Shown piece after piece: positions 1 to 64,000 of a stretch of DNA of 64,000 nt (positions are counted from its first letter, which is position 1; each line of letters opens with the position of its first letter). The stretch lies in the IMG/VR virus record IMGVR_UViG_3300027833_000001, positions 32,001 through 96,000 of that record. One strand, given 5' to 3'. The notes beneath the pieces are model-generated. The model made no database searches and was not told where the DNA came from. It was given only the letters and a program-made list of their open reading frames with translations. Made by a program: the position numbers and the translations under genes. This DNA is from a virus.

Positions 1-104
1 TAGAACACACCCATAATATGCAGATGGAGATTCCAGAAGGAATCGAAGTCGTTAGAACTTGGGAAGATATATACAACAGCGTAATAGGAATTGATAAATG
101 GTAG
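1..104 (+). CDS. C-terminal end of a HAD-family phosphatase/nucleotidase (T4 30.2-like), partial
   Basis: Frame from nt 3 reads EHTHNMQMEIPEGIEVVRTWEDIYNSVIGIDKW*; the HxHN...VxxWxxI tail resembles phage HAD 5'-nucleotidases. Confidence 0.45.
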   Translation, partial: EHTHNMQMEIPEGIEVVRTWEDIYNSVIGIDKW

Positions 105-343
105 AAGCGTTTAGTCTAGAAGTAAAAGAATTAGTGTTTTTGTGTGTATTCGCAGTCGGTATTACCTGTTCATATATTTCAGGTAGATCATATGGTATGT
201 CCATTGGTGGTACTGTGGGTATGAATCTTATGAAAGAGTTTTTCAAGACTCGCCTTGGTTCAGAAAAAGTTGAAGAACTGTGTGAACAGGGACCATGGAA
301 TTTTGAAAATTGGTTGGTTAAACTACAAAAAGATAAATCATAA
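98..343 (+). CDS. hypothetical membrane protein
   Basis: 81 aa with an N-terminal hydrophobic segment; overlaps the previous stop. Confidence 0.65.
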   Translation: MVEAFSLEVKELVFLCVFAVGITCSYISGRSYGMSIGGTVGMNLMKEFFKTRLGSEKVEELCEQGPWNFENWLVKLQKDKS

Positions 344-1228
344 ATGAAAACACTAGTCGGTAATGATACGTTCGGTAGAAGCAGTTCCGATGGAGCACAG
401 CTAAAAGATCAACCCGAAATTCGTAAATGGTTCCCCTCTGATACAGAAGAGAATTGGGAACACCTGATGTCCAATGAAAAAACGAGACAAATCAGTATCG
501 ACAATGGATGGGTAAAGCGCAATCCAGATGATACCTGGTCAAACGATCCTAAAGAAATCTTATATAGAATCAATAAGCATGGCTTTAGGGCTGACCATTT
601 TATGGCAAATAGACTCCAAGAAAAGTGTGCTATGTTCCTAGGATGCTCTAATATGTTTGGAGTGGGTATATACGAGAAGCACACCATACCTTACCTATTT
701 TCACAGAAACTTGCATCAACTGACATGAAGCAGTTACACTGTATTAACATGGGACAACCTGGTGGATCACTGGATGCGGCTACCAGAGTAGCGATGACAT
801 GGGCACCTATATTTAAACCTAAACTCATTGTATTACTATTACCTCCAGGACTCAGAAGAGAGTATTGGACATCTGCATTGATGAATGAAGATATGGTAGA
901 TAATGGCAACAGATGGATTCAATATGGGATTAACAAAGCCAGTGGTACATCCAGCCCTGCTTGGGGTGAACTTATAGAACAGATTTTTATAACACCACAG
1001 GAAGAGATGGTCAGTACAGCACGTAATATGTGGGCACTCAAAGGATTGGCACTACACCTGGGAGCAAGGTTCCTAGTTGCAGATGGTATGCAAGTACCTA
1101 CAAAATTAAGTAAAGAAACAATATTAAAGGCACGTGATATGAAGCACTATTCTGCCAAATGGCATGAGTGGTTAACCGAGTATTACTTTGATCAATATAT
1201 GAATAACAATACAAGTTATTGCCCGTAA
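344..1228 (+). CDS. SGNH/GDSL-fold hydrolase/acyltransferase-like protein
   Basis: YRINKHGFR, FLGCSNMFGVG (block I), INMGQPGGS (block II), ARDMKHY (DxxH). Confidence 0.65.
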   Translation: MKTLVGNDTFGRSSSDGAQLKDQPEIRKWFPSDTEENWEHLMSNEKTRQISIDNGWVKRNPDDTWSNDPKEILYRINKHGFRADHFMANRLQEKCAMFLGCSNMFGVGIYEKHTIPYLFSQKLASTDMKQLHCINMGQPGGSLDAATRVAMTWAPIFKPKLIVLLLPPGLRREYWTSALMNEDMVDNGNRWIQYGINKASGTSSPAWGELIEQIFITPQEEMVSTARNMWALKGLALHLGARFLVADGMQVPTKLSKETILKARDMKHYSAKWHEWLTEYYFDQYMNNNTSYCP

Positions 1229-1240
1229 CACAGGAAACGA

Positions 1241-1552
1241 ATGGAAAAACTACTCAGAGTGACATTCACCGTCACACTCATGCTTATATTCTTTTGGACA
1301 TGGCCAGCAAGGCTATTCACTGACAAGAGCAACTGTTATTTCTGGACACTAGAACGGCTCATCGTAGAAGGTGGTCGTGCTAAATGGTATAATTCACAGC
1401 GATGGTTTGGACATCATGTGATATGGATAGACAAAGCAGGACAAGGATGGGAGTATACGATACCTAGAATGCGTAGGAATACTCCATGGTGGAAGATGTT
1501 ATACTACGCTGGTACAGTCAGAAAGTTTAAGCAGTCACGCAAAGACCAGTAG
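1241..1552 (+). CDS. hypothetical membrane-anchored protein
   Basis: N-terminal TM segment, Trp-rich; AGGA upstream. Confidence 0.6.
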   Translation: MEKLLRVTFTVTLMLIFFWTWPARLFTDKSNCYFWTLERLIVEGGRAKWYNSQRWFGHHVIWIDKAGQGWEYTIPRMRRNTPWWKMLYYAGTVRKFKQSRKDQ

Positions 1553-1563
1553 TCTTGAACTAG

Positions 1564-1869
1564 ATGGAGTCCACCTCAAGAAAGTGTATAGGAATCTGTA
1601 AGCTAGATGAAATGGATACCTGTATTGGATGTAATCGAACGATAGAAGAGATAACTATGGAAGGTAAGAAAGCTAAAAAAGTACCTACACGACCAGCGAA
1701 AACAAAATTCGCAAGTCTCACCGATTTCAGGAACTGGCTTGAAAAGAACACCAAAGAAAGAGTGGTAAGTTTTGATGGTCTGCACCTGGTAATGAGGCGT
1801 GGAAGAAAGCATATCACATATGGCATGGTCGATTCTGAAGTCATAGAACACGGACAGGAAAAGTTATGA
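1564..1869 (+). CDS. DUF1289-like Cys-rich domain fused to a basic hypothetical domain
   Basis: CIGICKLDEMDTCIGCNRTIEEI matches the DUF1289 Cys pattern. Confidence 0.6.
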   Translation: MESTSRKCIGICKLDEMDTCIGCNRTIEEITMEGKKAKKVPTRPAKTKFASLTDFRNWLEKNTKERVVSFDGLHLVMRRGRKHITYGMVDSEVIEHGQEKL

Positions 1870-2702
1870 GCGAAGTATGGTTTGATGTAGAAGACGATGA
1901 GCCACGCTACTATAAGACGATGGTAGTCAGCGGTGGCTTTGATCCTCTTCATAGTGGACACATAGACTATCTAGAGTCAGCATCAAGTCATGGAGACGAA
2001 TTGGTAGTTCTCCTCAACTCAGACGAATGGCTCATACGGAAGAAGGGCACAGCATTCATGCCATTCGCAGAACGCAAAGCGATCCTAGAAAGCCTCGCTT
2101 GCAACCCTCGCGTATTCGCACATGACGATAGTGACGGTTCAGCAAGGAAAGGGCTAGAGAATCTGGTGAGCGACAAGCGATGGTCAGATATTATCACATT
2201 CTGCAATGGTGGTGACAGGACAGTAGACAATATACCAGAAGGAAACATCGTAGGTATAGAGTATCTGTTCAACGTAGGTGGAGAGAAAACGGAAAGTTCG
2301 TCAGGAATTCTCAGCAAATACCTCAATAATACAGCAAGTCTCGTCACGGTAAAGCGCACCTGGGGTCATTACTCAGTGCTATGGGAAGACGATAGCGTCA
2401 AGGTAAAGGAACTGGTGATCAAGCCCAACAGTGGAATCAGTATGCAACGCCATAGAAAACGCTCAGAGCAGTGGTTTATCAGTAAGGGAACAGCTAAAGT
2501 CAAAATGGGATTGCCCACGAATCCCGAATATCGCCAAACAATAGAACTCAAAGAAGCGCAATTCTTTCAGGTACGAGTAGGCTCATGGCATCAATTATAC
2601 AACGAATCGAGTACAGATGTCCATGTGATAGAGATCCAATACGGTGAGGACACCAGAGAGGATGACATCGAAAGACATTCATTTTACGGAGAAGAGCCAT
2701 GA
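1866..2702 (+). CDS. bifunctional cytidylyltransferase-like / mannose-6-phosphate isomerase-type cupin
   Basis: SGGFDPLHSGH (HxGH), FCNGGDR, then RTWGHY...KVKEL...SMQRHRKRSEQW...WHQL...IEIQYG..EDDIER. Confidence 0.85.
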   Translation: MSEVWFDVEDDEPRYYKTMVVSGGFDPLHSGHIDYLESASSHGDELVVLLNSDEWLIRKKGTAFMPFAERKAILESLACNPRVFAHDDSDGSARKGLENLVSDKRWSDIITFCNGGDRTVDNIPEGNIVGIEYLFNVGGEKTESSSGILSKYLNNTASLVTVKRTWGHYSVLWEDDSVKVKELVIKPNSGISMQRHRKRSEQWFISKGTAKVKMGLPTNPEYRQTIELKEAQFFQVRVGSWHQLYNESSTDVHVIEIQYGEDTREDDIERHSFYGEEP

Positions 2703-2902
2703 ACAGAAGAAGGATGATTCGCAAGCAAAACGAAGAAAAAGAGCAGTGGTATTACATGATGTTCCAAGAGAACTGTAAGGAGAGGGAAGACAATCAAGAA
2801 GATATCTACACCTTCCAAGAGTATCTCACTCGGTGCGCTAGTTTTCTAAACGAGGAATGGGAGGAATATTGTGAAAAGAATAACACGCGGAGACTATCAT
2901 AG
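2699..2902 (+). CDS. hypothetical protein
   Basis: ATGA-coupled 67-aa ORF. Confidence 0.6.
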   Translation: MNRRRMIRKQNEEKEQWYYMMFQENCKEREDNQEDIYTFQEYLTRCASFLNEEWEEYCEKNNTRRLS

Positions 2903-3293
2903 ACACATATGGTGGTTGGAAGAGAACAATAAAGAACTTATATCGTGGGAACAGTATAAGCATATGAAACAAAAAGGACTACCTATGGGTGATGATACAG
3001 ATAAGACAGTAAAGATACTCGCATACAGTATAACATTGATAGTAGTATTCAGTATTCTATTGCTATACTTCATAGTAACAAAAGATAACAACATCCCTGG
3101 ATATATGGGTACACCTATGAGTGAAGACCTTTATAGGGATCATCCTGCTGACCGAGTTAAACCATCTCCGATACCAGTAAGACCATCCACAGAGCAGATG
3201 GACCGTACGTTGGAGAGATGTTTTCGTAGGGGAACTGATAGTTGTATACTTGAATTAGATTCCAGTGCCTCCATGAGAAAGCACCTAGTATAA
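2871..3293 (+). CDS. hypothetical membrane protein
   Basis: Single TM segment ILAYSITLIVVFSILLLYFIV; GGAGG upstream. Confidence 0.55.
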   Translation: MKRITRGDYHRHIWWLEENNKELISWEQYKHMKQKGLPMGDDTDKTVKILAYSITLIVVFSILLLYFIVTKDNNIPGYMGTPMSEDLYRDHPADRVKPSPIPVRPSTEQMDRTLERCFRRGTDSCILELDSSASMRKHLV

Positions 3294-3384
3294 ATGTGAG
3301 CGTCGGCTCCGTTTCCAGAAAGGTCCCGGAGATTTTACCTAGACAGCTACGGGGATCCGAGCATCCATAGCCTCCAAAACAGCT

Positions 3385-3413
3385 AGTATAACACAGGTAG
3401 CGCCAGAAGTCAA
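3385..3413 (-). promoter_or_regulatory. leftward sigma70-type promoter
   Basis: Reverse complement reads TTGACT-N17-TATACT with extended TG; no convincing downstream ORF. Confidence 0.6.
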
Positions 3414-3456
3414 GGGGTCCGTGCAAAATAAACATGAAATAAAGTGAAGAAAAGGG

Positions 3457-3484
3457 TTGACATTCCCTCCTAGCCGTGTATAAT
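3457..3484 (+). promoter_or_regulatory. early sigma70-type promoter
   Basis: TTGACA-N16-TATAAT with an A-rich UP element. Confidence 0.65.
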
Positions 3485-3569
3485 AGGGTGTGTAGCCCTT
3501 AAAGAATAGAACAACACTATATGGTTATACATTGTTTATACTGTTATAACAAATAAGTCTAAAAAAGAC

Positions 3570-3598
3570 TTGACATTCCCTTGGAAGTGTACTATAAT
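3570..3598 (+). promoter_or_regulatory. early sigma70-type promoter
   Basis: TTGACA-N17-TATAAT followed by AGTCTTGTAACAA, shared with the 3980 promoter. Confidence 0.85.
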
Positions 3599-3631
3599 AG
3601 TCTTGTAACAATGAGAGAAGAGAGAGAAATT

Positions 3632-3961
3632 ATGCAAAAAGAACTTGAAATGTTGAAAGAGAAGATCGTCCAAGACTATGCCAACTGGAACGCAAGGACT
3701 CCATATGGTGATGAAGACACCAAGGCTGAGCGAGTCGCAGAGTTTGCCGAGAAGATCCGCATAGAAGAGGGTCGTAAGTATATGAAGGTGATCACTGGTG
3801 GATCTGTCTGGGGTTTCGTAATGAAAGAAGCAGACAAGATGTTCCAACAGGGTGACATCCTTAAAGCCGCTGGTTGGGCTGCTCCTGCGCGAAACAAGCC
3901 ACGTGGAAACGTCTATACAGACTTCACATGGGTAAGATGGACTGGTCCAGAATATCTTTAA
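3632..3961 (+). CDS. conserved phage early hypothetical protein
   Basis: GRKYMKV..SVWGFV..GDILKAAGWAAPARN..RGNV..WTGPEYL; start moved to the ATG after the GAGAGAG leader. Confidence 0.8.
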   Translation: MQKELEMLKEKIVQDYANWNARTPYGDEDTKAERVAEFAEKIRIEEGRKYMKVITGGSVWGFVMKEADKMFQQGDILKAAGWAAPARNKPRGNVYTDFTWVRWTGPEYL

Positions 3962-3979
3962 TTAAATCGTAATAAAGGG

Positions 3980-4008
3980 TTGACAAATGGTCGATCCTTT
4001 GTTATAAT
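3980..4008 (+). promoter_or_regulatory. early sigma70-type promoter
   Basis: TTGACA-N17-TATAAT. Confidence 0.85.
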
Positions 4009-4040
4009 AGTCTTGTAACAAATTGAGAGAGAATCTATTT

Positions 4041-4394
4041 ATGGCATATGTATCACAAGAAATGAAGAAGTCCCTAGCACCTACCATCAAGGCTATCCTA
4101 AAGAAGTATAAGATGAAGGGTAGCATCTCAGTCCAGAATCATAGCACCCTCGTGGTGAATCTTAAAGAAGGTGCCATCGACTTCAAGGCACAAAACACCC
4201 ATTACCAAGTCAATGAGTACCATATAGAGTCTCAGTGGACTGGTGTTGCCAAGACATTTCTATTAGAGTTGTTAGATGCCATGAAGGGTCCAACATACTT
4301 TAACAATGATGACGCTATGACGGACTACTTCCATAGGAGTCACTACACTAGCATTAACGTAGGTAAATGGAACAAGGAGTATGCCCTTGTATAA
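4041..4394 (+). CDS. conserved phage early hypothetical protein
   Basis: MAYVSQEMKKSLAP...DDAMTDYF...INVGKWNK; sits directly behind a promoter. Confidence 0.8.
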   Translation: MAYVSQEMKKSLAPTIKAILKKYKMKGSISVQNHSTLVVNLKEGAIDFKAQNTHYQVNEYHIESQWTGVAKTFLLELLDAMKGPTYFNNDDAMTDYFHRSHYTSINVGKWNKEYALV

Positions 4395-4590
4395 AGTAAA
4401 CAATGAGATCGCACGGATCTTTAACCGTGCAGTAACGTCAGAAGAGAATCAGGATACGAATGGTATCAATTGGAACTTTGTCCAAGCTGATTTCTATATA
4501 GATGCACCACTGCTAGACCTAGAGTTAGACAAAGCGTGGGACTTCCTAGTCTCCCAGTTTAACATGGCACCGCGAGATCGTCTAGGCTAA
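4381..4590 (+). CDS. hypothetical protein
   Basis: 69 aa, INWNFVQAD motif, AAGGAG upstream. Confidence 0.6.
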   Translation: MPLYKVNNEIARIFNRAVTSEENQDTNGINWNFVQADFYIDAPLLDLELDKAWDFLVSQFNMAPRDRLG

Positions 4591-4724
4591 CCAAGCAGGG
4601 TGATCCGGGGTATGGGATTGGATTCCAACCGTATGGTCTTACAGGGGCATATGCATCGACCAGTGTTTTGACTGGTTAATGGTGGAGAAATTTGCCCAGA
4701 ATTTTTTTTGTGGAGAGAGAACCG

Positions 4725-5825
4725 ATGAAGAAGAACAAGGCTTTAGTAAACGTACACGCACTAGGTGATACAAAACAGTTCACCCCTAAAGATGTGGAAA
4801 CGTATAACCAAACGTGGGATACACAGCGAGAACTACGACCCGAGATATTCGGTGATGAGTGCGTTGGTGGTCTTCGATGGAGTACCACTCTACTGATCCC
4901 TATGGATAAGATTAACCCTAGAATTGATACTGTAGATAAGATACAGGGTGCAGTTCGATCAGGGTTAAATCCAGCTTCACTTGCTATCACTGCATCTATT
5001 GTACAGGGTGGATGGGATCTCCGTGAGTTAGCTATATGTGTTCAGAGAGATACTACTGATAGTCCATATGATTTTATTATAAGAGAAGGGTGTACACGAT
5101 ATCTTTCACTTGCTGGACTTGAGTTTAAGAATGTTATATGTGAAGTCTATGATCATGTCAATCCAGCAATTAATCCCGATTACTTCTCCGTCTATATGAA
5201 TTACTATGGGCAGCCACGTGGGAAGCAACAAGCGGCTGATTTACAATTGTTCATATCTTCAGAGATTACCTCGCAAGGTTATGATCTGAAGTCAATGTCG
5301 CATAAAGAGATTATGGATGTTACAGATGGAATCTTCACCCTTCTCAATCAAGACGTTACTCGGAAAGTAAAGAATGAACTTCGATATGATCTGATGACTG
5401 GTGCGGGGATTCGTCCATACGAGACTTTGGATAAGAAAGGATGTGATGCGCGATTAGAACCATTGAATAAAGAGGATGATAATTATGTGTATATATCCAT
5501 GGGATCTGATCCCGACAACCTCAGATTCTTGACTCGATACGTAAGAAATGAGCCAGAGTCTGAGAAGCATAAGATGCTCCGCTTTGTACCTTTTAAAGGA
5601 AAACTCTCTGTCGAGAAGTCTGAGGATGATTACTATGATCTAGCGGATGCTGGCGCAACTATGGTTGCTACGCTTCGCGCTATTGTGAACATTGCAAGTA
5701 GAATAGATGATACGACTGGTATCTTCCCGCAACTACCCTCTTTATGGGATAAGTACGAAAAGGGTAAGTTGATTACGATTGCACCAGATACCAACCTAAA
5801 AGAAATGGTTGACTCTCGTGGTTAA
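4725..5825 (+). CDS. hypothetical protein, possible ParB/Srx-like N-terminal domain
   Basis: Long ORF; IIREGCTR resembles the ParB GxxR motif; GGAGAG leader. Confidence 0.5.
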   Translation: MKKNKALVNVHALGDTKQFTPKDVETYNQTWDTQRELRPEIFGDECVGGLRWSTTLLIPMDKINPRIDTVDKIQGAVRSGLNPASLAITASIVQGGWDLRELAICVQRDTTDSPYDFIIREGCTRYLSLAGLEFKNVICEVYDHVNPAINPDYFSVYMNYYGQPRGKQQAADLQLFISSEITSQGYDLKSMSHKEIMDVTDGIFTLLNQDVTRKVKNELRYDLMTGAGIRPYETLDKKGCDARLEPLNKEDDNYVYISMGSDPDNLRFLTRYVRNEPESEKHKMLRFVPFKGKLSVEKSEDDYYDLADAGATMVATLRAIVNIASRIDDTTGIFPQLPSLWDKYEKGKLITIAPDTNLKEMVDSRG

Positions 5826-5837
5826 GTATGATACGAT
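5809..5837 (+). promoter_or_regulatory. sigma70-type promoter, likely near-leaderless transcript
   Basis: TTGACT-N17-TACGAT with extended TG; ATG at 5845. Confidence 0.45.
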
Positions 5838-5844
5838 ACTGAGT

Positions 5845-6432
5845 ATGACTGCCCATTGGGACTTCGATGAATTTGTAGAGATGTTACCTCAAGAAGGTAA
5901 TCTATTAGAGATTGGAAGTTTCGTGGGTAAGTCCACAGTATGTTGGGCTAAGACTTTTGAGAAGTATCAGAAGAATTGGTCCATTCATACTGTCGATGCT
6001 TTTGCTGGAATTATGTCGCCTGCTTTTTATATGCCACGAAAGGGTGGCGATCTGTACGATATGACACCATCTGAAAAGAAAGGTTTCTTAGAGTTGATGG
6101 AACCATTTAATATGGATTCTAAGAAGCAGATGGCAATGTTCCTAGAGAACATAGAAGGATGGGATAATATCACTTGGGAAAAAAGATGGCTTGGTCATAC
6201 GAAACAATATGTGCCACCAGTAAAACCCACAGCAATGTTCTATGATGGTGATCACGGTTACAGAGGTATGAAAGCATTGTTTGATTCTCTAGGGGATACA
6301 CCATACATCTTTGTTGACGATTGCACACCACAGTTTCCGCAGTCCATTCAAGTGTTAGAAGAATTGAATAGACCTTATAGTATAAACGAATATGGCATAG
6401 GAGTGATCCATGAAGAATTCTTTACCAACTGA
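5845..6432 (+). CDS. class I SAM-dependent methyltransferase (Methyltransf_24-like)
   Basis: LEIGSFVGKST, HTVDAF, FYDGDHGY, FVDD. Confidence 0.8.
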   Translation: MTAHWDFDEFVEMLPQEGNLLEIGSFVGKSTVCWAKTFEKYQKNWSIHTVDAFAGIMSPAFYMPRKGGDLYDMTPSEKKGFLELMEPFNMDSKKQMAMFLENIEGWDNITWEKRWLGHTKQYVPPVKPTAMFYDGDHGYRGMKALFDSLGDTPYIFVDDCTPQFPQSIQVLEELNRPYSINEYGIGVIHEEFFTN

Positions 6433-6925
6433 TTGTATGGCACCCGATGTGGTGTCAATGAAGGAAGAATATATTGAAGAGTTACAATTAAAACTTGTTG
6501 CGGCGCGCCAAGATGTAACTCTTGCTAAGATGGGTGACATCCTGAAGAAACATAATCCCAGTGAACCAGAATTGTTTATTGATTTCTCTTGCCCTGGCAA
6601 ATTAATTGGCGTCTACATTATAGGGCATATGGATGGAAGCATAGCAGATATTGGACAGGGTAGAATCATGAGCCGTGTTTCGTTGAAGCGCCAGTTTCTA
6701 ATGCAGAAGCAACGTAAGCTAGATAAAACAAAAGACTATCGAGTAGCGGAACAGATTGTCAATTACGACCCTGACCCAGAACAGTGGTGGGTACAGTACA
6801 TTCCATTCTATGGTCTTACTGCTAAAGATGAAGCAAGAGCATATGAAGAGAGAATTCACCAGAGATATATTGTAGAAGATAACGCACCAATGTTTGCGTC
6901 ACTACATATGGTAGGTGTTGGATGA
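6410..6925 (+). CDS. hypothetical protein, possible degenerate GIY-YIG nuclease
   Basis: GVYII...DIGQG...R and later ARAYEERI. Confidence 0.4.
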   Translation: MKNSLPTDCMAPDVVSMKEEYIEELQLKLVAARQDVTLAKMGDILKKHNPSEPELFIDFSCPGKLIGVYIIGHMDGSIADIGQGRIMSRVSLKRQFLMQKQRKLDKTKDYRVAEQIVNYDPDPEQWWVQYIPFYGLTAKDEARAYEERIHQRYIVEDNAPMFASLHMVGVG

Positions 6926-6996
6926 TATCAGCTAAAGTAATGAGACAGTTAGGTGCTACCCATGCAGGTCACCTATCATTTAAGAGGAGAGAGAAT

Positions 6997-8118
6997 ATGA
7001 TATTTAAATTACCCACGTTATACAAGAGAGATTCAAAAGGCAAGATACGTGAATTAACAATTGAGTGGCAATCCGACGAGCCTGCTACTAGGTCCATTGC
7101 TGGAATAAAAGATGGCAAACTTGTTATGTCTGGTTGGAATAAATCAGAAGCAAAGAATGAGGGTAGAGCCAATGCAACTACCGCTGTCGAACAAGCAGAG
7201 AAAGAAGCTAAGGCTGATTGGGATAAGAAAGTTGAGAAAGAGTACTTTGAAGATATTACTCAAATTGATTCCTATGATAAGTTCAAACCACAACTAGCAA
7301 ATGACTATACAAAGAAGCCACAGTCTAGTGGCATTAGTCAACCTAAGTTAGATGGTATCAGATGTATTGCGAGAAAAGATGGACTCTATACAAGACAGGG
7401 TAAAGACATTACCACTTGTGATCATATCTTCAATGCACTGAAGCCTTTCTTTGAGTTACACCCAGATGCAATTCTAGATGGTGAATTATACAATCACGAA
7501 CTAAAAGATGACTTCAACAAAATTACAAGTCTAGTTCGTAAAGTAAAACCTACAAAGGGTGAGGAGCTTGAATGTGCTTTACTTGTTGAGTATCATGTAT
7601 ATGATATGTCTGGCACTTCACTGTATTGGAAAGAACTGGCATTCTGGGATAGAATCACAATCATCAAAGCGATGGCATGGGGCTTAGTTTGGAAGCACCC
7701 TGTTGTAGTTGTTGATACTCAAAAATGTGACAACCAAGAAGAACTTGATGCTTTGTATTCTAAGTACACCGAACAAGGTTACGAAGGACAAATGGTCCGT
7801 AATGATTCTTTATATGAAAACAAAAGAAGTCACAACCTTCTCAAGCGAAAAGAGTTTATTACTGAAGAGTTCGATGTAGTAGAAGTATTAGAAGGATCTG
7901 GAAACTGGGCAGGATATGCCAAACACTTTCAACTAGAGTTGGGTGATGGTAGAACTTTCCATAGTGGTGTTAGAGGCAACCAAGCAATCTTAAAGGAATT
8001 GCTCAATCAGCCTGTCAAACCAAATTGGGTTACTGTTAGATACTTTGAGAAAACTCCTGATGGAGTTCCAAGGTTCCCTGTCGTTATAGATTGGGGAACT
8101 GGTAACAGAGTAGACTAA
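6997..8118 (+). CDS. gp30: ATP-dependent DNA ligase
   Basis: QPKLDGIRC (motif I), LDGELY, YHVYD, EGQMVR, LLKRK, PRFP. Confidence 0.95.
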   Translation: MIFKLPTLYKRDSKGKIRELTIEWQSDEPATRSIAGIKDGKLVMSGWNKSEAKNEGRANATTAVEQAEKEAKADWDKKVEKEYFEDITQIDSYDKFKPQLANDYTKKPQSSGISQPKLDGIRCIARKDGLYTRQGKDITTCDHIFNALKPFFELHPDAILDGELYNHELKDDFNKITSLVRKVKPTKGEELECALLVEYHVYDMSGTSLYWKELAFWDRITIIKAMAWGLVWKHPVVVVDTQKCDNQEELDALYSKYTEQGYEGQMVRNDSLYENKRSHNLLKRKEFITEEFDVVEVLEGSGNWAGYAKHFQLELGDGRTFHSGVRGNQAILKELLNQPVKPNWVTVRYFEKTPDGVPRFPVVIDWGTGNRVD

Positions 8119-8145
8119 ATAATACCACATAGCAAGGAGAATACA

Positions 8146-8478
8146 ATGAAGCAAACAACACTAAAAGAACTAGGTGAAGTTGTTAAGAACAATCGTACCT
8201 ATGTCGTTAAAGATGATGAGTCTATGGAGACTATGGTCGTAAGCACCACCAGACTCTTCCCTGGCAAAGAGACAACTGGGCATAAACATGATGACCAAGA
8301 AGAGGTGTACGTCTTTGTAGAGGGTTCTGGTAAGATAATTATAGATGATGTCGAACATGATGTCCGGATGGGCAATGTTGTGATGATCGCTAAGGGTGAA
8401 CACCACAAGGTAATCAACGACTCCGACAACGATGAGATGTTCTTTTTCTGTGTTTTCCCTGGTAAGCGAGAAAATTAA
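8146..8478 (+). CDS. cupin domain protein
   Basis: GHKHDDQEEVYVFVEGSG...GEHHKV; ACTAAATA late-like box and AAGGAG upstream. Confidence 0.85.
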   Translation: MKQTTLKELGEVVKNNRTYVVKDDESMETMVVSTTRLFPGKETTGHKHDDQEEVYVFVEGSGKIIIDDVEHDVRMGNVVMIAKGEHHKVINDSDNDEMFFFCVFPGKREN

Positions 8479-8504
8479 TTTAATTTATTTTTAAAGTCGT
8501 TTAA

Positions 8505-8561
8505 TATCAGTAACTTACAGACGTAAATAAACTTGACATTTGGTCTGATATATCGTATAAT
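8505..8561 (+). promoter_or_regulatory. early promoter with upstream IHF-like box
   Basis: TATCAGTAACTTA (8505-8517), then TTGACA(8533)-N17-TATAAT(8556). Confidence 0.8.
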
Positions 8562-8595
8562 ATGTATATATTGAATGATTGAGAGAGGATATAAT

Positions 8596-8859
8596 ATGAG
8601 TTCATTTGTTGAAGAGTCTGTTGTTTGGTGCATTGAGATACCATCTATCACTGAGTATACTGGTGGAATTCCTGCTGGTTATGATCTCGTTGAGTACGAA
8701 GCTGGTACTGACCCATATCAAGAAGGAATGGTGTTGTACGGTTTTGATGAAGTTGGTATGTTTGAGTTCAACTGTCCCCAACACGCCTTTGTAAACGGTA
8801 CTTTGGCTGAACTAGTTCTTGACCGCAGTAAGCCTGCTAAGATTGTAAAAGTTCAATGA
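8596..8859 (+). CDS. hypothetical early protein
   Basis: Follows the promoter and a GAGAGAGG RBS. Confidence 0.7.
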   Translation: MSSFVEESVVWCIEIPSITEYTGGIPAGYDLVEYEAGTDPYQEGMVLYGFDEVGMFEFNCPQHAFVNGTLAELVLDRSKPAKIVKVQ

Positions 8860-9320
8860 AACTTTCCTCTCGAGGAGGTACAAAGTTTCAACGCCATGTG
8901 GTCGATGTTGCTGGTGTCTTTATGTGCAAGCAACTCGGTCTCACTCGCTACCCTTCATTGGAAGTTGTAGTGAAGATAAAGAAAGTCGATGACGGCTTTA
9001 ACGGATATTGTTATCCGACTGAATACGGTGATATCATTAGTAAGCCTAGAGATATCACAGTCGAGGTATCCAAATCTTTGGACCTCTATAGTTTCATTAG
9101 AACCATCTGTCACGAATTTGTCCACGTGAAGCAGTATGTGAAGGGCGAGATTCGGGAAGATTTAATAAACGGTTCTTCTATGTGGAAGAAAGGTCGAGTG
9201 CCACAAGGAACTCCTTACTTGGAGCAACCTTGGGAGAAAGAAGCATTTAGACTTGAGAATCAATATGCATTGGATGTTATTATCAATGTAGAAATCGCAA
9301 TGAATGGAGAAACATTATGA
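8856..9320 (+). CDS. zincin-like metallopeptidase
   Basis: TICHEFVHVKQ (HExxH) and QPWEKEA. Confidence 0.8.
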   Translation: MKLSSRGGTKFQRHVVDVAGVFMCKQLGLTRYPSLEVVVKIKKVDDGFNGYCYPTEYGDIISKPRDITVEVSKSLDLYSFIRTICHEFVHVKQYVKGEIREDLINGSSMWKKGRVPQGTPYLEQPWEKEAFRLENQYALDVIINVEIAMNGETL

Positions 9321-9511
9321 TACGATTACTTACTGGCTTATTTTTAATACTTGGTGCTGTTGGTCGTGATGACGCATGGCTTGCTTGTCACGCCGCGGCT
9401 GACTGTTTAGCTGGTCCCGCTCCGACTATTACTAGTCTTTTAACATACTCTTCTATTGGTCTTGCTCTATGTATGTGGGCAGCCGTTGACTTGAATAAGC
9501 AGTATTCATAA
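9317..9511 (+). CDS. small membrane protein
   Basis: Two hydrophobic segments; ATGA-coupled. Confidence 0.65.
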   Translation: MIRLLTGLFLILGAVGRDDAWLACHAAADCLAGPAPTITSLLTYSSIGLALCMWAAVDLNKQYS

Positions 9512-9732
9512 TGTTGGTGAATAGATTATTTGCTTTGCGAGTTATCTCTTGTGATGACCCTAACAAATGGTATGCAGATAAAGTAGGACAAATAGTTCCT
9601 TACATAGCAGACCAATCTGAGTCTGAGTGGAAAAGTTTACAAGATGATGGTGTTGCACCAGGACATCGATTTACAAATTTCATCACAAAGAAAGATGCCG
9701 TTCTGGAGGAACTGTACGATGTATTTGACTAA
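9511..9732 (+). CDS. hypothetical protein
   Basis: TAATG-coupled 73-aa ORF. Confidence 0.6.
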   Translation: MLVNRLFALRVISCDDPNKWYADKVGQIVPYIADQSESEWKSLQDDGVAPGHRFTNFITKKDAVLEELYDVFD

Positions 9733-10369
9733 ACTGGCAATAGCAACCACCGTGGTTGTTGCAAGTCTTGGCATTGCTGATTCTGTTGCAATTGGACAAG
9801 ATGATGATTTACGCCTCGTGCTTGAGCAACCTTTTTACAGGGCTGAGATAGGTCAGATCAGTGAGATTAGAGGATGGGCATTACATCCAACTGAACAAAT
9901 TGATACAATAGAAATCTATATTGATAATCAGTTCTACTCTATTGTTCCTGTCGGTGGACAGCGAGGTGATGTTTACAACGCATATCCCGATGCAGTAAGT
10001 TCTAGATATTCTGGTTATGCACAAACAGTAAACTTCAAGACTTTACCGCCTGGGTTTCATACCATGCAAGTTGTAGCATATACTGTTGAAGGTAGCTATA
10101 ACGCTATAACGTCCGAGTTCTGTGTGGATGGATTTACTGGTGAGTTTATCAGTGATTCTTCAAGTATAAATTTACAAACAGTAGCGCGATTACACACGGA
10201 TAAAAATGCTCTGATATTAGAAGGTATGGAAGTTGACGGATACCTATATAATGTCGAGTTGGTGTGGAACAAAGCCACGCAAGGATTTATCATTGAGCAA
10301 ACTACTCCTTACGAATATATCAATGGCGATTATTCTAAGCATTGTCGAGTATGCGCTCCAGATATGTAA
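9719..10369 (+). CDS. secreted protein with Ig-like domain
   Basis: Signal peptide MYLTKLAIATTVVVASLG; IRGWAL..IEIYIDN..RGDV..AYP..SGY..LPPGFHTMQVVA. Confidence 0.65.
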   Translation: MYLTKLAIATTVVVASLGIADSVAIGQDDDLRLVLEQPFYRAEIGQISEIRGWALHPTEQIDTIEIYIDNQFYSIVPVGGQRGDVYNAYPDAVSSRYSGYAQTVNFKTLPPGFHTMQVVAYTVEGSYNAITSEFCVDGFTGEFISDSSSINLQTVARLHTDKNALILEGMEVDGYLYNVELVWNKATQGFIIEQTTPYEYINGDYSKHCRVCAPDM

Positions 10370-10397
10370 TTTTTTTGACAATAAATACGATTGCCAC

Positions 10398-10426
10398 TTG
10401 ACTTTTACAACTGTTTAGTTTATAAT
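10398..10426 (+). promoter_or_regulatory. sigma70-type promoter
   Basis: TTGACT-N17-TATAAT. Confidence 0.75.
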
Positions 10427-10451
10427 GGCACACATCAATAGGGAGGCGCAA

Positions 10452-10520
10452 ATGACGAAAACAATAGTAATCGAACTTACGGTAGCTATAGCGTGTTTAA
10501 TAATTCTCGTTACACTATAA
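10452..10520 (+). CDS. 22-aa single-pass hydrophobic peptide (not in ORF track)
   Basis: MTKTIVIELTVAIACLIILVTL*, with GGGAGG SD at 10441 and its own promoter. Confidence 0.6.
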   Translation: MTKTIVIELTVAIACLIILVTL

Positions 10521-10657
10521 GCGTATATTATTAAACCTATGTCTCTTATTGGTCTGCTGGATTGCCGAAGAAAAAGATCCAGAGTTGTGTCGATTAAAAA
10601 GTCGTGGTGAACAGTCCGCGATTATTGAATACGAGGTAGATTTATAAGTTTTAGGTT

Positions 10658-10665
10658 TATAAATA
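10658..10665 (+). promoter_or_regulatory. T4-type late promoter
   Basis: TATAAATA. Confidence 0.7.
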
Positions 10666-10670
10666 GTATT

Positions 10671-10876
10671 AGAACAACCCGGTTGTAGTCCTGAGTAAAG
10701 ACTCCACCCTGTACTAAGTTAAACTGCTCCGTCAATAGAGCCAAATGCCATTGACGTTAAGCCATAGACTCCTGAGTAAGAGTATAAAACTTCTCCGGCT
10801 GTCACCTCTCTCAAAACACCGGCAGTCGTTAAACGGAGGGTCCTGGGCATGACGCTTAAACTGCCCAACTTTTTAT
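10671..10876 (+). ncRNA. putative structured RNA of three related H-type pseudoknot units
   Basis: Three copies of stem-CTGRGYAW-stem...AAACTKCYC with covariation, intervening hairpins, a late promoter upstream and a U-run downstream. Confidence 0.6.
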
Positions 10877-10894
10877 AATGATCAAGTGGAGAAT

Positions 10895-11269
10895 ATGATG
10901 TCAGATGAAACACCCAAACCAGAAGTAGAAGAAAGTGCTGAGTATGAAAACTTTCTAGGACAGAAAGCGACTGAGTATGAAGCTCCTTCATTATCTGATG
11001 TCCTTGGAGTGGATCAAGAAGACTTACGTGGTAGTGTAAACCCAGTCAAAGATCATTGGGTAGGTATGCCAGAATACGAACATAAAAAAGATGCTGGTCC
11101 ATTTAAATCTATCAATGTACATTTTCGCAACGAAGAAGATTATCAAGCATTTGCTGAACTGCTAGGTACTGGTTTAACAAAGAGAACAAAAAGCATTTGG
11201 TATCCAAAACAATCTATTACAGCAAATTCATTAATGCGTTGGATGCAGGAAGATGATGCCGATGCGTAG
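10895..11269 (+). CDS. partner protein of the TAGT-like glycosyltransferase
   Basis: WVGMPEY..INVHFRNEEDY..F..L....T..TKSIWYP; overlaps the GT gene. Confidence 0.7.
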   Translation: MMSDETPKPEVEESAEYENFLGQKATEYEAPSLSDVLGVDQEDLRGSVNPVKDHWVGMPEYEHKKDAGPFKSINVHFRNEEDYQAFAELLGTGLTKRTKSIWYPKQSITANSLMRWMQEDDADA

Positions 11270-12197
11270 TAATCAATATCCAATTTACATAGTATCTAAG
11301 GGTAGACATGAATCCATGTTTACTTCTAGAAGTCTTGATAAGATGAATACGCAACATTACATTGCTATTGAACCACAAGACTATGACAACTATGTACAAG
11401 CGTTCGTAGAGTTCGGTATTACTACTGCTACTCTTTTAGTTCTACCCTTTAGCAATCATGGTGATGGACCTGGTCGCGCACGTAATTGGTGTTGGGATCA
11501 TTCGATGCAAAATGGCTTTGATGCTCATTGGGTACTTGATGATAACATACAATCATTCTATAGATTCAATGATAACATACGAATACGTGTGGGCTCAAGT
11601 GTATTCTTTAGAGTAATGGAGGATTTCTTTGACCGATACGATAATCTTTATATTGCTGGTCCTCAGTACCGCTTTTTTATTGCACCCAATCAGAGTTATC
11701 CGCCTTTTGTGGCGAACACTCGTATTTACTCTTGCCTTCTTATTAGGAATGATTGTTCTCACAGATGGCGAGGTAGATACAACGAAGATACGGACATCTG
11801 CTTGCGAGTTCTTAAGGACGGAGACTGCACAGTCCAATTTAACGCCTTCTTACAGGGCAAAGTTGCAACACAAACTGTAAAGGGGGGAAATTCCACTGAG
11901 TTCTATCATAAGGAGGGTATGGAAGAAGGGTTATCTGAAGAACAAGTTGCACAGATGACAAAGGAGAAAGGTGAAAGATATAACATCGATGGCACCATAA
12001 ATAAATCACAGATGCTGGAGGATATGCACCCAGATGTAGCCAGAGTAGTTTGGCGATACGGAAGGTGGCATCACTATGTTGATTATTCATCTTTTAAAAA
12101 GAATAAATTAATCTTGAAAGAAGGAGAAACATTGCCCAATGTGAAAGTAGATAACTATGGCATGAAGCTAGTTACCCTTGAAGAGAAAATAACTTAA
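11253..12197 (+). CDS. TAGT/GREB1-like GT-A glycosyltransferase (putative DNA base hypermodification)
   Basis: YPIYIVSKGR, ARNWCWDHS, HWVLDDNI (DD), NTRIYSC, WRGRYNEDTD, KGGN, RWHHYVDY. Confidence 0.75.
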   Translation: MMPMRSNQYPIYIVSKGRHESMFTSRSLDKMNTQHYIAIEPQDYDNYVQAFVEFGITTATLLVLPFSNHGDGPGRARNWCWDHSMQNGFDAHWVLDDNIQSFYRFNDNIRIRVGSSVFFRVMEDFFDRYDNLYIAGPQYRFFIAPNQSYPPFVANTRIYSCLLIRNDCSHRWRGRYNEDTDICLRVLKDGDCTVQFNAFLQGKVATQTVKGGNSTEFYHKEGMEEGLSEEQVAQMTKEKGERYNIDGTINKSQMLEDMHPDVARVVWRYGRWHHYVDYSSFKKNKLILKEGETLPNVKVDNYGMKLVTLEEKIT

Positions 12198-12215
12198 AAT
12201 AAAGTAAAAAAAGGG

Positions 12216-12244
12216 TTGACAAATGCAATCAAGCCTGCTATAAT
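12216..12244 (+). promoter_or_regulatory. early sigma70-type promoter
   Basis: TTGACA-N17-TATAAT with extended TG and an A-tract. Confidence 0.85.
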
Positions 12245-12309
12245 GTGTATTGTAAGTTGGAAAACTATTTACATTTCTGAAACTATATTATTGATAACGG
12301 AGAACGTCT

Positions 12310-12591
12310 ATGACAACTCAAACTGTAACTACTAAATCTAGCCAAGTCCTTTCTGCCTTTATGGCGGGTGAAGAACTTTCAGCTGGTCAATTGAAGCAAC
12401 GCTTTCAAGTCGGCAACCCTACTGCAACTGTTTCGGCACTGCGAATGAAGGGCTATGCTATTTACCTTAACCAAGGCACCAAAGACTCTAGGGGTCGACT
12501 CGGTGTCTCTAAGTATCGATTAGGTTCGCCTAGTCGTGCTGTAATTGCGGCTGGATATCAAGCACTAGCGGCTGCGGCAAAGACTGCATAG
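12310..12591 (+). CDS. small winged-helix/HTH DNA-binding protein
   Basis: QVLSAF..GEELSAGQLKQRF.VGNPTATVSALRMKGYAIY..KYRLG. Confidence 0.7.
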   Translation: MTTQTVTTKSSQVLSAFMAGEELSAGQLKQRFQVGNPTATVSALRMKGYAIYLNQGTKDSRGRLGVSKYRLGSPSRAVIAAGYQALAAAAKTA

Positions 12592-12618
12592 TCTAGCCAT
12601 TATCCAACTTACAGCACT

Positions 12619-12648
12619 AAAGAGGGAGCTTAACGGCTCCCTTTTTTT
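12619..12648. terminator. intrinsic terminator, probably bidirectional
   Basis: AGGGAGC-ttaacg-GCTCCCT followed by a T-run, between convergent genes. Confidence 0.85.
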
Positions 12649-13477
12649 ATGCAGTTTTGTAATGACTGTCTGGTAATTTTATCTGGTGTTCCATTACTAC
12701 AGCACTACCCTTTATAACAGGTCCTATATTATAAGGTGACTTCTTTACTGATTTGAATGTCATTGACATTGTTATCTGATACCCCTGGCTACCAGTAGGC
12801 TTCTTATTACGCTCTTCCAGTAAGAGAGCCTTAGAAACACCCTTAGACTGTATTCTGATTCTCAATACACATTTATGTGAACGACTCCACAAAGGAACTT
12901 TAGGTGCAGTACATTGCATCTTTGCTGGATCTTTACCTCCCAGTAAAAAGAATCCATGAGTTCCTACATTAATGTAGTACGTGTCTTTTAGGTTATAATA
13001 TTTTTCAATTGAGGTATCTGGTAAATCAAATAATATGTCCTTGCTATTTTCCAAGTCTTGTTTATATCGTTCTTCTACATTTGGTCGACCAGCTTTTTCC
13101 CATCGTTGGAGCCATTTAGCATCTCTGTCTTCTGCAATCCAAAGTCTCTTTTGACCCTGTAGCCATTTTCTCTTTATTGCAGTGAGTACTCCATTCTTTT
13201 CTCCAAGACTTTTCATAAATTCTTTTTCTTTAGAACCGCCAGTATCACCAATTCTAACATCATTCTTGGAGTTGTTATACTTTATCACAAGAGAGCCAGC
13301 ATCTGCTAGGTCTTTCTTTAGTTCGCATCCGTAGTCTACTCCATTTATGGTCAAGTCTAAGTCTGGTCTATCACTTGATGCACCAGCTGGAATATAGTTT
13401 TTCTTTACAAGCCCAAACTTTACCTTCTTGAGGGCATTTGCTACGTTAGCCTCATATAGAAATCCTTCTTGTGCCAT
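12647..13477 (-). CDS. PD-(D/E)xK restriction-endonuclease-like protein
   Basis: GFLYE...RPDLDL...GCELK; YYINVGTHGFF. Confidence 0.6.
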   Translation of the reverse strand: MAQEGFLYEANVANALKKVKFGLVKKNYIPAGASSDRPDLDLTINGVDYGCELKKDLADAGSLVIKYNNSKNDVRIGDTGGSKEKEFMKSLGEKNGVLTAIKRKWLQGQKRLWIAEDRDAKWLQRWEKAGRPNVEERYKQDLENSKDILFDLPDTSIEKYYNLKDTYYINVGTHGFFLLGGKDPAKMQCTAPKVPLWSRSHKCVLRIRIQSKGVSKALLLEERNKKPTGSQGYQITMSMTFKSVKKSPYNIGPVIKGSAVVMEHQIKLPDSHYKTA

Positions 13478-13623
13478 TATTTTCCTTGACCTCTGTATTT
13501 TTTATAGGATCTCTTTTTGGATTTATTCATGGAACTCATCTTCAAAGTTCCTCTACCAATACTAGTTCCTTTAATTGTAGGCTCTATTGTTACTTGCGCC
13601 CCGATGCCTCTTTGCTTTGCCAT
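13477..13623 (-). CDS. 48-aa small basic protein (not in ORF track)
   Basis: MAKQRGIGAQVTIEPTIKGTSIGRGTLKMSSMNKSKKRSYKKYRGQGK*; fills the gap exactly; KYRGQG end recalls small proteins of marine T4-like phages. Confidence 0.75.
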   Translation of the reverse strand: MAKQRGIGAQVTIEPTIKGTSIGRGTLKMSSMNKSKKRSYKKYRGQGK

Positions 13624-13624
13624 A

Positions 13625-14098
13625 TTACTGTCCTGCCAATGGGTTCTCTAATGCTAACTGAATTTGATCTGCAATAGACTTTCGGATATCAATCAACTCT
13701 TTACCGGTGTCTCTTTCAAGTTCATATAGTCTTTTGTCAGAACTTCTAAGATCCACAGAAAATCCACCTAAGTCTCCGTCGATTCTATTTATGCTTTCTC
13801 GCATCACGGAAAGATTAGTCTGCATTGCTTCAATCTTTGTGTCGTAAGATCCAATTATAGTATTCTGGCTTTCAACTGTTTCTTCTAGTACTGCTATTGA
13901 TTGATTTATAGCTGACAAGTCTGGTGCAACATATTCTTGGATAGTTTCTTTCATGTCCATGTAATCTTTATAGACTTCAAAACCTCCATATAACACACCA
14001 ACCGCGGACGATAGTGCAACTAGGATTCCAAATACTTTGCCTCCCTTAAATGAGATGCCACCGACCTCTATTTCCATTCCTTCTTTTTCTTTAGACAT
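13625..14098 (-). CDS. membrane-anchored coiled-coil protein
   Basis: GGISFKGGK, one TM segment, heptad-rich body, ends ALENPLAGQ. Confidence 0.75.
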   Translation of the reverse strand: MSKEKEGMEIEVGGISFKGGKVFGILVALSSAVGVLYGGFEVYKDYMDMKETIQEYVAPDLSAINQSIAVLEETVESQNTIIGSYDTKIEAMQTNLSVMRESINRIDGDLGGFSVDLRSSDKRLYELERDTGKELIDIRKSIADQIQLALENPLAGQ

Positions 14099-16566
14099 TA
14101 ATATTGACTCCTAATTAATTGTTGTAGTGTACCGTGATTCTCTTTCGACAAATCATACATTGTTCTGTTGTTGTCTTTGAGTTGACCTCCCAGATACACT
14201 TGATCTTGTAAATAAACTTGATCGCTTGCTGTCATCGTGTTATTGTAGTATGCACTCAAGTCTGTTCCAACCGCAATAGACTGTAACGCGACTGTTTGCC
14301 CTTGAGCGGCAATGTTTGACTTCTCTTCTCTTGCTTTCTTGTTGGCATCTGCCATCTTTTCGGCTAATGACTTTACTGGTTCTATCTCTTGCATAATCAT
14401 ATCTGTTACTGGCTCTATAATAGAGAATCCAATAGGCGCTGAATCGCCCAATGCGACATTTTGCCCTATCTGTTCTATATTCATTGCGAACTGAGTGTTG
14501 GAAGACCCTGTACCATCGTCACCTCCGCTCTCTCCAGACATTTGTGTGAATAACTGAGTATCACTACCAAATATTGCGCTTGAATTCAACTCAACACCAA
14601 TTTGACCGCCGTTATTACCGGTATTGAACTGTTGCGAACCGTTATCAGAGCCGTCAGCGTACTGATTTGAGCCGTTATTTTGTGATCCTGCCGATCCATC
14701 GCTATTTTGTTGTTGATTTTGATTTGATTGACCGGAATTTTGATTCATATCTTGTACATTTCCGTTATTTTGACTATTATTAGAAACATTTCCGTTGCTT
14801 TGACTATTATTAGAAACATTTCCGTTGCCATTGTTGTTTTTACCCGCACTATTGCTAGAATTTGTCTCTATACTTGAAATTAATTTACTTGTTGTTGATA
14901 ATGAGAGTGATAAAGCTAACTTGTTGCCACCTTTTTTGCTTGGACTGCTTGGCTTTGATAATTCTTCCAGTGATCCCGGCTCTTCAAGTACTTCTTCCTC
15001 TGCTTCTTCTTCTCTGATATCTCTTTCCGCTCTAGATTCGTCAGGACGATCTTCTTCCAAGTCTGCAATGTCTTCAATTTCCTCAAATAGTTCTTCTTGT
15101 GGTTCTTCAAAACTTCTTTCAAAGTCTTGGATGTCTTCAAACTGTTCTTCAAAGAATGGTTCTTCCCTAGGCATAGGAAAATTTTCTGGTCTTTCTTGAT
15201 GTTCATGTGGAGCCAATCCTGGTAAATCTTCAGGTCGTTCTATCATTACCAGTTCGAAGGCTCCAGCTTCTTGAAATTCTTCTCCGGGTATGAACTCTTC
15301 GCTAATAGGGGGTGCGGGATAAAATGTCCCTTCTTCTGGAATGTCAAATCCGCCTTGAAAATCTTCTTGGTGTCCATCTGGTACGGACCCAAACGTGAAA
15401 AGAGATCCATCTGCATCTTCTCTAGGCATATCCCCTGTCTCATTGCTAAATCCATAAAATTCCTCCTCTGACACTCCGAAACTATCTTCAAATGATTGTC
15501 CGTCATCTTGACCACCATTATTGGATCCATCGAAAGGGTCATTATTAAAGTTGGGTTGTCCGTCATCTTGTCCGTCATCAGGTCCAAAAGCAAAATTGTC
15601 ATCTTCCCAGTAATCTTCAAAGTCATCCATCATATAGCCAGGACAGAACTGGTCAGATTGTGGATCGTTATTACATTCGTTTTCGTATACTGCTTCATCA
15701 TAGAACTCGCACTCTGAGTTTGATGTTTGATCATCATTACATTGTTGTGCAAATACGGCAGCCGCATATCCAGGACAAGTAGAATCATTCAATGCGTTAG
15801 AACAATCAACACTTGCTACTGAAGAGTAACCACCGTCTGTACCATACCATGCTCTACCACCCGGTACTGTCTCTGAATGAAAGTCTATATTAAATTCTGT
15901 AAAATTGCTATCTGCAAATTGTAGCTGATTCAACTCCGACTCGTTATCCTCATTTGCTGTTAAGTCACCAGTAAATCCAATAAACACATCGTGGTTTGTT
16001 ATATCAACTTCATCATATACAAAATCAAACGAATTGTCGGTATGTATATTGACTTGGAATGTGTTCTTGTTGTTATTATAGTATTCATTTACATTGTACC
16101 ACAGAAATGACGAACCTGAATTACTGGTTTCATAAAAGAATCCACTATTAGCACCATTAGTCTTGTCTATTATGTCAGTCCATAAAGGAGCTATCATATA
16201 ACTGTAGGGAGTTATATTACCACCCGCTGATTCTAATGCTTTAAGATTAAGTCCATCACAACACAAACTTCGGTTAAAGTTATTGATCGAGGCATTTCCT
16301 AATCTGCTATTACCAATTCCAGATGATGAATCATAGAACATAAGAAAACCATTAGTTGACATCCATGCATCATTAAATGTGCCACCATAGTATGTGAATG
16401 AATGTCCTAAAGATATCTTCATAATAGAGTCATCAAAATTTTGTCCATCCATAACTTGCGTCATACCAGAAGGGCTTAATAGGTCTGGAGACGCATGAGT
16501 ATTATTGCCAAATGTGCCTACCAAAAGATAGGCTAGAAAAAATAACCCTGCAAACCAATTACGCAT
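14098..16566 (-). CDS. large secreted protein: nidogen(NIDO)-like N-terminal domain, Cys repeats, acidic and Asn/Gln-rich regions
   Basis: Signal peptide; FTYYGGTF..WMSTNG..IAPLWTD..NTFQV; C-x6-CPGY-type repeats. Confidence 0.7.
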   Translation of the reverse strand: MRNWFAGLFFLAYLLVGTFGNNTHASPDLLSPSGMTQVMDGQNFDDSIMKISLGHSFTYYGGTFNDAWMSTNGFLMFYDSSSGIGNSRLGNASINNFNRSLCCDGLNLKALESAGGNITPYSYMIAPLWTDIIDKTNGANSGFFYETSNSGSSFLWYNVNEYYNNNKNTFQVNIHTDNSFDFVYDEVDITNHDVFIGFTGDLTANEDNESELNQLQFADSNFTEFNIDFHSETVPGGRAWYGTDGGYSSVASVDCSNALNDSTCPGYAAAVFAQQCNDDQTSNSECEFYDEAVYENECNNDPQSDQFCPGYMMDDFEDYWEDDNFAFGPDDGQDDGQPNFNNDPFDGSNNGGQDDGQSFEDSFGVSEEEFYGFSNETGDMPREDADGSLFTFGSVPDGHQEDFQGGFDIPEEGTFYPAPPISEEFIPGEEFQEAGAFELVMIERPEDLPGLAPHEHQERPENFPMPREEPFFEEQFEDIQDFERSFEEPQEELFEEIEDIADLEEDRPDESRAERDIREEEAEEEVLEEPGSLEELSKPSSPSKKGGNKLALSLSLSTTSKLISSIETNSSNSAGKNNNGNGNVSNNSQSNGNVSNNSQNNGNVQDMNQNSGQSNQNQQQNSDGSAGSQNNGSNQYADGSDNGSQQFNTGNNGGQIGVELNSSAIFGSDTQLFTQMSGESGGDDGTGSSNTQFAMNIEQIGQNVALGDSAPIGFSIIEPVTDMIMQEIEPVKSLAEKMADANKKAREEKSNIAAQGQTVALQSIAVGTDLSAYYNNTMTASDQVYLQDQVYLGGQLKDNNRTMYDLSKENHGTLQQLIRSQY
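14756..14827. repeat. 30-bp tandem repeat (~2.4 copies) inside CDS
   Basis: ACATTTCCGTT(ATT/GCT)TTGACTATTATTAGAA, encoding NGNVSNNSQ(S/N). Confidence 0.8.
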
Positions 16567-16568
16567 GG

Positions 16569-17708
16569 CTACTTACAGACCTGTTCTTCTGGATATGATG
16601 CACAAAATTCAGGTTTTTTCCAAACTCTATATTCCATATTTTTATTAGATTTGATTGTTGTTCCGTTTGTCTTATCGAACACTCCATCAGGCATTCTTTC
16701 TGGTGATTGTTGCCATCTTGTTAAAGCATCATCGCCAATCTCTCCTTGGAATGGGCAAGGAGTTCCTGCCATTCGCATTGCGCTCCAGACTCTTTTGTCT
16801 TGGCACATTAAAGATACTGCGGCTACTTTCATGCCCATATCATACATTGTTTTGGAAAGTTTTATTCTCTCACAATTCATATCTCTTACAGACTTACCAG
16901 CAGACACACCGAATATTTGCGTCTGCACTGCACCACTGATTCCAGTTGTACATAAGTCTTGTGAGTATGATGAGCCAATACTAGGTGCGATTGCACTAGG
17001 AGGTGGAGACTTGATAGTAGTCTCTGATTTGTTTATATTCTCGTTTCTATTTGTATTCTCGTTCTTACTGTTGATATCAGATTTACTTTCTGATTTAGAG
17101 TTGTTGTTATTGGTGTTAGTATTATCCGAAGTACTATCACTTTTAACATTCTGGTCTACAGTTGAGTTCGAATTGGAATTAGAAGTTGAGTTCGAATTTA
17201 CCGTACTGTTGTTATTGTTATTGTTGGTGCTAGTACTGTTGATAGTGCTGGCATTTGTATTGGTATTATTGTTGGTATTATTCGAGGTGCTGTTGCTAGT
17301 ATTATTATTGGTATTAGTATTTGCACTAGTACTGTTAATAACACTAGTATTATTGTTGTTATTAGTATTTGTACTTGTGGAAGTATTTACATTATTGTTG
17401 TTATTGGTGTTCGTATTTGTGGACGTGTTGTTATTGGTGTTCGTATTTGTGTTTACACCAGTATACGTAGTTGCATTAGTATTAGTATTGTTGTTTGTGG
17501 ACGTATTAGTATTGGTATTGTTATTGGTGTTCGTTCCAGTGACCGTAGACGTTGTAGCCGTCGTGTTATTGATGTTAGTGGTCGATGAACTTTCCTCACA
17601 ATACTGTGTACCTGCAGTACACGTACCTGTCTGTGCGCCAAAAGCCATTGGAATAGCAAAAGCTGTTGCGGTTGCAAAGAATACGCCTATGATAGTATTC
17701 CGCTTCAT
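16569..17708 (-). CDS. secreted Asn/Thr/Ser-rich protein with Cys-rich C-terminal domain
   Basis: Signal peptide; long NTNTNNN-type tract; PPPSAIAPS..DLC..NCERIKL..GMKVAAVSLMCQD..AGTPCP; AAGGAGA SD. Confidence 0.85.
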   Translation of the reverse strand: MKRNTIIGVFFATATAFAIPMAFGAQTGTCTAGTQYCEESSSTTNINNTTATTSTVTGTNTNNNTNTNTSTNNNTNTNATTYTGVNTNTNTNNNTSTNTNTNNNNNVNTSTSTNTNNNNNTSVINSTSANTNTNNNTSNSTSNNTNNNTNTNASTINSTSTNNNNNNSTVNSNSTSNSNSNSTVDQNVKSDSTSDNTNTNNNNSKSESKSDINSKNENTNRNENINKSETTIKSPPPSAIAPSIGSSYSQDLCTTGISGAVQTQIFGVSAGKSVRDMNCERIKLSKTMYDMGMKVAAVSLMCQDKRVWSAMRMAGTPCPFQGEIGDDALTRWQQSPERMPDGVFDKTNGTTIKSNKNMEYRVWKKPEFCASYPEEQVCK

Positions 17709-17793
17709 TGTATCTCCTTAATAAGATTAGTAACAGCCGAGTGCTGTACTCTGACATGATAATCAAATCACTTATTATAAAGAGAAATTCCGC

Positions 17794-17822
17794 TTGACAT
17801 AATGAGTTCCATGGTGTATAAT
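17794..17822 (+). promoter_or_regulatory. sigma70-type promoter for the biosynthetic operon
   Basis: TTGACA-N17-TATAAT. Confidence 0.8.
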
Positions 17823-17824
17823 GC

Positions 17825-17832
17825 TATTTATA
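17825..17832 (-). promoter_or_regulatory. late promoter for the minus-strand secreted-protein operon
   Basis: TATTTATA = TATAAATA on the minus strand. Confidence 0.65.
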
Positions 17833-17877
17833 ACCGTAATAAATACAAGTAGAAAGAGTAGAACTATGGTGATATAA

Positions 17878-18609
17878 ATGAGAAAAGCAGTACTTAAACA
17901 AAACAATTCCTGGGCACCCATCACATTGTTGATTAGCCAACTGATCGCTCAGGTGTCATTGATACCTATGATCATGTACGCACAGTCTTGGCAATGGATA
18001 CCATTCATCGCTGTCTATTGCGCTATGATGTTAGGTGTTACAATGGGATATCATCGATACTGGTCACACCATGCATTCAAGTGCAATAAAGTTATTGAGT
18101 ATGTTATGATGTTCTTTGCTCACGTTATGATGATCGGTCCAGCAATTACTTGGGCAGCCAATCATAGAGAACATCATAGATATGCTGATACGGAAAAAGA
18201 TCCACATTCACCTCACTATAGAGGTTGGCTTCTTGCATACTTTGGACAAGTTCTTATTAATATAAACTTCAAGTATGCCCGAGACTTATTGAAGCAGAAG
18301 TTATGTCGAGATCAGGTAAAGTATTATTGGCACGTTATAGGAGCATATGCTCTCTTGTTAGTTTTGATTGATCCGTTTGCTTTAATATATGCTTGGTTAG
18401 CACCAGCAGGTGCCGCTAAGTTGATTGGCTCTTTCGTATTTACATTTTCACATAGAGGCAAAGAAGCGCATAGTGATACTTGGTTAGGAATTATAACACT
18501 TGGTGAAGGTTTTCATAAAGCACACCATGATCACGGTAACAGACAAATTCTTTGGCATAAACTTGACCTTGGAGGACAGTTAATCAGACTTATTGATAAA
18601 ACTGCTTAA
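17878..18609 (+). CDS. membrane fatty-acid desaturase (delta-9/DesC-like)
   Basis: His boxes HRYWSH, HREHH (then DPHSP), GEGFHKAHH; TM segments. Confidence 0.9.
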   Translation: MRKAVLKQNNSWAPITLLISQLIAQVSLIPMIMYAQSWQWIPFIAVYCAMMLGVTMGYHRYWSHHAFKCNKVIEYVMMFFAHVMMIGPAITWAANHREHHRYADTEKDPHSPHYRGWLLAYFGQVLININFKYARDLLKQKLCRDQVKYYWHVIGAYALLLVLIDPFALIYAWLAPAGAAKLIGSFVFTFSHRGKEAHSDTWLGIITLGEGFHKAHHDHGNRQILWHKLDLGGQLIRLIDKTA

Positions 18610-18612
18610 ATT

Positions 18613-19311
18613 ATGAATTTTAAATATGTACCCTTTGTGGCTGATAGATTTGATTATGACTATTGTAGAAGACACCCGTATCGCAATCAATTAGAAGCAC
18701 ACCCAATCGCCAACGCAGATGATATGGCTTTACTCCATGAAAATCTTACGGACTGGGAAAAAGCTATTATCATTGCAGGAAGTTATTACTTTATTTGGGA
18801 TAGCTATGACCAGAAAAGAATAACAGAGCAATCAGACAAACTAATCAGCATTGAAGACTGTCAATTCTCTTCAGATGTCCATGCAAACTCTACCAGTCTT
18901 ATTAAAGAATATGTAGAAACATATCAAGGTACTTTTAGTTTCTTGATGGGTAACAATGACTACAGACCTAAAGCAGATAGCTACTTTAAACACGCACATC
19001 AACCTACAGAGATTGATGGCAAAACATATGAAGACACTTTCACGATTATCTATCCTATACATCTAGAAAATGACGTTATAGAAGAGTTCAAAATTTTCTA
19101 TGTGGAAGAAGAAGGAATCTACAAGCTATTAAAAGCACCATTGACTTATCCAGACGGAGATGTTAAAAGTGTAAGATTTCCTAAAAAGGGTGAAGCACTC
19201 TTGATACACTTTAATTCATGTAAGGGTATTCATTGGATAGACGGACTTACTAATAATAATTTTATGGCTCATGCATTTGATTCTGTCAATATGAGGAAAG
19301 AACTATGCTAA
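18613..19311 (+). CDS. hypothetical protein, possible double-stranded beta-helix oxygenase
   Basis: KHAH...TFTIIYP...FNS..IHWI. Confidence 0.45.
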   Translation: MNFKYVPFVADRFDYDYCRRHPYRNQLEAHPIANADDMALLHENLTDWEKAIIIAGSYYFIWDSYDQKRITEQSDKLISIEDCQFSSDVHANSTSLIKEYVETYQGTFSFLMGNNDYRPKADSYFKHAHQPTEIDGKTYEDTFTIIYPIHLENDVIEEFKIFYVEEEGIYKLLKAPLTYPDGDVKSVRFPKKGEALLIHFNSCKGIHWIDGLTNNNFMAHAFDSVNMRKELC

Positions 19312-20003
19312 AGAAACGAGATTTGCCTGTTGTTGCTCCTATTCCAGGAATACGATTTAACTTGGATAAGATTAAAGAAGAACTTGCTAAGATAGAACAT
19401 CTATGGGAAGACATCTACAAAGCTAATCCCGGCATAACAAAATTACATGATCCATCTTTTGTTGATAATGCATATGCAAACTTAAAAGAGATTCCCTTGA
19501 TGGTAATGTCACCAGAGAATATGGCAAAAGCTGATGACTTTGAACTTGAAGATTTGGGTGCTACTCTTAGAGATAGAATTCGTAATAAGAAAGCGAAGGG
19601 TGATAACTTACCACCAACTGCAAATGAGATGTTGTGGGATTATCAGACTGATGCTTGTAGGGGTACTTACTTTGAAGAAGCATTAGCAGGACACTTTTCT
19701 GCACCAGTTTGTCGTGCTAGACTACACTTTCTTGCACCAGGTATGAGTTTACAACCACACATTGATTATGATCCATCTTATGGTGTTAGAATCGTCTGTC
19801 CTATATCTGGAACTGATGAATGTATCAATCAATTTTGGGTAAACGGTGAGTATCAAGAACATAATCTGCCAGCAGACGGAAGAGTTTGGTTTTTGAATAC
19901 TGGATTTAAACATGGCGTAGTAAATAATGGTACTGAGCCACGCATTGCATTATTAGCTACATTGAAGAGTCAGGAAGATATAGAATGTTTGAAATTAGTA
20001 TAG
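19305..20003 (+). CDS. Fe(II)/2OG oxygenase, Asp/Asn beta-hydroxylase family
   Basis: RARLHFLAPG..PHID (HxD)...LPADGRVWFLNTGFKHGVVN..PRIAL. Confidence 0.8.
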   Translation: MLKKRDLPVVAPIPGIRFNLDKIKEELAKIEHLWEDIYKANPGITKLHDPSFVDNAYANLKEIPLMVMSPENMAKADDFELEDLGATLRDRIRNKKAKGDNLPPTANEMLWDYQTDACRGTYFEEALAGHFSAPVCRARLHFLAPGMSLQPHIDYDPSYGVRIVCPISGTDECINQFWVNGEYQEHNLPADGRVWFLNTGFKHGVVNNGTEPRIALLATLKSQEDIECLKLV

Positions 20004-20626
20004 TAGAGTATGATGGTTCTAAAATAGAAAGAGAACAGATAGAGAACTTTAGAGAGTTGTCTTTTAAAGAAGGTAATGATAGTTTAGCATATGACAAATA
20101 CGACCCAGACAAGACTGGTCAGACGTTTTTAAATTATGTTGATGGCAAGCTGGCTTCATTGAGTGTTATAGAGCCAAGTCATTACACGGGTGATCCAACT
20201 GTAGCCGCAAGAGGTTGCAGACTTCACATTGCTACTGAATTTAGACCTGCTTGGTTAGGATTGCTTCATGCACCTAAACAAATTATGTGGGCAAAAGAAA
20301 ATGGGTTTAAAGTATTCTTCTTTACGCATGATATTCGTAACAGAGCAATTAATGCAATGTATCAAAAACGAAGATTTGGTGGAGCAGTTACAGAGTTACA
20401 GAAACAGATGGAATGGATGTGGACTTCAGATTGGTATCAGGACTTGTCTCTTGATAGAAGACTATTATTTCAAGTCGATGAAAGGTCTGACTTATTACAG
20501 TATGTTTATTATTGGACATTAGAAGAAGGGTATGTCTGGAAACCACCTAGCAATGTTGTTTGGTATGACCACGATGGAAGAATAAAATCGAACGTAACAG
20601 AAAAGGAAATAATTAATGCACATTAG
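19985..20626 (+). CDS. GNAT-like acyltransferase
   Basis: DGKLASLS...RLHIATEFR...QIMWAKENGFK..FFT..N. Confidence 0.5.
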   Translation: MFEISIVEYDGSKIEREQIENFRELSFKEGNDSLAYDKYDPDKTGQTFLNYVDGKLASLSVIEPSHYTGDPTVAARGCRLHIATEFRPAWLGLLHAPKQIMWAKENGFKVFFFTHDIRNRAINAMYQKRRFGGAVTELQKQMEWMWTSDWYQDLSLDRRLLFQVDERSDLLQYVYYWTLEEGYVWKPPSNVVWYDHDGRIKSNVTEKEIINAH

Positions 20627-21227
20627 CGGTGAAGTAGTTGCCACTTGGTTTAACTTTCTTAGAGATAATCAAGATGATCCAGAAGTTTGTCGTAGATACT
20701 ACGAATGCTTTTGGGAAAGTCAATTGCAAAGTAAACAAGTAGTGTTGGACATGATTGATAGAATGGATGTGTATCAATGTTACATCTTTGGTGGATGGTA
20801 TGGGTTGCTTGCACAGATTTTACATGATTCAATCCGAAATCATCATCCTGTCGTTAGTGTTGATATAGACCCTAAGTGTGCTATTGTAATTAATAATTAT
20901 TTTAATCCTGAAGATGGTATTGTAGCACATACAGGTGATATGGCAACATATAAGTATATTATTAAGCCCGAACTTGTTATCAATTGTAGTACAGAACACG
21001 TTGATCAAAAAACATACGATGCTTGGTTTGATAGAATACCATTGAACACTGAGTACATTATTCAAGGTAATAATCTGGATATACCAGAGCATATAAGACT
21101 TGCAGATGATATTAATCATTTTAAAGATATTAATAGATGCACCAAAGTCATTGATAAGAGAGTTACTGACTGTCCTGGACCCAATGGAATCTTTCAGAGA
21201 TATACGATTAAGGGAATCAAAGTATAA
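20616..21227 (+). CDS. class I SAM methyltransferase-like protein
   Basis: IFGGWYG, SVDIDP, TGDM, VINCSTEH. Confidence 0.7.
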   Translation: MHISGEVVATWFNFLRDNQDDPEVCRRYYECFWESQLQSKQVVLDMIDRMDVYQCYIFGGWYGLLAQILHDSIRNHHPVVSVDIDPKCAIVINNYFNPEDGIVAHTGDMATYKYIIKPELVINCSTEHVDQKTYDAWFDRIPLNTEYIIQGNNLDIPEHIRLADDINHFKDINRCTKVIDKRVTDCPGPNGIFQRYTIKGIKV

Positions 21228-21230
21228 TAC

Positions 21231-22022
21231 ATGGACAAAAAAGTGATAGCAGTCCATCTAGGACTCAATAAAGAATATACTCTTAATATAGAACTCTTTG
21301 ATCACAGAGTGGCAAATCGAATATGGGAAATGATACGGGTAGCAGATGATGTAGACTTTGTTTCTCGTATGGAGTTTTATAAGTTTGGTAAAACTGAGTC
21401 ACAAGTAGAATCCGACTTATATGAAACAATAGAAGAACTAAAGCGATTAAAACCTGATACCTTTACACTAGATTATGATTTAAATAGATTACATGAAAAT
21501 TTTCCTGAGTTAGTACGCACAGAAACATCGTCATCGATAAAACACTGTTTGACAATGTTTAATTATCATCTGCATCATCTTGAAAGAATGCGTCAAGGTG
21601 GTGGAAGACAATTTTTATTCTGTAGCAACATTGAGTCAGAACCTTTACAAGATGAAGACTATGATCTTTTTACTATAGGCAATAAAGAAAACATTGCTTA
21701 TATGAACTATCCTCATGTGGGTAAGAGTGTTACAGAAATAGTACAACAAGAAGACACAGAAATTCCATCACAACATATTCTCCCTACAAGTGTAATCAAG
21801 CCAGATTTATTGTTTCACTTAGACGAAGATAGATGGATAGGGAACGAACAAACAATAGTAGAATACATAAACTCATGGCTTGTTAAGATACAACATAAGT
21901 TACCGTATCCTATTAACGATAAAAGATTGGCACTTGGACACATACCCATAGGTAAAATAATCGATCCAAATATAACTAGTATAACAGAGAATCAATACAT
22001 ACACAGCATAGAGGCTATATGA
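21231..22022 (+). CDS. hypothetical His-motif protein
   Basis: LNRLHENF, NYHLHHLE, YPHVGKS. Confidence 0.7.
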   Translation: MDKKVIAVHLGLNKEYTLNIELFDHRVANRIWEMIRVADDVDFVSRMEFYKFGKTESQVESDLYETIEELKRLKPDTFTLDYDLNRLHENFPELVRTETSSSIKHCLTMFNYHLHHLERMRQGGGRQFLFCSNIESEPLQDEDYDLFTIGNKENIAYMNYPHVGKSVTEIVQQEDTEIPSQHILPTSVIKPDLLFHLDEDRWIGNEQTIVEYINSWLVKIQHKLPYPINDKRLALGHIPIGKIIDPNITSITENQYIHSIEAI

Positions 22023-22570
22023 AAACTTTATCAATAGAAAGTTGGGGAACTCAAGCAGAATATATTCGTAGTGGTCTTAATCTGACGCTATTCGATAAAA
22101 ACCTAGCAGAGATAGTTGACAATGGTATTGATGCTTGTATTGTATGTACCTTCAACTTACTAAGCATTCCAAACTTTAAAGAGTTTCTTGATGTTATGTT
22201 GGAATTCAAGACTGTTGCATGGCTTCGTGGTGAAGGTAAGGTATCTTTGGACACTTTCCCAGTTCATAGTCATTATCATTTATCATCATTGATATTAGAT
22301 GATAAACAGCTTGACAACCTCCGCAATTTAGTGTATTATATGTCTAAATCTGTAGATGATAGGGATGTTACTAAATTTAACTCAATAGAGTTCGCTAAGT
22401 TTGAGCGAGTACTCACATGGGTTGAGGAGAATAGGTTTACTGGTGATGAATTAGTCAAGAATAGATTAGATTTTAAAAAGTTTATTGATGAACACGATAA
22501 GGAAAGGGGTACGAACTTTACCAAAACTTTTCCAGAATTGGAGTATTTCTACGAGATGTGTAATGGCTGA
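22019..22570 (+). CDS. C-terminal half of a Twitch radical SAM paralog (no CxxxCxxC)
   Basis: SIESWGTQAEYIRSGL, TFNLLSI, DFKKFIDEHDKERGTNFTKTFPEL match the C-termini of the neighbouring enzymes. Confidence 0.7.
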   Translation: MKTLSIESWGTQAEYIRSGLNLTLFDKNLAEIVDNGIDACIVCTFNLLSIPNFKEFLDVMLEFKTVAWLRGEGKVSLDTFPVHSHYHLSSLILDDKQLDNLRNLVYYMSKSVDDRDVTKFNSIEFAKFERVLTWVEENRFTGDELVKNRLDFKKFIDEHDKERGTNFTKTFPELEYFYEMCNG

Positions 22571-23948
22571 AGAAGGCACTAATGAATATTGGATCAAAGA
22601 ATTAAAAGATAAAAGAATCAAGATAAATGAAATAAGTCCTTCTTTTTGTTCTGCTAAATGGTTACAGACTACTCTGATGTTACAGAATGGTTATAATCAT
22701 TCATGTCACCATCCATCCCCACACAAGATTCCTGTTGAAGAAGTCTTGGCAAATCCAGCGGCATTGCATAATAGTAATTATAAGAAAGTGCAAAGAGACA
22801 AGATGTTGTCTGGTGTTCGACCTAAAGAATGTGACTATTGTTGGAAGATAGAAGACTTAGACAAAGAGTATTTCTCTGACAGACATTACAAGACTGCTGA
22901 TTGGTGGGCTTGGGATAAAGTTGACATTATTGCAAAGAGCGATCCTTACGAAGATGTTTATCCTACTTACTTAGAAGTATCATTCAGTAATGCTTGCAAC
23001 TTTGCCTGTGCTTATTGCTCACCCGAAATATCTTCTGGGTGGATGAAAGACATTCAGAAAGATGGCGTGTATCCAGTTAAGTTTGGTTCACATGATTTGA
23101 ACTATCTTAAAGAAGTCGGCAAGTATCCATTCAAGAATAGTGATCCAAATCCTTATGTTGATGCATTTTGGAAATGGTTCCCAGAAGCATTTAAACATCT
23201 AAAAGTATTCCGCATTACTGGTGGTGAACCTACAATGTCAAAAGACTTTTGGAAAGCAGTCGATTATATTGTAGAACATCATCACGAAAATCCAGAACTT
23301 AAAATAGGAATCAATAGTAACTTAGGTACAGACCCACGTTTGATCGAAAGACTTATTGAGTCTGTTATAAGACTAGAATCACATGGCATTGATGTTGAGA
23401 TATTCACTAGCGCAGAAAGTACTGGTAATAAAGCCGAGTATGCTAGAGATGGTATTGTCTATGATGAATGGATAGCGAACATAGAACGTATGTTGACAGA
23501 AACAAATTGTCGTGTTGTTATTATGACAACGGTAAATATATTGTCGATATCTTCAATGGTTGAGTTTGTTCAAGATATAATGGACTTACGTATTAAGTTT
23601 AATCAGAACTTGGCGCATAATAGAATACCATTAAGTGTAAACTACTTACGTTATCCACCGCATTTACAGTGTACATTGTTGACACCTATTTACCGAGAGA
23701 CAATGGCTAATACATTAGAGGTATTTTGTGAGAGTTGGTTGAAGTATGATTCACCTGACAAATTTGCTAGATTGTACTTAGAAGAATTTGACCAAGTTAA
23801 AAGACTTTGTGACTATCTGAGATCGGAGCCTACCGCAGATAAATACAGAGAAGACTTTGCAAACTTTATTAAAGAATACGATAGGCGAAGAGGAAAGAAC
23901 TTTAAAAATACTTTCCCCGAATTGATTAAAGATATGGAGAAATGGTGA
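22563..23948 (+). CDS. N-terminal Twitch-domain radical SAM enzyme 1
   Basis: CSAKW..SCHH..CDYC; CNFACAYC; ITGGEP. Confidence 0.9.
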   Translation: MAEEGTNEYWIKELKDKRIKINEISPSFCSAKWLQTTLMLQNGYNHSCHHPSPHKIPVEEVLANPAALHNSNYKKVQRDKMLSGVRPKECDYCWKIEDLDKEYFSDRHYKTADWWAWDKVDIIAKSDPYEDVYPTYLEVSFSNACNFACAYCSPEISSGWMKDIQKDGVYPVKFGSHDLNYLKEVGKYPFKNSDPNPYVDAFWKWFPEAFKHLKVFRITGGEPTMSKDFWKAVDYIVEHHHENPELKIGINSNLGTDPRLIERLIESVIRLESHGIDVEIFTSAESTGNKAEYARDGIVYDEWIANIERMLTETNCRVVIMTTVNILSISSMVEFVQDIMDLRIKFNQNLAHNRIPLSVNYLRYPPHLQCTLLTPIYRETMANTLEVFCESWLKYDSPDKFARLYLEEFDQVKRLCDYLRSEPTADKYREDFANFIKEYDRRRGKNFKNTFPELIKDMEKW

Positions 23949-25456
23949 AAAAAGAACATGATTTAATTAAGTATCGGGAAGATATTCTTGATACCAAATC
24001 TAAAAGTTTTTGTGGTGCAAAGTGGTACAATGCTACTACTTGGTTGGGCAGTGGCACTACTGCTTCATGTCATCACCCGCCCGCGCATAAAATCCCACTA
24101 GACGAAATCAAAGTCGACCCATCTGCAATTCATAATACTAAGCATAAGAAAACTATGCGGAAGATGATGCAGAAAGGCGAACGTCCAAGAGAGTGTGAAT
24201 ACTGCTGGAAAGTAGAAGACATGGATACGGGTGCTGTTAGTGACCGTACATACAAGTCGATCATCTATTCAGAAGAAGAACTTCAAGCCGCATTTGAAAT
24301 GGACCCTGATGAGAGTGTTGATTTAAAAACATTTGAAATATCATTTGACCGTACTTGTCAGTTGGCTTGTTCTTATTGCAACTCAAGTTTCAGTACAACA
24401 TGGGCTAAAGATATTAATAAGAAAGGTCCATATCAGAATCTAGTATCTGATGGTGCTGGAGCATTCCAACATAACGGAGATTGGGCAGATCCATATGGCA
24501 AGAAAGAAACTAACCCGTATGTAACAGCATTCTGGGATTGGTGGAATGACGGACTATCTAAGAGTCTAGACGAATTGCGAGTTACTGGTGGTGAGCCGTT
24601 GATGTCAGATCAGGTATGGAAACTGTTTGACTGGTTTGGTGAGAATAAAACAGATATGAGATTTGCAATCAATTCAAACTTGATGGCAAAAGATTCTATC
24701 ATTGATGCGATGATTGCGAAGACACAGAAAGTAGATCAGTTCCATCTTTATACTAGTTGTGAAGCAACGGGATTACAAGCAGATTATATCCGCGACGGAT
24801 TACATTATGAAACTTGGAAAAATAATGTATACAAGATACTGACTAATGGTAGACTTAGTGGTTGTAATATTATGATGACTATTAATAGTTTATGTTTGTT
24901 TAGTATCACGGACTTTCTTGATGATGTATATGATATGAAAATACACACAGGAATGAAAGCACCTGTTGTTAGTTTAAACTTGTTACGTTTTCCTAGCTTT
25001 CAATCTCCTCTTGCTTTACCAGATCATCTTAAAGATCACTGTCGAAAGCAACTACAAGATTGGTGGGAAGAAAAGAAAGATTTAAAATTGTGGCATGAAT
25101 TTGAAAGGGCTAGTATAGAACGTCTTATTGACTATCTTGTTACTGTTGATGCACCACATAGACGTACAAGTGATAAGATGACTTTATGGAGAGACTTCAA
25201 AACTTTCTATGCTCAATACGATGAAAGAAGAGGGTTGTCATTATCTGTATTTCCTAAAATTCTTACTGACTGGGTAGAAACTATTCCTACTACAGAAACT
25301 ATTCCATTAAAAGAAATGATTGATGGTGATAGCACTAGACAGTATGACAATGACCCCGATTTACAAGAGACTGTATCGTTAGCGAATGAAGAGGGTTGGG
25401 TACTTGACCCAGATAGTGAGAATATTGATGAACCTTTAGCATCGTATGACGAATGA
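23942..25456 (+). CDS. N-terminal Twitch-domain radical SAM enzyme 2
   Basis: CGAKW..SCHH..CEYC; CQLACSYC; VTGGEP. Confidence 0.9.
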   Translation: MVKKEHDLIKYREDILDTKSKSFCGAKWYNATTWLGSGTTASCHHPPAHKIPLDEIKVDPSAIHNTKHKKTMRKMMQKGERPRECEYCWKVEDMDTGAVSDRTYKSIIYSEEELQAAFEMDPDESVDLKTFEISFDRTCQLACSYCNSSFSTTWAKDINKKGPYQNLVSDGAGAFQHNGDWADPYGKKETNPYVTAFWDWWNDGLSKSLDELRVTGGEPLMSDQVWKLFDWFGENKTDMRFAINSNLMAKDSIIDAMIAKTQKVDQFHLYTSCEATGLQADYIRDGLHYETWKNNVYKILTNGRLSGCNIMMTINSLCLFSITDFLDDVYDMKIHTGMKAPVVSLNLLRFPSFQSPLALPDHLKDHCRKQLQDWWEEKKDLKLWHEFERASIERLIDYLVTVDAPHRRTSDKMTLWRDFKTFYAQYDERRGLSLSVFPKILTDWVETIPTTETIPLKEMIDGDSTRQYDNDPDLQETVSLANEEGWVLDPDSENIDEPLASYDE

Positions 25457-26766
25457 CCAGTTCTTATTTTTGTACAGCACCATGGACACACACCTATGCC
25501 TCTCCTACTGGAGAGCGTAGGCTTTGTTGTGCAAGTAGAGAAGACGCATCGTTTCAAAAGCAATACATAGACTCTGGTAACAAAGCTGGAGAATTTAATC
25601 CTGTATCTTTGAAAGAACATTGGAACAGTGAGTACATGAAAGATATTCGCAAACGTATGCTTGCGGGTGAGAAAATAAAACAGTGTGAAGTATGTAATGA
25701 TAATATATTAAACTTACACACCTATAGAAAATACTTTACGGAAACATTGTTCCCACATAAAGTGGAAGATATAATAGCTAGAACAGAGCCAGATGGTCAT
25801 TACAACGATCTTCCTATTTCATATGACTATCGTATATCAAATCTTTGCAACTTCAAATGTAGAATGTGTGGTGATCAGTTGTCGAGCAGTTGGGAAGCAG
25901 AGAATAAGATAAATGGTAGAATGCAAACTCAACCATGGACACAAAAAGACACTAGAAAGAAAATAGATACATTTCAGAAAGAAGTGTTAGAAGAAGAACT
26001 TCAAGCCGCAGTAGATGAGCGTAGAATAGAAGAAATATATTGGGTAGGTGGTGAGCCTTTAATGTGGGAACGCCATTGGACTATCTTAGAACAATTAGTG
26101 TATGATGGACAAGCAAAGGATGTTACACTAAGATATAATACAAATTTAAGTAGAGTATCATACAAGGGTATTGAGTTGTTCGACTTACTTCCACATTTCA
26201 AGCACGTTAATCTATGTGCATCGATTGATGGAGCTGGTGAAGTCGGTGAGTATATTAGAACTGGTCTAAAGTGGGATGAGTGGCTAGATAATTTTAAAAA
26301 AGGTATTCCTTTAATAGAAAAATATGGCAATGATGCTATGGTGTTTGATGTTACATTGACAACTCCAGGATTGTTTGATTTAAAACGCCTGTTCGATGTT
26401 GTTACAGAATTGGATGTAAAATCGTACTTCAAGTTCACTTTTGCATTTGATCCATCTGTTGTTATGAGTCCTTTATGTTTGCCCAGAGAGATATTAGAAG
26501 AAACCGTTAACGATTTGATTGATTACATTACTCCTAGAATGACTGATAAGACCCATGTATATAAAACATCTCTTGTTAATCTTTTGACTAGACAGACATT
26601 TCAAGAACAGTGGCCAAGAAAGTATGAAGAAGGAATCAGAAGTGGTAAAGGACATATGAAATATCTTGATCGTATTAGAAACGATAATATTGTTTTTAGA
26701 GACACTCTATCTGATAGTGCAAAAATCTGGTGGGATGCAATACCAGAAAATGAGGATTTGCCATGA
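25453..26766 (+). CDS. N-terminal Twitch-domain radical SAM enzyme 3
   Basis: CTAPW..LCC..CEVC; CNFKCRMC; VGGEP. Confidence 0.9.
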   Translation: MTSSYFCTAPWTHTYASPTGERRLCCASREDASFQKQYIDSGNKAGEFNPVSLKEHWNSEYMKDIRKRMLAGEKIKQCEVCNDNILNLHTYRKYFTETLFPHKVEDIIARTEPDGHYNDLPISYDYRISNLCNFKCRMCGDQLSSSWEAENKINGRMQTQPWTQKDTRKKIDTFQKEVLEEELQAAVDERRIEEIYWVGGEPLMWERHWTILEQLVYDGQAKDVTLRYNTNLSRVSYKGIELFDLLPHFKHVNLCASIDGAGEVGEYIRTGLKWDEWLDNFKKGIPLIEKYGNDAMVFDVTLTTPGLFDLKRLFDVVTELDVKSYFKFTFAFDPSVVMSPLCLPREILEETVNDLIDYITPRMTDKTHVYKTSLVNLLTRQTFQEQWPRKYEEGIRSGKGHMKYLDRIRNDNIVFRDTLSDSAKIWWDAIPENEDLP

Positions 26767-27956
26767 GTAAAACTTTTTGCCCTTTACCATGGACACATTT
26801 GGCTACACACCCCCAAGGTGAATTGACTCTTTGTTGTGAAGCGGATCATACAATGGGAATCTCTGAAGCATTTGATACTGATGAGTTTGGTCAACGTAAG
26901 CCGAGAACTCTTCATACAACTGAATATGATTTCGATGCAATACAGAACAGTGGTTCATTTAGTCGAGTCAGAAGAGAGATGCTTGACGGTAAGAAACCTC
27001 CTCAATGTACAAGATGTTTCGACTTAGAGAAAGTTGGAATAAAATCTAAACGTCAATATGAAAGCGACCGATTAAACTTTGATGAAACCAAAGCAATAGA
27101 AATAACAAATGCCGACGGAACAATCAATGAAGTTTCTTACGAGTTTGTTGAGTTACGTTTGGGTAATCATTGTAATCTAGCTTGTCGTTCTTGCAACCCA
27201 TTATCAACTAGCCGATGGACAAAAGATTGGAATGAAGTAAATCCTGATAATAAACTTTCAGTTACACAGAAGCTATTCAACTGGCCACTTGATACTGATT
27301 TCTGGGAGAAACTGTTAGAGCATTCTAATACACTTAGGTATGTTTATATTAACGGTGGAGAGCCATTACTAATTGATAAGCACTTGCAATTCTTAATTGA
27401 TCTTGTTAAGTGTGGTAGATCAAAAGATATTACTTTAGTTTATTCTACTAATTGCACTGTTGTTAACCACATATACGAAGACGTATGGCGACACTTCAAG
27501 CACGTACAGTTAATGGTATCTATTGATTGTCTAGCTGAAAGAAATTCGTTTATTCGCTCACCATCAAAGTGGGATGTTATACTACAGACATTAGAATGGA
27601 TAAAAGCAATATGTAAAGTAGATAATATATCATACAATATTATGCAAACGGTTTCTGTTTATAACATCTATTATATGAAAGAGTTCCATGAATTCTTTGA
27701 GTTTGCACCTTACGTATCGATGAACTTTGTGACTGATCCTTCTTATCTGGATCCTGCACTATTACCACAAGAGATAAAAGATGCTGTTATTGCTAAGTTC
27801 CCAAACCAGACAGTTATAGATTATTTGTCTAAAGGTGAATGCGCTGACAACATGAAAGAATTCCACAAGAAGAATGCTAAGATGGATGAATTGAGAAAAC
27901 AAGATTTCAAAGCAACATTCCCAGAACTATACGATATGGTGATTCCCTATGTCTGA
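26763..27956 (+). CDS. N-terminal Twitch-domain radical SAM enzyme 4
   Basis: CPLPW..LCC..CTRC; CNLACRSC; NGGEP. Confidence 0.9.
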   Translation: MSKTFCPLPWTHLATHPQGELTLCCEADHTMGISEAFDTDEFGQRKPRTLHTTEYDFDAIQNSGSFSRVRREMLDGKKPPQCTRCFDLEKVGIKSKRQYESDRLNFDETKAIEITNADGTINEVSYEFVELRLGNHCNLACRSCNPLSTSRWTKDWNEVNPDNKLSVTQKLFNWPLDTDFWEKLLEHSNTLRYVYINGGEPLLIDKHLQFLIDLVKCGRSKDITLVYSTNCTVVNHIYEDVWRHFKHVQLMVSIDCLAERNSFIRSPSKWDVILQTLEWIKAICKVDNISYNIMQTVSVYNIYYMKEFHEFFEFAPYVSMNFVTDPSYLDPALLPQEIKDAVIAKFPNQTVIDYLSKGECADNMKEFHKKNAKMDELRKQDFKATFPELYDMVIPYV

Positions 27957-29145
27957 TAAATTTTTCTGTGTAGCACCATTTGTTCATCTTTATGGACACA
28001 CAACAGGAGCAATTAAAACTTGTTGTGTTGGTGAAAAAACTTACGGTGATACAAAAGTAAATTCACTTGAAGAAATATGGCACAATGATGAATTTAAAAA
28101 TCTTAGAAAAGAATTTATTGCTGGTGATATCACAGATAATATAGCTAAGAATTGTGCCACTTGTATTAACTTTGAAAAGTCTGGAGTGCATAGTTTACGT
28201 ACAGCTATGAATGACTCTTATATGCAGTTCGCTGACATAGAAGAAGATCCTGATTTAAACTTAATGTATATGGATTTTAGATTTAATAATTTTTGTAACT
28301 TTAAATGTCGAGGTTGTTACAACGAGTATAGTAGTTCTATTAATGATGAAGATCATGGAGAAAGACAAGATATTATTTTTGCGGGTAAAACTGATAGAGA
28401 CATATTCGATCAAATTTATCCGTTGTTAGAAGATGTACAGAAAATTTATTTTGCTGGTGGTGAGCCTCTCATACAATGGCAACATTGGGAAATACTTGAA
28501 AGACTAGTAGAGATTGGAAGAACTGATGTTACCCTAGTGTACAATACAAATTTCAGCACAATGAAATATAAGGGTGGTAAAAATGTTATTGACTACTGGA
28601 AGAAATTTACTGACATTCAACTCTTATTGAGTTTTGATGGTATAGACAAAGGAGCAGAATACTGGCGAAATGGTTCTGACTGGCCACGACTTGTTAAGAA
28701 TGTTCATCGAGTAGTAAATGAAGCACCTCATGTTAATGTAGGTTGTACTACTACAGTTGGTTGGGCTAATCTGTACACTGCTATGGATTTTATTGATTAT
28801 TGTTCAGATAACTCAAAGACATTTATTAATCCTGAAGGTATAAATATAAACGTATTGCAACACCCAGTACATTTTTGTGTGCAGACTCTTCCTGATTGGA
28901 AGAAAGAAGAACTTGAAATACGCATTAGAAAAACACTGCATAAATATGATAGTATGGGATATAAAGATTCCTTACTATCTCGTAATCTACACGCATTGAT
29001 CACTTTCATGTGGGCAGACCGAAACGATAAAGTAGTACTTAAAGGTGCATGGAAAAGGATTGTTACTAAAAGAGACAAACTTAGAAATGAAAACTTCTTT
29101 GAGACATTTCCAGAACATATAAACATGAAAGAGTTAGTTGAATGA
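27949..29145 (+). CDS. N-terminal Twitch-domain radical SAM enzyme 5
   Basis: CVAPF..TCC..CATC; CNFKCRGC; AGGEP. Confidence 0.9.
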   Translation: MSDKFFCVAPFVHLYGHTTGAIKTCCVGEKTYGDTKVNSLEEIWHNDEFKNLRKEFIAGDITDNIAKNCATCINFEKSGVHSLRTAMNDSYMQFADIEEDPDLNLMYMDFRFNNFCNFKCRGCYNEYSSSINDEDHGERQDIIFAGKTDRDIFDQIYPLLEDVQKIYFAGGEPLIQWQHWEILERLVEIGRTDVTLVYNTNFSTMKYKGGKNVIDYWKKFTDIQLLLSFDGIDKGAEYWRNGSDWPRLVKNVHRVVNEAPHVNVGCTTTVGWANLYTAMDFIDYCSDNSKTFINPEGININVLQHPVHFCVQTLPDWKKEELEIRIRKTLHKYDSMGYKDSLLSRNLHALITFMWADRNDKVVLKGAWKRIVTKRDKLRNENFFETFPEHINMKELVE

Positions 29146-30410
29146 GTGATGATATTTTTCCAATAAAAACTGCTACAGCCTGTCAATTCAAATGGTCATG
29201 GAGTACAATATTCTTATCTAAGGGTACAACTACAAGTTGTCACCGTTGCAACCATTGGGAATTTGATTTAAGCACACTCAAAGACTTTCATAATCTTCCT
29301 GGAAAGATTGGTGATAGAGAGAAGATGCTTGATGGTTTATGGCCAGGGAATGGATGTGAGTATTGTAAGAAGATTGAAGATGTTGGTGGTTCTAGTGAAC
29401 GTACAGCTTGGATAAACAAAAAAGATTTGATACCACCTGAGATTCTTGCTGGTGATATGAAAGCAACTAAAGTTACTCCACGTTTATTAGAAGTTTACTT
29501 TACCAACGTATGTAATCAAGCCTGTGTCTATTGTACTCCCCAATTCAGTTCCCAAATCGAAGCAGAACTTAGAAAGCACGGAGAAATACCAGCTAATCCT
29601 AGCTACATGAATCATCCTAGTATTGGCGATAACTATCCATTGTATCTACAGAAATTTTGGGAGTGGATGGAAGAACACGGATCAAAACTGTATGAGTTTC
29701 AGACTCTTGGTGGCGAACCTATGTATCAAAAAGAGTTTGAGCAGTGTATAAACTTCTTTGATAAACATCCAAATCCAAATCTCATTTGGAGAATCTTCAG
29801 CAATCTAAAGCATGATGAAGAGAAATTTAAAAAGAAGATTCAAAAAGTTAATGATCTTATTGCAAACAAAAAGATACGAGAGTTTCATATTGTTGCAAGC
29901 CAAGATTGTTGGGGTCCTCAAGCAGAGTACGCCAGATATGGAATGAATCTAAAGAACTGGGAAGCTAATCTCAGATATTGTTTATCACAGGGTGTTCCCG
30001 TTAATATCCATATGACAATCAGCGCACTGACTATTCCTACTCTAGGAGATTTCATAGACAAGATTTACAGTCTACGTAAAGAATACAAAGCAGGATTATG
30101 GATTAGTTCTAACACTATTGTTAAACCTGAATGTTTAGATCCATATATTTTTGGTGATAAAATTGCATTTTACTTAGAAGATGTTCTTACTAAGCTAACT
30201 GATCCAAATGACAAAGATCAGAAAGAATGTTTAGAAGGCATTCTTGTAGGAATGAAGTCTAGTAAAGTAAATATAAAAGAAGTAAATGATTTTAAAAATT
30301 ATTTGGATGAGATTGATAGGAGACGAAATACGAATTGGCGAATTCTTTATCCTGTTATCAGTGATATAACGGAGACAATTACGGAGAATATAATTGGCAC
30401 GTCAAGATGA
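29142..30410 (+). CDS. N-terminal Twitch-domain radical SAM enzyme 6
   Basis: CQFKW..SCHR..CEYC; CNQACVYC; LGGEP. Confidence 0.9.
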   Translation: MSDDIFPIKTATACQFKWSWSTIFLSKGTTTSCHRCNHWEFDLSTLKDFHNLPGKIGDREKMLDGLWPGNGCEYCKKIEDVGGSSERTAWINKKDLIPPEILAGDMKATKVTPRLLEVYFTNVCNQACVYCTPQFSSQIEAELRKHGEIPANPSYMNHPSIGDNYPLYLQKFWEWMEEHGSKLYEFQTLGGEPMYQKEFEQCINFFDKHPNPNLIWRIFSNLKHDEEKFKKKIQKVNDLIANKKIREFHIVASQDCWGPQAEYARYGMNLKNWEANLRYCLSQGVPVNIHMTISALTIPTLGDFIDKIYSLRKEYKAGLWISSNTIVKPECLDPYIFGDKIAFYLEDVLTKLTDPNDKDQKECLEGILVGMKSSKVNIKEVNDFKNYLDEIDRRRNTNWRILYPVISDITETITENIIGTSR

Positions 30411-31980
30411 GCCTTTAACTGCCAATCAGGGCGATAGGATAATATTACTTTTAGAACGTATTGCAGAAGCACTTGAACATCCAAAACTTAGCCACAATAC
30501 GACCACGATATCTAATACTATTCCTAGACCGAATCTTGGTAGATATGAACAGGCAGAGTATCCAGAAATTACTTTCAATGTATTCTTTGATAGATTCAAT
30601 GAGTCTGTTACTAACCCCAATGGTAATGGACAAGCACAATACCCTCCAAATGGAAGTTTAAAAGATCATATTTGGGATACTATTTTCCAAAGAATGAAAA
30701 CACATACGTTTGCAATAAGAGCATACGATGTAAAAGACTATGAAAGCGCATCAAAGTCATTTGATGAGAATGATGTCAATATTTTCCCAGTAGATTTGTG
30801 GGTAGATATGGAATTTGGCAAATCAATATCATCAATATCAGATAACGCAAAGAAGCTAATTGCAGACAAAAAACTATCACTGTTCTTATGTCTAATGGGT
30901 GAAGCGTTTGGATGTGATTATGAAGACTGGATAGCTAAACTCTCACAAGCAATTATAGGACATGGTCTTGCACAAGGTAAGATTGCAATATCATGTGCTG
31001 ACTTACGATTCCCAGAAAACTACGAAGAGTGGTCTAAAGACAATACTAAAATAACTTCCATGTTTAAATTTGAGAATATATTTCCATATGAATATTTTCA
31101 GTTGTTATATGCAGAACAATTTCAAGCAAGAACTGGTAGATGGTTACCTGAAGGCAAGCCAGCTAAATTCGGTAATATAGATGCACTAAGACCTATAAGC
31201 GAGGCTGAAGTCATGTTGAGTGTTCCTGATGGAACTACTAAGACTAAAGACTTCTTATGTATGAATGCCAGATCGAGACCACATAGAATTGCTATGGTAT
31301 CAGAACTGCATAGATTAGGATTAGATAATAACTTTATTAGTTTATTGTTTAGAGGTGATGATGTTGATAGTATTGTTAACCAAGATGGAATAATTAATTT
31401 TATCCGCAATGAATATATGGACACTGAAGCGAAACTAAATCACTTCAACACAATGTTTGTTAAGAATAGAAGTAAGAGAAAAATAATACTAGATGCAGAT
31501 GAAGCAGTCCATGCAGATGATAGAATACTTAATACCAAATATTTTGATGAGTCTTATTTTAGTCTTGTTACAGAAACAAATTTTGGAGTAACACTTGGTG
31601 AAGGTCAATTTCATCAAGAGTCATACAACACAACGATGTTTATTACAGAGAAGACATTTAAACCTATAGCGTATTTTCATCCTATTATTGTTTTAGGATC
31701 TCCTTATACATTAGCATTTTTAAAAGACGAGGGTTACGATACTTTCGAAGAGATGTTTGATGAGTCATATGATTTAATACTTGATCCACAAGAACGCTTT
31801 AACGCTGTTGTTACCCAAGTGAACAACTGGTGTAGAAAACCAGAAAAAGAAAAACGAGAGATATACGATTCAGTTAAGAAGAAGTTACATCACAATCATT
31901 GCCACTTTATCGGTAGATTTGATACACTGAGAAGAAGGGAGAAAAACTACTACAGGTATTTAGGGGCAAAATTAAGATGA
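30394..31980 (+). CDS. putative glycosyltransferase (GT10/fucosyltransferase-like C-terminal motif)
   Basis: FLCMNARSRPHR, YFSLVTET, FITEKTFKPI..HPIIVLG, GYDTF..FDESYD. Confidence 0.55.
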   Translation: MARQDEPLTANQGDRIILLLERIAEALEHPKLSHNTTTISNTIPRPNLGRYEQAEYPEITFNVFFDRFNESVTNPNGNGQAQYPPNGSLKDHIWDTIFQRMKTHTFAIRAYDVKDYESASKSFDENDVNIFPVDLWVDMEFGKSISSISDNAKKLIADKKLSLFLCLMGEAFGCDYEDWIAKLSQAIIGHGLAQGKIAISCADLRFPENYEEWSKDNTKITSMFKFENIFPYEYFQLLYAEQFQARTGRWLPEGKPAKFGNIDALRPISEAEVMLSVPDGTTKTKDFLCMNARSRPHRIAMVSELHRLGLDNNFISLLFRGDDVDSIVNQDGIINFIRNEYMDTEAKLNHFNTMFVKNRSKRKIILDADEAVHADDRILNTKYFDESYFSLVTETNFGVTLGEGQFHQESYNTTMFITEKTFKPIAYFHPIIVLGSPYTLAFLKDEGYDTFEEMFDESYDLILDPQERFNAVVTQVNNWCRKPEKEKREIYDSVKKKLHHNHCHFIGRFDTLRRREKNYYRYLGAKLR

Positions 31981-33386
31981 AAATAAATTTATTCTATGAT
32001 AGATTCGGTGAAAGTGAAGAAGGTAAGTATCTTGTTAATGGTAGCACATTTGATATGCAATTTGAACACCACCCACAGGCATTGACTAGTTGTAGTGTTT
32101 ATCCTAGTATGGTCCACGCCGGAGTTGATGTCACTGCCCAAAATACGATGGATCGTAAGGCGGTCAACATCTATCCAGTAGACTTATGGGTACATATGAA
32201 CTTTGATACAGTCATTGATAAGATATCAGAAGAAGCAAAGACACTGATAAGAAAAGGAGACTTAATACTGTATCTAACTCTTTCTGGTGAGGCTTTTGGA
32301 TGTGATGAGCAAAATTGGATAGCAGATTTAACAGATGGCATTGTAAGGAACAACCTGACTGATGCTAAGATTGCAATACAATGTGCCGATATGAATTTTG
32401 AAGCTAACTATGATGCTTGGTTAAAAAACAACCAAGTAAGTTATACATTCCGTAATGTGTTCTCAATAGACTTTTTTCAGTGGACGTACTCAAAGCAATT
32501 TCAGATGCGAACTGGTAAATGGAGTTGGGAGAACAATGCTCCCAAAAGATATAATGGTATACAAGTCATGTTTCCAAATGAAGTATTACATGGCACTACT
32601 CCTGGCACTGAGAAAACTGGTGACTTACTATGCTTAAATGGAATGTCTAGACCACATAGAATCGCAACTGTCGCTGAGTTACATAGACTTGGTTGTTCGA
32701 ATGACTTTGTAAGTTTATTGTGGCGGTACCAAGATATAAATAATCTAACAGGACTAGATAATGTAAAGAGTCATATCATGGATAACCTATTAGCGTCGGC
32801 TGAACAGAAAGAATATTTTAATGAATATTTCGATATAAGTCCCAACAATATTCAACCACATCCAGGAATTATTGATATTGACCTACAAGAAAATATTTTC
32901 TTGAATGATGATAGAAGAATTGAATTATCACACTACACAAAAACTTTTTTCAGTCTAGTTACCGAAACTGTTTTTGATTCAGGTAAGTCTGCGGTCAACA
33001 AAAATGGGTTTACGAGTATTGATCAGTTTGATAACGGTATATGTTTTATTACAGAAAAGACATATAAACCTATAGCGTATTTTCATCCATTCATTCTTAT
33101 GGGTTCTTTTAAGTCACTTGAATACTTACGAAAATCAGGATACGAAACTTTTCCAGAAATGTTTGATGAGAGTTATGACACTATGGAAGATTCTAAAGAC
33201 AGATTTAATGCTGTTATAGAACAAGTACGATTATGGAAAGAAAAAACACAAGAAGAAAAAATCACAATTTATGATTCTATTGTACCAAAGTTGGTACACA
33301 ATCATAATACTTTAATAAAGAAGTCTGCCCTACTTGATGCGGTAGCGTTTGAAGACTATAGTAAAATAGGGAGTGCATTGTTATGA
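31977..33386 (+). CDS. putative glycosyltransferase, paralog of the preceding gene
   Basis: LCLNGMSRPHR, FSLVTET, FITEKTYKPI, FDESYD. Confidence 0.55.
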   Translation: MKINLFYDRFGESEEGKYLVNGSTFDMQFEHHPQALTSCSVYPSMVHAGVDVTAQNTMDRKAVNIYPVDLWVHMNFDTVIDKISEEAKTLIRKGDLILYLTLSGEAFGCDEQNWIADLTDGIVRNNLTDAKIAIQCADMNFEANYDAWLKNNQVSYTFRNVFSIDFFQWTYSKQFQMRTGKWSWENNAPKRYNGIQVMFPNEVLHGTTPGTEKTGDLLCLNGMSRPHRIATVAELHRLGCSNDFVSLLWRYQDINNLTGLDNVKSHIMDNLLASAEQKEYFNEYFDISPNNIQPHPGIIDIDLQENIFLNDDRRIELSHYTKTFFSLVTETVFDSGKSAVNKNGFTSIDQFDNGICFITEKTYKPIAYFHPFILMGSFKSLEYLRKSGYETFPEMFDESYDTMEDSKDRFNAVIEQVRLWKEKTQEEKITIYDSIVPKLVHNHNTLIKKSALLDAVAFEDYSKIGSALL

Positions 33387-34537
33387 AAATAGGCTTTATT
33401 GGATTCGGTAAATTGGGTCAACCATGTGGAGAAGTAATTAAACTTAAAGGGCATGATGTAAAGGCATATGATGTAGCTAAAATTGATACATTCGTGCCAA
33501 TGTGTGACACTATAGAAGAAACTGTCAAAGATAGGCATATTGTGTTTGTTGCAGTTCCCACACCACATGATCCAGCGTATGAAGGAAGTTCGCCAACACA
33601 TCACTTACCTCCAAAAGACTTTTCTTATGATATCGTGAAAGATGTTATTATAGAAGCTAATAAACACATGAATCCAGACCAAATGTTGGTGGTTATAAGC
33701 ACTGTGTTACCGGGCACTGTACGTAGAGAGTTCGTACCATTAGTTACTAACACTAGATTTGTATATAACCCATACTTGATTGCTATGGGTACAGTCGCTT
33801 GGGATATGGTAAACCCAGAGATGGTAATGATTGGCACAGAAGATGGTGACACATCTAAAGAAGCTGGAGAACTAATTTACTTTTATGCAAGTATCATGGA
33901 GAATGATCCTCGTTATGTTGTAGGCACATGGGATGAATGTGAGTGTATCAAAGTTTTCTACAATACATTTATTAGTGCCAAGATAGGTCTTGTGAACATG
34001 ATACAAGATGTTGCAGAAAAACAGGGTAATATCAATGTTGATGTTGTTGCAGATGCATTGAGAGATAGCACTCAAAGAATTATGGGTCCTTCTTATATGA
34101 AACCTGGCATGGGTGACGGCGGTGCTTGTCACCCCAGAGACAATATTGCTTTACGTTATATGGCTGAAGAATTAAATCTTGGTTATGATATGTTTGCTGA
34201 AATTATGAAAGCTAGAGACATACAAGCAGAGAATATGGCAAAAGCCATACTGGATAAAGGAGAAGTTGTATACTTCACTTCAGACAGCTACAAACCAAAA
34301 GTCAAATATACAAATGGTAGTTATAGTTTACTTGTACAAGATTACGTAAAATCTTTGGGAGGGGAAGTGGCAACTGATCCATCTTGTGCAGAAGTTATTG
34401 TTATTGTACACCAAGGAGATACAGTGGGAGATGACGTACAAGTACCTAAAGAGGTTATCTACTTTGATCCTTGGAGAACATACAAGAGCGATACTAATTA
34501 TGTTATCCATTACGGCAATACAAGGAGAATTAAATGA
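33383..34537 (+). CDS. ugd: UDP-glucose/GDP-mannose dehydrogenase family
   Basis: GFIGFGKLG, VAVPTP, ISTVLPGT, IKVFYNTFISAKI, GDGGACHPRD. Confidence 0.9.
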   Translation: MKIGFIGFGKLGQPCGEVIKLKGHDVKAYDVAKIDTFVPMCDTIEETVKDRHIVFVAVPTPHDPAYEGSSPTHHLPPKDFSYDIVKDVIIEANKHMNPDQMLVVISTVLPGTVRREFVPLVTNTRFVYNPYLIAMGTVAWDMVNPEMVMIGTEDGDTSKEAGELIYFYASIMENDPRYVVGTWDECECIKVFYNTFISAKIGLVNMIQDVAEKQGNINVDVVADALRDSTQRIMGPSYMKPGMGDGGACHPRDNIALRYMAEELNLGYDMFAEIMKARDIQAENMAKAILDKGEVVYFTSDSYKPKVKYTNGSYSLLVQDYVKSLGGEVATDPSCAEVIVIVHQGDTVGDDVQVPKEVIYFDPWRTYKSDTNYVIHYGNTRRIK

Positions 34538-34647
34538 AACAACTATGGGACAAAATACGCGCACCATATCTCAGATGGAAACTAAAACGAGAGTATAGGA
34601 AACGCATCAAAGAATTACAAGATAGAGATCCTTTTATATATGATTGA
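34534..34647 (+). CDS. 37-aa basic peptide ending DPFIYD (not in ORF track)
   Basis: MKQLWDKIRAPYLRWKLKREYRKRIKELQDRDPFIYD*; AAGGAG SD; overlaps both neighbours. Confidence 0.75.
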   Translation: MKQLWDKIRAPYLRWKLKREYRKRIKELQDRDPFIYD

Positions 34648-36079
34648 ATGGGGAGTTAGTGCTGGCACACATGATGCCTCTTTGACTGTGATGTACGACA
34701 ATGGTTGGTCTACACCAGAAATTATTTTTGCATCGCATTCTGAAAGATATAGCAGATTTAAAAATGACAAGCACTTAAATGAAAGTTTAATACGTGAGGC
34801 TCTCAAGTATGGGCGACCCGATGTGGTTTACTGGTATGAGAATCCTCTACTTAAAGCAACTCGTAAGTTATATGCTAGACAGAGTAAACCTTGGCTTAGT
34901 CCTAAGAAGTATCTTAGAGAATGGGGTATCGATGCACCAGTAAAATGGGGTAATCACCATGAGAGTCATATGGCAGCCGGGTACTATACACGACCAAAAA
35001 ATTGGAGTACTGATTGTGCTACTCTTGTTATTGATGCTATAGGAGAATGGACAACTACTAGCATTTGGTACAATGATGAGCAATTGTGGACTCAGAATTA
35101 TCCTAAATCATTCGGATTGTTTTATTCTGCATTTACAGATAGAATTGGATTGAAAGCAAATGAAGATGAATATATTCTTATGGGTATGGCAGCCTACGGT
35201 GACCCTTCTAGATTTCATAGAGAGGTATTGGATCTTTGGCATTCCGGTGTTAATCTCCATAGAGGTATTTCTTGGTGGATGCCTGAACTTACTGAAGACG
35301 ATTATTTCGATGTAGCCGCGGCTGTTCAAACAGTATATGAGTATCAGTTTAGAATGTTACTTCAGAAAGCCCATACAATAACAAATACAAATAATCTAGT
35401 TTTTATGGGTGGGTGTGCATTGAATTGTCTTGCAAATCGATTGATACCAGATTACTTCAAGAATCATTGGATAATGCCTAATCCAGGAGATGCTGGTTCT
35501 TCATTGGGCGCTATATTAGCACACAAGAAATGTCATATTGATTTTAATGTTTATTTGGGTGAATCCATATATGGTAAATATCCAGTTAAGGCTTTGTTAG
35601 AGGAATTGAAAACTACTGGTATTGTAGGTGTTGCAAACGGTCAAGCAGAGTTTGGACCTAGAGCATTGGGTAATAGAAGTTTATTAGCTGATCCTAGAGG
35701 TAAGAAGATGCAAGACAAAGTAAACGCAATCAAACAACGACAAGAGTTTAGACCATTCGCTCCAGTTATTCTACAGAGAAACGCATATAAGTATTTTGAT
35801 GTGAATAAAAACTTTTCATCTCCGTATATGCAACAAGTAGTCAGATGTTTAGAGCCTAAAAAGTATCCTGCAATAGTACATAAAGATGGTACTAGCAGAG
35901 TTCAGACAGTAACTAGTCAAGATCATAAAGGGTTATACAAGCTACTGACACGATGGGAAGCAGAAACAGGATGTCCTATGTTGTTAAACACTAGTCTTAA
36001 TATCAAAGGTGAGCCAATAGTAAACTCCAGACAAGATGCTGAAGACTTTGAAATGGAATATGGTGTAAAGGTCTTTTAA
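34640..36079 (+). CDS. O-carbamoyltransferase (NodU/CmcH/TobZ family)
   Basis: HDAS, SERYSR.K, HHESH, DAIGE, EYILMGMAAYG, GGCALN, EFGPRALGNRS, RPFAP, HKDGTSRVQ, LNTSLN. Confidence 0.95.
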   Translation: MIEWGVSAGTHDASLTVMYDNGWSTPEIIFASHSERYSRFKNDKHLNESLIREALKYGRPDVVYWYENPLLKATRKLYARQSKPWLSPKKYLREWGIDAPVKWGNHHESHMAAGYYTRPKNWSTDCATLVIDAIGEWTTTSIWYNDEQLWTQNYPKSFGLFYSAFTDRIGLKANEDEYILMGMAAYGDPSRFHREVLDLWHSGVNLHRGISWWMPELTEDDYFDVAAAVQTVYEYQFRMLLQKAHTITNTNNLVFMGGCALNCLANRLIPDYFKNHWIMPNPGDAGSSLGAILAHKKCHIDFNVYLGESIYGKYPVKALLEELKTTGIVGVANGQAEFGPRALGNRSLLADPRGKKMQDKVNAIKQRQEFRPFAPVILQRNAYKYFDVNKNFSSPYMQQVVRCLEPKKYPAIVHKDGTSRVQTVTSQDHKGLYKLLTRWEAETGCPMLLNTSLNIKGEPIVNSRQDAEDFEMEYGVKVF

Positions 36080-36777
36080 TGCGTATCGTAGTTGGTGGTG
36101 ATAGTTGGACTAAAGGATGGGGCTTGGATTTTGCGATGGGTCAAGCACCATGGCCATGTTACTTAGACGGTAATAATGAAGTTAATAATGTCTCGCAAAG
36201 TGGTGATAGCAACTCAATAATCTGCCAAGAAATAAAATCAGCATATCATAAAAATAAACCCGATCTAATCATTGTCGGATGGACAAGTATGCTGAGATGT
36301 CACACAACAAGAGGCACTAAAGGTTGCCCCGCTGAGTCGTCCTATGTAGAGTGGTTAGCGAACAAATATGAAGCATCAACTATTGATGACTTTAGAAGTC
36401 AATGGTTTGATTATGTAAATCAGATTGAATCATTACCCTGCAATGTAATACACTTTACTGTATTTGGAGATGAATTACCACCTGTTAAGAACAAGATAGA
36501 TAAATCATATCTGGAGTATCTTGCCAACGACTCGGGCTATAACTTTCTATATCGTATCCCAACATTTGAGTTTGGACTATTACAGAAAGAAAGCGCCAAA
36601 AGCATGAAAATGTTATTTCAAAATTCTGGTGTTGAAGACTATGAATTGGCGTGTTTTGAAAGAGATAAAGTCCAGCTAGATTTTCAAAGCTCCAATTTTC
36701 AGATATGTGGTCATCCTACACATATAGGACACATGAAATGGGGAGAGGAAGTAAACCGTGCCATTCGATCATTATAA
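36079..36777 (+). CDS. SGNH/GDSL-fold protein
   Basis: GGDSWTKG, NVSQSGDSN, IVGWT, GHP..GH. Confidence 0.7.
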   Translation: MRIVVGGDSWTKGWGLDFAMGQAPWPCYLDGNNEVNNVSQSGDSNSIICQEIKSAYHKNKPDLIIVGWTSMLRCHTTRGTKGCPAESSYVEWLANKYEASTIDDFRSQWFDYVNQIESLPCNVIHFTVFGDELPPVKNKIDKSYLEYLANDSGYNFLYRIPTFEFGLLQKESAKSMKMLFQNSGVEDYELACFERDKVQLDFQSSNFQICGHPTHIGHMKWGEEVNRAIRSL

Positions 36778-37957
36778 TTTTATATCATGTGTGACTGACA
36801 ATGTAGAAACAGTATTTTTTAAGAACGAAGAAGTAGAAGCTGAACACTACATAGACAAAAGACCCAGAGAAGAAGTATATCACTACTTGGTAGATAGTGC
36901 CTTTAATTTTGAAAAGGACACTATGGTAATATATGTCAAGGGCTACAAGTATAGCAATGGACATTCAAGTATTGTTAATCATATAAAGAAAGTCTCTCCC
37001 AAAAAAATAATCATATTCAATGATGACGCACACACTCCTTGGCAAGAACTTGATCTCATTATAGATACGCTTAGAGGTAAGACGCATGAAGGTCTTCTTA
37101 TCTCATATCTTGTTGCAGAGTCTGGCATAGAAGACTACGAGATATATGACTGTGAGTATGGTGCTTTACACTACTACCACAGCAACATACAAGCCGATAG
37201 GTACCATTACTACAATATATGGACTCATACGTATGTTCCACATTCTAGATTGTTATTAGAAGAATATAAACCCAATGATGATATTCAATACAAAGTTTGT
37301 TGTTGCAGTAAGAAGCCAGACATACATAGAGCATTAGCCGCCATCTGTTTAATTGGCAGAGAAGATGTTAAGTTGACGTATTACGAAAAGCATAGATTAC
37401 AAGAGATACATCGAATGATTTCTTATACGAATACTGACAAAGTTATCAATCCACCAGAACCTACATTTATGACATTGCCAGAAAAGTACAAGAAGTTGAT
37501 TAATGATAATCACAAAAAGTTTTTAGAAACTGACTTGACTTGGGACGTAAGTGCGATAAACCAGATTGCTGGACATGAGCAAGTCAAGACAATAGCACTA
37601 TCTAGAGATTCATTCCTAACAGTTGTACCAGAAACTCTGTGGGATACACAAACCAGATTCTGGTCAGAGAAGACATTAAAACCTATGTTGATGCACAGAC
37701 CTTTTGTGTTATTAGCCCCACCAAAAACATTAGACAAAATACGAAGATTAGGATTTCAGACGTTTAGTAATTTTTGGGATGAGTCTTATGATGAAGAATT
37801 GGATCATGGAAAAAGATTTGCTATGGTAATGGATATCGTGGATGATATTCTAAATAAAAGTAAGGAAGATTTAATATTTCTTTTAAAAGAAATGGGACCC
37901 ATACTAGCACACAATTTAAATCATGTGAGTGAGTTGACAAAGAGGAAAATAATGTAG
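36758..37957 (+). CDS. putative glycosyltransferase (GT10-like motif), third paralog
   Basis: KPDIHR, LTVVPET, WSEKTLKP..RPFVLL, GFQTF..WDESYD. Confidence 0.55.
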   Translation: MPFDHYNFISCVTDNVETVFFKNEEVEAEHYIDKRPREEVYHYLVDSAFNFEKDTMVIYVKGYKYSNGHSSIVNHIKKVSPKKIIIFNDDAHTPWQELDLIIDTLRGKTHEGLLISYLVAESGIEDYEIYDCEYGALHYYHSNIQADRYHYYNIWTHTYVPHSRLLLEEYKPNDDIQYKVCCCSKKPDIHRALAAICLIGREDVKLTYYEKHRLQEIHRMISYTNTDKVINPPEPTFMTLPEKYKKLINDNHKKFLETDLTWDVSAINQIAGHEQVKTIALSRDSFLTVVPETLWDTQTRFWSEKTLKPMLMHRPFVLLAPPKTLDKIRRLGFQTFSNFWDESYDEELDHGKRFAMVMDIVDDILNKSKEDLIFLLKEMGPILAHNLNHVSELTKRKIM

Positions 37958-38797
37958 ATGGCTGAAATACTCCACATGAAAACCAGAAAGGTTGATATAG
38001 AACAGATTCATGTATATGGATGTTCGATGCCAGCTGGTGATGAATTGACTGTTCCAAGAGATAAAGACTATGTTCCTTTGGCAGGAAAAGAACTATTGGC
38101 GTGCGAAAAATCTGACAAACGGCAAGCATTCCCAAAGACTGTTGGTGATCATTTTGATATACCAGTTATCAATAATGCATTTTGGGGTGCATCAAATGAG
38201 CAGAGTGCATACATCTTACTTGAAGATATAATGAAACAAAGAATAGAGCGCAACCATGCAGTGTTCTTTTGTGTTACAATGATAACCCGTATTATGCACT
38301 TTGATAAAGATGATGGACACCCAATGTCTTTACAATTGGGTAAACCAGATGTGCTGAATAAAATTGCAGATGATGAGACTATAGTTAATCATTATAACGA
38401 CTTTAAGATGTTGTACCAATACTACACAACGATGCATCAAGTTATGTTGTTATGTAAATCTATAGGTGCTCCATTGTTCTTCATACCGATGTATGAACAT
38501 CCTACATGGAACTTAATGAGAGACTATATTCCATATGATCGTAAACTTAAAAAGAAACCGGATATAGTCAGGAATGAATGGAAATTTAGAAAAATTATTG
38601 ATAATATAGCAAGAGAAATGAATGGAGTATCTCTTTGTATAAATCCTATACGTATTGCAACATTCAACTGGTATACCAACAGTTTAGAGGAAAAGGGTAA
38701 AAAATATTATAGTGCAGGAGGTCATCCTAATAAATATGCACATGACCAGTATGCACAGAGATTAATTGAATTGCTAACACCCGAAAAAGCTAAATAG
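37958..38797 (+). CDS. SGNH/GDSL-fold protein
   Basis: YGCSMPAG, NNAFWGASN, GGHPNKYAH. Confidence 0.65.
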   Translation: MAEILHMKTRKVDIEQIHVYGCSMPAGDELTVPRDKDYVPLAGKELLACEKSDKRQAFPKTVGDHFDIPVINNAFWGASNEQSAYILLEDIMKQRIERNHAVFFCVTMITRIMHFDKDDGHPMSLQLGKPDVLNKIADDETIVNHYNDFKMLYQYYTTMHQVMLLCKSIGAPLFFIPMYEHPTWNLMRDYIPYDRKLKKKPDIVRNEWKFRKIIDNIAREMNGVSLCINPIRIATFNWYTNSLEEKGKKYYSAGGHPNKYAHDQYAQRLIELLTPEKAK

Positions 38798-38801
38798 AAT
38801 T

Positions 38802-39110
38802 ATGAGCAATGTCATTCAGTTTCCATTGAATGCGAGATCACCAGAATATGAACCATCTGGTTATCGTATAAACCTTTACACGGAAGATCAAATAGAAGTG
38901 GTCTTACTCTGTGTCAACCTCTGTGAAGAGCAAGATTCCACAAAAAAATACGCGCGGAAGGATCTAAAATTAATGGATCCAGTATTCGTTATGGTCCGTA
39001 TGAACGTCTGTTTAGACAATAAATTTCTTTCACAACCAGCAAAGGAGGCGATCTTAAAAATTGTTAATTCAATCGAAGTAATTCCTATATCATCACTACA
39101 GCAAAAGTAA
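38802..39110 (+). CDS. hypothetical protein
   Basis: MSNVIQFP start; GCTAAATA late-like box upstream. Confidence 0.7.
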   Translation: MSNVIQFPLNARSPEYEPSGYRINLYTEDQIEVVLLCVNLCEEQDSTKKYARKDLKLMDPVFVMVRMNVCLDNKFLSQPAKEAILKIVNSIEVIPISSLQQK

Positions 39111-39141
39111 GTTTTCACTAACCAACTAGGATTACACAAAT

Positions 39142-39903
39142 ATGCCAAGACGGAAATCCAATCTTCAGGTAATTTCTCAATACGAAGATGAAATTCGCCA
39201 ACCACAAAAAAATAATCAATGTAAAATTAAAATTGATGACCTAAAGACAATAGGAGCCCTTACAGAAACTCAAGGTCAATTCTTCTCTCAATATCCCACA
39301 GCAAACGCTATGTTACTACATGGTTCAGCTGGTACAGGGAAAACATTCATAGCCCTCTATAAAGCACTAGAGGAAGTTCTAGATCCATCCTCCAGATACG
39401 AAAAAGTAGTCATTATTCGCTCGGCTGTCCCTTCAAGAGATATCGGACATTTGCCTGGCGATCAAGATGAGAAAACTGCTGTCTATATGCAACCCTATAT
39501 TGATATGTGCGAAAAACTTATTCCACAAAAACGGGGTTCATTCAAGCGGCTCATCGAAAATAAGTATGTGGAGTGGATGATTACCTCGTTTGTTAGAGGC
39601 ATAACTCTGGATAACGCAGTCATAATTGTTGATGAGTGCCAGAATATGAACGATATGGAGCTAAATTCAGTCTTGACAAGAGTGGGAGATAATAGTAAGA
39701 TAGTGATGTGTGGAGATTTTAGGCAGTCTGACCTATATAAGAATAGAGCAGATAATTCTGGCTTACAGAAATTTATGGTAATTGCGGAAGATATGAAGTC
39801 TTTCAAAATAATGGAGTTCACACCAGACGATATTGTTAGGAGCAAGTTCGTCAAAGAGTATATTGTAGCAAGAATGCGCTATGAGGATGTGCATGGTAGC
39901 TAA
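39142..39903 (+). CDS. phoH: PhoH-family ATPase
   Basis: GSAGTGKT, IGHLPG, SFVRGITL, IIVDECQN, CGDFRQSDL, DIVRS. Confidence 0.95.
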   Translation: MPRRKSNLQVISQYEDEIRQPQKNNQCKIKIDDLKTIGALTETQGQFFSQYPTANAMLLHGSAGTGKTFIALYKALEEVLDPSSRYEKVVIIRSAVPSRDIGHLPGDQDEKTAVYMQPYIDMCEKLIPQKRGSFKRLIENKYVEWMITSFVRGITLDNAVIIVDECQNMNDMELNSVLTRVGDNSKIVMCGDFRQSDLYKNRADNSGLQKFMVIAEDMKSFKIMEFTPDDIVRSKFVKEYIVARMRYEDVHGS

Positions 39904-39981
39904 GTCATTGATTTTGTTGACTTTAAATATTACGTAAAAAGCGTAAAAAAGGTTGACATTTGGCTATTGTTTTGCTATAAT
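39901..39981 (+). promoter_or_regulatory. IHF-like box plus early promoter giving a leaderless mRNA
   Basis: AATCAATGACTTA on the minus strand (39901-39913); TTGACA(39953)-N17-TATAAT(39976) with extended TG; ATG at 39988. Confidence 0.8.
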
Positions 39982-39987
39982 AGTCTT

Positions 39988-40650
39988 ATGAAAATATTTA
40001 ATCACTTAGATTTACCAGAACTTCCTAGTCTTTCCAGAAAGAATATTGATGGAAAGCGTATGTATTGTACCGATAGTGGTGATAGATATCCGTCTATCAC
40101 TACTGTCCTCTCCTGTCGTGGCAAGAAAGGTTTGTACGAATGGAGACAGCGTGTTGGATCAGTAGAAGCTGATAAAGTCAGTAAGAAAGCATCTACACGT
40201 GGTACCAAAATTCACAAGATATGTGAAGACTATATCAACAATGAACCTCTACCAGAACTGACCCTAGTCGAACAAGAGACTTGGAACACGTTTAGACCTG
40301 TTGTAGAGCGTATCGATAACATCCATCATGTAGAACCATTCATGTTCAGTAACCATCTTGGTATTGCTGGTCAGTGTGATTGTATTGCAGAGTTTGATGG
40401 TAAACTGTCTATTATAGATTTCAAGACCTCACGTAGACTCAAATCTCACAAAATGATATCAAGTTACTTTGCACAGTGTGCCGCGTATGCAATCATGTAC
40501 GAAGAGTTGACTGGCATTGCAATCAATAGAACTGTTATATTAATGGCAGTTGATGATGAGCAACCACAGATATTCATTGAGAAGCGTGATAATTATGTCG
40601 ATTATTTACTAGAAAGTAAACGTATGTTTGAAGCTGGTGAAATTGATTAA
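39988..40650 (+). CDS. PD-(D/E)xK exonuclease (T4-like marine phage core)
   Basis: YPSITTVL, EWRQRVG, RGTKIH, AGQCDCIAEFDG..IIDFKTS, QCAAYA. Confidence 0.9.
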   Translation: MKIFNHLDLPELPSLSRKNIDGKRMYCTDSGDRYPSITTVLSCRGKKGLYEWRQRVGSVEADKVSKKASTRGTKIHKICEDYINNEPLPELTLVEQETWNTFRPVVERIDNIHHVEPFMFSNHLGIAGQCDCIAEFDGKLSIIDFKTSRRLKSHKMISSYFAQCAAYAIMYEELTGIAINRTVILMAVDDEQPQIFIEKRDNYVDYLLESKRMFEAGEID

Positions 40651-40659
40651 TATGAGACT

Positions 40660-40667
40660 ACTAAATA
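40660..40667 (+). promoter_or_regulatory. late-type promoter upstream of tmRNA
   Basis: ACTAAATA. Confidence 0.5.
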
Positions 40668-40672
40668 GAACT

Positions 40673-40930
40673 ACTAGATTTGATGAAGCGTATATTAGGA
40701 AGTTTGGACGCGGGTGCAACTCCCGCCGCCTCCACCATAAGCACATTTTGACGAGTGTTCTTATGTTGGGGGCGAGTTAGGTTCGACAGGCAACTGAAGG
40801 TACGTGGAGAATCGGTGCGGAAGCTACCGTAAACGCAACAAAACCTATAAATGCCAACGATGAGGTATTTGCACTAGCCGCATAAGCTAGTCGGGGTATG
40901 GGATCCACCTTGTAATCCAACGGTCCCACT
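40673..40930 (+). ncRNA. ssrA: circularly permuted (two-piece) tmRNA; tag ANDEVFALAA
   Basis: T-arm and CGCCTCC-A-CCA (ends 40737) precede the 5' GGGGGCG (40768); G3.U70 pair; 30-nt intervening hairpin; pk1; resume codon at 40853, GCC AAC GAT GAG GTA TTT GCA CTA GCC GCA TAA. Confidence 0.92.
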
Positions 40931-40955
40931 TTTAAAGGCAAGAAGGATAAACTAT

Positions 40956-41534
40956 ATGCTTAAATCGACATTTATAACGATTAGCCCAATAATACTATTA
41001 TTATGTTTTCTTAATGGAGACAAAGAAGAAGTAAAACAGGAAGTCCAACTAAATGAGATTGAGATTGTAGAAGTAGTAGAACCATTACCACAAATTGATA
41101 AAAAAGAAATCCAATGTATGGCAATGAATATTTACCATGAAGCGAGGAACGAGTCTGAACTAGGACAAGTTGCTGTAGCCAATGTGACAATAAACAGAGC
41201 CAATTCTAAAAGATTTCCTGACACTATCTGTAGTGTTGTTTATCAAGCTAAAATGAGTAACTGGTGGAAACAAAATAAGAACAGAGATGTTCCTATAAGA
41301 AATGCTTGCCAGTTTAGCTGGTATTGTGATGGAAAATCTGATGTTGTACGTGAAGTTAAAGCGTATAAGGAAATAGAAAAGTTAGCAGAAGAAGTTCTGC
41401 AGGGATTACATAATGACAATACATATGGCAGTACACATTACCATGCACATTACGTTAATCCATACTGGGCAAGCAGTCTAGTGATGGTGTCACAAGTAGA
41501 CAGTCATATATTTTATATAAGTGGTAATAGATGA
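40956..41534 (+). CDS. cell wall hydrolase, SleB/Hydrolase_2 family
   Basis: CMAMNIYHEARNE, VANVTINR, FPDTICSVVYQ, CQFSWYCDG, THYHA.YV.PYW. Confidence 0.9.
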   Translation: MLKSTFITISPIILLLCFLNGDKEEVKQEVQLNEIEIVEVVEPLPQIDKKEIQCMAMNIYHEARNESELGQVAVANVTINRANSKRFPDTICSVVYQAKMSNWWKQNKNRDVPIRNACQFSWYCDGKSDVVREVKAYKEIEKLAEEVLQGLHNDNTYGSTHYHAHYVNPYWASSLVMVSQVDSHIFYISGNR

Positions 41535-42421
41535 GTTGTTATATTGTTACCGGTGGTTGTGGATTTATAGGTTCGCACTTGGTGGAAGCATTACTAGCCA
41601 CTGGTAATAAAGTTGTTGTGATTGATGATATGCGATCTGGTTCCCATGTGGTCAAGGATGAGAATGTCCAGTATGTCACGGAAGAAGTTTGTAGCGTAGA
41701 CATTGAAGGAAGATATGATGGTATATTTCATTTTGCTAACACACCCCGAATTAGACTAGCATACGAAAAACCATTGTTGGCTCTACGAAATGGAATTGAT
41801 CCAACAATTCATATTGCGGAATTAGCAAGAAAGTTCAAATGCCCCTTGTATTTTGCCTCAAGTTCTAGTACAATATACTCTGATAGAACATCTAATCCTT
41901 ACACTCTTTCTAAAGCGGTAAGTCAAGATATTCTTGATATGTATTGGGAGTTGTATAATGTACCATCACACATACTATATTTTTACAATGTGTATGGACC
42001 AAGAGAAGCAGATTATGGAATTCATAGCACTGTTATCAGATCATTTAAGAATGCTATTCAAATAGAATCTCCATTGCACATATATGGTACAGGGAAGAAA
42101 ACTAGAGACTTTACACACGTTGATGATGTTGTTGATGGGTTACTAAACCTAATACTGATGAAGAAGAAGCCAAGACACGCCCACTTTGGAACAGGCAATC
42201 CTTATTCAATAAAAGAGATTGCAGATGCATTTGAGCATCCTGTAGTATATGAGTTTGACAAGAAAGGAGAAGCACAAGATACTATATGTGAAACCCCTTT
42301 CATAGTAGCAAACTATGATGTTATTGACTACATCAAATTTTGGAAACGAGAGTTTGATGAAGCAAAGAAGTATTTTGAAGTTAAAGAAAAATTACAGGAG
42401 ATAGATAGCCGAAATGCCTAA
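41531..42421 (+). CDS. NAD-dependent nucleotide-sugar epimerase/dehydratase
   Basis: TGGCGFIGSHL, ASSS, PYTLSK (YxxxK), YNVYGP, RDFTHVDD. Confidence 0.9.
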   Translation: MSCYIVTGGCGFIGSHLVEALLATGNKVVVIDDMRSGSHVVKDENVQYVTEEVCSVDIEGRYDGIFHFANTPRIRLAYEKPLLALRNGIDPTIHIAELARKFKCPLYFASSSSTIYSDRTSNPYTLSKAVSQDILDMYWELYNVPSHILYFYNVYGPREADYGIHSTVIRSFKNAIQIESPLHIYGTGKKTRDFTHVDDVVDGLLNLILMKKKPRHAHFGTGNPYSIKEIADAFEHPVVYEFDKKGEAQDTICETPFIVANYDVIDYIKFWKREFDEAKKYFEVKEKLQEIDSRNA

Positions 42422-42701
42422 AGTAGTAGATGTAACAGCGGATAAGAATTCAATGAATGACCCCTTTCTCATAACAAAGGAATTCAAATCATCAATCGCG
42501 TTCTCACAACATATAGAGAGACTGGCTATTAAGACTGGTAGTTTCATTGATGCGATTGTTGATTATTGTGGTGCGAAAGATATCGATGTAGAGAGTGTTA
42601 AGAAGTTACTATCACCTTCATTGAAAGAAAAAATCAAAGCAGAAGCAGAGAACCTAAACTTATTGAAAGGTGGTAATAAGACGCACAAGTTACCAATTTA
42701 A
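42414..42701 (+). CDS. gp33: late promoter transcription co-activator
   Basis: FSQHIE..FIDAIVDYC..DIDVESV..L.PSLKEKIKAEA..LNLL; located before gp59/gp32. Confidence 0.9.
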   Translation: MPKVVDVTADKNSMNDPFLITKEFKSSIAFSQHIERLAIKTGSFIDAIVDYCGAKDIDVESVKKLLSPSLKEKIKAEAENLNLLKGGNKTHKLPI

Positions 42702-42702
42702 A

Positions 42703-43284
42703 ATGACCGAACCATTTGAAGTCTATAAACTTTACCTTGCACTGAAGTTACATTTCACAAAGAAAGACTATGACATTACCAAAACTAAAGGTGCTGTTAA
42801 GGTAAAGCAAGAAACATTCCTGAAACGTAAAGACCTTACTGCTATACGAAAGTTAGCTAGAGATTACAAACGGAGTGATATAATAGACTTCTTAGTAGCC
42901 AACTTTGTTAGTGGTGAAAAATGGGGTGGGTTATTTGATGTTGAAGCGAATAGAATATACAAGCAATGGTTAATCAGAAAAGGCAAGAGGGATTATACAT
43001 TCCAACAAGATGTGGAAGTAATCTTATTAGAAATGGAGAAGAGTGAAATTAAATCACCTTTTTATGAAAAAAGTTCTAAACACCCCTTGACTTTTAGATT
43101 ATACTATGCTAAAATGATCACAATTGAAACTCTTGTTATATTAGATAAGATTTTTAATTATGTAGATAGCGAAACGGATGATGTTTTTATTAGTGATTTA
43201 TCATTGATAATAAAGAAATATCGACCGTTCGTTAGAGTCACAGACAAAATGAAGTCTGCTGGCAAGTCCTTGGAAGTAGTATAA
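42703..43284 (+). CDS. gp59: helicase loader
   Basis: FEVYKLYLALKLHF..YD, FLKRKD, FLVANF, IETLVILD, KYRPF. Confidence 0.9.
   Translation: MTEPFEVYKLYLALKLHFTKKDYDITKTKGAVKVKQETFLKRKDLTAIRKLARDYKRSDIIDFLVANFVSGEKWGGLFDVEANRIYKQWLIRKGKRDYTFQQDVEVILLEMEKSEIKSPFYEKSSKHPLTFRLYYAKMITIETLVILDKIFNYVDSETDDVFISDLSLIIKKYRPFVRVTDKMKSAGKSLEVV
43087..43115 (+). promoter_or_regulatory. internal sigma70-type promoter
   Basis: TTGACT-N17-TAAAAT with extended TG, inside gp59. Confidence 0.45.
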
Positions 43285-43287
43285 ATA
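43280..43287 (+). promoter_or_regulatory. late promoter
   Basis: TATAAATA. Confidence 0.65.
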
Positions 43288-43302
43288 GGAGTATACTGAA
43301 AG

Positions 43303-43494
43303 ATGGGCAAGAAACGTAATCGCACATTTCAGTGTGGTGACGAAGAGAAGCGTGTTCGTAGAGTACCAAGTGCGGGTAAAACCAAACTTGACAAATACAA
43401 GCACTTATTATATGATGGAATATATGATGATGAGGAACTATATGACGAGTTTTGTTATCATACAGAAAAAATACATCGCAAATTAAGTACATAA
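43303..43494 (+). CDS. small hypothetical protein (basic N-terminus, acidic C-terminus)
   Basis: 63 aa between gp59 and gp32. Confidence 0.5.
   Translation: MGKKRNRTFQCGDEEKRVRRVPSAGKTKLDKYKHLLYDGIYDDEELYDEFCYHTEKIHRKLST
43388..43416 (+). promoter_or_regulatory. sigma70-type promoter for gp32
   Basis: TTGACA-N17-TATGAT. Confidence 0.7.
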
Positions 43495-43514
43495 CGTAAA
43501 CAATGGAGAAAAAT

Positions 43515-44432
43515 ATGTCTTTTAATTCACTTTCTGACCTCCGCAATTCCCGCGGCAACTTTAATTCTTTAATGAAAGAAGTTGAGAAAATGTCCACTAC
43601 AACCACAACACAATCCCGTGATGATGGTCGTGAGTGGAAACCCACAGTCGATCAAGCTGGTAATGGCTATGCTGTTATTCGATTCCTACCTGCACCAAAG
43701 GGAGAAGATTTCCCATGGGCAAGAATCTGGAATCATGGCTTTCAAGGCTCCACTGGCAAGTGGTATATCGAAAACTCTCTGACTACTCTTGGTCAACAAG
43801 ATCCAGTCTCTGAGTTAAACACCGAACTATGGAATAGTGGTGTTGATTCCGATAAAGAAATTGCACGTAAGCAGAAGCGTAGGCTTGCATACTATGCAAA
43901 CATTGTGGTTGTTAAAGATGCATCTAACCCTGCAAATGAAGGACAAGTATTCCTTTATAAGTTTGGTAAGAAAATCTTTGATAAGATTTCCGAAGCAATG
44001 AAGCCAGAGTTTGAGGACGAAACTCCTCTAAACCCATTCGACTTCTGGGAAGGTGTCAACTTTAAACTGAAGATTCGTCAAGTAGAGGGTTACCGAAACT
44101 ATGACAAGTCTGAGTTCGAAGCGACTACAACACCAGTAGCAGATAGTGATGACGCTATCGAAGCTATCTGGACAAAGCAGTATTCACTCGCTGAAATTAC
44201 TGATCCTAAGAACTTCAAATCATATGAAGCATTGCAAACTAAATTGCAACAAGTGCTTGGTGGAAGGGCTGTCCCTGCACCAGCGGCAAGTGTATCTTCA
44301 CAGACAGGTGATGTCGAAGATGATCTATTTGTAAAGAGTAACGGAGCAACTGATCCTGCCACAACTGTGGAATCAGCATCTACGGATGATGATGCATTAT
44401 CTTACTTTTCGAAGTTAGCCGATGAGGACTAA
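43515..44432 (+). CDS. gp32: single-stranded DNA-binding protein
   Basis: DQAGNGYAVIRFLP, HGFQ..GKWYIENSLTT, YKFGKKIFDKI, NPFDFWEG, NYDKSEF, acidic tail LSYFSKLADED. Confidence 0.97.
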   Translation: MSFNSLSDLRNSRGNFNSLMKEVEKMSTTTTTQSRDDGREWKPTVDQAGNGYAVIRFLPAPKGEDFPWARIWNHGFQGSTGKWYIENSLTTLGQQDPVSELNTELWNSGVDSDKEIARKQKRRLAYYANIVVVKDASNPANEGQVFLYKFGKKIFDKISEAMKPEFEDETPLNPFDFWEGVNFKLKIRQVEGYRNYDKSEFEATTTPVADSDDAIEAIWTKQYSLAEITDPKNFKSYEALQTKLQQVLGGRAVPAPAASVSSQTGDVEDDLFVKSNGATDPATTVESASTDDDALSYFSKLADED

Positions 44433-44457
44433 ATAGTTCTGTCAGTTTGTTCTACTA

Positions 44458-44484
44458 GGGGAGCATCGCGCTCCCCTTTTTTTT
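44458..44484 (+). terminator. intrinsic terminator
   Basis: GGGGAGC-atcgc-GCTCCCC followed by T8. Confidence 0.9.
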
Positions 44485-44497
44485 ACTTAGGGTTATT

Positions 44498-45997
44498 ATG
44501 CACGGAATAATATTTGGTGGCTTGTTAGAAGATTTGGGAATGGACTCCAGTATGGTAGCTATTCGTAGATCATCTGGTGCACATAAGATTGCTACCTTTT
44601 TACGAAATCATAATTATGATATTGAGGTTGTTGATTATATTCATCGATGGTCTTTAGATCAATTAAAAGAATTTACAATAAAGAAAGTTGATACAGAAAC
44701 TCTTTTCTTTGGCTTTAGTTCTACGTTTATGATTAGCACACCAGAGTTGATTGAGTTTGTTCATTGGCTCAAACATAGATACCCCAATATCAAACAAGTT
44801 ATCGGTAGTCAAAATCAAACAATGAAAGAACTACCATGTGACTGGTATATTTACGGGTATGGTGAGTACGCTATACTAGCACTCTTAGACCACTTTAAGG
44901 GAGGACCAGAGCCGATACACGAAGGAAATCTTATAAATGCATATACTAACTACAAGGCATTTCCTAAAGAAGACCTTTCTGTTCAATATACAGAGAGAGA
45001 TTTTATCCACGACAGGGAAATACTACTGTTAGAGATGGCAAGAGGATGTAAGTTCAAATGCTCTTTCTGTAGTTTTCCTATTCTTGGTGTGAAAGATGAT
45101 CATACAACCTCAGAACAATATTTCTACGATGAGATGTCGAGAAACTATGACAAATGGGGTACGACTCATTACATGGTTCTAGATGAAACATTCAATGATT
45201 CTAGTGAAAAGATTGCGAAGTATGCGGCTGCCTGTAGAAAACTTCCATTCCAACCTAAGATGACTGCTTATATTAGAGCAGACTTAATGGTATCTAGAAT
45301 ACAAGATTGGGACAACTTGATAGATATGGGAATCACTTCTCACTTTTATGGTGTTGAGTCTATGCATTTACCTTCAGCTAAATCAATTGGCAAAGGAATG
45401 AACAGTGGGCGAATACAAGATGGCTTGCTTCATGTAGATGAGTACTTCAGAAAGAATGCTGGCTTTTATAAAGGACATATATCTTTGATTGCTGGTTTAC
45501 CACATGAGACATTAGAAACTCTCAGAGAAACAAAAGACTGGTTAGAAAAGTATTGGATAGAAAATAGTTATCATATGAATCTATTGATGATTAAAGATTT
45601 AGATAAAAATGGCGCGTCACTGAATCATAACTCTGCTATGGATAAAGATTGGAAAAAATTTGGATACGAGAAAACTACTTTTCCAGAAGAGTGTGATATT
45701 GATTGGAGTAAAAGTTATAATCCATATTTCAAAAATCTCTATGAGTACGTGGATAAGTATGAATACTATTTGAAATGGAAAAATGAAAATTTAAGTCTTT
45801 ACGAGGTTACTAAATTTGCAGTTGAAGAATGGAGTCAAGCTAAACTTAAAAATGGTATTGATCCGTTTATGTATGATAAGTTCTTTATTGATCCCACAGT
45901 TAAGTGGAGTGACTTTGCTGAATTAAATCATTTAGAAAGAAGAACAGACCACATCAATGCTCATATAGATGACTATATAAGTAAGAAATTATCCTAG
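44498..45997 (+). CDS. B12-binding-type (class B-like) radical SAM enzyme
   Basis: RSSGAHKIATFLR..DIEVVDY, FFGFSSTF, RGCKFKCSFC, DETFND, GVES, IAGLPHET. Confidence 0.8.
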   Translation: MHGIIFGGLLEDLGMDSSMVAIRRSSGAHKIATFLRNHNYDIEVVDYIHRWSLDQLKEFTIKKVDTETLFFGFSSTFMISTPELIEFVHWLKHRYPNIKQVIGSQNQTMKELPCDWYIYGYGEYAILALLDHFKGGPEPIHEGNLINAYTNYKAFPKEDLSVQYTERDFIHDREILLLEMARGCKFKCSFCSFPILGVKDDHTTSEQYFYDEMSRNYDKWGTTHYMVLDETFNDSSEKIAKYAAACRKLPFQPKMTAYIRADLMVSRIQDWDNLIDMGITSHFYGVESMHLPSAKSIGKGMNSGRIQDGLLHVDEYFRKNAGFYKGHISLIAGLPHETLETLRETKDWLEKYWIENSYHMNLLMIKDLDKNGASLNHNSAMDKDWKKFGYEKTTFPEECDIDWSKSYNPYFKNLYEYVDKYEYYLKWKNENLSLYEVTKFAVEEWSQAKLKNGIDPFMYDKFFIDPTVKWSDFAELNHLERRTDHINAHIDDYISKKLS

Positions 45998-47709
45998 ACA
46001 GTACTAACAAATCTAGCAGAACCAGGCGCACCAGGTAATGATTGATCTCCACTAATTACCGAAACAGACACATCGCTTGCTTGAACATTAACGGGTGCTG
46101 GATCAGCAGGAGGTACAATAATAGTTGCAGGTTCGTTTCGTGCTTCATTGGCTGCCTCTGTCTCGCGTGATACTTCTTGAGAATCAATGTTTGGTGTACC
46201 AGTAGATGGTGTTAGTTTAGCACGTTTTTCAAGTTCTGTATTGATAAGATTTTGATTTTCCTCACTGATATCATCATCTTTAATAATAGCATTAAGTTGA
46301 CCTGTGGTAGCAGTAGCTATTTTAGAAGCATCGACTTCACTCTTACCAATTAAGTCCTCATCATATAGTCCACTATCTTTGGCTGAAGATAGGTTATCCG
46401 ATTGTGTTTTTCTTGCTGTAATTTCTTTTTCTATAAAGGCTTCTACTTGATCAGATGCTTCAGTAATTAGAGCCGGGAATCTTTCTTTGACTTTAGGATC
46501 TTCTTCTGGATATACTTCATGCAGATTGAAATATGCTTCTCTTGCAATTTCGTAACCAGCAACACCTAAAGTACCCACAGTACCTACACCAGGAACAAGT
46601 GCAGTTGCGGCTAGTCCTGCTCCTACCATGTCACCTTTAACTAGCTTATGAATCCCTATACCTGCCGCTACCGCTGATCCAACAAAGGGTATTGTTCTTC
46701 CTAATAGTCCTGGACCTTTTGAAGCAATTGCTTTAGTAACAGCCGCGGCTATTTTTCCACTCTTGGTCACACCAGTGACGTTTGCTAAATCAGCAGATAA
46801 AGCCGCGCCCTTAGCCGCTATAATTTTGAGGTTTCCTAATTTTGAAGGGTCGGTAACTCCTTCTTTTAAAAGTTTTCCTCCAAACCCTGCCGTTTTCTGA
46901 GCCTTAGTTAACCTTTCAGCATTACGACCCAACTCTACCACCTTCCCTGATTTCTCAACGACAGTATTTGCTACACCACCAACGGCTCTTAGTACACTAG
47001 GAGCGGCAGCCGCAGTTGCTCTGACAGCAGTTGGACTTATCGCTTTTGCTAACTTTGTAGAGTCTAGTGCTGAACCTGCATCAAGTGGACCAGTTCTATT
47101 AGGGTCTGACTGTAAATCAAGAATCGGCTTTGTTGGTGGAACACCTGGTACAACTTCCCCGTTGTTCTCTTTACCTTTAGCCATCTGGTTCATTAACAGC
47201 GAGAATCCTGCCAGTCCAAGTCCCGCTTTACCCAGGGTACCACCTAATCCTTTAACATTAGGCATTGAGAAACCAGATTTAATCTGTTCCTCTGATTTTT
47301 CGTTTGTCTCAAATACTTCTTTTTCTTCTGTATTTTTATTTATTTCTTTAAGTTCGCTTTTGATATCGATTAAAACATTTTCAATTTCTTGAAGATTTTC
47401 TGTAGCAGAACCTAAGGCGTTTGCATTTACCGTAGTACTTCTACCATTGTTATTAGCAGTTGGTGCAGACACTTGTGCATTTAGTCCACCTATATTTTTT
47501 CCTGGATTAGTACTAGCTAGATTAGCCCTAGCCATAGAATTAAAAGGAATTACATTGTCACTATTACCACGTCCTCCAGAAAGCATTCGGGCACCCATGC
47601 CAACTCCTGCACCCACTCCCACAGTTTTTGCTGTTCCTTTAAGAATTGGCAATGCTCTTGAAGCCATGGGTGAAACGATTCTACCGGCTCCTGCTAAAAA
47701 TGGTAACAT
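45994..47709 (-). CDS. gp29: probable baseplate hub / tail length determinator
   Basis: 571 aa, Ala/Gly-rich helical with hydrophobic GxxxG segments, directly after gp26-gp51. Confidence 0.6.
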   Translation of the reverse strand: MLPFLAGAGRIVSPMASRALPILKGTAKTVGVGAGVGMGARMLSGGRGNSDNVIPFNSMARANLASTNPGKNIGGLNAQVSAPTANNNGRSTTVNANALGSATENLQEIENVLIDIKSELKEINKNTEEKEVFETNEKSEEQIKSGFSMPNVKGLGGTLGKAGLGLAGFSLLMNQMAKGKENNGEVVPGVPPTKPILDLQSDPNRTGPLDAGSALDSTKLAKAISPTAVRATAAAAPSVLRAVGGVANTVVEKSGKVVELGRNAERLTKAQKTAGFGGKLLKEGVTDPSKLGNLKIIAAKGAALSADLANVTGVTKSGKIAAAVTKAIASKGPGLLGRTIPFVGSAVAAGIGIHKLVKGDMVGAGLAATALVPGVGTVGTLGVAGYEIAREAYFNLHEVYPEEDPKVKERFPALITEASDQVEAFIEKEITARKTQSDNLSSAKDSGLYDEDLIGKSEVDASKIATATTGQLNAIIKDDDISEENQNLINTELEKRAKLTPSTGTPNIDSQEVSRETEAANEARNEPATIIVPPADPAPVNVQASDVSVSVISGDQSLPGAPGSARFVSTV

Positions 47710-47865
47710 TTATTTGTTCCTTTGTTTATCTGCTTTCTTTTTCAGATGATCGACTAGCATACTTACGTATACTTCCCTTTCCCATGGTACCCAACTTTCG
47801 ATCTCTGTTAAACTGTATTTATGCTCTTGCATTAATAGAAAGTTAGTTTTGAAGAAATTCTCCAT
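47710..47865 (-). CDS. gp51: baseplate hub assembly catalyst (possibly made as a gp26 -1 frameshift extension)
   Basis: ENFFKTNFLLMQEHKYSLTEIESWVPWEREVYV. Confidence 0.85.
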   Translation of the reverse strand: MENFFKTNFLLMQEHKYSLTEIESWVPWEREVYVSMLVDHLKKKADKQRNK

Positions 47866-47882
47866 AGTTTCATGTGAAAGGG

Positions 47883-48590
47883 CTAGACGAAAAAATCCAG
47901 ATAGCCATTCATCCAAAAAGTACTGGTTTTACCACAGTCAGTGTTCTTACACGTAAATGTGATTTCTTTTTCAAGTACTGGCATTGTTCCAAAAAAATCT
48001 TTGAATGCGCCAAACTCACCCAACGATAGTCCTTCAATGAACTCTATCTTTTCTTCTTTTGTTAAATCAGAACCTAATACAACGTCATCTTTAGTATGAA
48101 TCTCTTCAATACAATTAGCCGCGGCATCATAGATATCTAATTCTTCTTTTGCGGCACCTATATCCATTAAATCTTCCGCTGTTGGATATCCCATTAGTAT
48201 TGCGGTATCATCATTCACTTTGATAGGATTAATATGATTTTCATTCTCTGTTATGTCGAAGTCATTCATGTCTATCTCTTCAGGTATAGATTCGTCACAA
48301 TGTCCACATACAAAGTTTACTGCAAATTTGGGCGAGATTGATGCCGATCTAAGTTGCATAAAAATCTTTTGAAGATCAAAGATTGGTATATCATCACCTT
48401 GTACTTCTCCAAAAGAACAATTTGTAATAACTTGTTGTATCGCTTTCACGAGGTCAAGTTGATCATCTGATTGTGTTGCTAGTACTAGTATTTTTTCTTC
48501 CTTTACTAGAAAGGGTCTAAATTTGAACTTCTTTCTCCTTGACAGTATGTGTATGTCAAAGAGTCGCTGGTCACTTTGGGGTATGCTCAT
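47883..48590 (-). CDS. gp26: baseplate hub subunit/chaperone
   Basis: KFRPFLVKEEKIL, FDLQKIFMQLRSAS, CxxC...CxxxxC, ends YLDFFV. Confidence 0.9.
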   Translation of the reverse strand: MSIPQSDQRLFDIHILSRRKKFKFRPFLVKEEKILVLATQSDDQLDLVKAIQQVITNCSFGEVQGDDIPIFDLQKIFMQLRSASISPKFAVNFVCGHCDESIPEEIDMNDFDITENENHINPIKVNDDTAILMGYPTAEDLMDIGAAKEELDIYDAAANCIEEIHTKDDVVLGSDLTKEEKIEFIEGLSLGEFGAFKDFFGTMPVLEKEITFTCKNTDCGKTSTFWMNGYLDFFV

Positions 48591-48608
48591 TATAACTCCT
48601 AATAATTA

Positions 48609-49319
48609 TTAAATATCGATAATGTCATCAAATGCATTTGATAAGCTATTCTTAATTTGATTCTCAAGACTGCCAAATCGTAAGTTAAGTATCTGTCCGA
48701 GAATACTTCTTCTATCTCCTTTTTCGTATGGAACCCATCTCTTGTACGAGAATGTTACTGTACAACGAGCCGCACCTTCACCACCACTATGAGATATTGG
48801 CGTTAGTGAGATGACTCTTGGAAAGGCTTCTTTCAAGCACCACTCTCCAACAATTCCATTAATTCTATCAAGTGCATAGACAGTTACTTCACCTATCATA
48901 TCACTGTAGAATGCGACTTCTTTAGAATAAGGGTTTACACTATTCATCATCCACTTCTCAAAATACTCTCTGACTTCCCAATCAGTATCACAGAAGAAAG
49001 TAAACGATGCTGTATCACCATAAAACTCTATGTTAGAAACTCTATTCTCTGTCCAAGATCCAATCTTTACTGGATTGTAGACTAGTTGTAGTCCTGGAAT
49101 AGCGGCTTCTTCACATAAAAGGGAAACATCTCTACTTCCATCAAGTCCTGTTGGTGCTTGAATGTATACAGCAAACCTATTTGCCCTGGCTAGATCATTG
49201 CGTCTAACCTTTGTGACCATATCACGTAGGTCAAATACGGGTTTATCTTTCCGCTTCTTAGTACTTGCTGTGTCTACATCGCTAGTATCTGTGGTTTTTT
49301 CTGGAGTTGTGTCTGTCAT
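48609..49319 (-). CDS. gp54: baseplate-tail tube junction/initiator
   Basis: LARANRF.V, CEEAAIPG, FTFFCD..REYFEKW, EAFP, VTFSYKRW (tube-like fold). Confidence 0.75.
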   Translation of the reverse strand: MTDTTPEKTTDTSDVDTASTKKRKDKPVFDLRDMVTKVRRNDLARANRFAVYIQAPTGLDGSRDVSLLCEEAAIPGLQLVYNPVKIGSWTENRVSNIEFYGDTASFTFFCDTDWEVREYFEKWMMNSVNPYSKEVAFYSDMIGEVTVYALDRINGIVGEWCLKEAFPRVISLTPISHSGGEGAARCTVTFSYKRWVPYEKGDRRSILGQILNLRFGSLENQIKNSLSNAFDDIIDI

Positions 49320-49323
49320 GTGT

Positions 49324-49366
49324 GATAAATATCCTTAAAGATCAGTGTTTACGAGAACTATTTATA
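49324..49366. promoter_or_regulatory. face-to-face late promoters
   Basis: GATAAATA(+) at 49324 and TATAAATA(-) at 49359-49366. Confidence 0.6.
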
Positions 49367-49806
49367 TGACTTATAATAAACAATTGCACCAAGGTAAATT
49401 TATTCCAAAATTCCCCAATAAATATAAGGGAGATGTTGGTAATGTTATTTATCGCTCTGGATATGAAGTAAAATTTATGAACTGGTGTGATATGAATGAT
49501 GATGTTAGAGAATGGTCATCTGAAGAAGTTGTTATACCATATGTCTCTCCATTAGACAGTAGAGTACATAGGTATTACATTGACTTCTTGGTAAGAATAC
49601 GAGAGCAAACATACTTGATAGAAGTTAAGCCAGAAAGATTTACTAGAGAACCCTCTATACCAAAAAGAAAAACAAAAAGGTTTCTTAATGAAGTAGCACA
49701 GTATGCTGTAAATCAAGCGAAATGGAAATCTGCTAGAGAGTTTTGTGCAGATAGAAAATGGGAATTTAAGATTATAACTGAAAAAGAACTAGGAATAAAA
49801 TATTGA
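49366..49806 (+). CDS. gp4: head completion nuclease
   Basis: PNKYKGD..IYRSGYE..WSSEE..PY.SP.D...HRYYIDF..LIEVKP..NQAKW..ITE. Confidence 0.92.
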   Translation: MTYNKQLHQGKFIPKFPNKYKGDVGNVIYRSGYEVKFMNWCDMNDDVREWSSEEVVIPYVSPLDSRVHRYYIDFLVRIREQTYLIEVKPERFTREPSIPKRKTKRFLNEVAQYAVNQAKWKSAREFCADRKWEFKIITEKELGIKY

Positions 49807-49820
49807 CTTATTCTGAAAAA

Positions 49821-50870
49821 ATGTATAATACTGATATCTGGCATGATAAGTTCAAAGATATTCCAAATACGTGCGTACTAGGTTGTGAGAAAATTTTCGA
49901 ACGGGATTTGAGTGATCATGTTAGAAAAGCTATTGAGGTGTTACCCTTAACAGAAAACATAATCGTCACTTTTTTATACGAAGCATTACATTCTATACAT
50001 TGGAATGTTGTGTTTAATCTTTTGCTTGATGTGGGATACAAACGTATTTTGCTTATAGATGGAGGAGAATTGCCTCCTATTTTACTGGGAAAGCCAAGAC
50101 ACGAAAATATTCATCATTTTCCAGATAGAACATTACAAACTAGTCCTTATAGAAACAAGTTGGAACTATCTAATAGATACGGGAATAAACAATTAGTACC
50201 TGAACGAGAAAGAACAAAAGTTTTTATTAGTTTAGCAAGAATGGTTAGGGAAGAAAGAATATACTTCACAAATAAGATATTAAACGATACAGAATTATAC
50301 AATAAGGGTATAGTATCATGTGGGTGGGGAGACACAGAGCCCATGAAACTCCAGTGTATATCATTATCAGATGAAGAGATGAGTAGATTTCCTGTAACGC
50401 TTGGACATCAAAATGCCGATCAGCACGGTTACTTTGAGGAGTTCTCTACTGCTATGTTCAATGTAGTACTGGAATCTTCTATCGGTATGAATACATCACG
50501 ATACTATGATGGAGTATTTACAGATACAGATAGACTCTTTATAACAGAGAAAACAACTAAGGCATTCTATATGCACCAAATACCCATTATATTAGGAGCT
50601 CCAGGAATAGTACAACACCTAAGAAGCATGGGATATGATATGTTTGATGAGATTGTTAACCATGATTACGATAACGAAGATAATATTTTCAAACGATGTG
50701 ATATGATATTTGCCGAATTGAAACGACTATCTTCAATACCACTAAACCAATTAAACAATATGTTGACGATACAATCAACTTTACCCGATAGATTTCATCA
50801 CAATCGATCTTTATTGCACCAGTATGCTGAAGATAAAGTAATTTTAGATTGGATCGATAATAACTTTTAA
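49821..50870 (+). CDS. putative glycosyltransferase (GT10-like motif), fourth paralog, inside the virion module
   Basis: FISLARMVREER, FNVVLES, FITEKTTKAF..QIPIILG, GYDMFD..HDYD. Confidence 0.55.
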   Translation: MYNTDIWHDKFKDIPNTCVLGCEKIFERDLSDHVRKAIEVLPLTENIIVTFLYEALHSIHWNVVFNLLLDVGYKRILLIDGGELPPILLGKPRHENIHHFPDRTLQTSPYRNKLELSNRYGNKQLVPERERTKVFISLARMVREERIYFTNKILNDTELYNKGIVSCGWGDTEPMKLQCISLSDEEMSRFPVTLGHQNADQHGYFEEFSTAMFNVVLESSIGMNTSRYYDGVFTDTDRLFITEKTTKAFYMHQIPIILGAPGIVQHLRSMGYDMFDEIVNHDYDNEDNIFKRCDMIFAELKRLSSIPLNQLNNMLTIQSTLPDRFHHNRSLLHQYAEDKVILDWIDNNF

Positions 50871-50874
50871 TGAG

Positions 50875-50882
50875 TATAAATA
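50875..50882 (+). promoter_or_regulatory. late promoter
   Basis: TATAAATA. Confidence 0.7.
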
Positions 50883-50888
50883 CTATAT

Positions 50889-51461
50889 ATGCCTAATCCA
50901 TTTGAAAAGATACGAGCAAATTCCAACGACCAGCAAAAAAGTTTTGACTGGTACATGAGACAGGTACGCGAAGTAGCCAAAAGAATTAGTTCGCCTAGTA
51001 AAGTATTGAACTCTGAAATAGGAGAACTCACACAGAAGCTAGATATGGGAAGTATGTATTTGTTTAAGTATGATGCTAAACATAAAGATACATTACCATA
51101 CTACGATGGTTTCCCATTGTGTCTTCCTATAGAACCAGCACCGGGTGGATTTTACGGAATGAATTTACATTATTTGCCCCATGGTCTTAGAGCGCAATTG
51201 TTAGGAAAGTTATTGGAAACGGCTGATAACTCTGCCCTATCATCGGACACTAAAATGGCATACAATTGGGATATGTTAAAGAATGCATCTAGATTCGCTG
51301 AAGTTAAACCTTGTGTCAAACGATATTTAACGGTACAAATGCAATCTAGATTTTTGAAGATTAATCCACAAGACTGGAAAGCCGCAATATTCTTACCAGT
51401 AGAAAACTTCAAGGGTGCATCGAAAGCACAAGTGTACACAGATTCTAGGGAAATGATTTAA
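50889..51461 (+). CDS. gp2: DNA end protector protein
   Basis: YDAKHKDTLPYYD.FPL, GMNLHYLP, KPCVKRYL, AIFLPVE.F. Confidence 0.92.
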   Translation: MPNPFEKIRANSNDQQKSFDWYMRQVREVAKRISSPSKVLNSEIGELTQKLDMGSMYLFKYDAKHKDTLPYYDGFPLCLPIEPAPGGFYGMNLHYLPHGLRAQLLGKLLETADNSALSSDTKMAYNWDMLKNASRFAEVKPCVKRYLTVQMQSRFLKINPQDWKAAIFLPVENFKGASKAQVYTDSREMI

Positions 51462-52705
51462 TGACAACTGTATCAGATAAAATGGCTTCAAAAGGAACTG
51501 GGAAGTTAGTACTTTCATATCCGCATGAAGTAGATAATCCACAAAACACAGAAGACCCAATGTATGTACATTCGGTTATATTCCAAATTCTTGTTAGAGA
51601 GAAATCTCCTAGCCGGTCTGGTAGTACAGCGGGTGGACAGGCAATAGAAGTTTCAAACGGATCAGACAATCTTCCAATAGAATCAAATATGATTCAAAAC
51701 CAAGCCATTGTAGTCGCAGGGGCAGCGGCTATTGCGGCAGCAGGATCTAATCCCGGAACAACCGTGGCTGTTGGCGCAGGTGCCGCAATAGCCGGCATGG
51801 TTGACAAATTATTTGGTAGTGGTGATGGAGTTCAAGCCGTTATCGACACTACGGAAAGTAAAGTTCAAGAGTTATCAAAAAAAGTTAGTGATTATGCAGG
51901 CTCGATTAATCCAATAATAAGAACTGAAAAAATAATCAAGTTATATACTCCACAATCACCACAAGAAGAATATGGTGCTGGTTGGACAGATGTTGAGTTT
52001 GGATTAGCAGGTGCTTTAGCGAAACAAGGAAATGTATTAGACACGCTTAAAGGTATGGCAAACGGTAGTAACCCAGAAGCTAGAGAACGTGGAATCAGAT
52101 TACTTACTGGTATGAGTAATATCACACAAGCCGCAGGATTTGATTTTAAATTACAAGATGCAATAGAACTGCAAACAGGCAAGATACCAAATCCATATAA
52201 ACAGCAATTGTTTAAAGGAATGAACTTTAGATCATTTGCATACACATTCAAATTTATACCTAAAAATCAAGCAGAACTTGCATCGACATATGAAATAATC
52301 AAGACATTTAGAGATCATATGCATCCAGAAAGAACTGATGATTTCTTTATTATGTATCCTTCTACTTTTGAAATTGAGTATCAGTATAGAGGCATCAGAA
52401 ATAAGTGGCTAACTAAGATAGCTGATTGTGCATTAGTAAATATGAAAGTTGATTACGGAGCGGGTGGTGCTTTAACTACTTTCCAAAACACTGGTGGTGC
52501 ACCAACAGAGATAAACATAGAAATGCAATTCAGAGAACTTGCACTTATTACAAGAGAACATTTTAATGATTGGGATCCATTGCCCGATAATATATCTCCT
52601 ACTCCAACAGAGCCAGTTGATCAGGGTGATAACCAAACAGCAGAAGATGCTAAAGAAGATCAACAAAAACAAGATGAAGGGAATATTAAGGGAGTCACAA
52701 CATAA
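51461..52705 (+). CDS. gp48: baseplate tail-tube cap
   Basis: NPYKQQLFKGMNFRSFAYTFKFIPKN..E, II..FR..MHP, YPS.F.I, F.EL. Confidence 0.85.
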   Translation: MTTVSDKMASKGTGKLVLSYPHEVDNPQNTEDPMYVHSVIFQILVREKSPSRSGSTAGGQAIEVSNGSDNLPIESNMIQNQAIVVAGAAAIAAAGSNPGTTVAVGAGAAIAGMVDKLFGSGDGVQAVIDTTESKVQELSKKVSDYAGSINPIIRTEKIIKLYTPQSPQEEYGAGWTDVEFGLAGALAKQGNVLDTLKGMANGSNPEARERGIRLLTGMSNITQAAGFDFKLQDAIELQTGKIPNPYKQQLFKGMNFRSFAYTFKFIPKNQAELASTYEIIKTFRDHMHPERTDDFFIMYPSTFEIEYQYRGIRNKWLTKIADCALVNMKVDYGAGGALTTFQNTGGAPTEINIEMQFRELALITREHFNDWDPLPDNISPTPTEPVDQGDNQTAEDAKEDQQKQDEGNIKGVTT

Positions 52706-53211
52706 TGTTCTTTAGACAATTTCCAATAGTAGCTATGCAGATTGATGGGCAGTTGATTAATTACCCAGACATATTTCGCAGAGTAGCTAAAAACAAATTC
52801 TTTGAAAACCAAGCATATATTGATACTTACACAGTCAATGATGGCGAGAGACCAGAACATATTGCTAATAAATTATATAATAATCCACACTATCATTGGA
52901 TAGTACTGCTTGCTAATAACATAATAAGTCTCAACACTGACTGGCCCAAAAGCAGTCAAGACTTAGAATCTATGTGCAAAGATAAGTATGGTGCTGAACA
53001 ATTGTATGGTATTCATCACTATGTTTTTGCGGCTGACAAGAATGTACAAACTGACTATGATCAAACAGCATTCAATAATGGTACTATAACATCTGTAAGT
53101 AATTATGATTACGAGGTAAAATTGAACGAAGACAAAGCAGAAATACAATTATTGAAACCAGAATATGTACAACAGTTTGTTGGTCAATTCAAACAACTTA
53201 TAAAGAAGTAA
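52705..53211 (+). CDS. gp53: baseplate wedge subunit (LysM-like)
   Basis: MFFRQFP, DGERPEHIANKLY..HWIVLLAN, DWP, IHHY, YEVKLNEDK. Confidence 0.9.
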   Translation: MFFRQFPIVAMQIDGQLINYPDIFRRVAKNKFFENQAYIDTYTVNDGERPEHIANKLYNNPHYHWIVLLANNIISLNTDWPKSSQDLESMCKDKYGAEQLYGIHHYVFAADKNVQTDYDQTAFNNGTITSVSNYDYEVKLNEDKAEIQLLKPEYVQQFVGQFKQLIKK

Positions 53212-53215
53212 TTAA

Positions 53216-54625
53216 ATGGCTGATAGTATTCCAGATAGTGCGTTTGCTACTGAAATTGAAGATTTATATCTTAACTTGGCTGGTAAGGTTATTGTTGACT
53301 TACGTGAATATGTCCAAGAGATAAAAATCTATGAGAACATCAATCAAAATTGTTTGTTTGTTGAGATGATGGTATCGGATGGTGCTAATATTTTAGGAAG
53401 ACTTGACATATCTGGTAGCACTACAGCTACAATGAAGCTCAAATCACCATTCTTACAAGACAGAGAATCTTACCAAAAAACATTTTCAATTTTTTCTGTG
53501 TCAGATAGAATTGTTAAAGATGATAGAAAGCAATACTATATACTCAATCTCATTTCAATAGAAGGAATGAAAGATTTATCAACCAAGATATCACAAAGAT
53601 TTAAGGGTTCTACTGAAGAATTGGCAGCCCAAATTTATGGTGATACTATTCAAGAGCCTAGAGTCAGAGCCAAAGATGGTACATTTTCAGGTCAGACTCC
53701 ATTAACTATATTAGGAACTCCACATAAGTCTAATAATTTTTCGTTTACTGCAACTAATTGGAGTGCATTTCAATGTATGCAATTCATTGCAAAAAATACA
53801 GATCCAGCTGATCTTGATGGCAAACTTGTTATGCCAAATAGTATGTTTTTTGAGACTAGAACTGGATTTAAAGTAGGTTCTTTAACCGAACTTATTGTAG
53901 CACAGAAGAAGAAAAAAATTCTATATGATGAGTACAACTTGTTACCAGCAGGATACGAGCAACATCTAGATGGCGAAGAAAGAAAGTCATTGGGTGATTA
54001 CAGCTACTCAAGTCCTTTCGTATCATCTCAATATTGCACAGTACTTGACTGTGACATGAAGTCTTATTTCAATGAGTTGAGTAATCAGCAATCTGGATAC
54101 TATGGTAGTACCACTGTAGGTATCGATATGATAACTAGACAAAACTATCATATGGTATTCGACTACACTTCTAACTCAGAAGCTAGAAACAAAATTCCTA
54201 AAGCATATGATGATTTTATCCATCTTGCAGATGAAAGTCCTATAGATGCAAATCCTATTTTTAGTCCAGCGGCTGTGACTAATGTTAAAATTGGAGCAAC
54301 AAATTTATATGATGATTCTACTTTTGGATACAATCCAACACATTTCGAAAACTTGACATATAGAAATACTGCTAGAGCAGAGATGAATAGAATTAGTATG
54401 CGTATTACAGTGCCAGGCAAAACTGATATGGAAGTCGGTAGTTTAATTCGATTTAATTTTCCAAGCATAGGTGAGAAGAGTAAAGGTATGAGTAGAGATG
54501 AAATATTTGATCCTAAAATATCTGGCATTTGGGCAGTAACTTCGGTTACACACAGCATTACACCTTCAGAACATAAAATGACTTTAAATATTGTCAGAGA
54601 TTCATATGGGGATTCAAATGAATAA
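53216..54625 (+). CDS. baseplate hub protein (gp27-like position and fold)
   Basis: IYENI, FFET..GF, ITVPG....VG, SG.W.VTSVTH; precedes gp5. Confidence 0.65.
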   Translation: MADSIPDSAFATEIEDLYLNLAGKVIVDLREYVQEIKIYENINQNCLFVEMMVSDGANILGRLDISGSTTATMKLKSPFLQDRESYQKTFSIFSVSDRIVKDDRKQYYILNLISIEGMKDLSTKISQRFKGSTEELAAQIYGDTIQEPRVRAKDGTFSGQTPLTILGTPHKSNNFSFTATNWSAFQCMQFIAKNTDPADLDGKLVMPNSMFFETRTGFKVGSLTELIVAQKKKKILYDEYNLLPAGYEQHLDGEERKSLGDYSYSSPFVSSQYCTVLDCDMKSYFNELSNQQSGYYGSTTVGIDMITRQNYHMVFDYTSNSEARNKIPKAYDDFIHLADESPIDANPIFSPAAVTNVKIGATNLYDDSTFGYNPTHFENLTYRNTARAEMNRISMRITVPGKTDMEVGSLIRFNFPSIGEKSKGMSRDEIFDPKISGIWAVTSVTHSITPSEHKMTLNIVRDSYGDSNE

Positions 54626-56369
54626 TCAATTATATCCTCAGTTTACATGGTGGCAAGGAATCGTTGAAGATAGATACGATCCCGATAAACTTGGAAGATA
54701 CAAAGTTCGAATTTTTGGCTATCATACAAATGATAAAACTAATATGCCAACTGAAGATTTGCCGTGGGCTATTCCTATGCAACCAGTTACATCTGCGGCT
54801 ATATCTGGAGTAGGAACAAGTGCTAATGGTCTAGTAGAAGGAAGCGCAGTAATAGGATTCTTTGCTGATGGACCAGATGGACAGATTCCAATTCTTATGG
54901 GCAGTTGGGGATGTATGTCTTTCTTACCAGAAGACTCGGAAGGTGAAGTTGTAGGCTTTGATAGAAGTAAGTCTGGATTTTATGATCCTTCTGGCACTTA
55001 TCCTAGACAAAAAGAGATTGATACTGAGATAGGAAGTGAGACCTTTGGTCAAAAGATCGATGTTGGTAAAAACATATTAAAAGAACCAGACTCTTCTAGA
55101 CTTGCTAGAGGAGCAGAATCATCTGAACAACATTTCTCACTTCAGGTAAAGAGAGATACTAGAATTACGGGAATTGGTAAAGCATTTGCGCCAGATATGA
55201 CAATATATGATCTACACGAAACATCTATTACACATCCTGATACTGATGCAACTCCAGCACCAAAATATGGTCCTGCCGAGACTTGGGATGAGCCACACCC
55301 ACAAGGAGCATTAAAATCAGTTTCAAAATATCCACATAACAAAGTTACTGAGACAGAAAGTGGACACATATTTGAAGTTGATGATACTCCTGGTGCAGGA
55401 AGAATTCACCAGATGCACAACTCTGGTACATATGAAGAGATACAACCAGATGGCACAAGAGCCGTAAAGATTATATCTGAAGATTATGAAATCATTGTTA
55501 GTAATAAGCATCTACTTGTTAAGGGAGACTTTAATATTACAGTAGAGGGTGATTATAATCTAAATGTATTAGGAAACAAATACGAAGATATACAAGGGCA
55601 TTCTTTTGAATCTGTACGTGGTAATAAAGTTACTAAAGTTCAAGGCAATAGAGTTGAAGAGAATTTGTCTGATTACTCTGTTCTTACTGTAAAAAATAAA
55701 TGGGAAACTGTACAATGTGATAAAGGACAAGGACAATACTCTACGCGGGTTGGTGGAAAATTCATCGAAGCAATTGGCAAAGAAACTACTATAACATATG
55801 GACAAGGTATTAATACCGTAGTTAGCGGAGACTATAAACTAACGACAGTACCATCATTTGGTGTCGAAGTTACTGAAGAGGGAATAAAACCCGTAATCAC
55901 TTATGGAGACTTCATAGTATTTACTACAGGTGATGTAACTCTTGGAACACAACTAACACCAAACTTGAACGGTACATTCCCAACAGTATCACTACAGTCT
56001 GCCTATATTAATACAATGGGAACTATGGGTCACTTAGAAGCGATTGGTATAGTGCCTGTTGTTCCACCAGCACCAGGACAGATAGTAGGTAAACGTATTA
56101 TGAATTCTGTCATTGCCGCTGATGGAACGTCATACGATGAGAAAATTATGCTTGGTAATGTGAAGAGGACTGTGGCAGTTGGTAATGTAGTTGATACAGT
56201 CGCAGTTGGATCATATACGATTAATGCTACATTGTCATTACTTGTGAACTCTCCAAACTTTACCACCTCAATACTTGGCACCTCAATAGTTGGCACTACA
56301 GCCGGTATTTCCATCGCCGCTGGTACCGGGGCACTGGTTCTTACCGCGGCAACAATTAGTCTTAACTAG
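54618..56369 (+). CDS. gp5: baseplate central spike (OB-fold plus beta-helix; no lysozyme domain evident)
   Basis: WWQGIVEDRYDP..LGR.KVRIFGYH, LPWA, YPHNKVTETESGH.FE.DDTPG..RI...H.SGT. Confidence 0.92.
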   Translation: MNNQLYPQFTWWQGIVEDRYDPDKLGRYKVRIFGYHTNDKTNMPTEDLPWAIPMQPVTSAAISGVGTSANGLVEGSAVIGFFADGPDGQIPILMGSWGCMSFLPEDSEGEVVGFDRSKSGFYDPSGTYPRQKEIDTEIGSETFGQKIDVGKNILKEPDSSRLARGAESSEQHFSLQVKRDTRITGIGKAFAPDMTIYDLHETSITHPDTDATPAPKYGPAETWDEPHPQGALKSVSKYPHNKVTETESGHIFEVDDTPGAGRIHQMHNSGTYEEIQPDGTRAVKIISEDYEIIVSNKHLLVKGDFNITVEGDYNLNVLGNKYEDIQGHSFESVRGNKVTKVQGNRVEENLSDYSVLTVKNKWETVQCDKGQGQYSTRVGGKFIEAIGKETTITYGQGINTVVSGDYKLTTVPSFGVEVTEEGIKPVITYGDFIVFTTGDVTLGTQLTPNLNGTFPTVSLQSAYINTMGTMGHLEAIGIVPVVPPAPGQIVGKRIMNSVIAADGTSYDEKIMLGNVKRTVAVGNVVDTVAVGSYTINATLSLLVNSPNFTTSILGTSIVGTTAGISIAAGTGALVLTAATISLN

Positions 56370-56380
56370 GGAATAAAGAA

Positions 56381-57025
56381 ATGGCAGATTGTCAAATAGG
56401 AGCATTAGGAGAATTAGCTGACAAGCTAGACGAAGGCTTCTCCGTTATTCAGGACAAACTTCAAGCTGTTCAGAATAAGATTAATGCTTTTCCTGGAATG
56501 ATTAATGCCGAGTTGGCTGCAACTTATGCAGAAGTGCAGTTGGCTTTGCATACGCAGTTCCCACAAATCACAAGTTTAGCAGATATAAAGAACGCATTAC
56601 CAGAAGAAATAAAAAATATTGTTGGTCTTGCTCAGGATGCACTTGCATTTGCAACTGAAGTAGAAAGACTTAAAGAAAAATATGAAGATGCTGATCTGGA
56701 CTTATTAAAAGATCCACAAAATATAACCAATCTCTTGAGAGACATACAGGGAGATTTAAACAGACTATGTGATCTAGTGCCTACATATGTAGAAGTTACC
56801 GATCCAGAAACTGGTGAGACTAAAAGTGAATTACGTGGTAGAGGCAATTCAGAGATAGAACTTAGGTCTAGACCAAACATTGAAGCGAAGTCATTGTTTA
56901 CAAAAGAAGGCAGAAAACTAGCAGTTAAGCAAGTCACGGAGAGTTTGAAAGGTATCCGAGCAACATATGTTGACGAAGGTACAGGAAATATCTCTAATGA
57001 GGGTGAAAACCGCTATGGATGGTAA
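56381..57025 (+). CDS. hypothetical helical virion-module protein
   Basis: 214 aa between gp5 and gp25. Confidence 0.7.
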   Translation: MADCQIGALGELADKLDEGFSVIQDKLQAVQNKINAFPGMINAELAATYAEVQLALHTQFPQITSLADIKNALPEEIKNIVGLAQDALAFATEVERLKEKYEDADLDLLKDPQNITNLLRDIQGDLNRLCDLVPTYVEVTDPETGETKSELRGRGNSEIELRSRPNIEAKSLFTKEGRKLAVKQVTESLKGIRATYVDEGTGNISNEGENRYGW

Positions 57026-57033
57026 CAAGGAGT

Positions 57034-57041
57034 TATAAATA
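57034..57041 (+). promoter_or_regulatory. late promoter
   Basis: TATAAATA. Confidence 0.7.
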
Positions 57042-57046
57042 GAACT

Positions 57047-57442
57047 ATGAGAAAAGAACCTGTAAGGCTATATAAAGACATAGATATGAAGTTCACAAAG
57101 AACTTTATTTCCAACGACATTGGCAAAAAATATGATGCCCATGCCGTCAGACAGGCAATGAAGAATATCATCTATACAAACCTCAATGAAAGACCATTTG
57201 ATCCTGCATGGGGATCTCAGATACGCCAGTTGATGTTTGAGCCAATAGATGATACTACTGGCAACGCATTAGAAAAATTAGTCAAACAGGCTATTGTAAA
57301 CCACGAACCCAGAGTCAATGTTGACCGAGTTCATGTAATAGCAAAGTTTGATTCGAATGAATATGAAGTCTATGTGTACTATTATATTTTAGGTATTACA
57401 GACTTACAAGAAATGAATTTAGTTCTATCGAGGTTACGATAA
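57047..57442 (+). CDS. gp25: baseplate wedge subunit
   Basis: YKDID..F, AVRQAMKNI, ERPF.P..GS, FEP, HEPRV. Confidence 0.92.
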   Translation: MRKEPVRLYKDIDMKFTKNFISNDIGKKYDAHAVRQAMKNIIYTNLNERPFDPAWGSQIRQLMFEPIDDTTGNALEKLVKQAIVNHEPRVNVDRVHVIAKFDSNEYEVYVYYYILGITDLQEMNLVLSRLR

Positions 57443-57753
57443 TGCCTAGTGTACTAGTTGGACCTGCAACCGCTGGCGCAGACACTGCCCATGCGACTCC
57501 ATTTGGAGTTGGCAATGTCACACTAGCCAACGTGACTGTCAAAGCTGGAGCAACTTATATAGTATGTGTTGGGGATGTCGTGGCACCACACAGCGGAACT
57601 TCCTCAACTCCGCACGTGGCACCACTTACAGTAAGTACAGGATCTAGTACGGTAAAAATAAATGGGAGAGCCGTGGCTATGGTAGGTTCAGTGGCTTCAT
57701 GTGGGGGAATTGTCACTACAACTCCTTACCCTACTGTCATAATTGGCGCATAA
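57442..57753 (+). CDS. gp5.4: PAAR-like spike tip protein
   Basis: VGD.VAPH, H...STGSSTVKINGRAVAMVGS.ASCG. Confidence 0.8.
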   Translation: MPSVLVGPATAGADTAHATPFGVGNVTLANVTVKAGATYIVCVGDVVAPHSGTSSTPHVAPLTVSTGSSTVKINGRAVAMVGSVASCGGIVTTTPYPTVIIGA

Positions 57754-57781
57754 ATAAAGATAACGAGAGAAGAGAAAAAAC

Positions 57782-59695
57782 ATGGCAATCAAAAACGTCA
57801 CAAATTTAGACTTTGAAGAAGTTAAAGCAAATCTAAAGTCACACTTACAGGCTCAGGATGAATTTTCTGATTATAATTTCGATGCATCTGGCTTGTCCGT
57901 GTTAGTTGATCTTCTTGCATACAATACACATTACAATGCGGTAATGGCACATTTGGTTGCTAATGAATCATTCATTGATTCCGCTGTTAAAAGAAATTCC
58001 GTTGTTTCAATTGCAAAGACTATGGGATACACTCCTAGATCAGCAAGGTCTGCAAGAGCAACCATCGATCTTACTATTACTCCCGATTCATCTTATTCTT
58101 CATCTACTCTATTCATTTCAAGATTAGCGACATTTACCGCTTCTGTAAATGGCAAATCTTATTCTTTCTTGCCTGCATCTGATACTACAATTACTAAAAC
58201 TTTTAATGCCGCTGGTGTAGGGCAGTTTATTGCAACAGGGCTTGAAATAGTTGAAGGTAGACTAACATCAACATCTGAAGTGATATCTACCAACAACAGA
58301 CAAGGTCCTGTGTTGTTACCAAACGATAACGTAGATACTACCACTATTAAAGTTACAGTCAAAGAGAATACAAATAGCAGTGTTACAACTGCATACTCTT
58401 TTTCTGATAACATTCTAGACGTAACGAGTACATCAAAAGTATTCTATATCGAAGAATCTACTTCTGGAAAATACGAGATTTATTTCGGTGATGGAGTTTT
58501 AGGTAAGAAGTTAGACGTAGGAAATATTGTTCAAGTAGAGTATGTTGTTTGTGCTGGTACCGCTCCAAATGGTGCTAGAGCGTTTAAAAATTCAGTAAAC
58601 TTTACGGGCGCGGCTGAGACTGTAACTGGTACGGTTTCATCTAATGCTGGTGGTGGTGCTGTTAGAGAAGATGTTGAGAGCATTCGATTTACTGCTCCAA
58701 GATTTAATGCTGTTAAAAACAGAATCGTAACAAAGACAGATTACGAAACAGTTATTAAAGCGGCTAATCCAAATATTAAATCCGTTACTGCTTGGGGTGG
58801 TGAAGATAACGATCCTCCAATCTACGGAAGAGTATTCGTATCTTTACAACCTGAAAGTGGATTTACTATAACACAATCAGAAAAAGCGACATTATTAAAT
58901 GACGTTATTTCTCTAAAACAACCTATTACAATGTCAACTCAGTTTGTTGATCCAGAATTTACTCATGTTGGATTAAACATTTCGGCAACGTATGATCCAA
59001 AATTAACAACACAAACTCCATCTGCATTACAAGCACTGATTACAGCGGAAGTAGAAACTTACTTTAACGGTACATTGAATGCATTGAAGAAAAACTTTTA
59101 CTATTCTTTTATTACAAATAGAATTAATAATGTTTCTAAAGCTATTATAGGAAACAATATTGAGTTGCGCCTTCAAAAACGATTAGTTCCTGCATTGAAT
59201 GTTGCAACTAGATATGAACCTAAGTTCAACAATAAGATTCTTCCAAACTCAATTAGAACAAACTATTTTAATGTTGTTATTAATGGCATAACATATTCAA
59301 AAGTTAGTATAACTGATACTCCAGACGCAGATGTGATAGCACCAGTGTACTCTGGTAAAGGTATACTTAAACTTACTGATGTACAATCATCAACTGTTTT
59401 ATTAGAATCACTAGGAACAATCGACTATGATACTGGTGCTCTTGATATACCAGCAATGTCAGTCGCTTCAGTTTCTGGTACAGTAACAGATATCAGAGTA
59501 AGCGCAACTCCTCACGAAGGGTCAAAAAACATATCTACTGACGTTTTGATTAGAACATCTGAAGAACAAAAGTTTGCGATTACTCCTTTACCTGCTAGAA
59601 ATGTAATTTTAACACTGGATTCAAGTGCATCCGATACGATAAATAATATCAGAGCCGGAGTCAGTGTGACTATGGTACCAAGAGTAGCTGATTAA
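57782..59695 (+). CDS. gp6: baseplate wedge subunit
   Basis: LDFEEVKANLK, DYNFDASGLSVLVDLLAYNTHY, YFGDGVLGK, WGGEDNDPPIYG. Confidence 0.95.
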   Translation: MAIKNVTNLDFEEVKANLKSHLQAQDEFSDYNFDASGLSVLVDLLAYNTHYNAVMAHLVANESFIDSAVKRNSVVSIAKTMGYTPRSARSARATIDLTITPDSSYSSSTLFISRLATFTASVNGKSYSFLPASDTTITKTFNAAGVGQFIATGLEIVEGRLTSTSEVISTNNRQGPVLLPNDNVDTTTIKVTVKENTNSSVTTAYSFSDNILDVTSTSKVFYIEESTSGKYEIYFGDGVLGKKLDVGNIVQVEYVVCAGTAPNGARAFKNSVNFTGAAETVTGTVSSNAGGGAVREDVESIRFTAPRFNAVKNRIVTKTDYETVIKAANPNIKSVTAWGGEDNDPPIYGRVFVSLQPESGFTITQSEKATLLNDVISLKQPITMSTQFVDPEFTHVGLNISATYDPKLTTQTPSALQALITAEVETYFNGTLNALKKNFYYSFITNRINNVSKAIIGNNIELRLQKRLVPALNVATRYEPKFNNKILPNSIRTNYFNVVINGITYSKVSITDTPDADVIAPVYSGKGILKLTDVQSSTVLLESLGTIDYDTGALDIPAMSVASVSGTVTDIRVSATPHEGSKNISTDVLIRTSEEQKFAITPLPARNVILTLDSSASDTINNIRAGVSVTMVPRVAD

Positions 59696-62600
59696 TGAGT
59701 ACGTCTCCAAGATTTAAAAAATATATAAAAGCTATTACCGTTACTAGTGGCGGTACTGGTTATCAGGCGGGCAATAAAAATGTCCTCACTTCTGGTGACC
59801 AACAATATGCTATCGACTATTTTGGAGACAACTATGTTCTTTATTATGGTCAATCTACAACCACACTTACCGCAGACTTAAAAGTATTAATTAGTGCGCC
59901 GACAAGTACTATACCTGGCGATACTCCTGTACAAGCAACTGGTACTATAACATTAAGTTCTTCTGGTGTTATCACAGCAATCACCATGACAAATATTGGT
60001 GATGGATATATTACTGAACCTACAGTAGATATTTTAGGTACGCCAAATTTAGTTACAGATATTTCTACTACCGATACACTGAGAGATGACGGAACGTATA
60101 CTAATATTCCTACTACATCGGTTGACGGAATTGGTACTGGTGTTAAAGTTGATATAATAATAGAATCTGGTAAGATTGTCAAGATTCTTCCAACTGGTGG
60201 TGAAGATTACAAAATAGGCGAAGAGCTTACTATAGATGCAATTGCTATTGGTGGTACTGGTGATGAGGATCCCATTAACTTCACTGTAACCAAAATTAAC
60301 GGTGGTAGCGGTGCAACATTCACAGTAGAATTAGATCAAGTAGGAAAGCCAGATGATTACTATGTGGAAAAACTTTCACCTGTAATCGAAAATCAAATAC
60401 CAGAATTTGTAAGAGATGAGTATCCATTATTCGCATCTTTCATTAAGAAATATTATGAGTACATGGATGATAATGATGCCACTTATGGCATGAATCCAAA
60501 TAATGTTCTTAATACTATACAAGATAGATTAGATGTTGACTTCAATGATGCAAATGAAGAAACCAGTACAGACTTCTTAGAGCAGTTCTTTGAAGACTAT
60601 GGAAAAGATTTCCCCATCTCAATGGCAGGAGATAAAAGACTTCTAGTTAAAAATATACGAGATTTCTATACATCAAAAGGCACAGCGAAAGCCGTAGAAA
60701 ATCTATTTAAGATTATGTACAACGAGAACATCGAAGTTTTCGTTCCCAACACTCATGTTCTAAGACCATCTGATAACACTTGGACAAGAGAGTATGTTGT
60801 TAAAGTCTATGAGAACATCTTCTTACCTTTTTTAGATCCTGGCGCGACTATATTCGATCCAGCAGAATTTGAAGGCAAAGAAATTGTTATCAGTCATTTT
60901 GAATCTATTGGGTCAGTAACAAATAGAAAAGAAAGAAAAGCAAATGTTAGTCAGGTAAAGAAAATTTCTTTCACTGTACCACAAGCGTATGAATTAACAT
61001 TAGATTTACCAGTAGATTATGTAATTCCTGGTGTAGGTTCAGGAGCAACATTTACCGCTGTTATTGGTGGTAAGATAGCATCAACTGGAACTGTAAGCGC
61101 CGCAGATTCAAACAGAACTTCTGGTACATATACTATTGGCGCATCTGATTACACAACATCTGGAAATGGAACGGGTGCAACATTTAGTATTGTAGTAGAT
61201 GGAAGTGGTAGCGCAGAAATAACTACTACGGGAGTTGGGCTAGACTATGCTCCTGATGAAACTATTACTGTTCCCAATGTACGACTTGGTAATGGCTCTG
61301 GGGCTGCCGCATTAACTTTTAAAGTTGCAACGATAACAGAAGGTAAGATACACTCTGTCACTATTGATAGTGCAGGAAATCAGTACTCTTCAAACATACC
61401 ATTAAAAGTAACACCTAATACCGCAGATACAATTACGACTGAAGCTACCCCTTTGATGCGAGTTACTAATGGATCAGTAACTTCTATCATATTCACTGAT
61501 GGTGTACAAGGAGTTGGATACAATCATGTTCCTACTTTAAGAGAATCAAACTATTTTCAGCAATCTTATATAAGTTTATCAACTGATGATAGAACACTTA
61601 ATGTAAATAAGAAAGCAATACCTGGTAGAATTCTATCAGGTGCTGTAGTCAAATCAACTAGCGGAGAAGCAATTGGTGGATTTGCGGTAGGACAATCTTA
61701 TAAGATTGACGAAAACGCTTCCTTGTCTCCATATGCAATTGATTACTTTGCGGGAGATTATACCCTAACTGGTATTGCAAACAACTCATTCGTTAAAGTA
61801 TCACAGATATCTTCTACTGGATTCCCAACTGCATTAGATGTAATCGCAATTGGTGCTGGATTCACAGGAGCGCATTTCGATGTAAACATAGTATCGCCAT
61901 TAGGTTATACTGCAACTCTCACTTGTACTACTGGCTATAACGCAGTCTATCCAGGAATGTTTGCTGGTACATCTGGTTTCTTATCAGACGCAAACAAAGC
62001 ACAAGATAATAGATTATACCAAGCATTCTCATATCAAGTTAGATCAGAAAGACCTAAATCTGAATGGGGCGAGTACGTAAAACGTGCGGCTCACCCAGCT
62101 GGTATGGTAGCATTCTCTGATTTACAGATTACAAATACAATAGATTTCTCAGGCACAACAACGGTAGATACTGACCTATTCTTCTACGTAGTTATGCCAG
62201 ATATAGATGTTATCTCTGTACAAGATGTACTAACTAAAGATATGCACTTGCCACTTGTTACTGATGTACCAACAACTTCAGAACCATATTACTCAATGGA
62301 ACCAGGACTTCATAAAGTCGATACAACTGATTTTATTGAAACACTGGCTAAAGATGTAGAGACTATCAGAACAGACGTATTTAATCCTTTCCATGGTTCT
62401 TTAATATTCGATGTAGAGGCAGTACTTCCTACAGAAAACTCTGTGATGTCTGATAGTATTTCGACATTTGAAATTGGCAGAGGATTAACTGATACATTTG
62501 CAGGTGCAGATGTTATTCAATTTGGAACTGAAACTGCATTCACTGAGCAAATTAAATGGGAAGACGTTGACTCAGAATACGCAACAGATTATTTCCTAAA

Positions 62601-63219
62601 TGATGGCGGTGCTTATACAGAGGGTGTTCCTCTTGTAGTACTTCATTTTGATAAGCATTTTGATCAACTCAGTTTTGGTGCATACGCAACAGATTACTTT
62701 GCTGAAGTCTATACAGATGAAACTTCGGAAACAAATTCTAATAATGCTGGTGATCGTCCAATTTGGTCAGACGCACCATCATTGCACGTAGTACCAGAAA
62801 CAATAATAGATACGTTTAGCGTACAAGATACACCAATAATGGTTCTTATTATAAACAGAACAGTGGCAGACTCGCTAAACACAGCAGATACTTTAAACTT
62901 GATGAATATCGAGTTGAGTAAAACAGAGGTTCCTGTAACCTCAGACTCGGTAAATGTGATTGAATTCACTACAGCCTTTACAGAACTTGCGAATACTCAA
63001 GAAGCTACAGTAGTTAAAGATATATTTAATGGATACTCAGAGTCCATAGCAACATTGGAAGGAACTGCTTCATATAACGTCTTAATATTCCCAAGCATAA
63101 ATAAAGCAGATACTTCAAACACAGCGGAATCTGGATCTGTAACGCAATCTGATTACGGAACTAGTACGGATTATTTCTTGGAAGATTATGTTGCAACTGA
63201 AGTAAGAAGCATTGCATAA
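59695..63219 (+). CDS. gp7: baseplate wedge initiator with extended beta-rich domains
   Basis: QIPEFVRDEYPLF..F...YY, FYTSKGT, QDNRLYQAFSY, HPAGM. Confidence 0.8.
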   Translation: MSTSPRFKKYIKAITVTSGGTGYQAGNKNVLTSGDQQYAIDYFGDNYVLYYGQSTTTLTADLKVLISAPTSTIPGDTPVQATGTITLSSSGVITAITMTNIGDGYITEPTVDILGTPNLVTDISTTDTLRDDGTYTNIPTTSVDGIGTGVKVDIIIESGKIVKILPTGGEDYKIGEELTIDAIAIGGTGDEDPINFTVTKINGGSGATFTVELDQVGKPDDYYVEKLSPVIENQIPEFVRDEYPLFASFIKKYYEYMDDNDATYGMNPNNVLNTIQDRLDVDFNDANEETSTDFLEQFFEDYGKDFPISMAGDKRLLVKNIRDFYTSKGTAKAVENLFKIMYNENIEVFVPNTHVLRPSDNTWTREYVVKVYENIFLPFLDPGATIFDPAEFEGKEIVISHFESIGSVTNRKERKANVSQVKKISFTVPQAYELTLDLPVDYVIPGVGSGATFTAVIGGKIASTGTVSAADSNRTSGTYTIGASDYTTSGNGTGATFSIVVDGSGSAEITTTGVGLDYAPDETITVPNVRLGNGSGAAALTFKVATITEGKIHSVTIDSAGNQYSSNIPLKVTPNTADTITTEATPLMRVTNGSVTSIIFTDGVQGVGYNHVPTLRESNYFQQSYISLSTDDRTLNVNKKAIPGRILSGAVVKSTSGEAIGGFAVGQSYKIDENASLSPYAIDYFAGDYTLTGIANNSFVKVSQISSTGFPTALDVIAIGAGFTGAHFDVNIVSPLGYTATLTCTTGYNAVYPGMFAGTSGFLSDANKAQDNRLYQAFSYQVRSERPKSEWGEYVKRAAHPAGMVAFSDLQITNTIDFSGTTTVDTDLFFYVVMPDIDVISVQDVLTKDMHLPLVTDVPTTSEPYYSMEPGLHKVDTTDFIETLAKDVETIRTDVFNPFHGSLIFDVEAVLPTENSVMSDSISTFEIGRGLTDTFAGADVIQFGTETAFTEQIKWEDVDSEYATDYFLNDGGAYTEGVPLVVLHFDKHFDQLSFGAYATDYFAEVYTDETSETNSNNAGDRPIWSDAPSLHVVPETIIDTFSVQDTPIMVLIINRTVADSLNTADTLNLMNIELSKTEVPVTSDSVNVIEFTTAFTELANTQEATVVKDIFNGYSESIATLEGTASYNVLIFPSINKADTSNTAESGSVTQSDYGTSTDYFLEDYVATEVRSIA

Positions 63220-63223
63220 GTGT

Positions 63224-63231
63224 TATAAATA
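63224..63231 (+). promoter_or_regulatory. late promoter
   Basis: TATAAATA. Confidence 0.7.
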
Positions 63232-63265
63232 GAATTACAATATACAAACCCCTTAGGAGAAAACG

Positions 63266-63718
63266 ATGATTACTAATAACAAAATGAACGCTACAGGCAA
63301 GTTGCACGTAGCACTTTTCGGAGCAGATGGTTCTTTGAAAGAAGAACGAACTGTCACAAACGTAGTAGTAGATGATGGTCTTGACCACATTGCAAGTAGA
63401 CTGGGCGCAAGTTCTGCACCTACAGCAATGTCACATATGGCTATTGGCTCTTCAACTACAGCAGCCGCTGCCGCTGACTCAGCACTTGGAACAGAACTTG
63501 GTAGAGTTGCATTAACTTCTACAACTGTTACCAACTCATCTGTACAGTACATTGGGGATTTCCCTGCTGGAACTGGAACAGGTGCAGTAGTTGAAGCTGG
63601 TGTATTAAACGCATCAAGTGGCGGAGTTTTATTGTGCCGCACAGTATTCGCAGTAGTAAACAAAGGTGCCGCGGATACTTTAAAGATTACTTGGACCGTA
63701 ACTGTAGCTGATTCTTAA
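63266..63718 (+). CDS. virion structural protein (tail/baseplate-associated)
   Basis: NVVVDDG, MSHMAIGS, LGTELGR, EAGVLNA, CRTVF.VVNK..D.L.ITW; AGGAG SD. Confidence 0.75.
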   Translation: MITNNKMNATGKLHVALFGADGSLKEERTVTNVVVDDGLDHIASRLGASSAPTAMSHMAIGSSTTAAAAADSALGTELGRVALTSTTVTNSSVQYIGDFPAGTGTGAVVEAGVLNASSGGVLLCRTVFAVVNKGAADTLKITWTVTVADS

Positions 63719-63738
63719 TCTAGCATAGGGATTCATTA

Positions 63739-64000
63739 GTGACTTTACTACTTACAAATCAGTCAAGAGTTCAACTGGCGAGGTCGTTCTACAGGGACAT
63801 CTTCAATAGCAATGACTATTTCTACTTCTACGCAAGTAGACCATTGCCTTGGACAGACGACCTTGTTCCTGCAACACCTGAAGATGCTCAATCGCAACTT
63901 TCGGATGTCAGGCGTGATACTCTTTTCGTCAAACGGGTGCAAGGTTCAGATGCCTGTATGCTTGCTACCCGAAGAAACTGGGTAAGTGGTACGATCTATG
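63739..64000 (+). CDS. gp8: baseplate wedge subunit, N-terminal part (runs off window)
   Basis: GTG start; YFY.SRPLPW.DD..P..P.D...KRV......RRNWVSGTIY. Confidence 0.75.
   Translation, partial: MTLLLTNQSRVQLARSFYRDIFNSNDYFYFYASRPLPWTDDLVPATPEDAQSQLSDVRRDTLFVKRVQGSDACMLATRRNWVSGTIY

Follow-up and report, generated by a model that had tools for sequence, protein, structure and literature searches.

The RNA element described here lies in a phage genome of 165 kb from IMG/VR that is complete and has terminal repeats; bases 32001-96000 of this genome were analysed (a stretch of 64,000 nt, hereafter the window). Its major capsid gene is of T4 type (Pfam Gp23, E 5e-140), and the bearer of the element is a marine T4-like phage; a phage-encoded permuted (two-piece) tmRNA is also found at window positions 40629-40934 (Rfam beta_tmRNA 118 bits, tmRNA_permuted 121 bits). 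The element, an array of three pseudoknot units (PK1 to PK3), occupies a 525-nt gap between an ORF of unknown function (9644-10369) and an ORF encoding a 124-aa protein, in which a sigma-70-type promoter, a 22-codon hydrophobic ORF, the sequence TATAAATA and the array follow one another (Table 1). An early transcript from the sigma-70-type promoter would continue across the array. The 22-codon ORF, kept in the relatives L004 and L005 (identical over the aligned stretch) but not in L006, may encode a small membrane peptide. Downstream of the array, the 124-aa gene overlaps a gene for a TET-associated glycosyltransferase (TAGT). The 124-aa protein has no match in Pfam, PHROG, PADLOC or PDB, and its AlphaFold model is poor (pLDDT 57). 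Its relatives, collected by a profile scan of IMG/VR, form a large phage-only family of at least 518 loci with the motifs W-x-x-MPE[FY], FRNEEDY and KTKSIWYP.

Table 1. Features of the array locus, in window coordinates (S1, stem 1; S2, stem 2; SD, Shine-Dalgarno).
Feature	Position	Strand	Description
Sigma-70-type promoter	10398..10426	+	TTGACT-17-TATAAT, 11/12 match; kept in close relatives
22-aa hydrophobic-peptide ORF	10452..10520	+	SD GGGAGG; 5' of the array, on the predicted early transcript
T4-type late promoter core	10658..10665	+	TATAAATA; invariant in six distinct homologs
PK1, diverged unit	10687..10729	+	AGUC / CU GAGUA AA / GACU ... AAAC UGCUC; S1 10687-10690 with 10700-10703, S2 10693-10697 with 10725-10729
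Hairpin H1	10730..10756	+	7-bp stem CGUCAAU/AUUGACG; -8.4 kcal/mol, z -3.4
PK2, diverged unit	10768..10795	+	ACUC / CU GAGUA A / GAGU AUAAAAC UUCUC; S1 10768-10771 with 10780-10783, S2 10774-10778 with 10791-10795
Hairpin H2	10796..10828	+	8-bp stem and 17-nt CU-rich loop ACCUCUCUCAAAACACC; covariation in homologs
PK3, canonical unit	10840..10866	+	GUC / CU GGGCA U / GAC GCUUAAAC UGCCC; S1 10840-10842 with 10851-10853, S2 10845-10849 with 10862-10866
U5 run	10870..10874	+	3' of PK3, with 3 nt (AAC) between; U-rich tract there in all homologs
Gene of the 124-aa unknown-function protein	10895..11269	+	SD GGAG at 10888-10891; downstream of the array
TET-associated glycosyltransferase (TAGT)	11253..12197	+	PF20691, E 3e-44; phrog_842; operon shared with the 124-aa gene

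Sequence and homolog comparison together delineate a non-coding RNA of ~195 nt with the order PK1-H1-PK2-H2-PK3. The units follow a common plan, with a stem 1 of 3-4 bp, a loop of CU+RRGYA and a tail of AAAC+UGCYC: in each of them a CU loop 1 is followed by five loop bases that pair 3' of AAAC to form stem 2, by 1-2 junction bases and by an A-rich loop 3, and all three carry the conserved unpaired nucleotides and the A-U pair at the inner end of stem 2. PK1 has a long loop 3 of 21 nt that terminates in AAAC. PK2 has one U-U mismatch in stem 2, and both of its stems are compensated in relatives, stem 1 changing from ACUC/GAGU to AGAC/GUCU and CC/GG, and stem 2 from GAGUA/UUCUC to AAGUA/UGCUU and GAGCA/UGCUC. 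PK3 is directly preceded by a GGAGG that is invariant among homologs, and it ends 28 nt before the start of the 124-aa ORF. An earlier note on this DNA had placed three pseudoknot units at these coordinates; its strings match, the units fold as H-type pseudoknots, and both stems covary in the 80 units described below and in the array homologs. Its broader reading, a non-coding RNA built from three covarying pseudoknot units with hairpins between them, is likewise confirmed by homolog comparison, although two points escaped it, the sequence conservation of PK3 as a motif that is almost universal and the match of TATAAATA to the T4-type late promoter of the phage. Tandem repeat analysis with TRF finds none in the array, and the word common to the units is only 10 nt long (TCCTGAGTAA); by this comparison the three units are related by motif and not by recent duplication. 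In three lineages (L178-L180), loop 3 of PK3 has CGGUCAU, making AUGACCGGUCAU a perfect palindrome able to compete with stem 1, and an alternative fold of PK3 is possible there.

Both spacers form a hairpin in every homolog, beginning at the same CCG right after the knot, with stems that covary or, as in H1, differ in sequence. H1 stands as the earlier note had drawn it. For H2, a hairpin is present, but the proposed register CCGG-UGU/ACA-CCGG is not the covarying one: the supported stem pairs 10796-10803 with 10821-10828 (CGGCUGUC/GGCAGUCG), is replaced in relatives by CGGUUGCC/GGCAAUCG and CGGUUAGC/GCUAACCG, and contains three pairs with two-sided changes in the whole-array homolog alignment. 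A hairpin loop containing CUCUCAA is kept by every homolog, in either H2 or H1; as a general companion of the knot family the motif was rejected, since it accompanies only 3 of 165 knots. The H2 loop ACCUCUCUC and the stem part CUGUCAC have a counterpart at ~146.6 kb of the genome (L262:195-255), where a similar hairpin has a 15-bp stem and a loop of CU repeats. Either of these CU-rich loops could base-pair to ribosome-binding sites of the GGAG type, among them the invariant GGAGG that precedes PK3.

The fold is supported by compensatory change at two scales. Across 80 aligned units, 96.4% of cells are paired, 7 of 9 pairs show two-sided changes and both stems covary, a result matched by none of 500 shuffles, and slid controls on the same units pair only 30-42%. 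Over the whole array, six distinct homologs keep 85.5% of cells paired with 10 pairs changed on both sides, compared with 26-46% for slid partners. The search pattern put no constraint on the base opposite G6 (position 26), and that base is C or U in 134 of 135 units; an optional fourth stem-1 pair is present in 83 of the 135, against an expectation of 55+/-5; and the junction nucleotide is variable (T63, A39, C30, G3). Stem 1 is found as GUC/GAC, GAC/GUC, CUC/GAG and AUC/GAU, and stem 2 as GAGUA/UGCUC, GAGCA/UGCUC, GGAUA/UGUCC, AAGCA/UGCUU, GGGUA/UACCU and CGGCA/UGUCG. Invariant features are C-U in loop 1, the C-G pair that closes stem 1, the innermost A-U pair of stem 2 and AAAC in loop 3, as seen in a collection gathered with patterns that fix the core and therefore overstating sequence conservation.

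A covariance model that includes the array units scores PK3 at 39.6 bits, PK2 at 25.4 bits and PK1 at 23.4 bits, and it finds no copies beyond these three in the window or in the 165-kb genome. The model built without this clade recovers PK3 at 39.8 bits (E 1e-7) and PK1 at 14 bits (E 0.15, penalised by the 21-nt loop 3), and does not find PK2, so that the membership of PK1 and PK2 is drawn from their architecture and from covariation among relatives. On these grounds, PK3 is a canonical member, and PK1 and PK2 are diverged members, of one pseudoknot family. The nested minimum-free-energy fold of the region is no better than that of shuffles (z 0.05), as expected from a program that cannot draw pseudoknots. 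A scan with a loose descriptor is unspecific when used alone, giving 0-16 matches per shuffled genome. Two weak knot-like candidates elsewhere in the window, at 56575-56641 on the minus strand (covariance-model E 0.24, with a 40-nt insertion) and at 59348-59377 on the plus strand (one loose-descriptor match), are not convincing.

The array is kept, in the same unit order, in all 11 close-clade loci fetched (3 from IMG/VR and 8 from metagenomes), which represent six distinct sequences and were aligned over the whole element; the three IMG/VR relatives keep all three units with compensatory changes. Around 77 relatives of the 124-aa gene at ~40-50% identity no array is present, and the single unit found is not adjacent to the gene, arguing that the array belongs to the phage clade and not to the gene. 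BLAST against GenBank phages gives no match to the whole leader. The sequence TATAAATA has 34 copies in the genome, 27 of them outside long ORFs and 21 with an ORF start at most 60 nt downstream, a placement that fits a T4 late promoter. Its other sites lie mostly 5-40 nt before ORFs; the site at the array lies ~230 nt before the ORF, with the array filling the gap. In number alone, TATAAATA shows no excess in the window (9 versus 7.5); support for the promoter comes from placement and invariance. We infer that TATAAATA is used as a late promoter, in which case the late transcript is predicted to start at ~10671-10673, with PK1 ~15 nt in.

Members of the family are H-type pseudoknots of 25-45 nt, with a stem 1 of 3-4 bp, a CU loop 1, a stem 2 of 5 bp, a single variable junction nucleotide and a loop 3 ending in WAAAC; the family core reads GUCCUGGGCA-N-GAC-N3-AAACUGCC. 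The PK3 core, with 22 fixed bases, is matched exactly in 38 IMG/VR contigs of very different G+C, and a 21-base version of the core in at least 120 bacterial contigs, compared with chance estimates, by our own arithmetic, of ~0.05 and ~3, respectively. The phyla among the bacterial matches listed include Omnitrophota, Desulfobacterota, Chloroflexota, Planctomycetota, Saccharibacteria, Bacillota and others; bacterial genomes with the knot carry 1-4 copies, and of 101 genomes from one order, 11 contain it. Short BLAST searches reveal compensated variants in named phages, namely cyanophage S-RIM4, Rhizobium phage RHph_Y65, Microbacterium phage Count, Synechococcus phage S-EIVl and a microvirus, where all copies fall in unannotated gaps. 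On an unrelated G+C-rich phage contig (L034:8466-8560), two units flank a hairpin (PK-hairpin-PK), indicating that the modular layout recurs beyond the array clade.

The earlier note could assign the element to no named family, and Rfam agrees. Rfam 15, searched at the gathering threshold and at E 10 for the array and up to E 1 for eight other loci, gives no family match beyond a chance hit to Proteo-phage-1 RNA (RF03044). This is the only model touching the array (14.4 bits, E 8.1 over PK2-H2), and we take the hit to be chance: its score falls well short of the gathering score (42), the alignment skips the two internal hairpins of the model, and four homologs give no such hit. No description or sequence of the knot family was found in the open literature that we searched. 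As judged from these sequence searches, the knot family is widespread and uncatalogued.

Single units are found between cistrons, at operon ends and beside tRNA genes. In phages they generally lie 5-12 nt 3' of a stop codon and 19-30 nt 5' of the next start. Synechococcus phage S-EIVl has seven copies, all on the gene strand, five of the seven 6-12 nt after a stop and six of the seven 22-30 nt before a start. One knot copy sits between two tRNA genes, and in the microvirus a knot followed by U6 closes the last gene. Single units are flanked by functionally unrelated genes, among them those for capsid, protease, endolysin and SSB, and this speaks against a switch specific to one gene.

What all of these contexts share is a small, stable, autonomous fold, set right beside ribosome footprints but outside them, or at RNA boundaries. 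For this reason we favour, at about an even chance of being right, a reading in which self-folding knot modules would serve as roadblocks or insulators; in this phage their stacking would make either a structured late leader or a discrete late RNA. The conserved nucleotides of the loops probably dock in the grooves of both stems and form base triples, by analogy with frameshifting and preQ1-type knots, which would yield a small, self-folding, mechanically tough knot that needs no ligand. The free junction base and the invariant loops, with no conserved ligand-reading base, are the pattern expected for groove docking from what is known of small frameshifting knots. Between ribosome footprints, knots of this kind would remain folded, and they would halt processive RNases and prevent interference between neighbouring RNA segments. 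The nuclease-blocking element suggested in the earlier note is compatible with such a roadblock, as a putative function. Other points weigh against it: conservation of sequence across phyla should not be needed by a pure roadblock, though the collection is pattern-biased, and the knot between tRNA genes, if it blocked exonucleases, would hinder 3' trimming of the upstream tRNA.

The sites at operon ends also bear on a transcription-level signal, in which the knot, with or without a U-tract, would terminate or pause RNA polymerase or shield untranslated RNA from Rho. Of all instances, 16-20% have a U-run after the knot, versus 3-6% in the background, the microvirus operon end and PK3 among them, and copies lie in untranslated tRNA arrays and long leaders, all of which would suit such a signal. 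However, about 80% of copies have no U-run, for which reason the U-run was rejected as a general knot feature; most copies are internal to operons in which the genes that follow lack a separate promoter; and stem 2 closes a loop of ~15 nt, making a poor intrinsic terminator. A scan for intrinsic terminators on the plus strand at the array found none, with the U5 run beginning 3 nt after PK3. We regard a transcription-level role as improbable.

At the locus itself, under the favoured roadblock reading, the array immediately downstream of the late promoter would form a structured 5' leader of ~230 nt for the operon of the 124-aa and TAGT genes, where it would probably protect the operon message or yield a stable capped RNA fragment carrying the CU-loop hairpin. 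A separate explanation, which we hold to be unlikely, is that the array is its own gene for a discrete late small RNA, with the end knots as caps and the CU-rich loop or the knots acting in trans, perhaps through base pairing to GA-rich ribosome-binding sites or through titration of a knot-recognising host factor. In three of the six lineages (L178, L179 and L180), promoters flank the array: TTGACA-17-TATAAT overlaps TATAAATA just before PK1, and an extra sigma-70 promoter lies between PK3 and the gene, an arrangement that a discrete RNA gene fits better than a leader. A discrete RNA would also agree with the U-rich tract after PK3 in six of six homologs, with the CUCUCAA hairpin loop in every homolog and the second hairpin with a ACCUCUCUC-like loop in the genome, with the PK-hairpin-PK layout on the unrelated contig, and with the independence of the array from the downstream gene family. 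Yet the window and two other lineages have no promoter between PK3 and the gene, which must there be transcribed through the array; the U-tract is short, with AAC between it and the knot; a trans target or host factor is hypothetical; and CUCUCAA is seldom found with the knot.

In bacteria, the knot is linked to a micro-ORF of ~16-30 codons with the consensus R-[YFW]-M-[LIV]-[RP]-[PR]-V-A-H-C-x-[ED]-G-C (L045-L164, e.g. L105:5785-5871), which occurs in six or more phyla. Among 117 unique bacterial flanks, 77 have the knot exactly 8 nt after the last conserved codon; the micro-ORF stops shortly ahead of the knot or within it. That the ORF is coding is shown by its codon-position entropies (0.62, 0.60 and 1.55). 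The peptide has no Pfam or NCBIfam match. Its A|HCxxGC segment resembles the cleaved N-terminal nickel hook (HCxxPC) of NiSOD, and by this analogy the product may be a metal-binding mini-peptide. Genes for Rrf2 regulators often come next after the micro-ORF, and redox and metal-handling genes are found nearby, among them those for an ArsP-type permease, a thioredoxin-reductase-like protein and a Cu-ATPase. In Chloroflexota (L052, L054, L079, L120, L123, L124, L145 and L149), the micro-ORF is followed by knot doublets 2-8 nt apart, one copy of which is often diverged yet compensated.

The 8-nt register, together with the stop that often falls inside the knot, points to interplay with the ribosome rather than passive capping. 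A ribosome-directed element would meet the mRNA entry channel and pause the ribosome, couple or uncouple cistrons, or dock the 30S subunit 5' of the Shine-Dalgarno sequence. The fixed bacterial spacing in 77 unique flanks, the distances from phage stops and starts, the 28 nt between PK3 and its start, and an architecture like that of frameshift-stimulating knots all speak for such a role. Against it, no slippery heptamer lies upstream, copies occur between tRNA genes and after terminators, where ribosomes do not arrive, PK1 and PK2 are far from any ORF end or start, and tight spacing is to be expected anyhow in compact phage genomes. On this balance we consider a ribosome-directed function unlikely. 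The bacterial fixed register and the extra promoters nevertheless keep the ribosome-directed and the discrete-late-RNA explanations alive beside the roadblock. A bolder view, to which we attach a rather small chance, would have a core machine common to bacteria of many phyla, such as the ribosome entry channel or a conserved RNase, read the knot as its universal signal for recognition or stopping; the array would then be a late RNA with three knots and a CU loop that acts as a multivalent decoy or regulator of that machine instead of a passive leader, and bacteria would couple the knot in fixed register to the His-Cys micro-ORF. We know of no complementarity between the knot and conserved 16S rRNA segments. 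Mimicry of an anticodon loop or codon (loop C-U-GGG with CCC) was considered and dropped, because stem 2 has 5 bp, the sizes misfit and there is no link to tRNA enzymes.

Comparison with known pseudoknots sharpens these distinctions. The -1 frameshift knots of luteoviruses and enamoviruses, typified by that of BWYV (28 nt), have a 2-nt loop 1 starting with C, one extruded junction nucleotide and an A-rich loop 3 that forms minor-groove triples, and they lie a few nucleotides 3' of a defined codon. The present knot is similarly compact and shares the 2-nt loop 1 starting with C, the single junction nucleotide, the A-rich loop 3 and a position shortly 3' of a defined codon, but it differs in having its stem lengths swapped (3+5 bp) and in occurring in DNA phages and bacteria, in untranslated places as well. 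Neither upstream of the units nor upstream of the bacterial and phage copies inspected is there an X_XXY_YYZ site as needed for a -1 frameshift stimulator; there is no overlapping frame, and no ORF ends at the array.

The preQ1-I aptamer is likewise a minimal H-type pseudoknot with a short stem 1, a 2-nt loop 1 and an A-rich loop 3 near ...AAAC, often 5' of a ribosome-binding site. The knot is of similar size and has the same order of elements, and both its frequent position just 5' of a ribosome-binding site and the existence of tandem copies would accord with a preQ1-I-type ligand-sensing riboswitch in triplicate. We nonetheless judge a riboswitch very improbable. RF00522 and other riboswitch models have no match (array up to E 10, eight other loci up to E 1). 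The ligand loop is reduced to one variable nucleotide, the sole one at the junction, and stem 2, with 5 G-C-rich base pairs, should form without ligand. The neighbouring genes are unrelated in function to one another and to queuosine, and copies lie by tRNA genes and at operon ends.

The earlier note drew an analogy to type III antitoxins, under which the array would be a ToxI/CptI-like antitoxin or a phage decoy of one. ToxI repeats are near-identical and abutting, are cut and bound by the toxin, and stand ahead of a ToxN-family gene. The likeness lies in tandem pseudoknot units transcribed 5' of a small gene of unknown function, but the array units share a motif only (a 10-nt word, with no repeat detected by TRF), are separated by hairpins and have no toxin partner. 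Among six neighbouring proteins, Pfam and PADLOC detect no ToxN, CptN, TenpN, AbiE-like or other defence family, the downstream gene family is mostly without an array, and single units occur toxin-free in hundreds of contexts. The antitoxin proposal is thus largely refuted, and little credence is left to it.

Among phage RNAs, the knot of T2/T4 gene 32 is a single, larger, 5'-proximal leader pseudoknot that nucleates gp32 autoregulation (PMC3014915). The array likewise places knots 5'-proximally in the leader of a T4-type phage, but its three small units are of a family that is not gene-specific, and in this comparison by description no similarity was seen. Structured RNA end-caps, such as viral exoribonuclease-resistant RNAs and the evopreQ1 knots of engineered guide RNAs, are compact, sometimes tandem, and serve to stop exonucleases and stabilise the RNA beside them, as we infer for the knot. 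The rings of flaviviral xrRNAs have no sequence or fold homology to the knot, whose nuclease resistance is putative.

The fold described here, 25 nt in length, is nearly letter-identical in cyanobacterial, rhizobial and actinobacterial phages and those of marine heterotrophs, as well as in a microvirus and in bacteria that range from Omnitrophota to Chloroflexota. The present locus is the first ordered array of three such knots with a late promoter of its own, and it provides the most clearly defined substrate for tests of knot function; the fixed-register micro-ORF of bacteria offers a second, independent handle on the mechanism. If the knot serves nucleases or ribosomes as a generic, portable stop sign, this would account for the way cistrons are kept independent in compact phage operons, and the knot would be a natural minimal stabiliser part for synthetic biology.

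Follow-up and report, generated by a model that had tools for sequence, protein, structure and literature searches.

A complete 165-kb genome of a lytic, marine T4-like phage gives about 21 kb to one early operon (positions 17878-38797 of the 64,000-nucleotide window that we analysed). On balance, we consider it probable that this modular, early-expressed island makes and tailors a sugar or glycan. Comparison of gene content and order indicates that these 21 kb are mosaic, with three or more modules undergoing recombination among relatives, and that modular islands of this kind are very common in viruses. Of the original prediction of a sugar-centred multi-enzyme pathway, the sugar-centred part is the best-supported reading, since the radical SAM core nearly always adjoins glycosyltransferases in relatives and a Bacteriovoracales island has the same gene mix with an ABC-2 exporter, but the single fixed pathway did not stand, and the predicted natural-product scale and list of targets are hypothetical.

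An early operon in a marine T4-like phage

All 20 ORFs of the operon lie on the plus strand (Table 1). Fifteen junctions overlap and the others are 0-4 nt apart, the sole exception being a 102-nt gap 5′ of the carbamoyltransferase gene g17, in which the gene caller places a 37-aa ORF. The promoter upstream of g1 is the single 12/12 match to TTGACA-17-TATAAT in 17500-37400, and no strong terminator was found after the operon start until 44457-44477. Thus, ORF and promoter scans bear out the claim of about 20 same-strand, mostly overlapping genes behind one such promoter. In seven relatives (L026-L031 and L054) g21 comes next after the carbamoyltransferase gene g17, and g21 is likely the last member of the island.

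Table 1. Coordinates of the island genes and flanking features in the window
Feature	Position	Strand	Assignment	Evidence or remark
Asn/Thr/Ser-rich gene	16569..17708	-	signal-peptide protein, ~200-aa Asn/Thr/Ser tract	late gene, divergent from g1
Promoter	17794..17822	+	sigma-70-type, TTGACA-N17-TATAAT	12/12 match; 55 nt upstream of g1
g1	17878..18609	+	membrane di-iron desaturase-like	PF00487 (FA_desaturase) 56 bits; three His boxes
g2	18613..19311	+	no family assignment, 232 aa	
g3	19305..20003	+	Fe/2OG hydroxylase, Asp/Asn beta-hydroxylase family	PF05118 (Asp_Arg_Hydrox) 25.1 bits, cut-off 22.6
g4	19985..20626	+	GNAT-like acyltransferase, moderate support	family profile, best E 1.3e-4
g5	20616..21227	+	class I SAM methyltransferase-like, moderate support	family profile vs methyltransferase 3dtn, E 6.8e-6
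g6	21231..22022	+	no family assignment, 263 aa	sits where the 5′ two-thirds of an N-twitch gene would be
g7	22019..22570	+	C-terminal remnant of seventh N-twitch gene, 183 aa	NF033640 positions 237-398, E 3.3e-22
g8	22563..23948	+	N-twitch radical SAM	NF033640 308 bits; superclade with g9 and g13 (tree)
g9	23942..25456	+	N-twitch radical SAM	NF033640 292 bits; own clade, support 1.0
g10	25453..26766	+	N-twitch radical SAM	NF033640 346 bits; superclade with g11 and g12
g11	26763..27956	+	N-twitch radical SAM	NF033640 343 bits
g12	27949..29145	+	N-twitch radical SAM	NF033640 314 bits
g13	29142..30410	+	N-twitch radical SAM, most divergent copy	NF033640 217 bits
g14	30394..31980	+	GT-B glycosyltransferase-like, g15 paralog	39% identity to g15 over 483 aa
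g15	31977..33386	+	GT-B glycosyltransferase-like, closest fold GT10	AF2 model pLDDT 77.7
g16	33383..34537	+	nucleotide-sugar (UDP-Glc/GDP-Man type) dehydrogenase	PF00984 and PF03721 over cut-off
g17	34640..36079	+	NodU/TobZ/CmcH-type carbamoyltransferase	PF16861 180.6 bits; PF02543 102.2 bits
g18	36079..36777	+	SGNH/GDSL hydrolase-like, weak support	invariant G7-D8-S9, H212-P213
g19	36758..37957	+	C-terminal ~100 aa (nucleotide-sugar half) common to g14 and g15	BLASTP
g20	37958..38797	+	no family assignment	SGNH reading from C-terminal GHP..H motif only
g21	38802..39110	+	no family assignment, 102 aa	after carbamoyltransferase in several relatives
Epimerase gene	41531..42421	+	NAD-dependent sugar epimerase/dehydratase	PF01370 E 1.6e-31; PF16363 E 1e-30

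The same operon was found in marine metagenomes of about 12 studies. The variable regions of pelagimyophages and T4-like environmental genomes include "radical SAM cassettes" along with genes for glycosyltransferases and UDP-glucose dehydrogenase, and among the T4-like genomes that encode IscU or an A-type carrier, some have up to 12 radical SAM genes (PMC7029224, PMC5332604). The pelagimyophage cassettes of glycosyltransferase and radical SAM genes were interpreted as serving O-chain modification (Zaragoza-Solas 2020, PMC7029224). As published work already describes marine T4-like phages with such cassettes and with glycosyltransferases, the original prediction overstated the strangeness of the region; these papers list the genes without a family name, the four-gene core, the Bdellovibrionota link or a chemistry (PMC7029224; Nishimura 2017, PMC5332604). 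Like those phages, ours carries IscU, an A-type-carrier-like gene and radical SAM genes (eight PF04055 matches in the genome, seven of them above the cut-off), and the IscU and A-type carrier would feed Fe-S enzymes. It differs from pelagimyophages in that the markers S21 and CsgG are absent and gp6 is 35% identical to HTVC008M gp6.

N-twitch radical SAM genes and their relatives

All of g8-g13 are full-length matches to NCBIfam NF033640 (N_Twi_rSAM, "twitch domain-containing radical SAM protein"), scoring 217-346 bits where the cut-off is 170. Each has four conserved N-terminal cysteines followed by CxxxCxxC, and each has GGEP. The N-terminal cysteine domain aligns with, and is recognisably homologous to, the twitch domain of BtrN (4m7t residues 182-266, E 1e-5), the butirosin 2-deoxy-scyllo-inosamine dehydrogenase and founding twitch radical SAM enzyme. 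The difference is that the twitch domain follows the core in BtrN and precedes it here, at ~15% sequence identity. Together, these matches uphold the description of six full radical SAM enzymes with the twitch domain N-terminal to CxxxCxxC. Our literature search, which found no paper on NF033640, agrees that this bioinformatic subfamily is without an assigned reaction. Compared with the family generally, the phage is distinguished by six old subfamilies in tandem plus a truncated seventh, in a virus; in our tree, each of the six paralogs belongs to a different old clade, and these clades mix viral and cellular members.

The original prediction had overlooked the seventh gene, whose remnant, g7, is devoid of the twitch and SAM-cluster cysteine motifs. 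It is 65% identical to the C-terminus of an intact copy in the closest relative, L010, which has a 442-aa N-twitch gene at this place (L010:5565-6893). We found no family or Atlas match for g6.

At least 599 IMG/VR contigs have a g10 relative. We examined 80 loci chosen by likeness to g10, 47 of which are at least 18 kb long. In 46 of these 47, g10 is accompanied by g8, g9 and g11 types, and this core of four subfamilies retains its order, g8-g9-g10-g11. Of the long loci, 42/47 have a gene for a predicted glycosyltransferase (GT10-like, GT8-like or GT7-like), a count made without a matched control. Carbamoyltransferase (18/47), methyltransferase (16/47) and dehydrogenase (10/47) genes are less frequent, and g1-g5 occur in just nine. 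Thus, the predicted co-occurrence holds for the g8-g11 core, which is the sole constant, but not for the peripheral genes; as these shuffle, some of them may represent auxiliary genes in their own right. The same radical SAM subfamilies are hugely expanded in Bdellovibrionota, and the Bacteriovoracales chromosomal island combines N-twitch genes with carbamoyltransferase, DegT aminotransferase, GT1, MBOAT, GDSL and ABC-2 exporter genes.

Sugar and tailoring genes

For the three proteins predicted to be GT10-like, an assignment as related GT-B transferases is weakly to moderately supported. Every top Foldseek match of g15 is GT-B, and the best structural match is the Helicobacter pylori alpha-1,3-fucosyltransferase 2nzw of CAZy GT10 (VIA; Z 13.1, rmsd 4.5, 291 aligned), at 11% identity. 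Since the next group, other GT-B families at Z 11.5, is only ~1.5 Z units behind, no donor sugar can be named. The GT10 label stands as the closest fold of g15 but not at the level of Pfam, as g14, g15 and g19 lack a Glyco_transf_10 match even at E 10. The g14/g15 family consensus has a ...TET...TEK... motif in its C-terminal half, and BLASTP relates g19 to g15 (E 1.4e-13) and g14 (E 6.5e-10).

The predicted UDP-sugar dehydrogenase was confirmed as a nucleotide-sugar dehydrogenase, g16 (phrog_9148, E 2.9e-91; TIGR03026 127 bits, under the 189.8 cut-off). The NodU/TobZ-type carbamoyltransferase was likewise confirmed: g17 has both Pfam domains of the TobZ/NodU/CmcH O-carbamoyltransferases and matches phrog_1601 (Nol-like carbamoyltransferase, E 6e-91), but differs from NodU in scoring 124 bits against an equivalog cut-off of 1000. 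The epimerase/dehydratase, 2.7 kb downstream of the island and under all NCBIfam equivalog cut-offs, may supply a nucleotide sugar.

Among the other tailoring genes, the desaturase call was correct for g1, and those of a GNAT (g4) and a methyltransferase (g5) are moderately supported. GNAT/acetyltransferases make up 8/9 of the best PDB matches of the g4 family profile, and g5 relatives have weak Pfam matches to Methyltransf_25/Methyltransf_2/MTS. One Fe/2OG oxygenase, g3, is weakly to moderately supported by an invariant HxD...H (H152, D154, H203) and by matches of its family profile to proline hydroxylase 4p7w and beta-hydroxylase 7v4f. A second oxygenase is unsupported, as g2 has no Pfam, PHROG or NCBIfam match and no similarity to the g3 family. 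Of the two supposed SGNH proteins, g18 is weakly favoured, with all 14 weak PDB matches of its family profile being GDSL-type esterases, thioesterases or lysophospholipases (best E 0.006). For g20 the assignment is unsupported: it has no family match, and hhalign to the g18 family gave a probability of 5%.

Product and acceptor of the island

Could the enzymes mature a protein or peptide? N-twitch enzymes would then act on a ribosomal substrate, here the divergent Asn/Thr/Ser-repeat protein, by analogy with His-Xaa-Ser-type repeat-protein systems or proteusin-type epimerisation, and further modifications of it would come from the Asp/Asn hydroxylase, methyltransferase and glycosyltransferases. 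Peptide maturases dominate the SPASM/twitch subfamily. The core of the g10 model (pLDDT 92.7) matches SkfB, CteB, BlsE, anSME, MoaA and DesII at Z ~12, and peptide-modifying enzymes (SkfB, CteB, anSME, SuiB) match as well as sugar- or nucleotide-modifying ones (BlsE, Z 12.3; DesII, Z 11.6; MoaA), which counts against the sugar reading. So do two bacterial loci: the Bacteriovoracales island also contains a PqqD-type peptide-binding protein, and a g11/g10 pair on one Bacteriovoracaceae chromosome adjoins tsaD, ksgA and smpB, without sugar genes. In the window, we found no protein with an RRE/PqqD domain. The family of g3 also fits a protein substrate, and one N-twitch island of Bdellovibrionia contains two genes of the Asp/Asn beta-hydroxylase family. 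Among the proteins structurally similar to g15 are GtfC/Gtf3 and SdgB, cytoplasmic enzymes that glycosylate Ser-rich repeat proteins, but the constant neighbours of the array are glycosyltransferases, not repeat proteins. The Asn/Thr/Ser-rich gene is present in 7/7 loci with g1 and the upstream flank, but these are close relatives, not independent, and it was seen in no other locus examined, being tied solely to the g1-g5 module. Within 10 kb of their arrays, the other 73 viral loci have no strongly low-complexity ORF of at least 70 aa; cellular loci have few composition-biased ORFs, mostly where G+C is 61-72%, and none like this protein. Moreover, its promoter is late (TATAAATA at 17825-17832, minus strand), while that of the enzymes is early. 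We regard protein maturation as unlikely.

That the genes share no product at all, a hypervariable "plastic" region having gathered unrelated auxiliary genes on one early transcript, strikes us as quite unlikely. The lipid desaturase, carbamoyltransferase, sugar and radical SAM genes would then hit separate host targets. This would suit the coming and going of everything outside g8-g11, the half replacement of one radical SAM gene by an unrelated gene (g6/g7), and the existence of PHROG entries for a desaturase-like protein (phrog_35201) and the carbamoyltransferase (phrog_1601, annotated as an auxiliary metabolic gene); marine T4-like phages have hypervariable regions with such content (PMC7029224). 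It sits poorly with tight translational coupling over 20 genes, the constant order of the four-subfamily core, and the fact that N-twitch arrays of distant viral lineages and of a bacterial chromosome are accompanied by the same enzyme classes. Most improbable is T4-like hypermodification, in which a tailored sugar would be placed on the phage DNA; T4 DNA contains glucosylated hydroxymethylcytosine. Although g15 matches T4 beta-glucosyltransferase (Z 11.4), T4 alpha-glucosyltransferase (Z 9.4) and the phage HY126 glycosyltransferase (Z 11.5), and all the enzymes are cytoplasmic, the GT10 fucosyltransferase outscores the DNA glucosyltransferases, and in Bdellovibrionota chromosomes the same arrays adjoin exporters and membrane acyltransferases. 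The complete genome has ThyX only and no ThyA-family dCMP/dUMP hydroxymethylase, making T4-style (hmC-type) DNA glycosylation unlikely.

For the sugar or glycan pathway that we favour, a model can be proposed from the gene families. A TM scan found helices in g1 only, so all the other enzymes, being soluble, would act in the infected cell's cytoplasm. Modified nucleotide sugars would be supplied by g16, perhaps with the downstream epimerase/dehydratase, and attached to an acceptor by g14, g15 and g19. BtrN, BlsE and DesII act on sugars or sugar nucleotides. Each of g8-g13 would cleave SAM to a 5′-deoxyadenosyl radical for hydrogen-atom abstraction at a sugar carbon, with the [4Fe-4S] cluster of the N-terminal twitch domain accepting the electron as in BtrN. 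The reaction, be it oxidation, epimerisation, deoxygenation or decarboxylation, would be a different one in each of the six ancient subfamilies. Hydroxylation by g3, methylation by g5, addition or removal of acyl groups by g4 and g18, and O-carbamoylation by g17 would further tailor the product. The cluster proteins were found to include neither an exporter or flippase nor a polymerase or membrane initiating transferase, which counts against the sugar reading. As to the target, we infer two leading candidates: the phage's own secreted, divergently encoded Asn/Thr/Ser-rich protein, or a host envelope glycan that would be exported by host machinery, altering receptors.

The operon and its phage

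The original prediction described a ~21-kb biosynthetic operon of about 20 same-strand genes behind one promoter. This description held with corrections: 20 plus-strand ORFs (g1-g20) span 17878-38797 behind an exact promoter sequence, and six of them belong to the radical SAM family NF033640. Fifteen operon junctions overlap, by 1-20 nt, and four others are 0-4 nt apart; the only junction with a real gap (102 nt) lies between g16 and g17. The positions of these and other features are collected in the table.

Positions of features in the window, in the whole phage genome (G000) and in related loci (L-numbers)
Feature	Position	Strand	Remarks
Divergent late operon	window 13625-17708	minus	promoter motif TATAAATA
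Asn/Thr/Ser protein gene	window 16569-17708	minus	in divergent operon
TTGACA-17-TATAAT, exact	window 17794-17822		sole 12/12 match within 17500-37400
T4 late-promoter motif TATAAATA	window 17825-17832	minus	serves divergent operon
g6-g7, gene replacement	window 21231-22570	plus	
37-aa ORF	window 34534-34647		one gene caller (related locus L135); fills g16/g17 gap, overlaps carbamoyltransferase start
g21	window 38802-39110		
Second perfect TTGACA-17-TATAAT, TG extension	window 39953-39981		overlaps exonuclease gene start (39967-40650)
First strong intrinsic terminator	window 44457-44477	plus	
B12-binding radical SAM gene	window 44498-45997		weak PhpK/HpnJ-like matches; alone after gp32 terminator, outside operon
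Radical SAM gene	G000 8513-9025		
IscU and A-type-carrier-like gene	G000:C1:130395-131071		outside window
Radical SAM gene	G000 149389-149802		
Intact N-twitch gene (442 aa) at g6-g7 place	L010:5565-6893		closest relative
RuBisCO large-subunit-like gene	L140 19820-21043		inside N-twitch array
Bdellovibrionia island (30 kb)	L146 / G002:C1:745000-775000		

The source record is a complete 165,127-bp virus genome with direct terminal repeats, the window being bases 32001-96000. Because it carries baseplate genes of the gp5, gp6, gp26 and gp48 types (at 47.8-63 kb), along with gp32, gp59, gp33-like, PhoH, DNA ligase and exonuclease genes, we assign the virus to the T4-like myoviruses. Its gp6 is ~35% identical to those of the closest cultured phages, Pelagibacter phage HTVC008M and the Methylophilales Melnitz phages. 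Unlike the pelagimyophages (Zaragoza-Solas, PMC7029224), it lacks the markers S21 and CsgG throughout the complete genome, which led us to reject membership in this HTVC008M-like group; the marker Asp/Asn hydroxylase is present, as g3.

A megablast comparison of the 21-kb region with 50,697 phage records returned no nucleotide match. With tblastn, g12 found only genes of ~25% identity, in KVP40-like vibriophages and a single Ralstonia phage, and the neighbourhood of the g12-like gene in Vibrio phage K566 is unannotated and offered no functional clue. Across several marine metagenome assemblies, 11 contigs carry a copy identical to g10 and flanked by the same genes, and near-identical DNA occurs in runs of about 12 studies. 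Thus, this is a real, recurrent ocean phage. A run with the label 'air metagenome' also contains DNA near-identical to 24000-33900 (84% of sampled words).

Radical SAM genes and their operon neighbours

The products of g8 to g13 match the full NCBIfam model NF033640 ('twitch domain-containing radical SAM protein', N_Twi_rSAM) with whole-protein scores of 308, 292, 346, 343, 314 and 217 bits, respectively, against a curated cut-off of 170 bits. All six share an invariant order of cysteines: C7, C26, C78 and C81, then C132, C136 and C139 (CxxxCxxC), followed by GGEP. Positions 20-97 of the six-paralog profile align with residues 182-266 of BtrN (4m7t/4m7s, E 1e-5), a segment that forms the C-terminal twitch domain of BtrN and the N-terminal domain of the paralogs. 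Pfam SPASM matches fall at residues 7-85 of g10-g12. Together, the family scores, the cysteine order and the BtrN alignment establish that the twitch-before-core arrangement, noted originally as the reverse of the usual order, is real; it is the defining trait of the catalogued NF033640. Our literature search found no paper on this family or on its expansion in Bdellovibrionota.

Pairwise identity among g8-g13 is only 21-35%. In a tree of 226 sequences, they divide between two superclades, {g8, g9, g13} and {g10, g11, g12}, with each window paralog in its own clade that holds both viral and cellular members. These are old, separate subfamilies and did not arise by recent duplication.

Although the original count of six full radical SAM genes stood, it overlooked a truncated seventh. 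The g7 product (183 aa) aligns with NF033640 only at model positions 237-398 (79 bits), short of full membership; it corresponds to the C-terminal third of another N-twitch copy and retains an open frame and an overlapping start. At the same place, the closest relative has an intact N-twitch gene, and g6 has replaced the 5′ two-thirds of the seventh copy in this phage.

Several neighbours encode predicted sugar enzymes. The g16 protein has Pfam N-terminal NAD and central domains over cut-off, a TIGR03026 score of 127 bits against 189.8, and no listed C-terminal domain match; it is a predicted nucleotide-sugar dehydrogenase. With Carbam_trans_N and Carbam_trans_C domains (102.2 and 180.6 bits, both over cut-off), g17 is a NodU/TobZ-type carbamoyltransferase. 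The g14 and g15 proteins are 39% identical and share their C-terminal 100 residues with g19. An AlphaFold2 model of g15 (pLDDT 77.7) has a GT-B glycosyltransferase fold; its best structural match is the H. pylori GT10 fucosyltransferase 2nzw (Z 13.1), followed by GtfC, T4 beta-glucosyltransferase and a phage HY126 GT (Z 11.4-11.5). By sequence, none of g14, g15 and g19 matched GT10 (PF00852) at E up to 10, and the g14/g15 family profile found nothing among PDB sequences.

The remaining genes are more varied. With three His boxes, the g1 product is a membrane protein of the desaturase family; g3 encodes an Fe/2OG hydroxylase from the Asp/Asn beta-hydroxylase family, with a Pfam match just over cut-off, an invariant HxD...H and hydroxylase profile matches. 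GNAT/acetyltransferases account for eight of the nine best matches to the g4 family profile (1tiq, E 1.3e-4; 2i79, E 5.2e-4), and the g5 profile matches a SAM methyltransferase. In g18, a tentative SGNH/GDSL hydrolase, GDS (block I) and HP (block V His) are invariant; its 14 weak PDB matches are without exception GDSL-type (best E 0.006), and a homologue search recovered six relatives only, none with a name. The second SGNH protein (g20) and second Fe/2OG oxygenase (g2) of the original prediction found no support: g20 resembles the g18 family only in a C-terminal motif (hhalign probability 5%), and nothing favoured the call for g2. Pfam searches to E 10 gave nothing meaningful for g2, g4, g5, g6, g14, g15, g18, g19, g20 or g21, and the ESM Atlas held no usable match to g6.

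The phage genome also contains an IscU gene (E 3.6e-54), adjoined by a gene resembling A-type Fe-S carriers whose score falls just short of the cut-off. This pair fits the loading of the phage's eight radical SAM-type proteins. Relatives of the radical SAM gene at 149389-149802 of the phage genome were found within the arrays of other phages.

Related loci in viruses and Bdellovibrionota

By pattern scan, at least 599 IMG/VR stretches encode a relative of g10. We mapped the best 80 of these and counted features on the 47 mapped loci of 18 kb or more. Genes of the g8, g9 and g11 types lie beside g10 in 46 of the 47, mostly in the order g8-g9-g10-g11, and loci have 3-11 N-twitch copies (median 6). 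At least one predicted glycosyltransferase is present in 42 loci, a carbamoyltransferase in 18, a g5-type methyltransferase in 16, a nucleotide-sugar dehydrogenase in 10 and the g1/g3/g4 block in nine. Three kinds of predicted glycosyltransferase occur: the GT10-like family of the window; GT8-like proteins, mostly in tandem pairs, whose profile matches glycogenin (E 2.5e-7); and, in a 334-kb contig, GT7 plus laminin-G proteins identified by Pfam. A profile of the commonest uncharacterised neighbour family, A9, gave nothing credible against PDB sequences. Single peripheral genes shuffle among the mapped loci, whereas the enzyme classes co-occur; the outcome that the original prediction named as its refutation, independent shuffling without co-occurrence, is thus seen only in part. 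The island is modular: its radical SAM core is fixed, and the peripheral genes come from a pool of sugar enzymes that recurs among the loci.

Many related loci have tail-fibre-like genes upstream, in agreement with the 'host recognition cluster' of pelagimyophages (Zaragoza-Solas, PMC7029224). The array of the 334-kb viral contig, from a jumbo-phage relative, includes a RuBisCO large-subunit-like gene and genes for DUF6071 proteins, beside a carbamoyltransferase gene.

Among 185,579 species genomes, relatives are mostly from Bdellovibrionota MAGs, including a complete 3.7-Mb chromosome. Four Bdellovibrionota genomes each contain 6-20 NF033640 copies over cut-off, and 14 control genomes contain none. 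A Bdellovibrionia island holds ~16 copies together with two Asp/Asn hydroxylase genes. In a Bacteriovoracales island, N-twitch genes accompany genes for a carbamoyltransferase, a DegT aminotransferase, GT1, MBOAT, a GDSL protein, an amidohydrolase, an ABC-2 exporter pair, a B12-radical SAM protein and PqqD. This is the phage's enzyme mix plus an exporter. A caution against over-reading neighbours comes from a different genome, where tsaD, ksgA and smpB adjoin a g11/g10 pair and sugar genes are absent nearby.

Possible function and relation to known systems

The best reading of the cluster is a sugar-centred pathway, toward which we lean modestly; in this the original interpretation survives in part, as the locus is modular rather than a single fixed pathway. 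In the cytoplasm, radical enzymes would tailor a sugar or glycan. We favour this because glycosyltransferases are the constant company of the core, because sugar-activating and sugar-decorating enzymes are present, because the twitch domain is homologous to that of BtrN, and because the bacterial counterpart has a polysaccharide-type exporter. The fold of g10 is neutral: its high-confidence predicted model (pLDDT 92.7) scores about equally (Z 11.6-12.9) on sugar- and peptide-acting enzymes (SkfB, CteB, BlsE, anSME, MoaA, SuiB and DesII), so fold alone names no substrate class. No RRE (PqqD-like) domain, a mark of RiPP and repeat-protein maturation systems, was matched in the window proteins. 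Glycosylation of hydroxymethylcytosine in DNA, as in T4, is unlikely, since the complete genome encodes ThyX and no ThyA-family hydroxymethylase.

Where the tailored sugar would be attached is a separate matter. O-antigen and capsule loci are marked by a membrane initiating transferase, a flippase/polymerase or an ABC-2 exporter. The phage cluster has no detectable exporter, initiating transferase or transporter family, although its Bacteriovoracales counterpart has ABC-2 genes, and TM helices were found only in g1 among its proteins; an envelope product would therefore need host machinery. In this lineage, the Asn/Thr/Ser protein, which has a signal peptide, a ~200-aa tract and a Cys-containing C-terminal domain, is a reasonable candidate for the acceptor on which the g1-g5 module acts. 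Its operon also encodes a coiled-coil protein and an 822-aa protein that has a signal peptide and long tracts, acidic or rich in Asn/Gln/Ser, and is kept opposite g1 in close relatives. A similar protein occurs in all seven loci with g1 and its upstream flank (the window and six close relatives), a link of limited weight because these loci are close relatives. None was found among ORFs of 70 aa or more in the other 73 viral loci, and the protein does not accompany the radical SAM core in general.

Gram-negative cells are targets of abundant marine T4-like and jumbo phages as well as of predatory Bdellovibrionota. A more speculative possibility, which we offer tentatively, is that N-twitch arrays are a radical 'glycan-editing' system common to these phages and bacteria and exchanged between them, in which four conserved subfamilies and variable copies would make different C-H-activating changes to the sugars of a surface glycan or glycoprotein, and which may remodel the cell envelope.

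Both glycosyltransferases and single radical SAM genes are known from phages. Up to 12 radical SAM genes occur in T4-like environmental genomes that have IscU or A-type carrier genes (Nishimura, PMC5332604), and the window phage resembles them in having IscU and an adjoining A-type-carrier-like gene. Variable regions of pelagimyophages contain glycosyltransferases, UDP-glucose dehydrogenase and 'radical SAM cassettes', for which O-chain modification was proposed (Zaragoza-Solas, PMC7029224). The island belongs with such glycan-related variable islands of marine T4-like phages. Radical SAM cassettes have thus been glimpsed in print, and the enzyme family itself has been neither defined nor tested. 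What is new is that the cassettes are one catalogued, unstudied family, NF033640, with a conserved four-subfamily core nearly always adjoined by glycosyltransferases; that N-twitch cassettes occur in at least 599 viral contigs; and that the four Bdellovibrionota genomes examined have 6-20 copies each.

The island draws its interest from an abundant, experimentally unexplored enzyme family, and the compact operon, soluble enzymes and phage-borne IscU make this phage a practical start for biochemistry. If sugar editing is their function, these proteins would add a large new group to the carbohydrate-active radical enzymes and would give abundant ocean viruses a new means of changing cell surfaces or proteins of their own.
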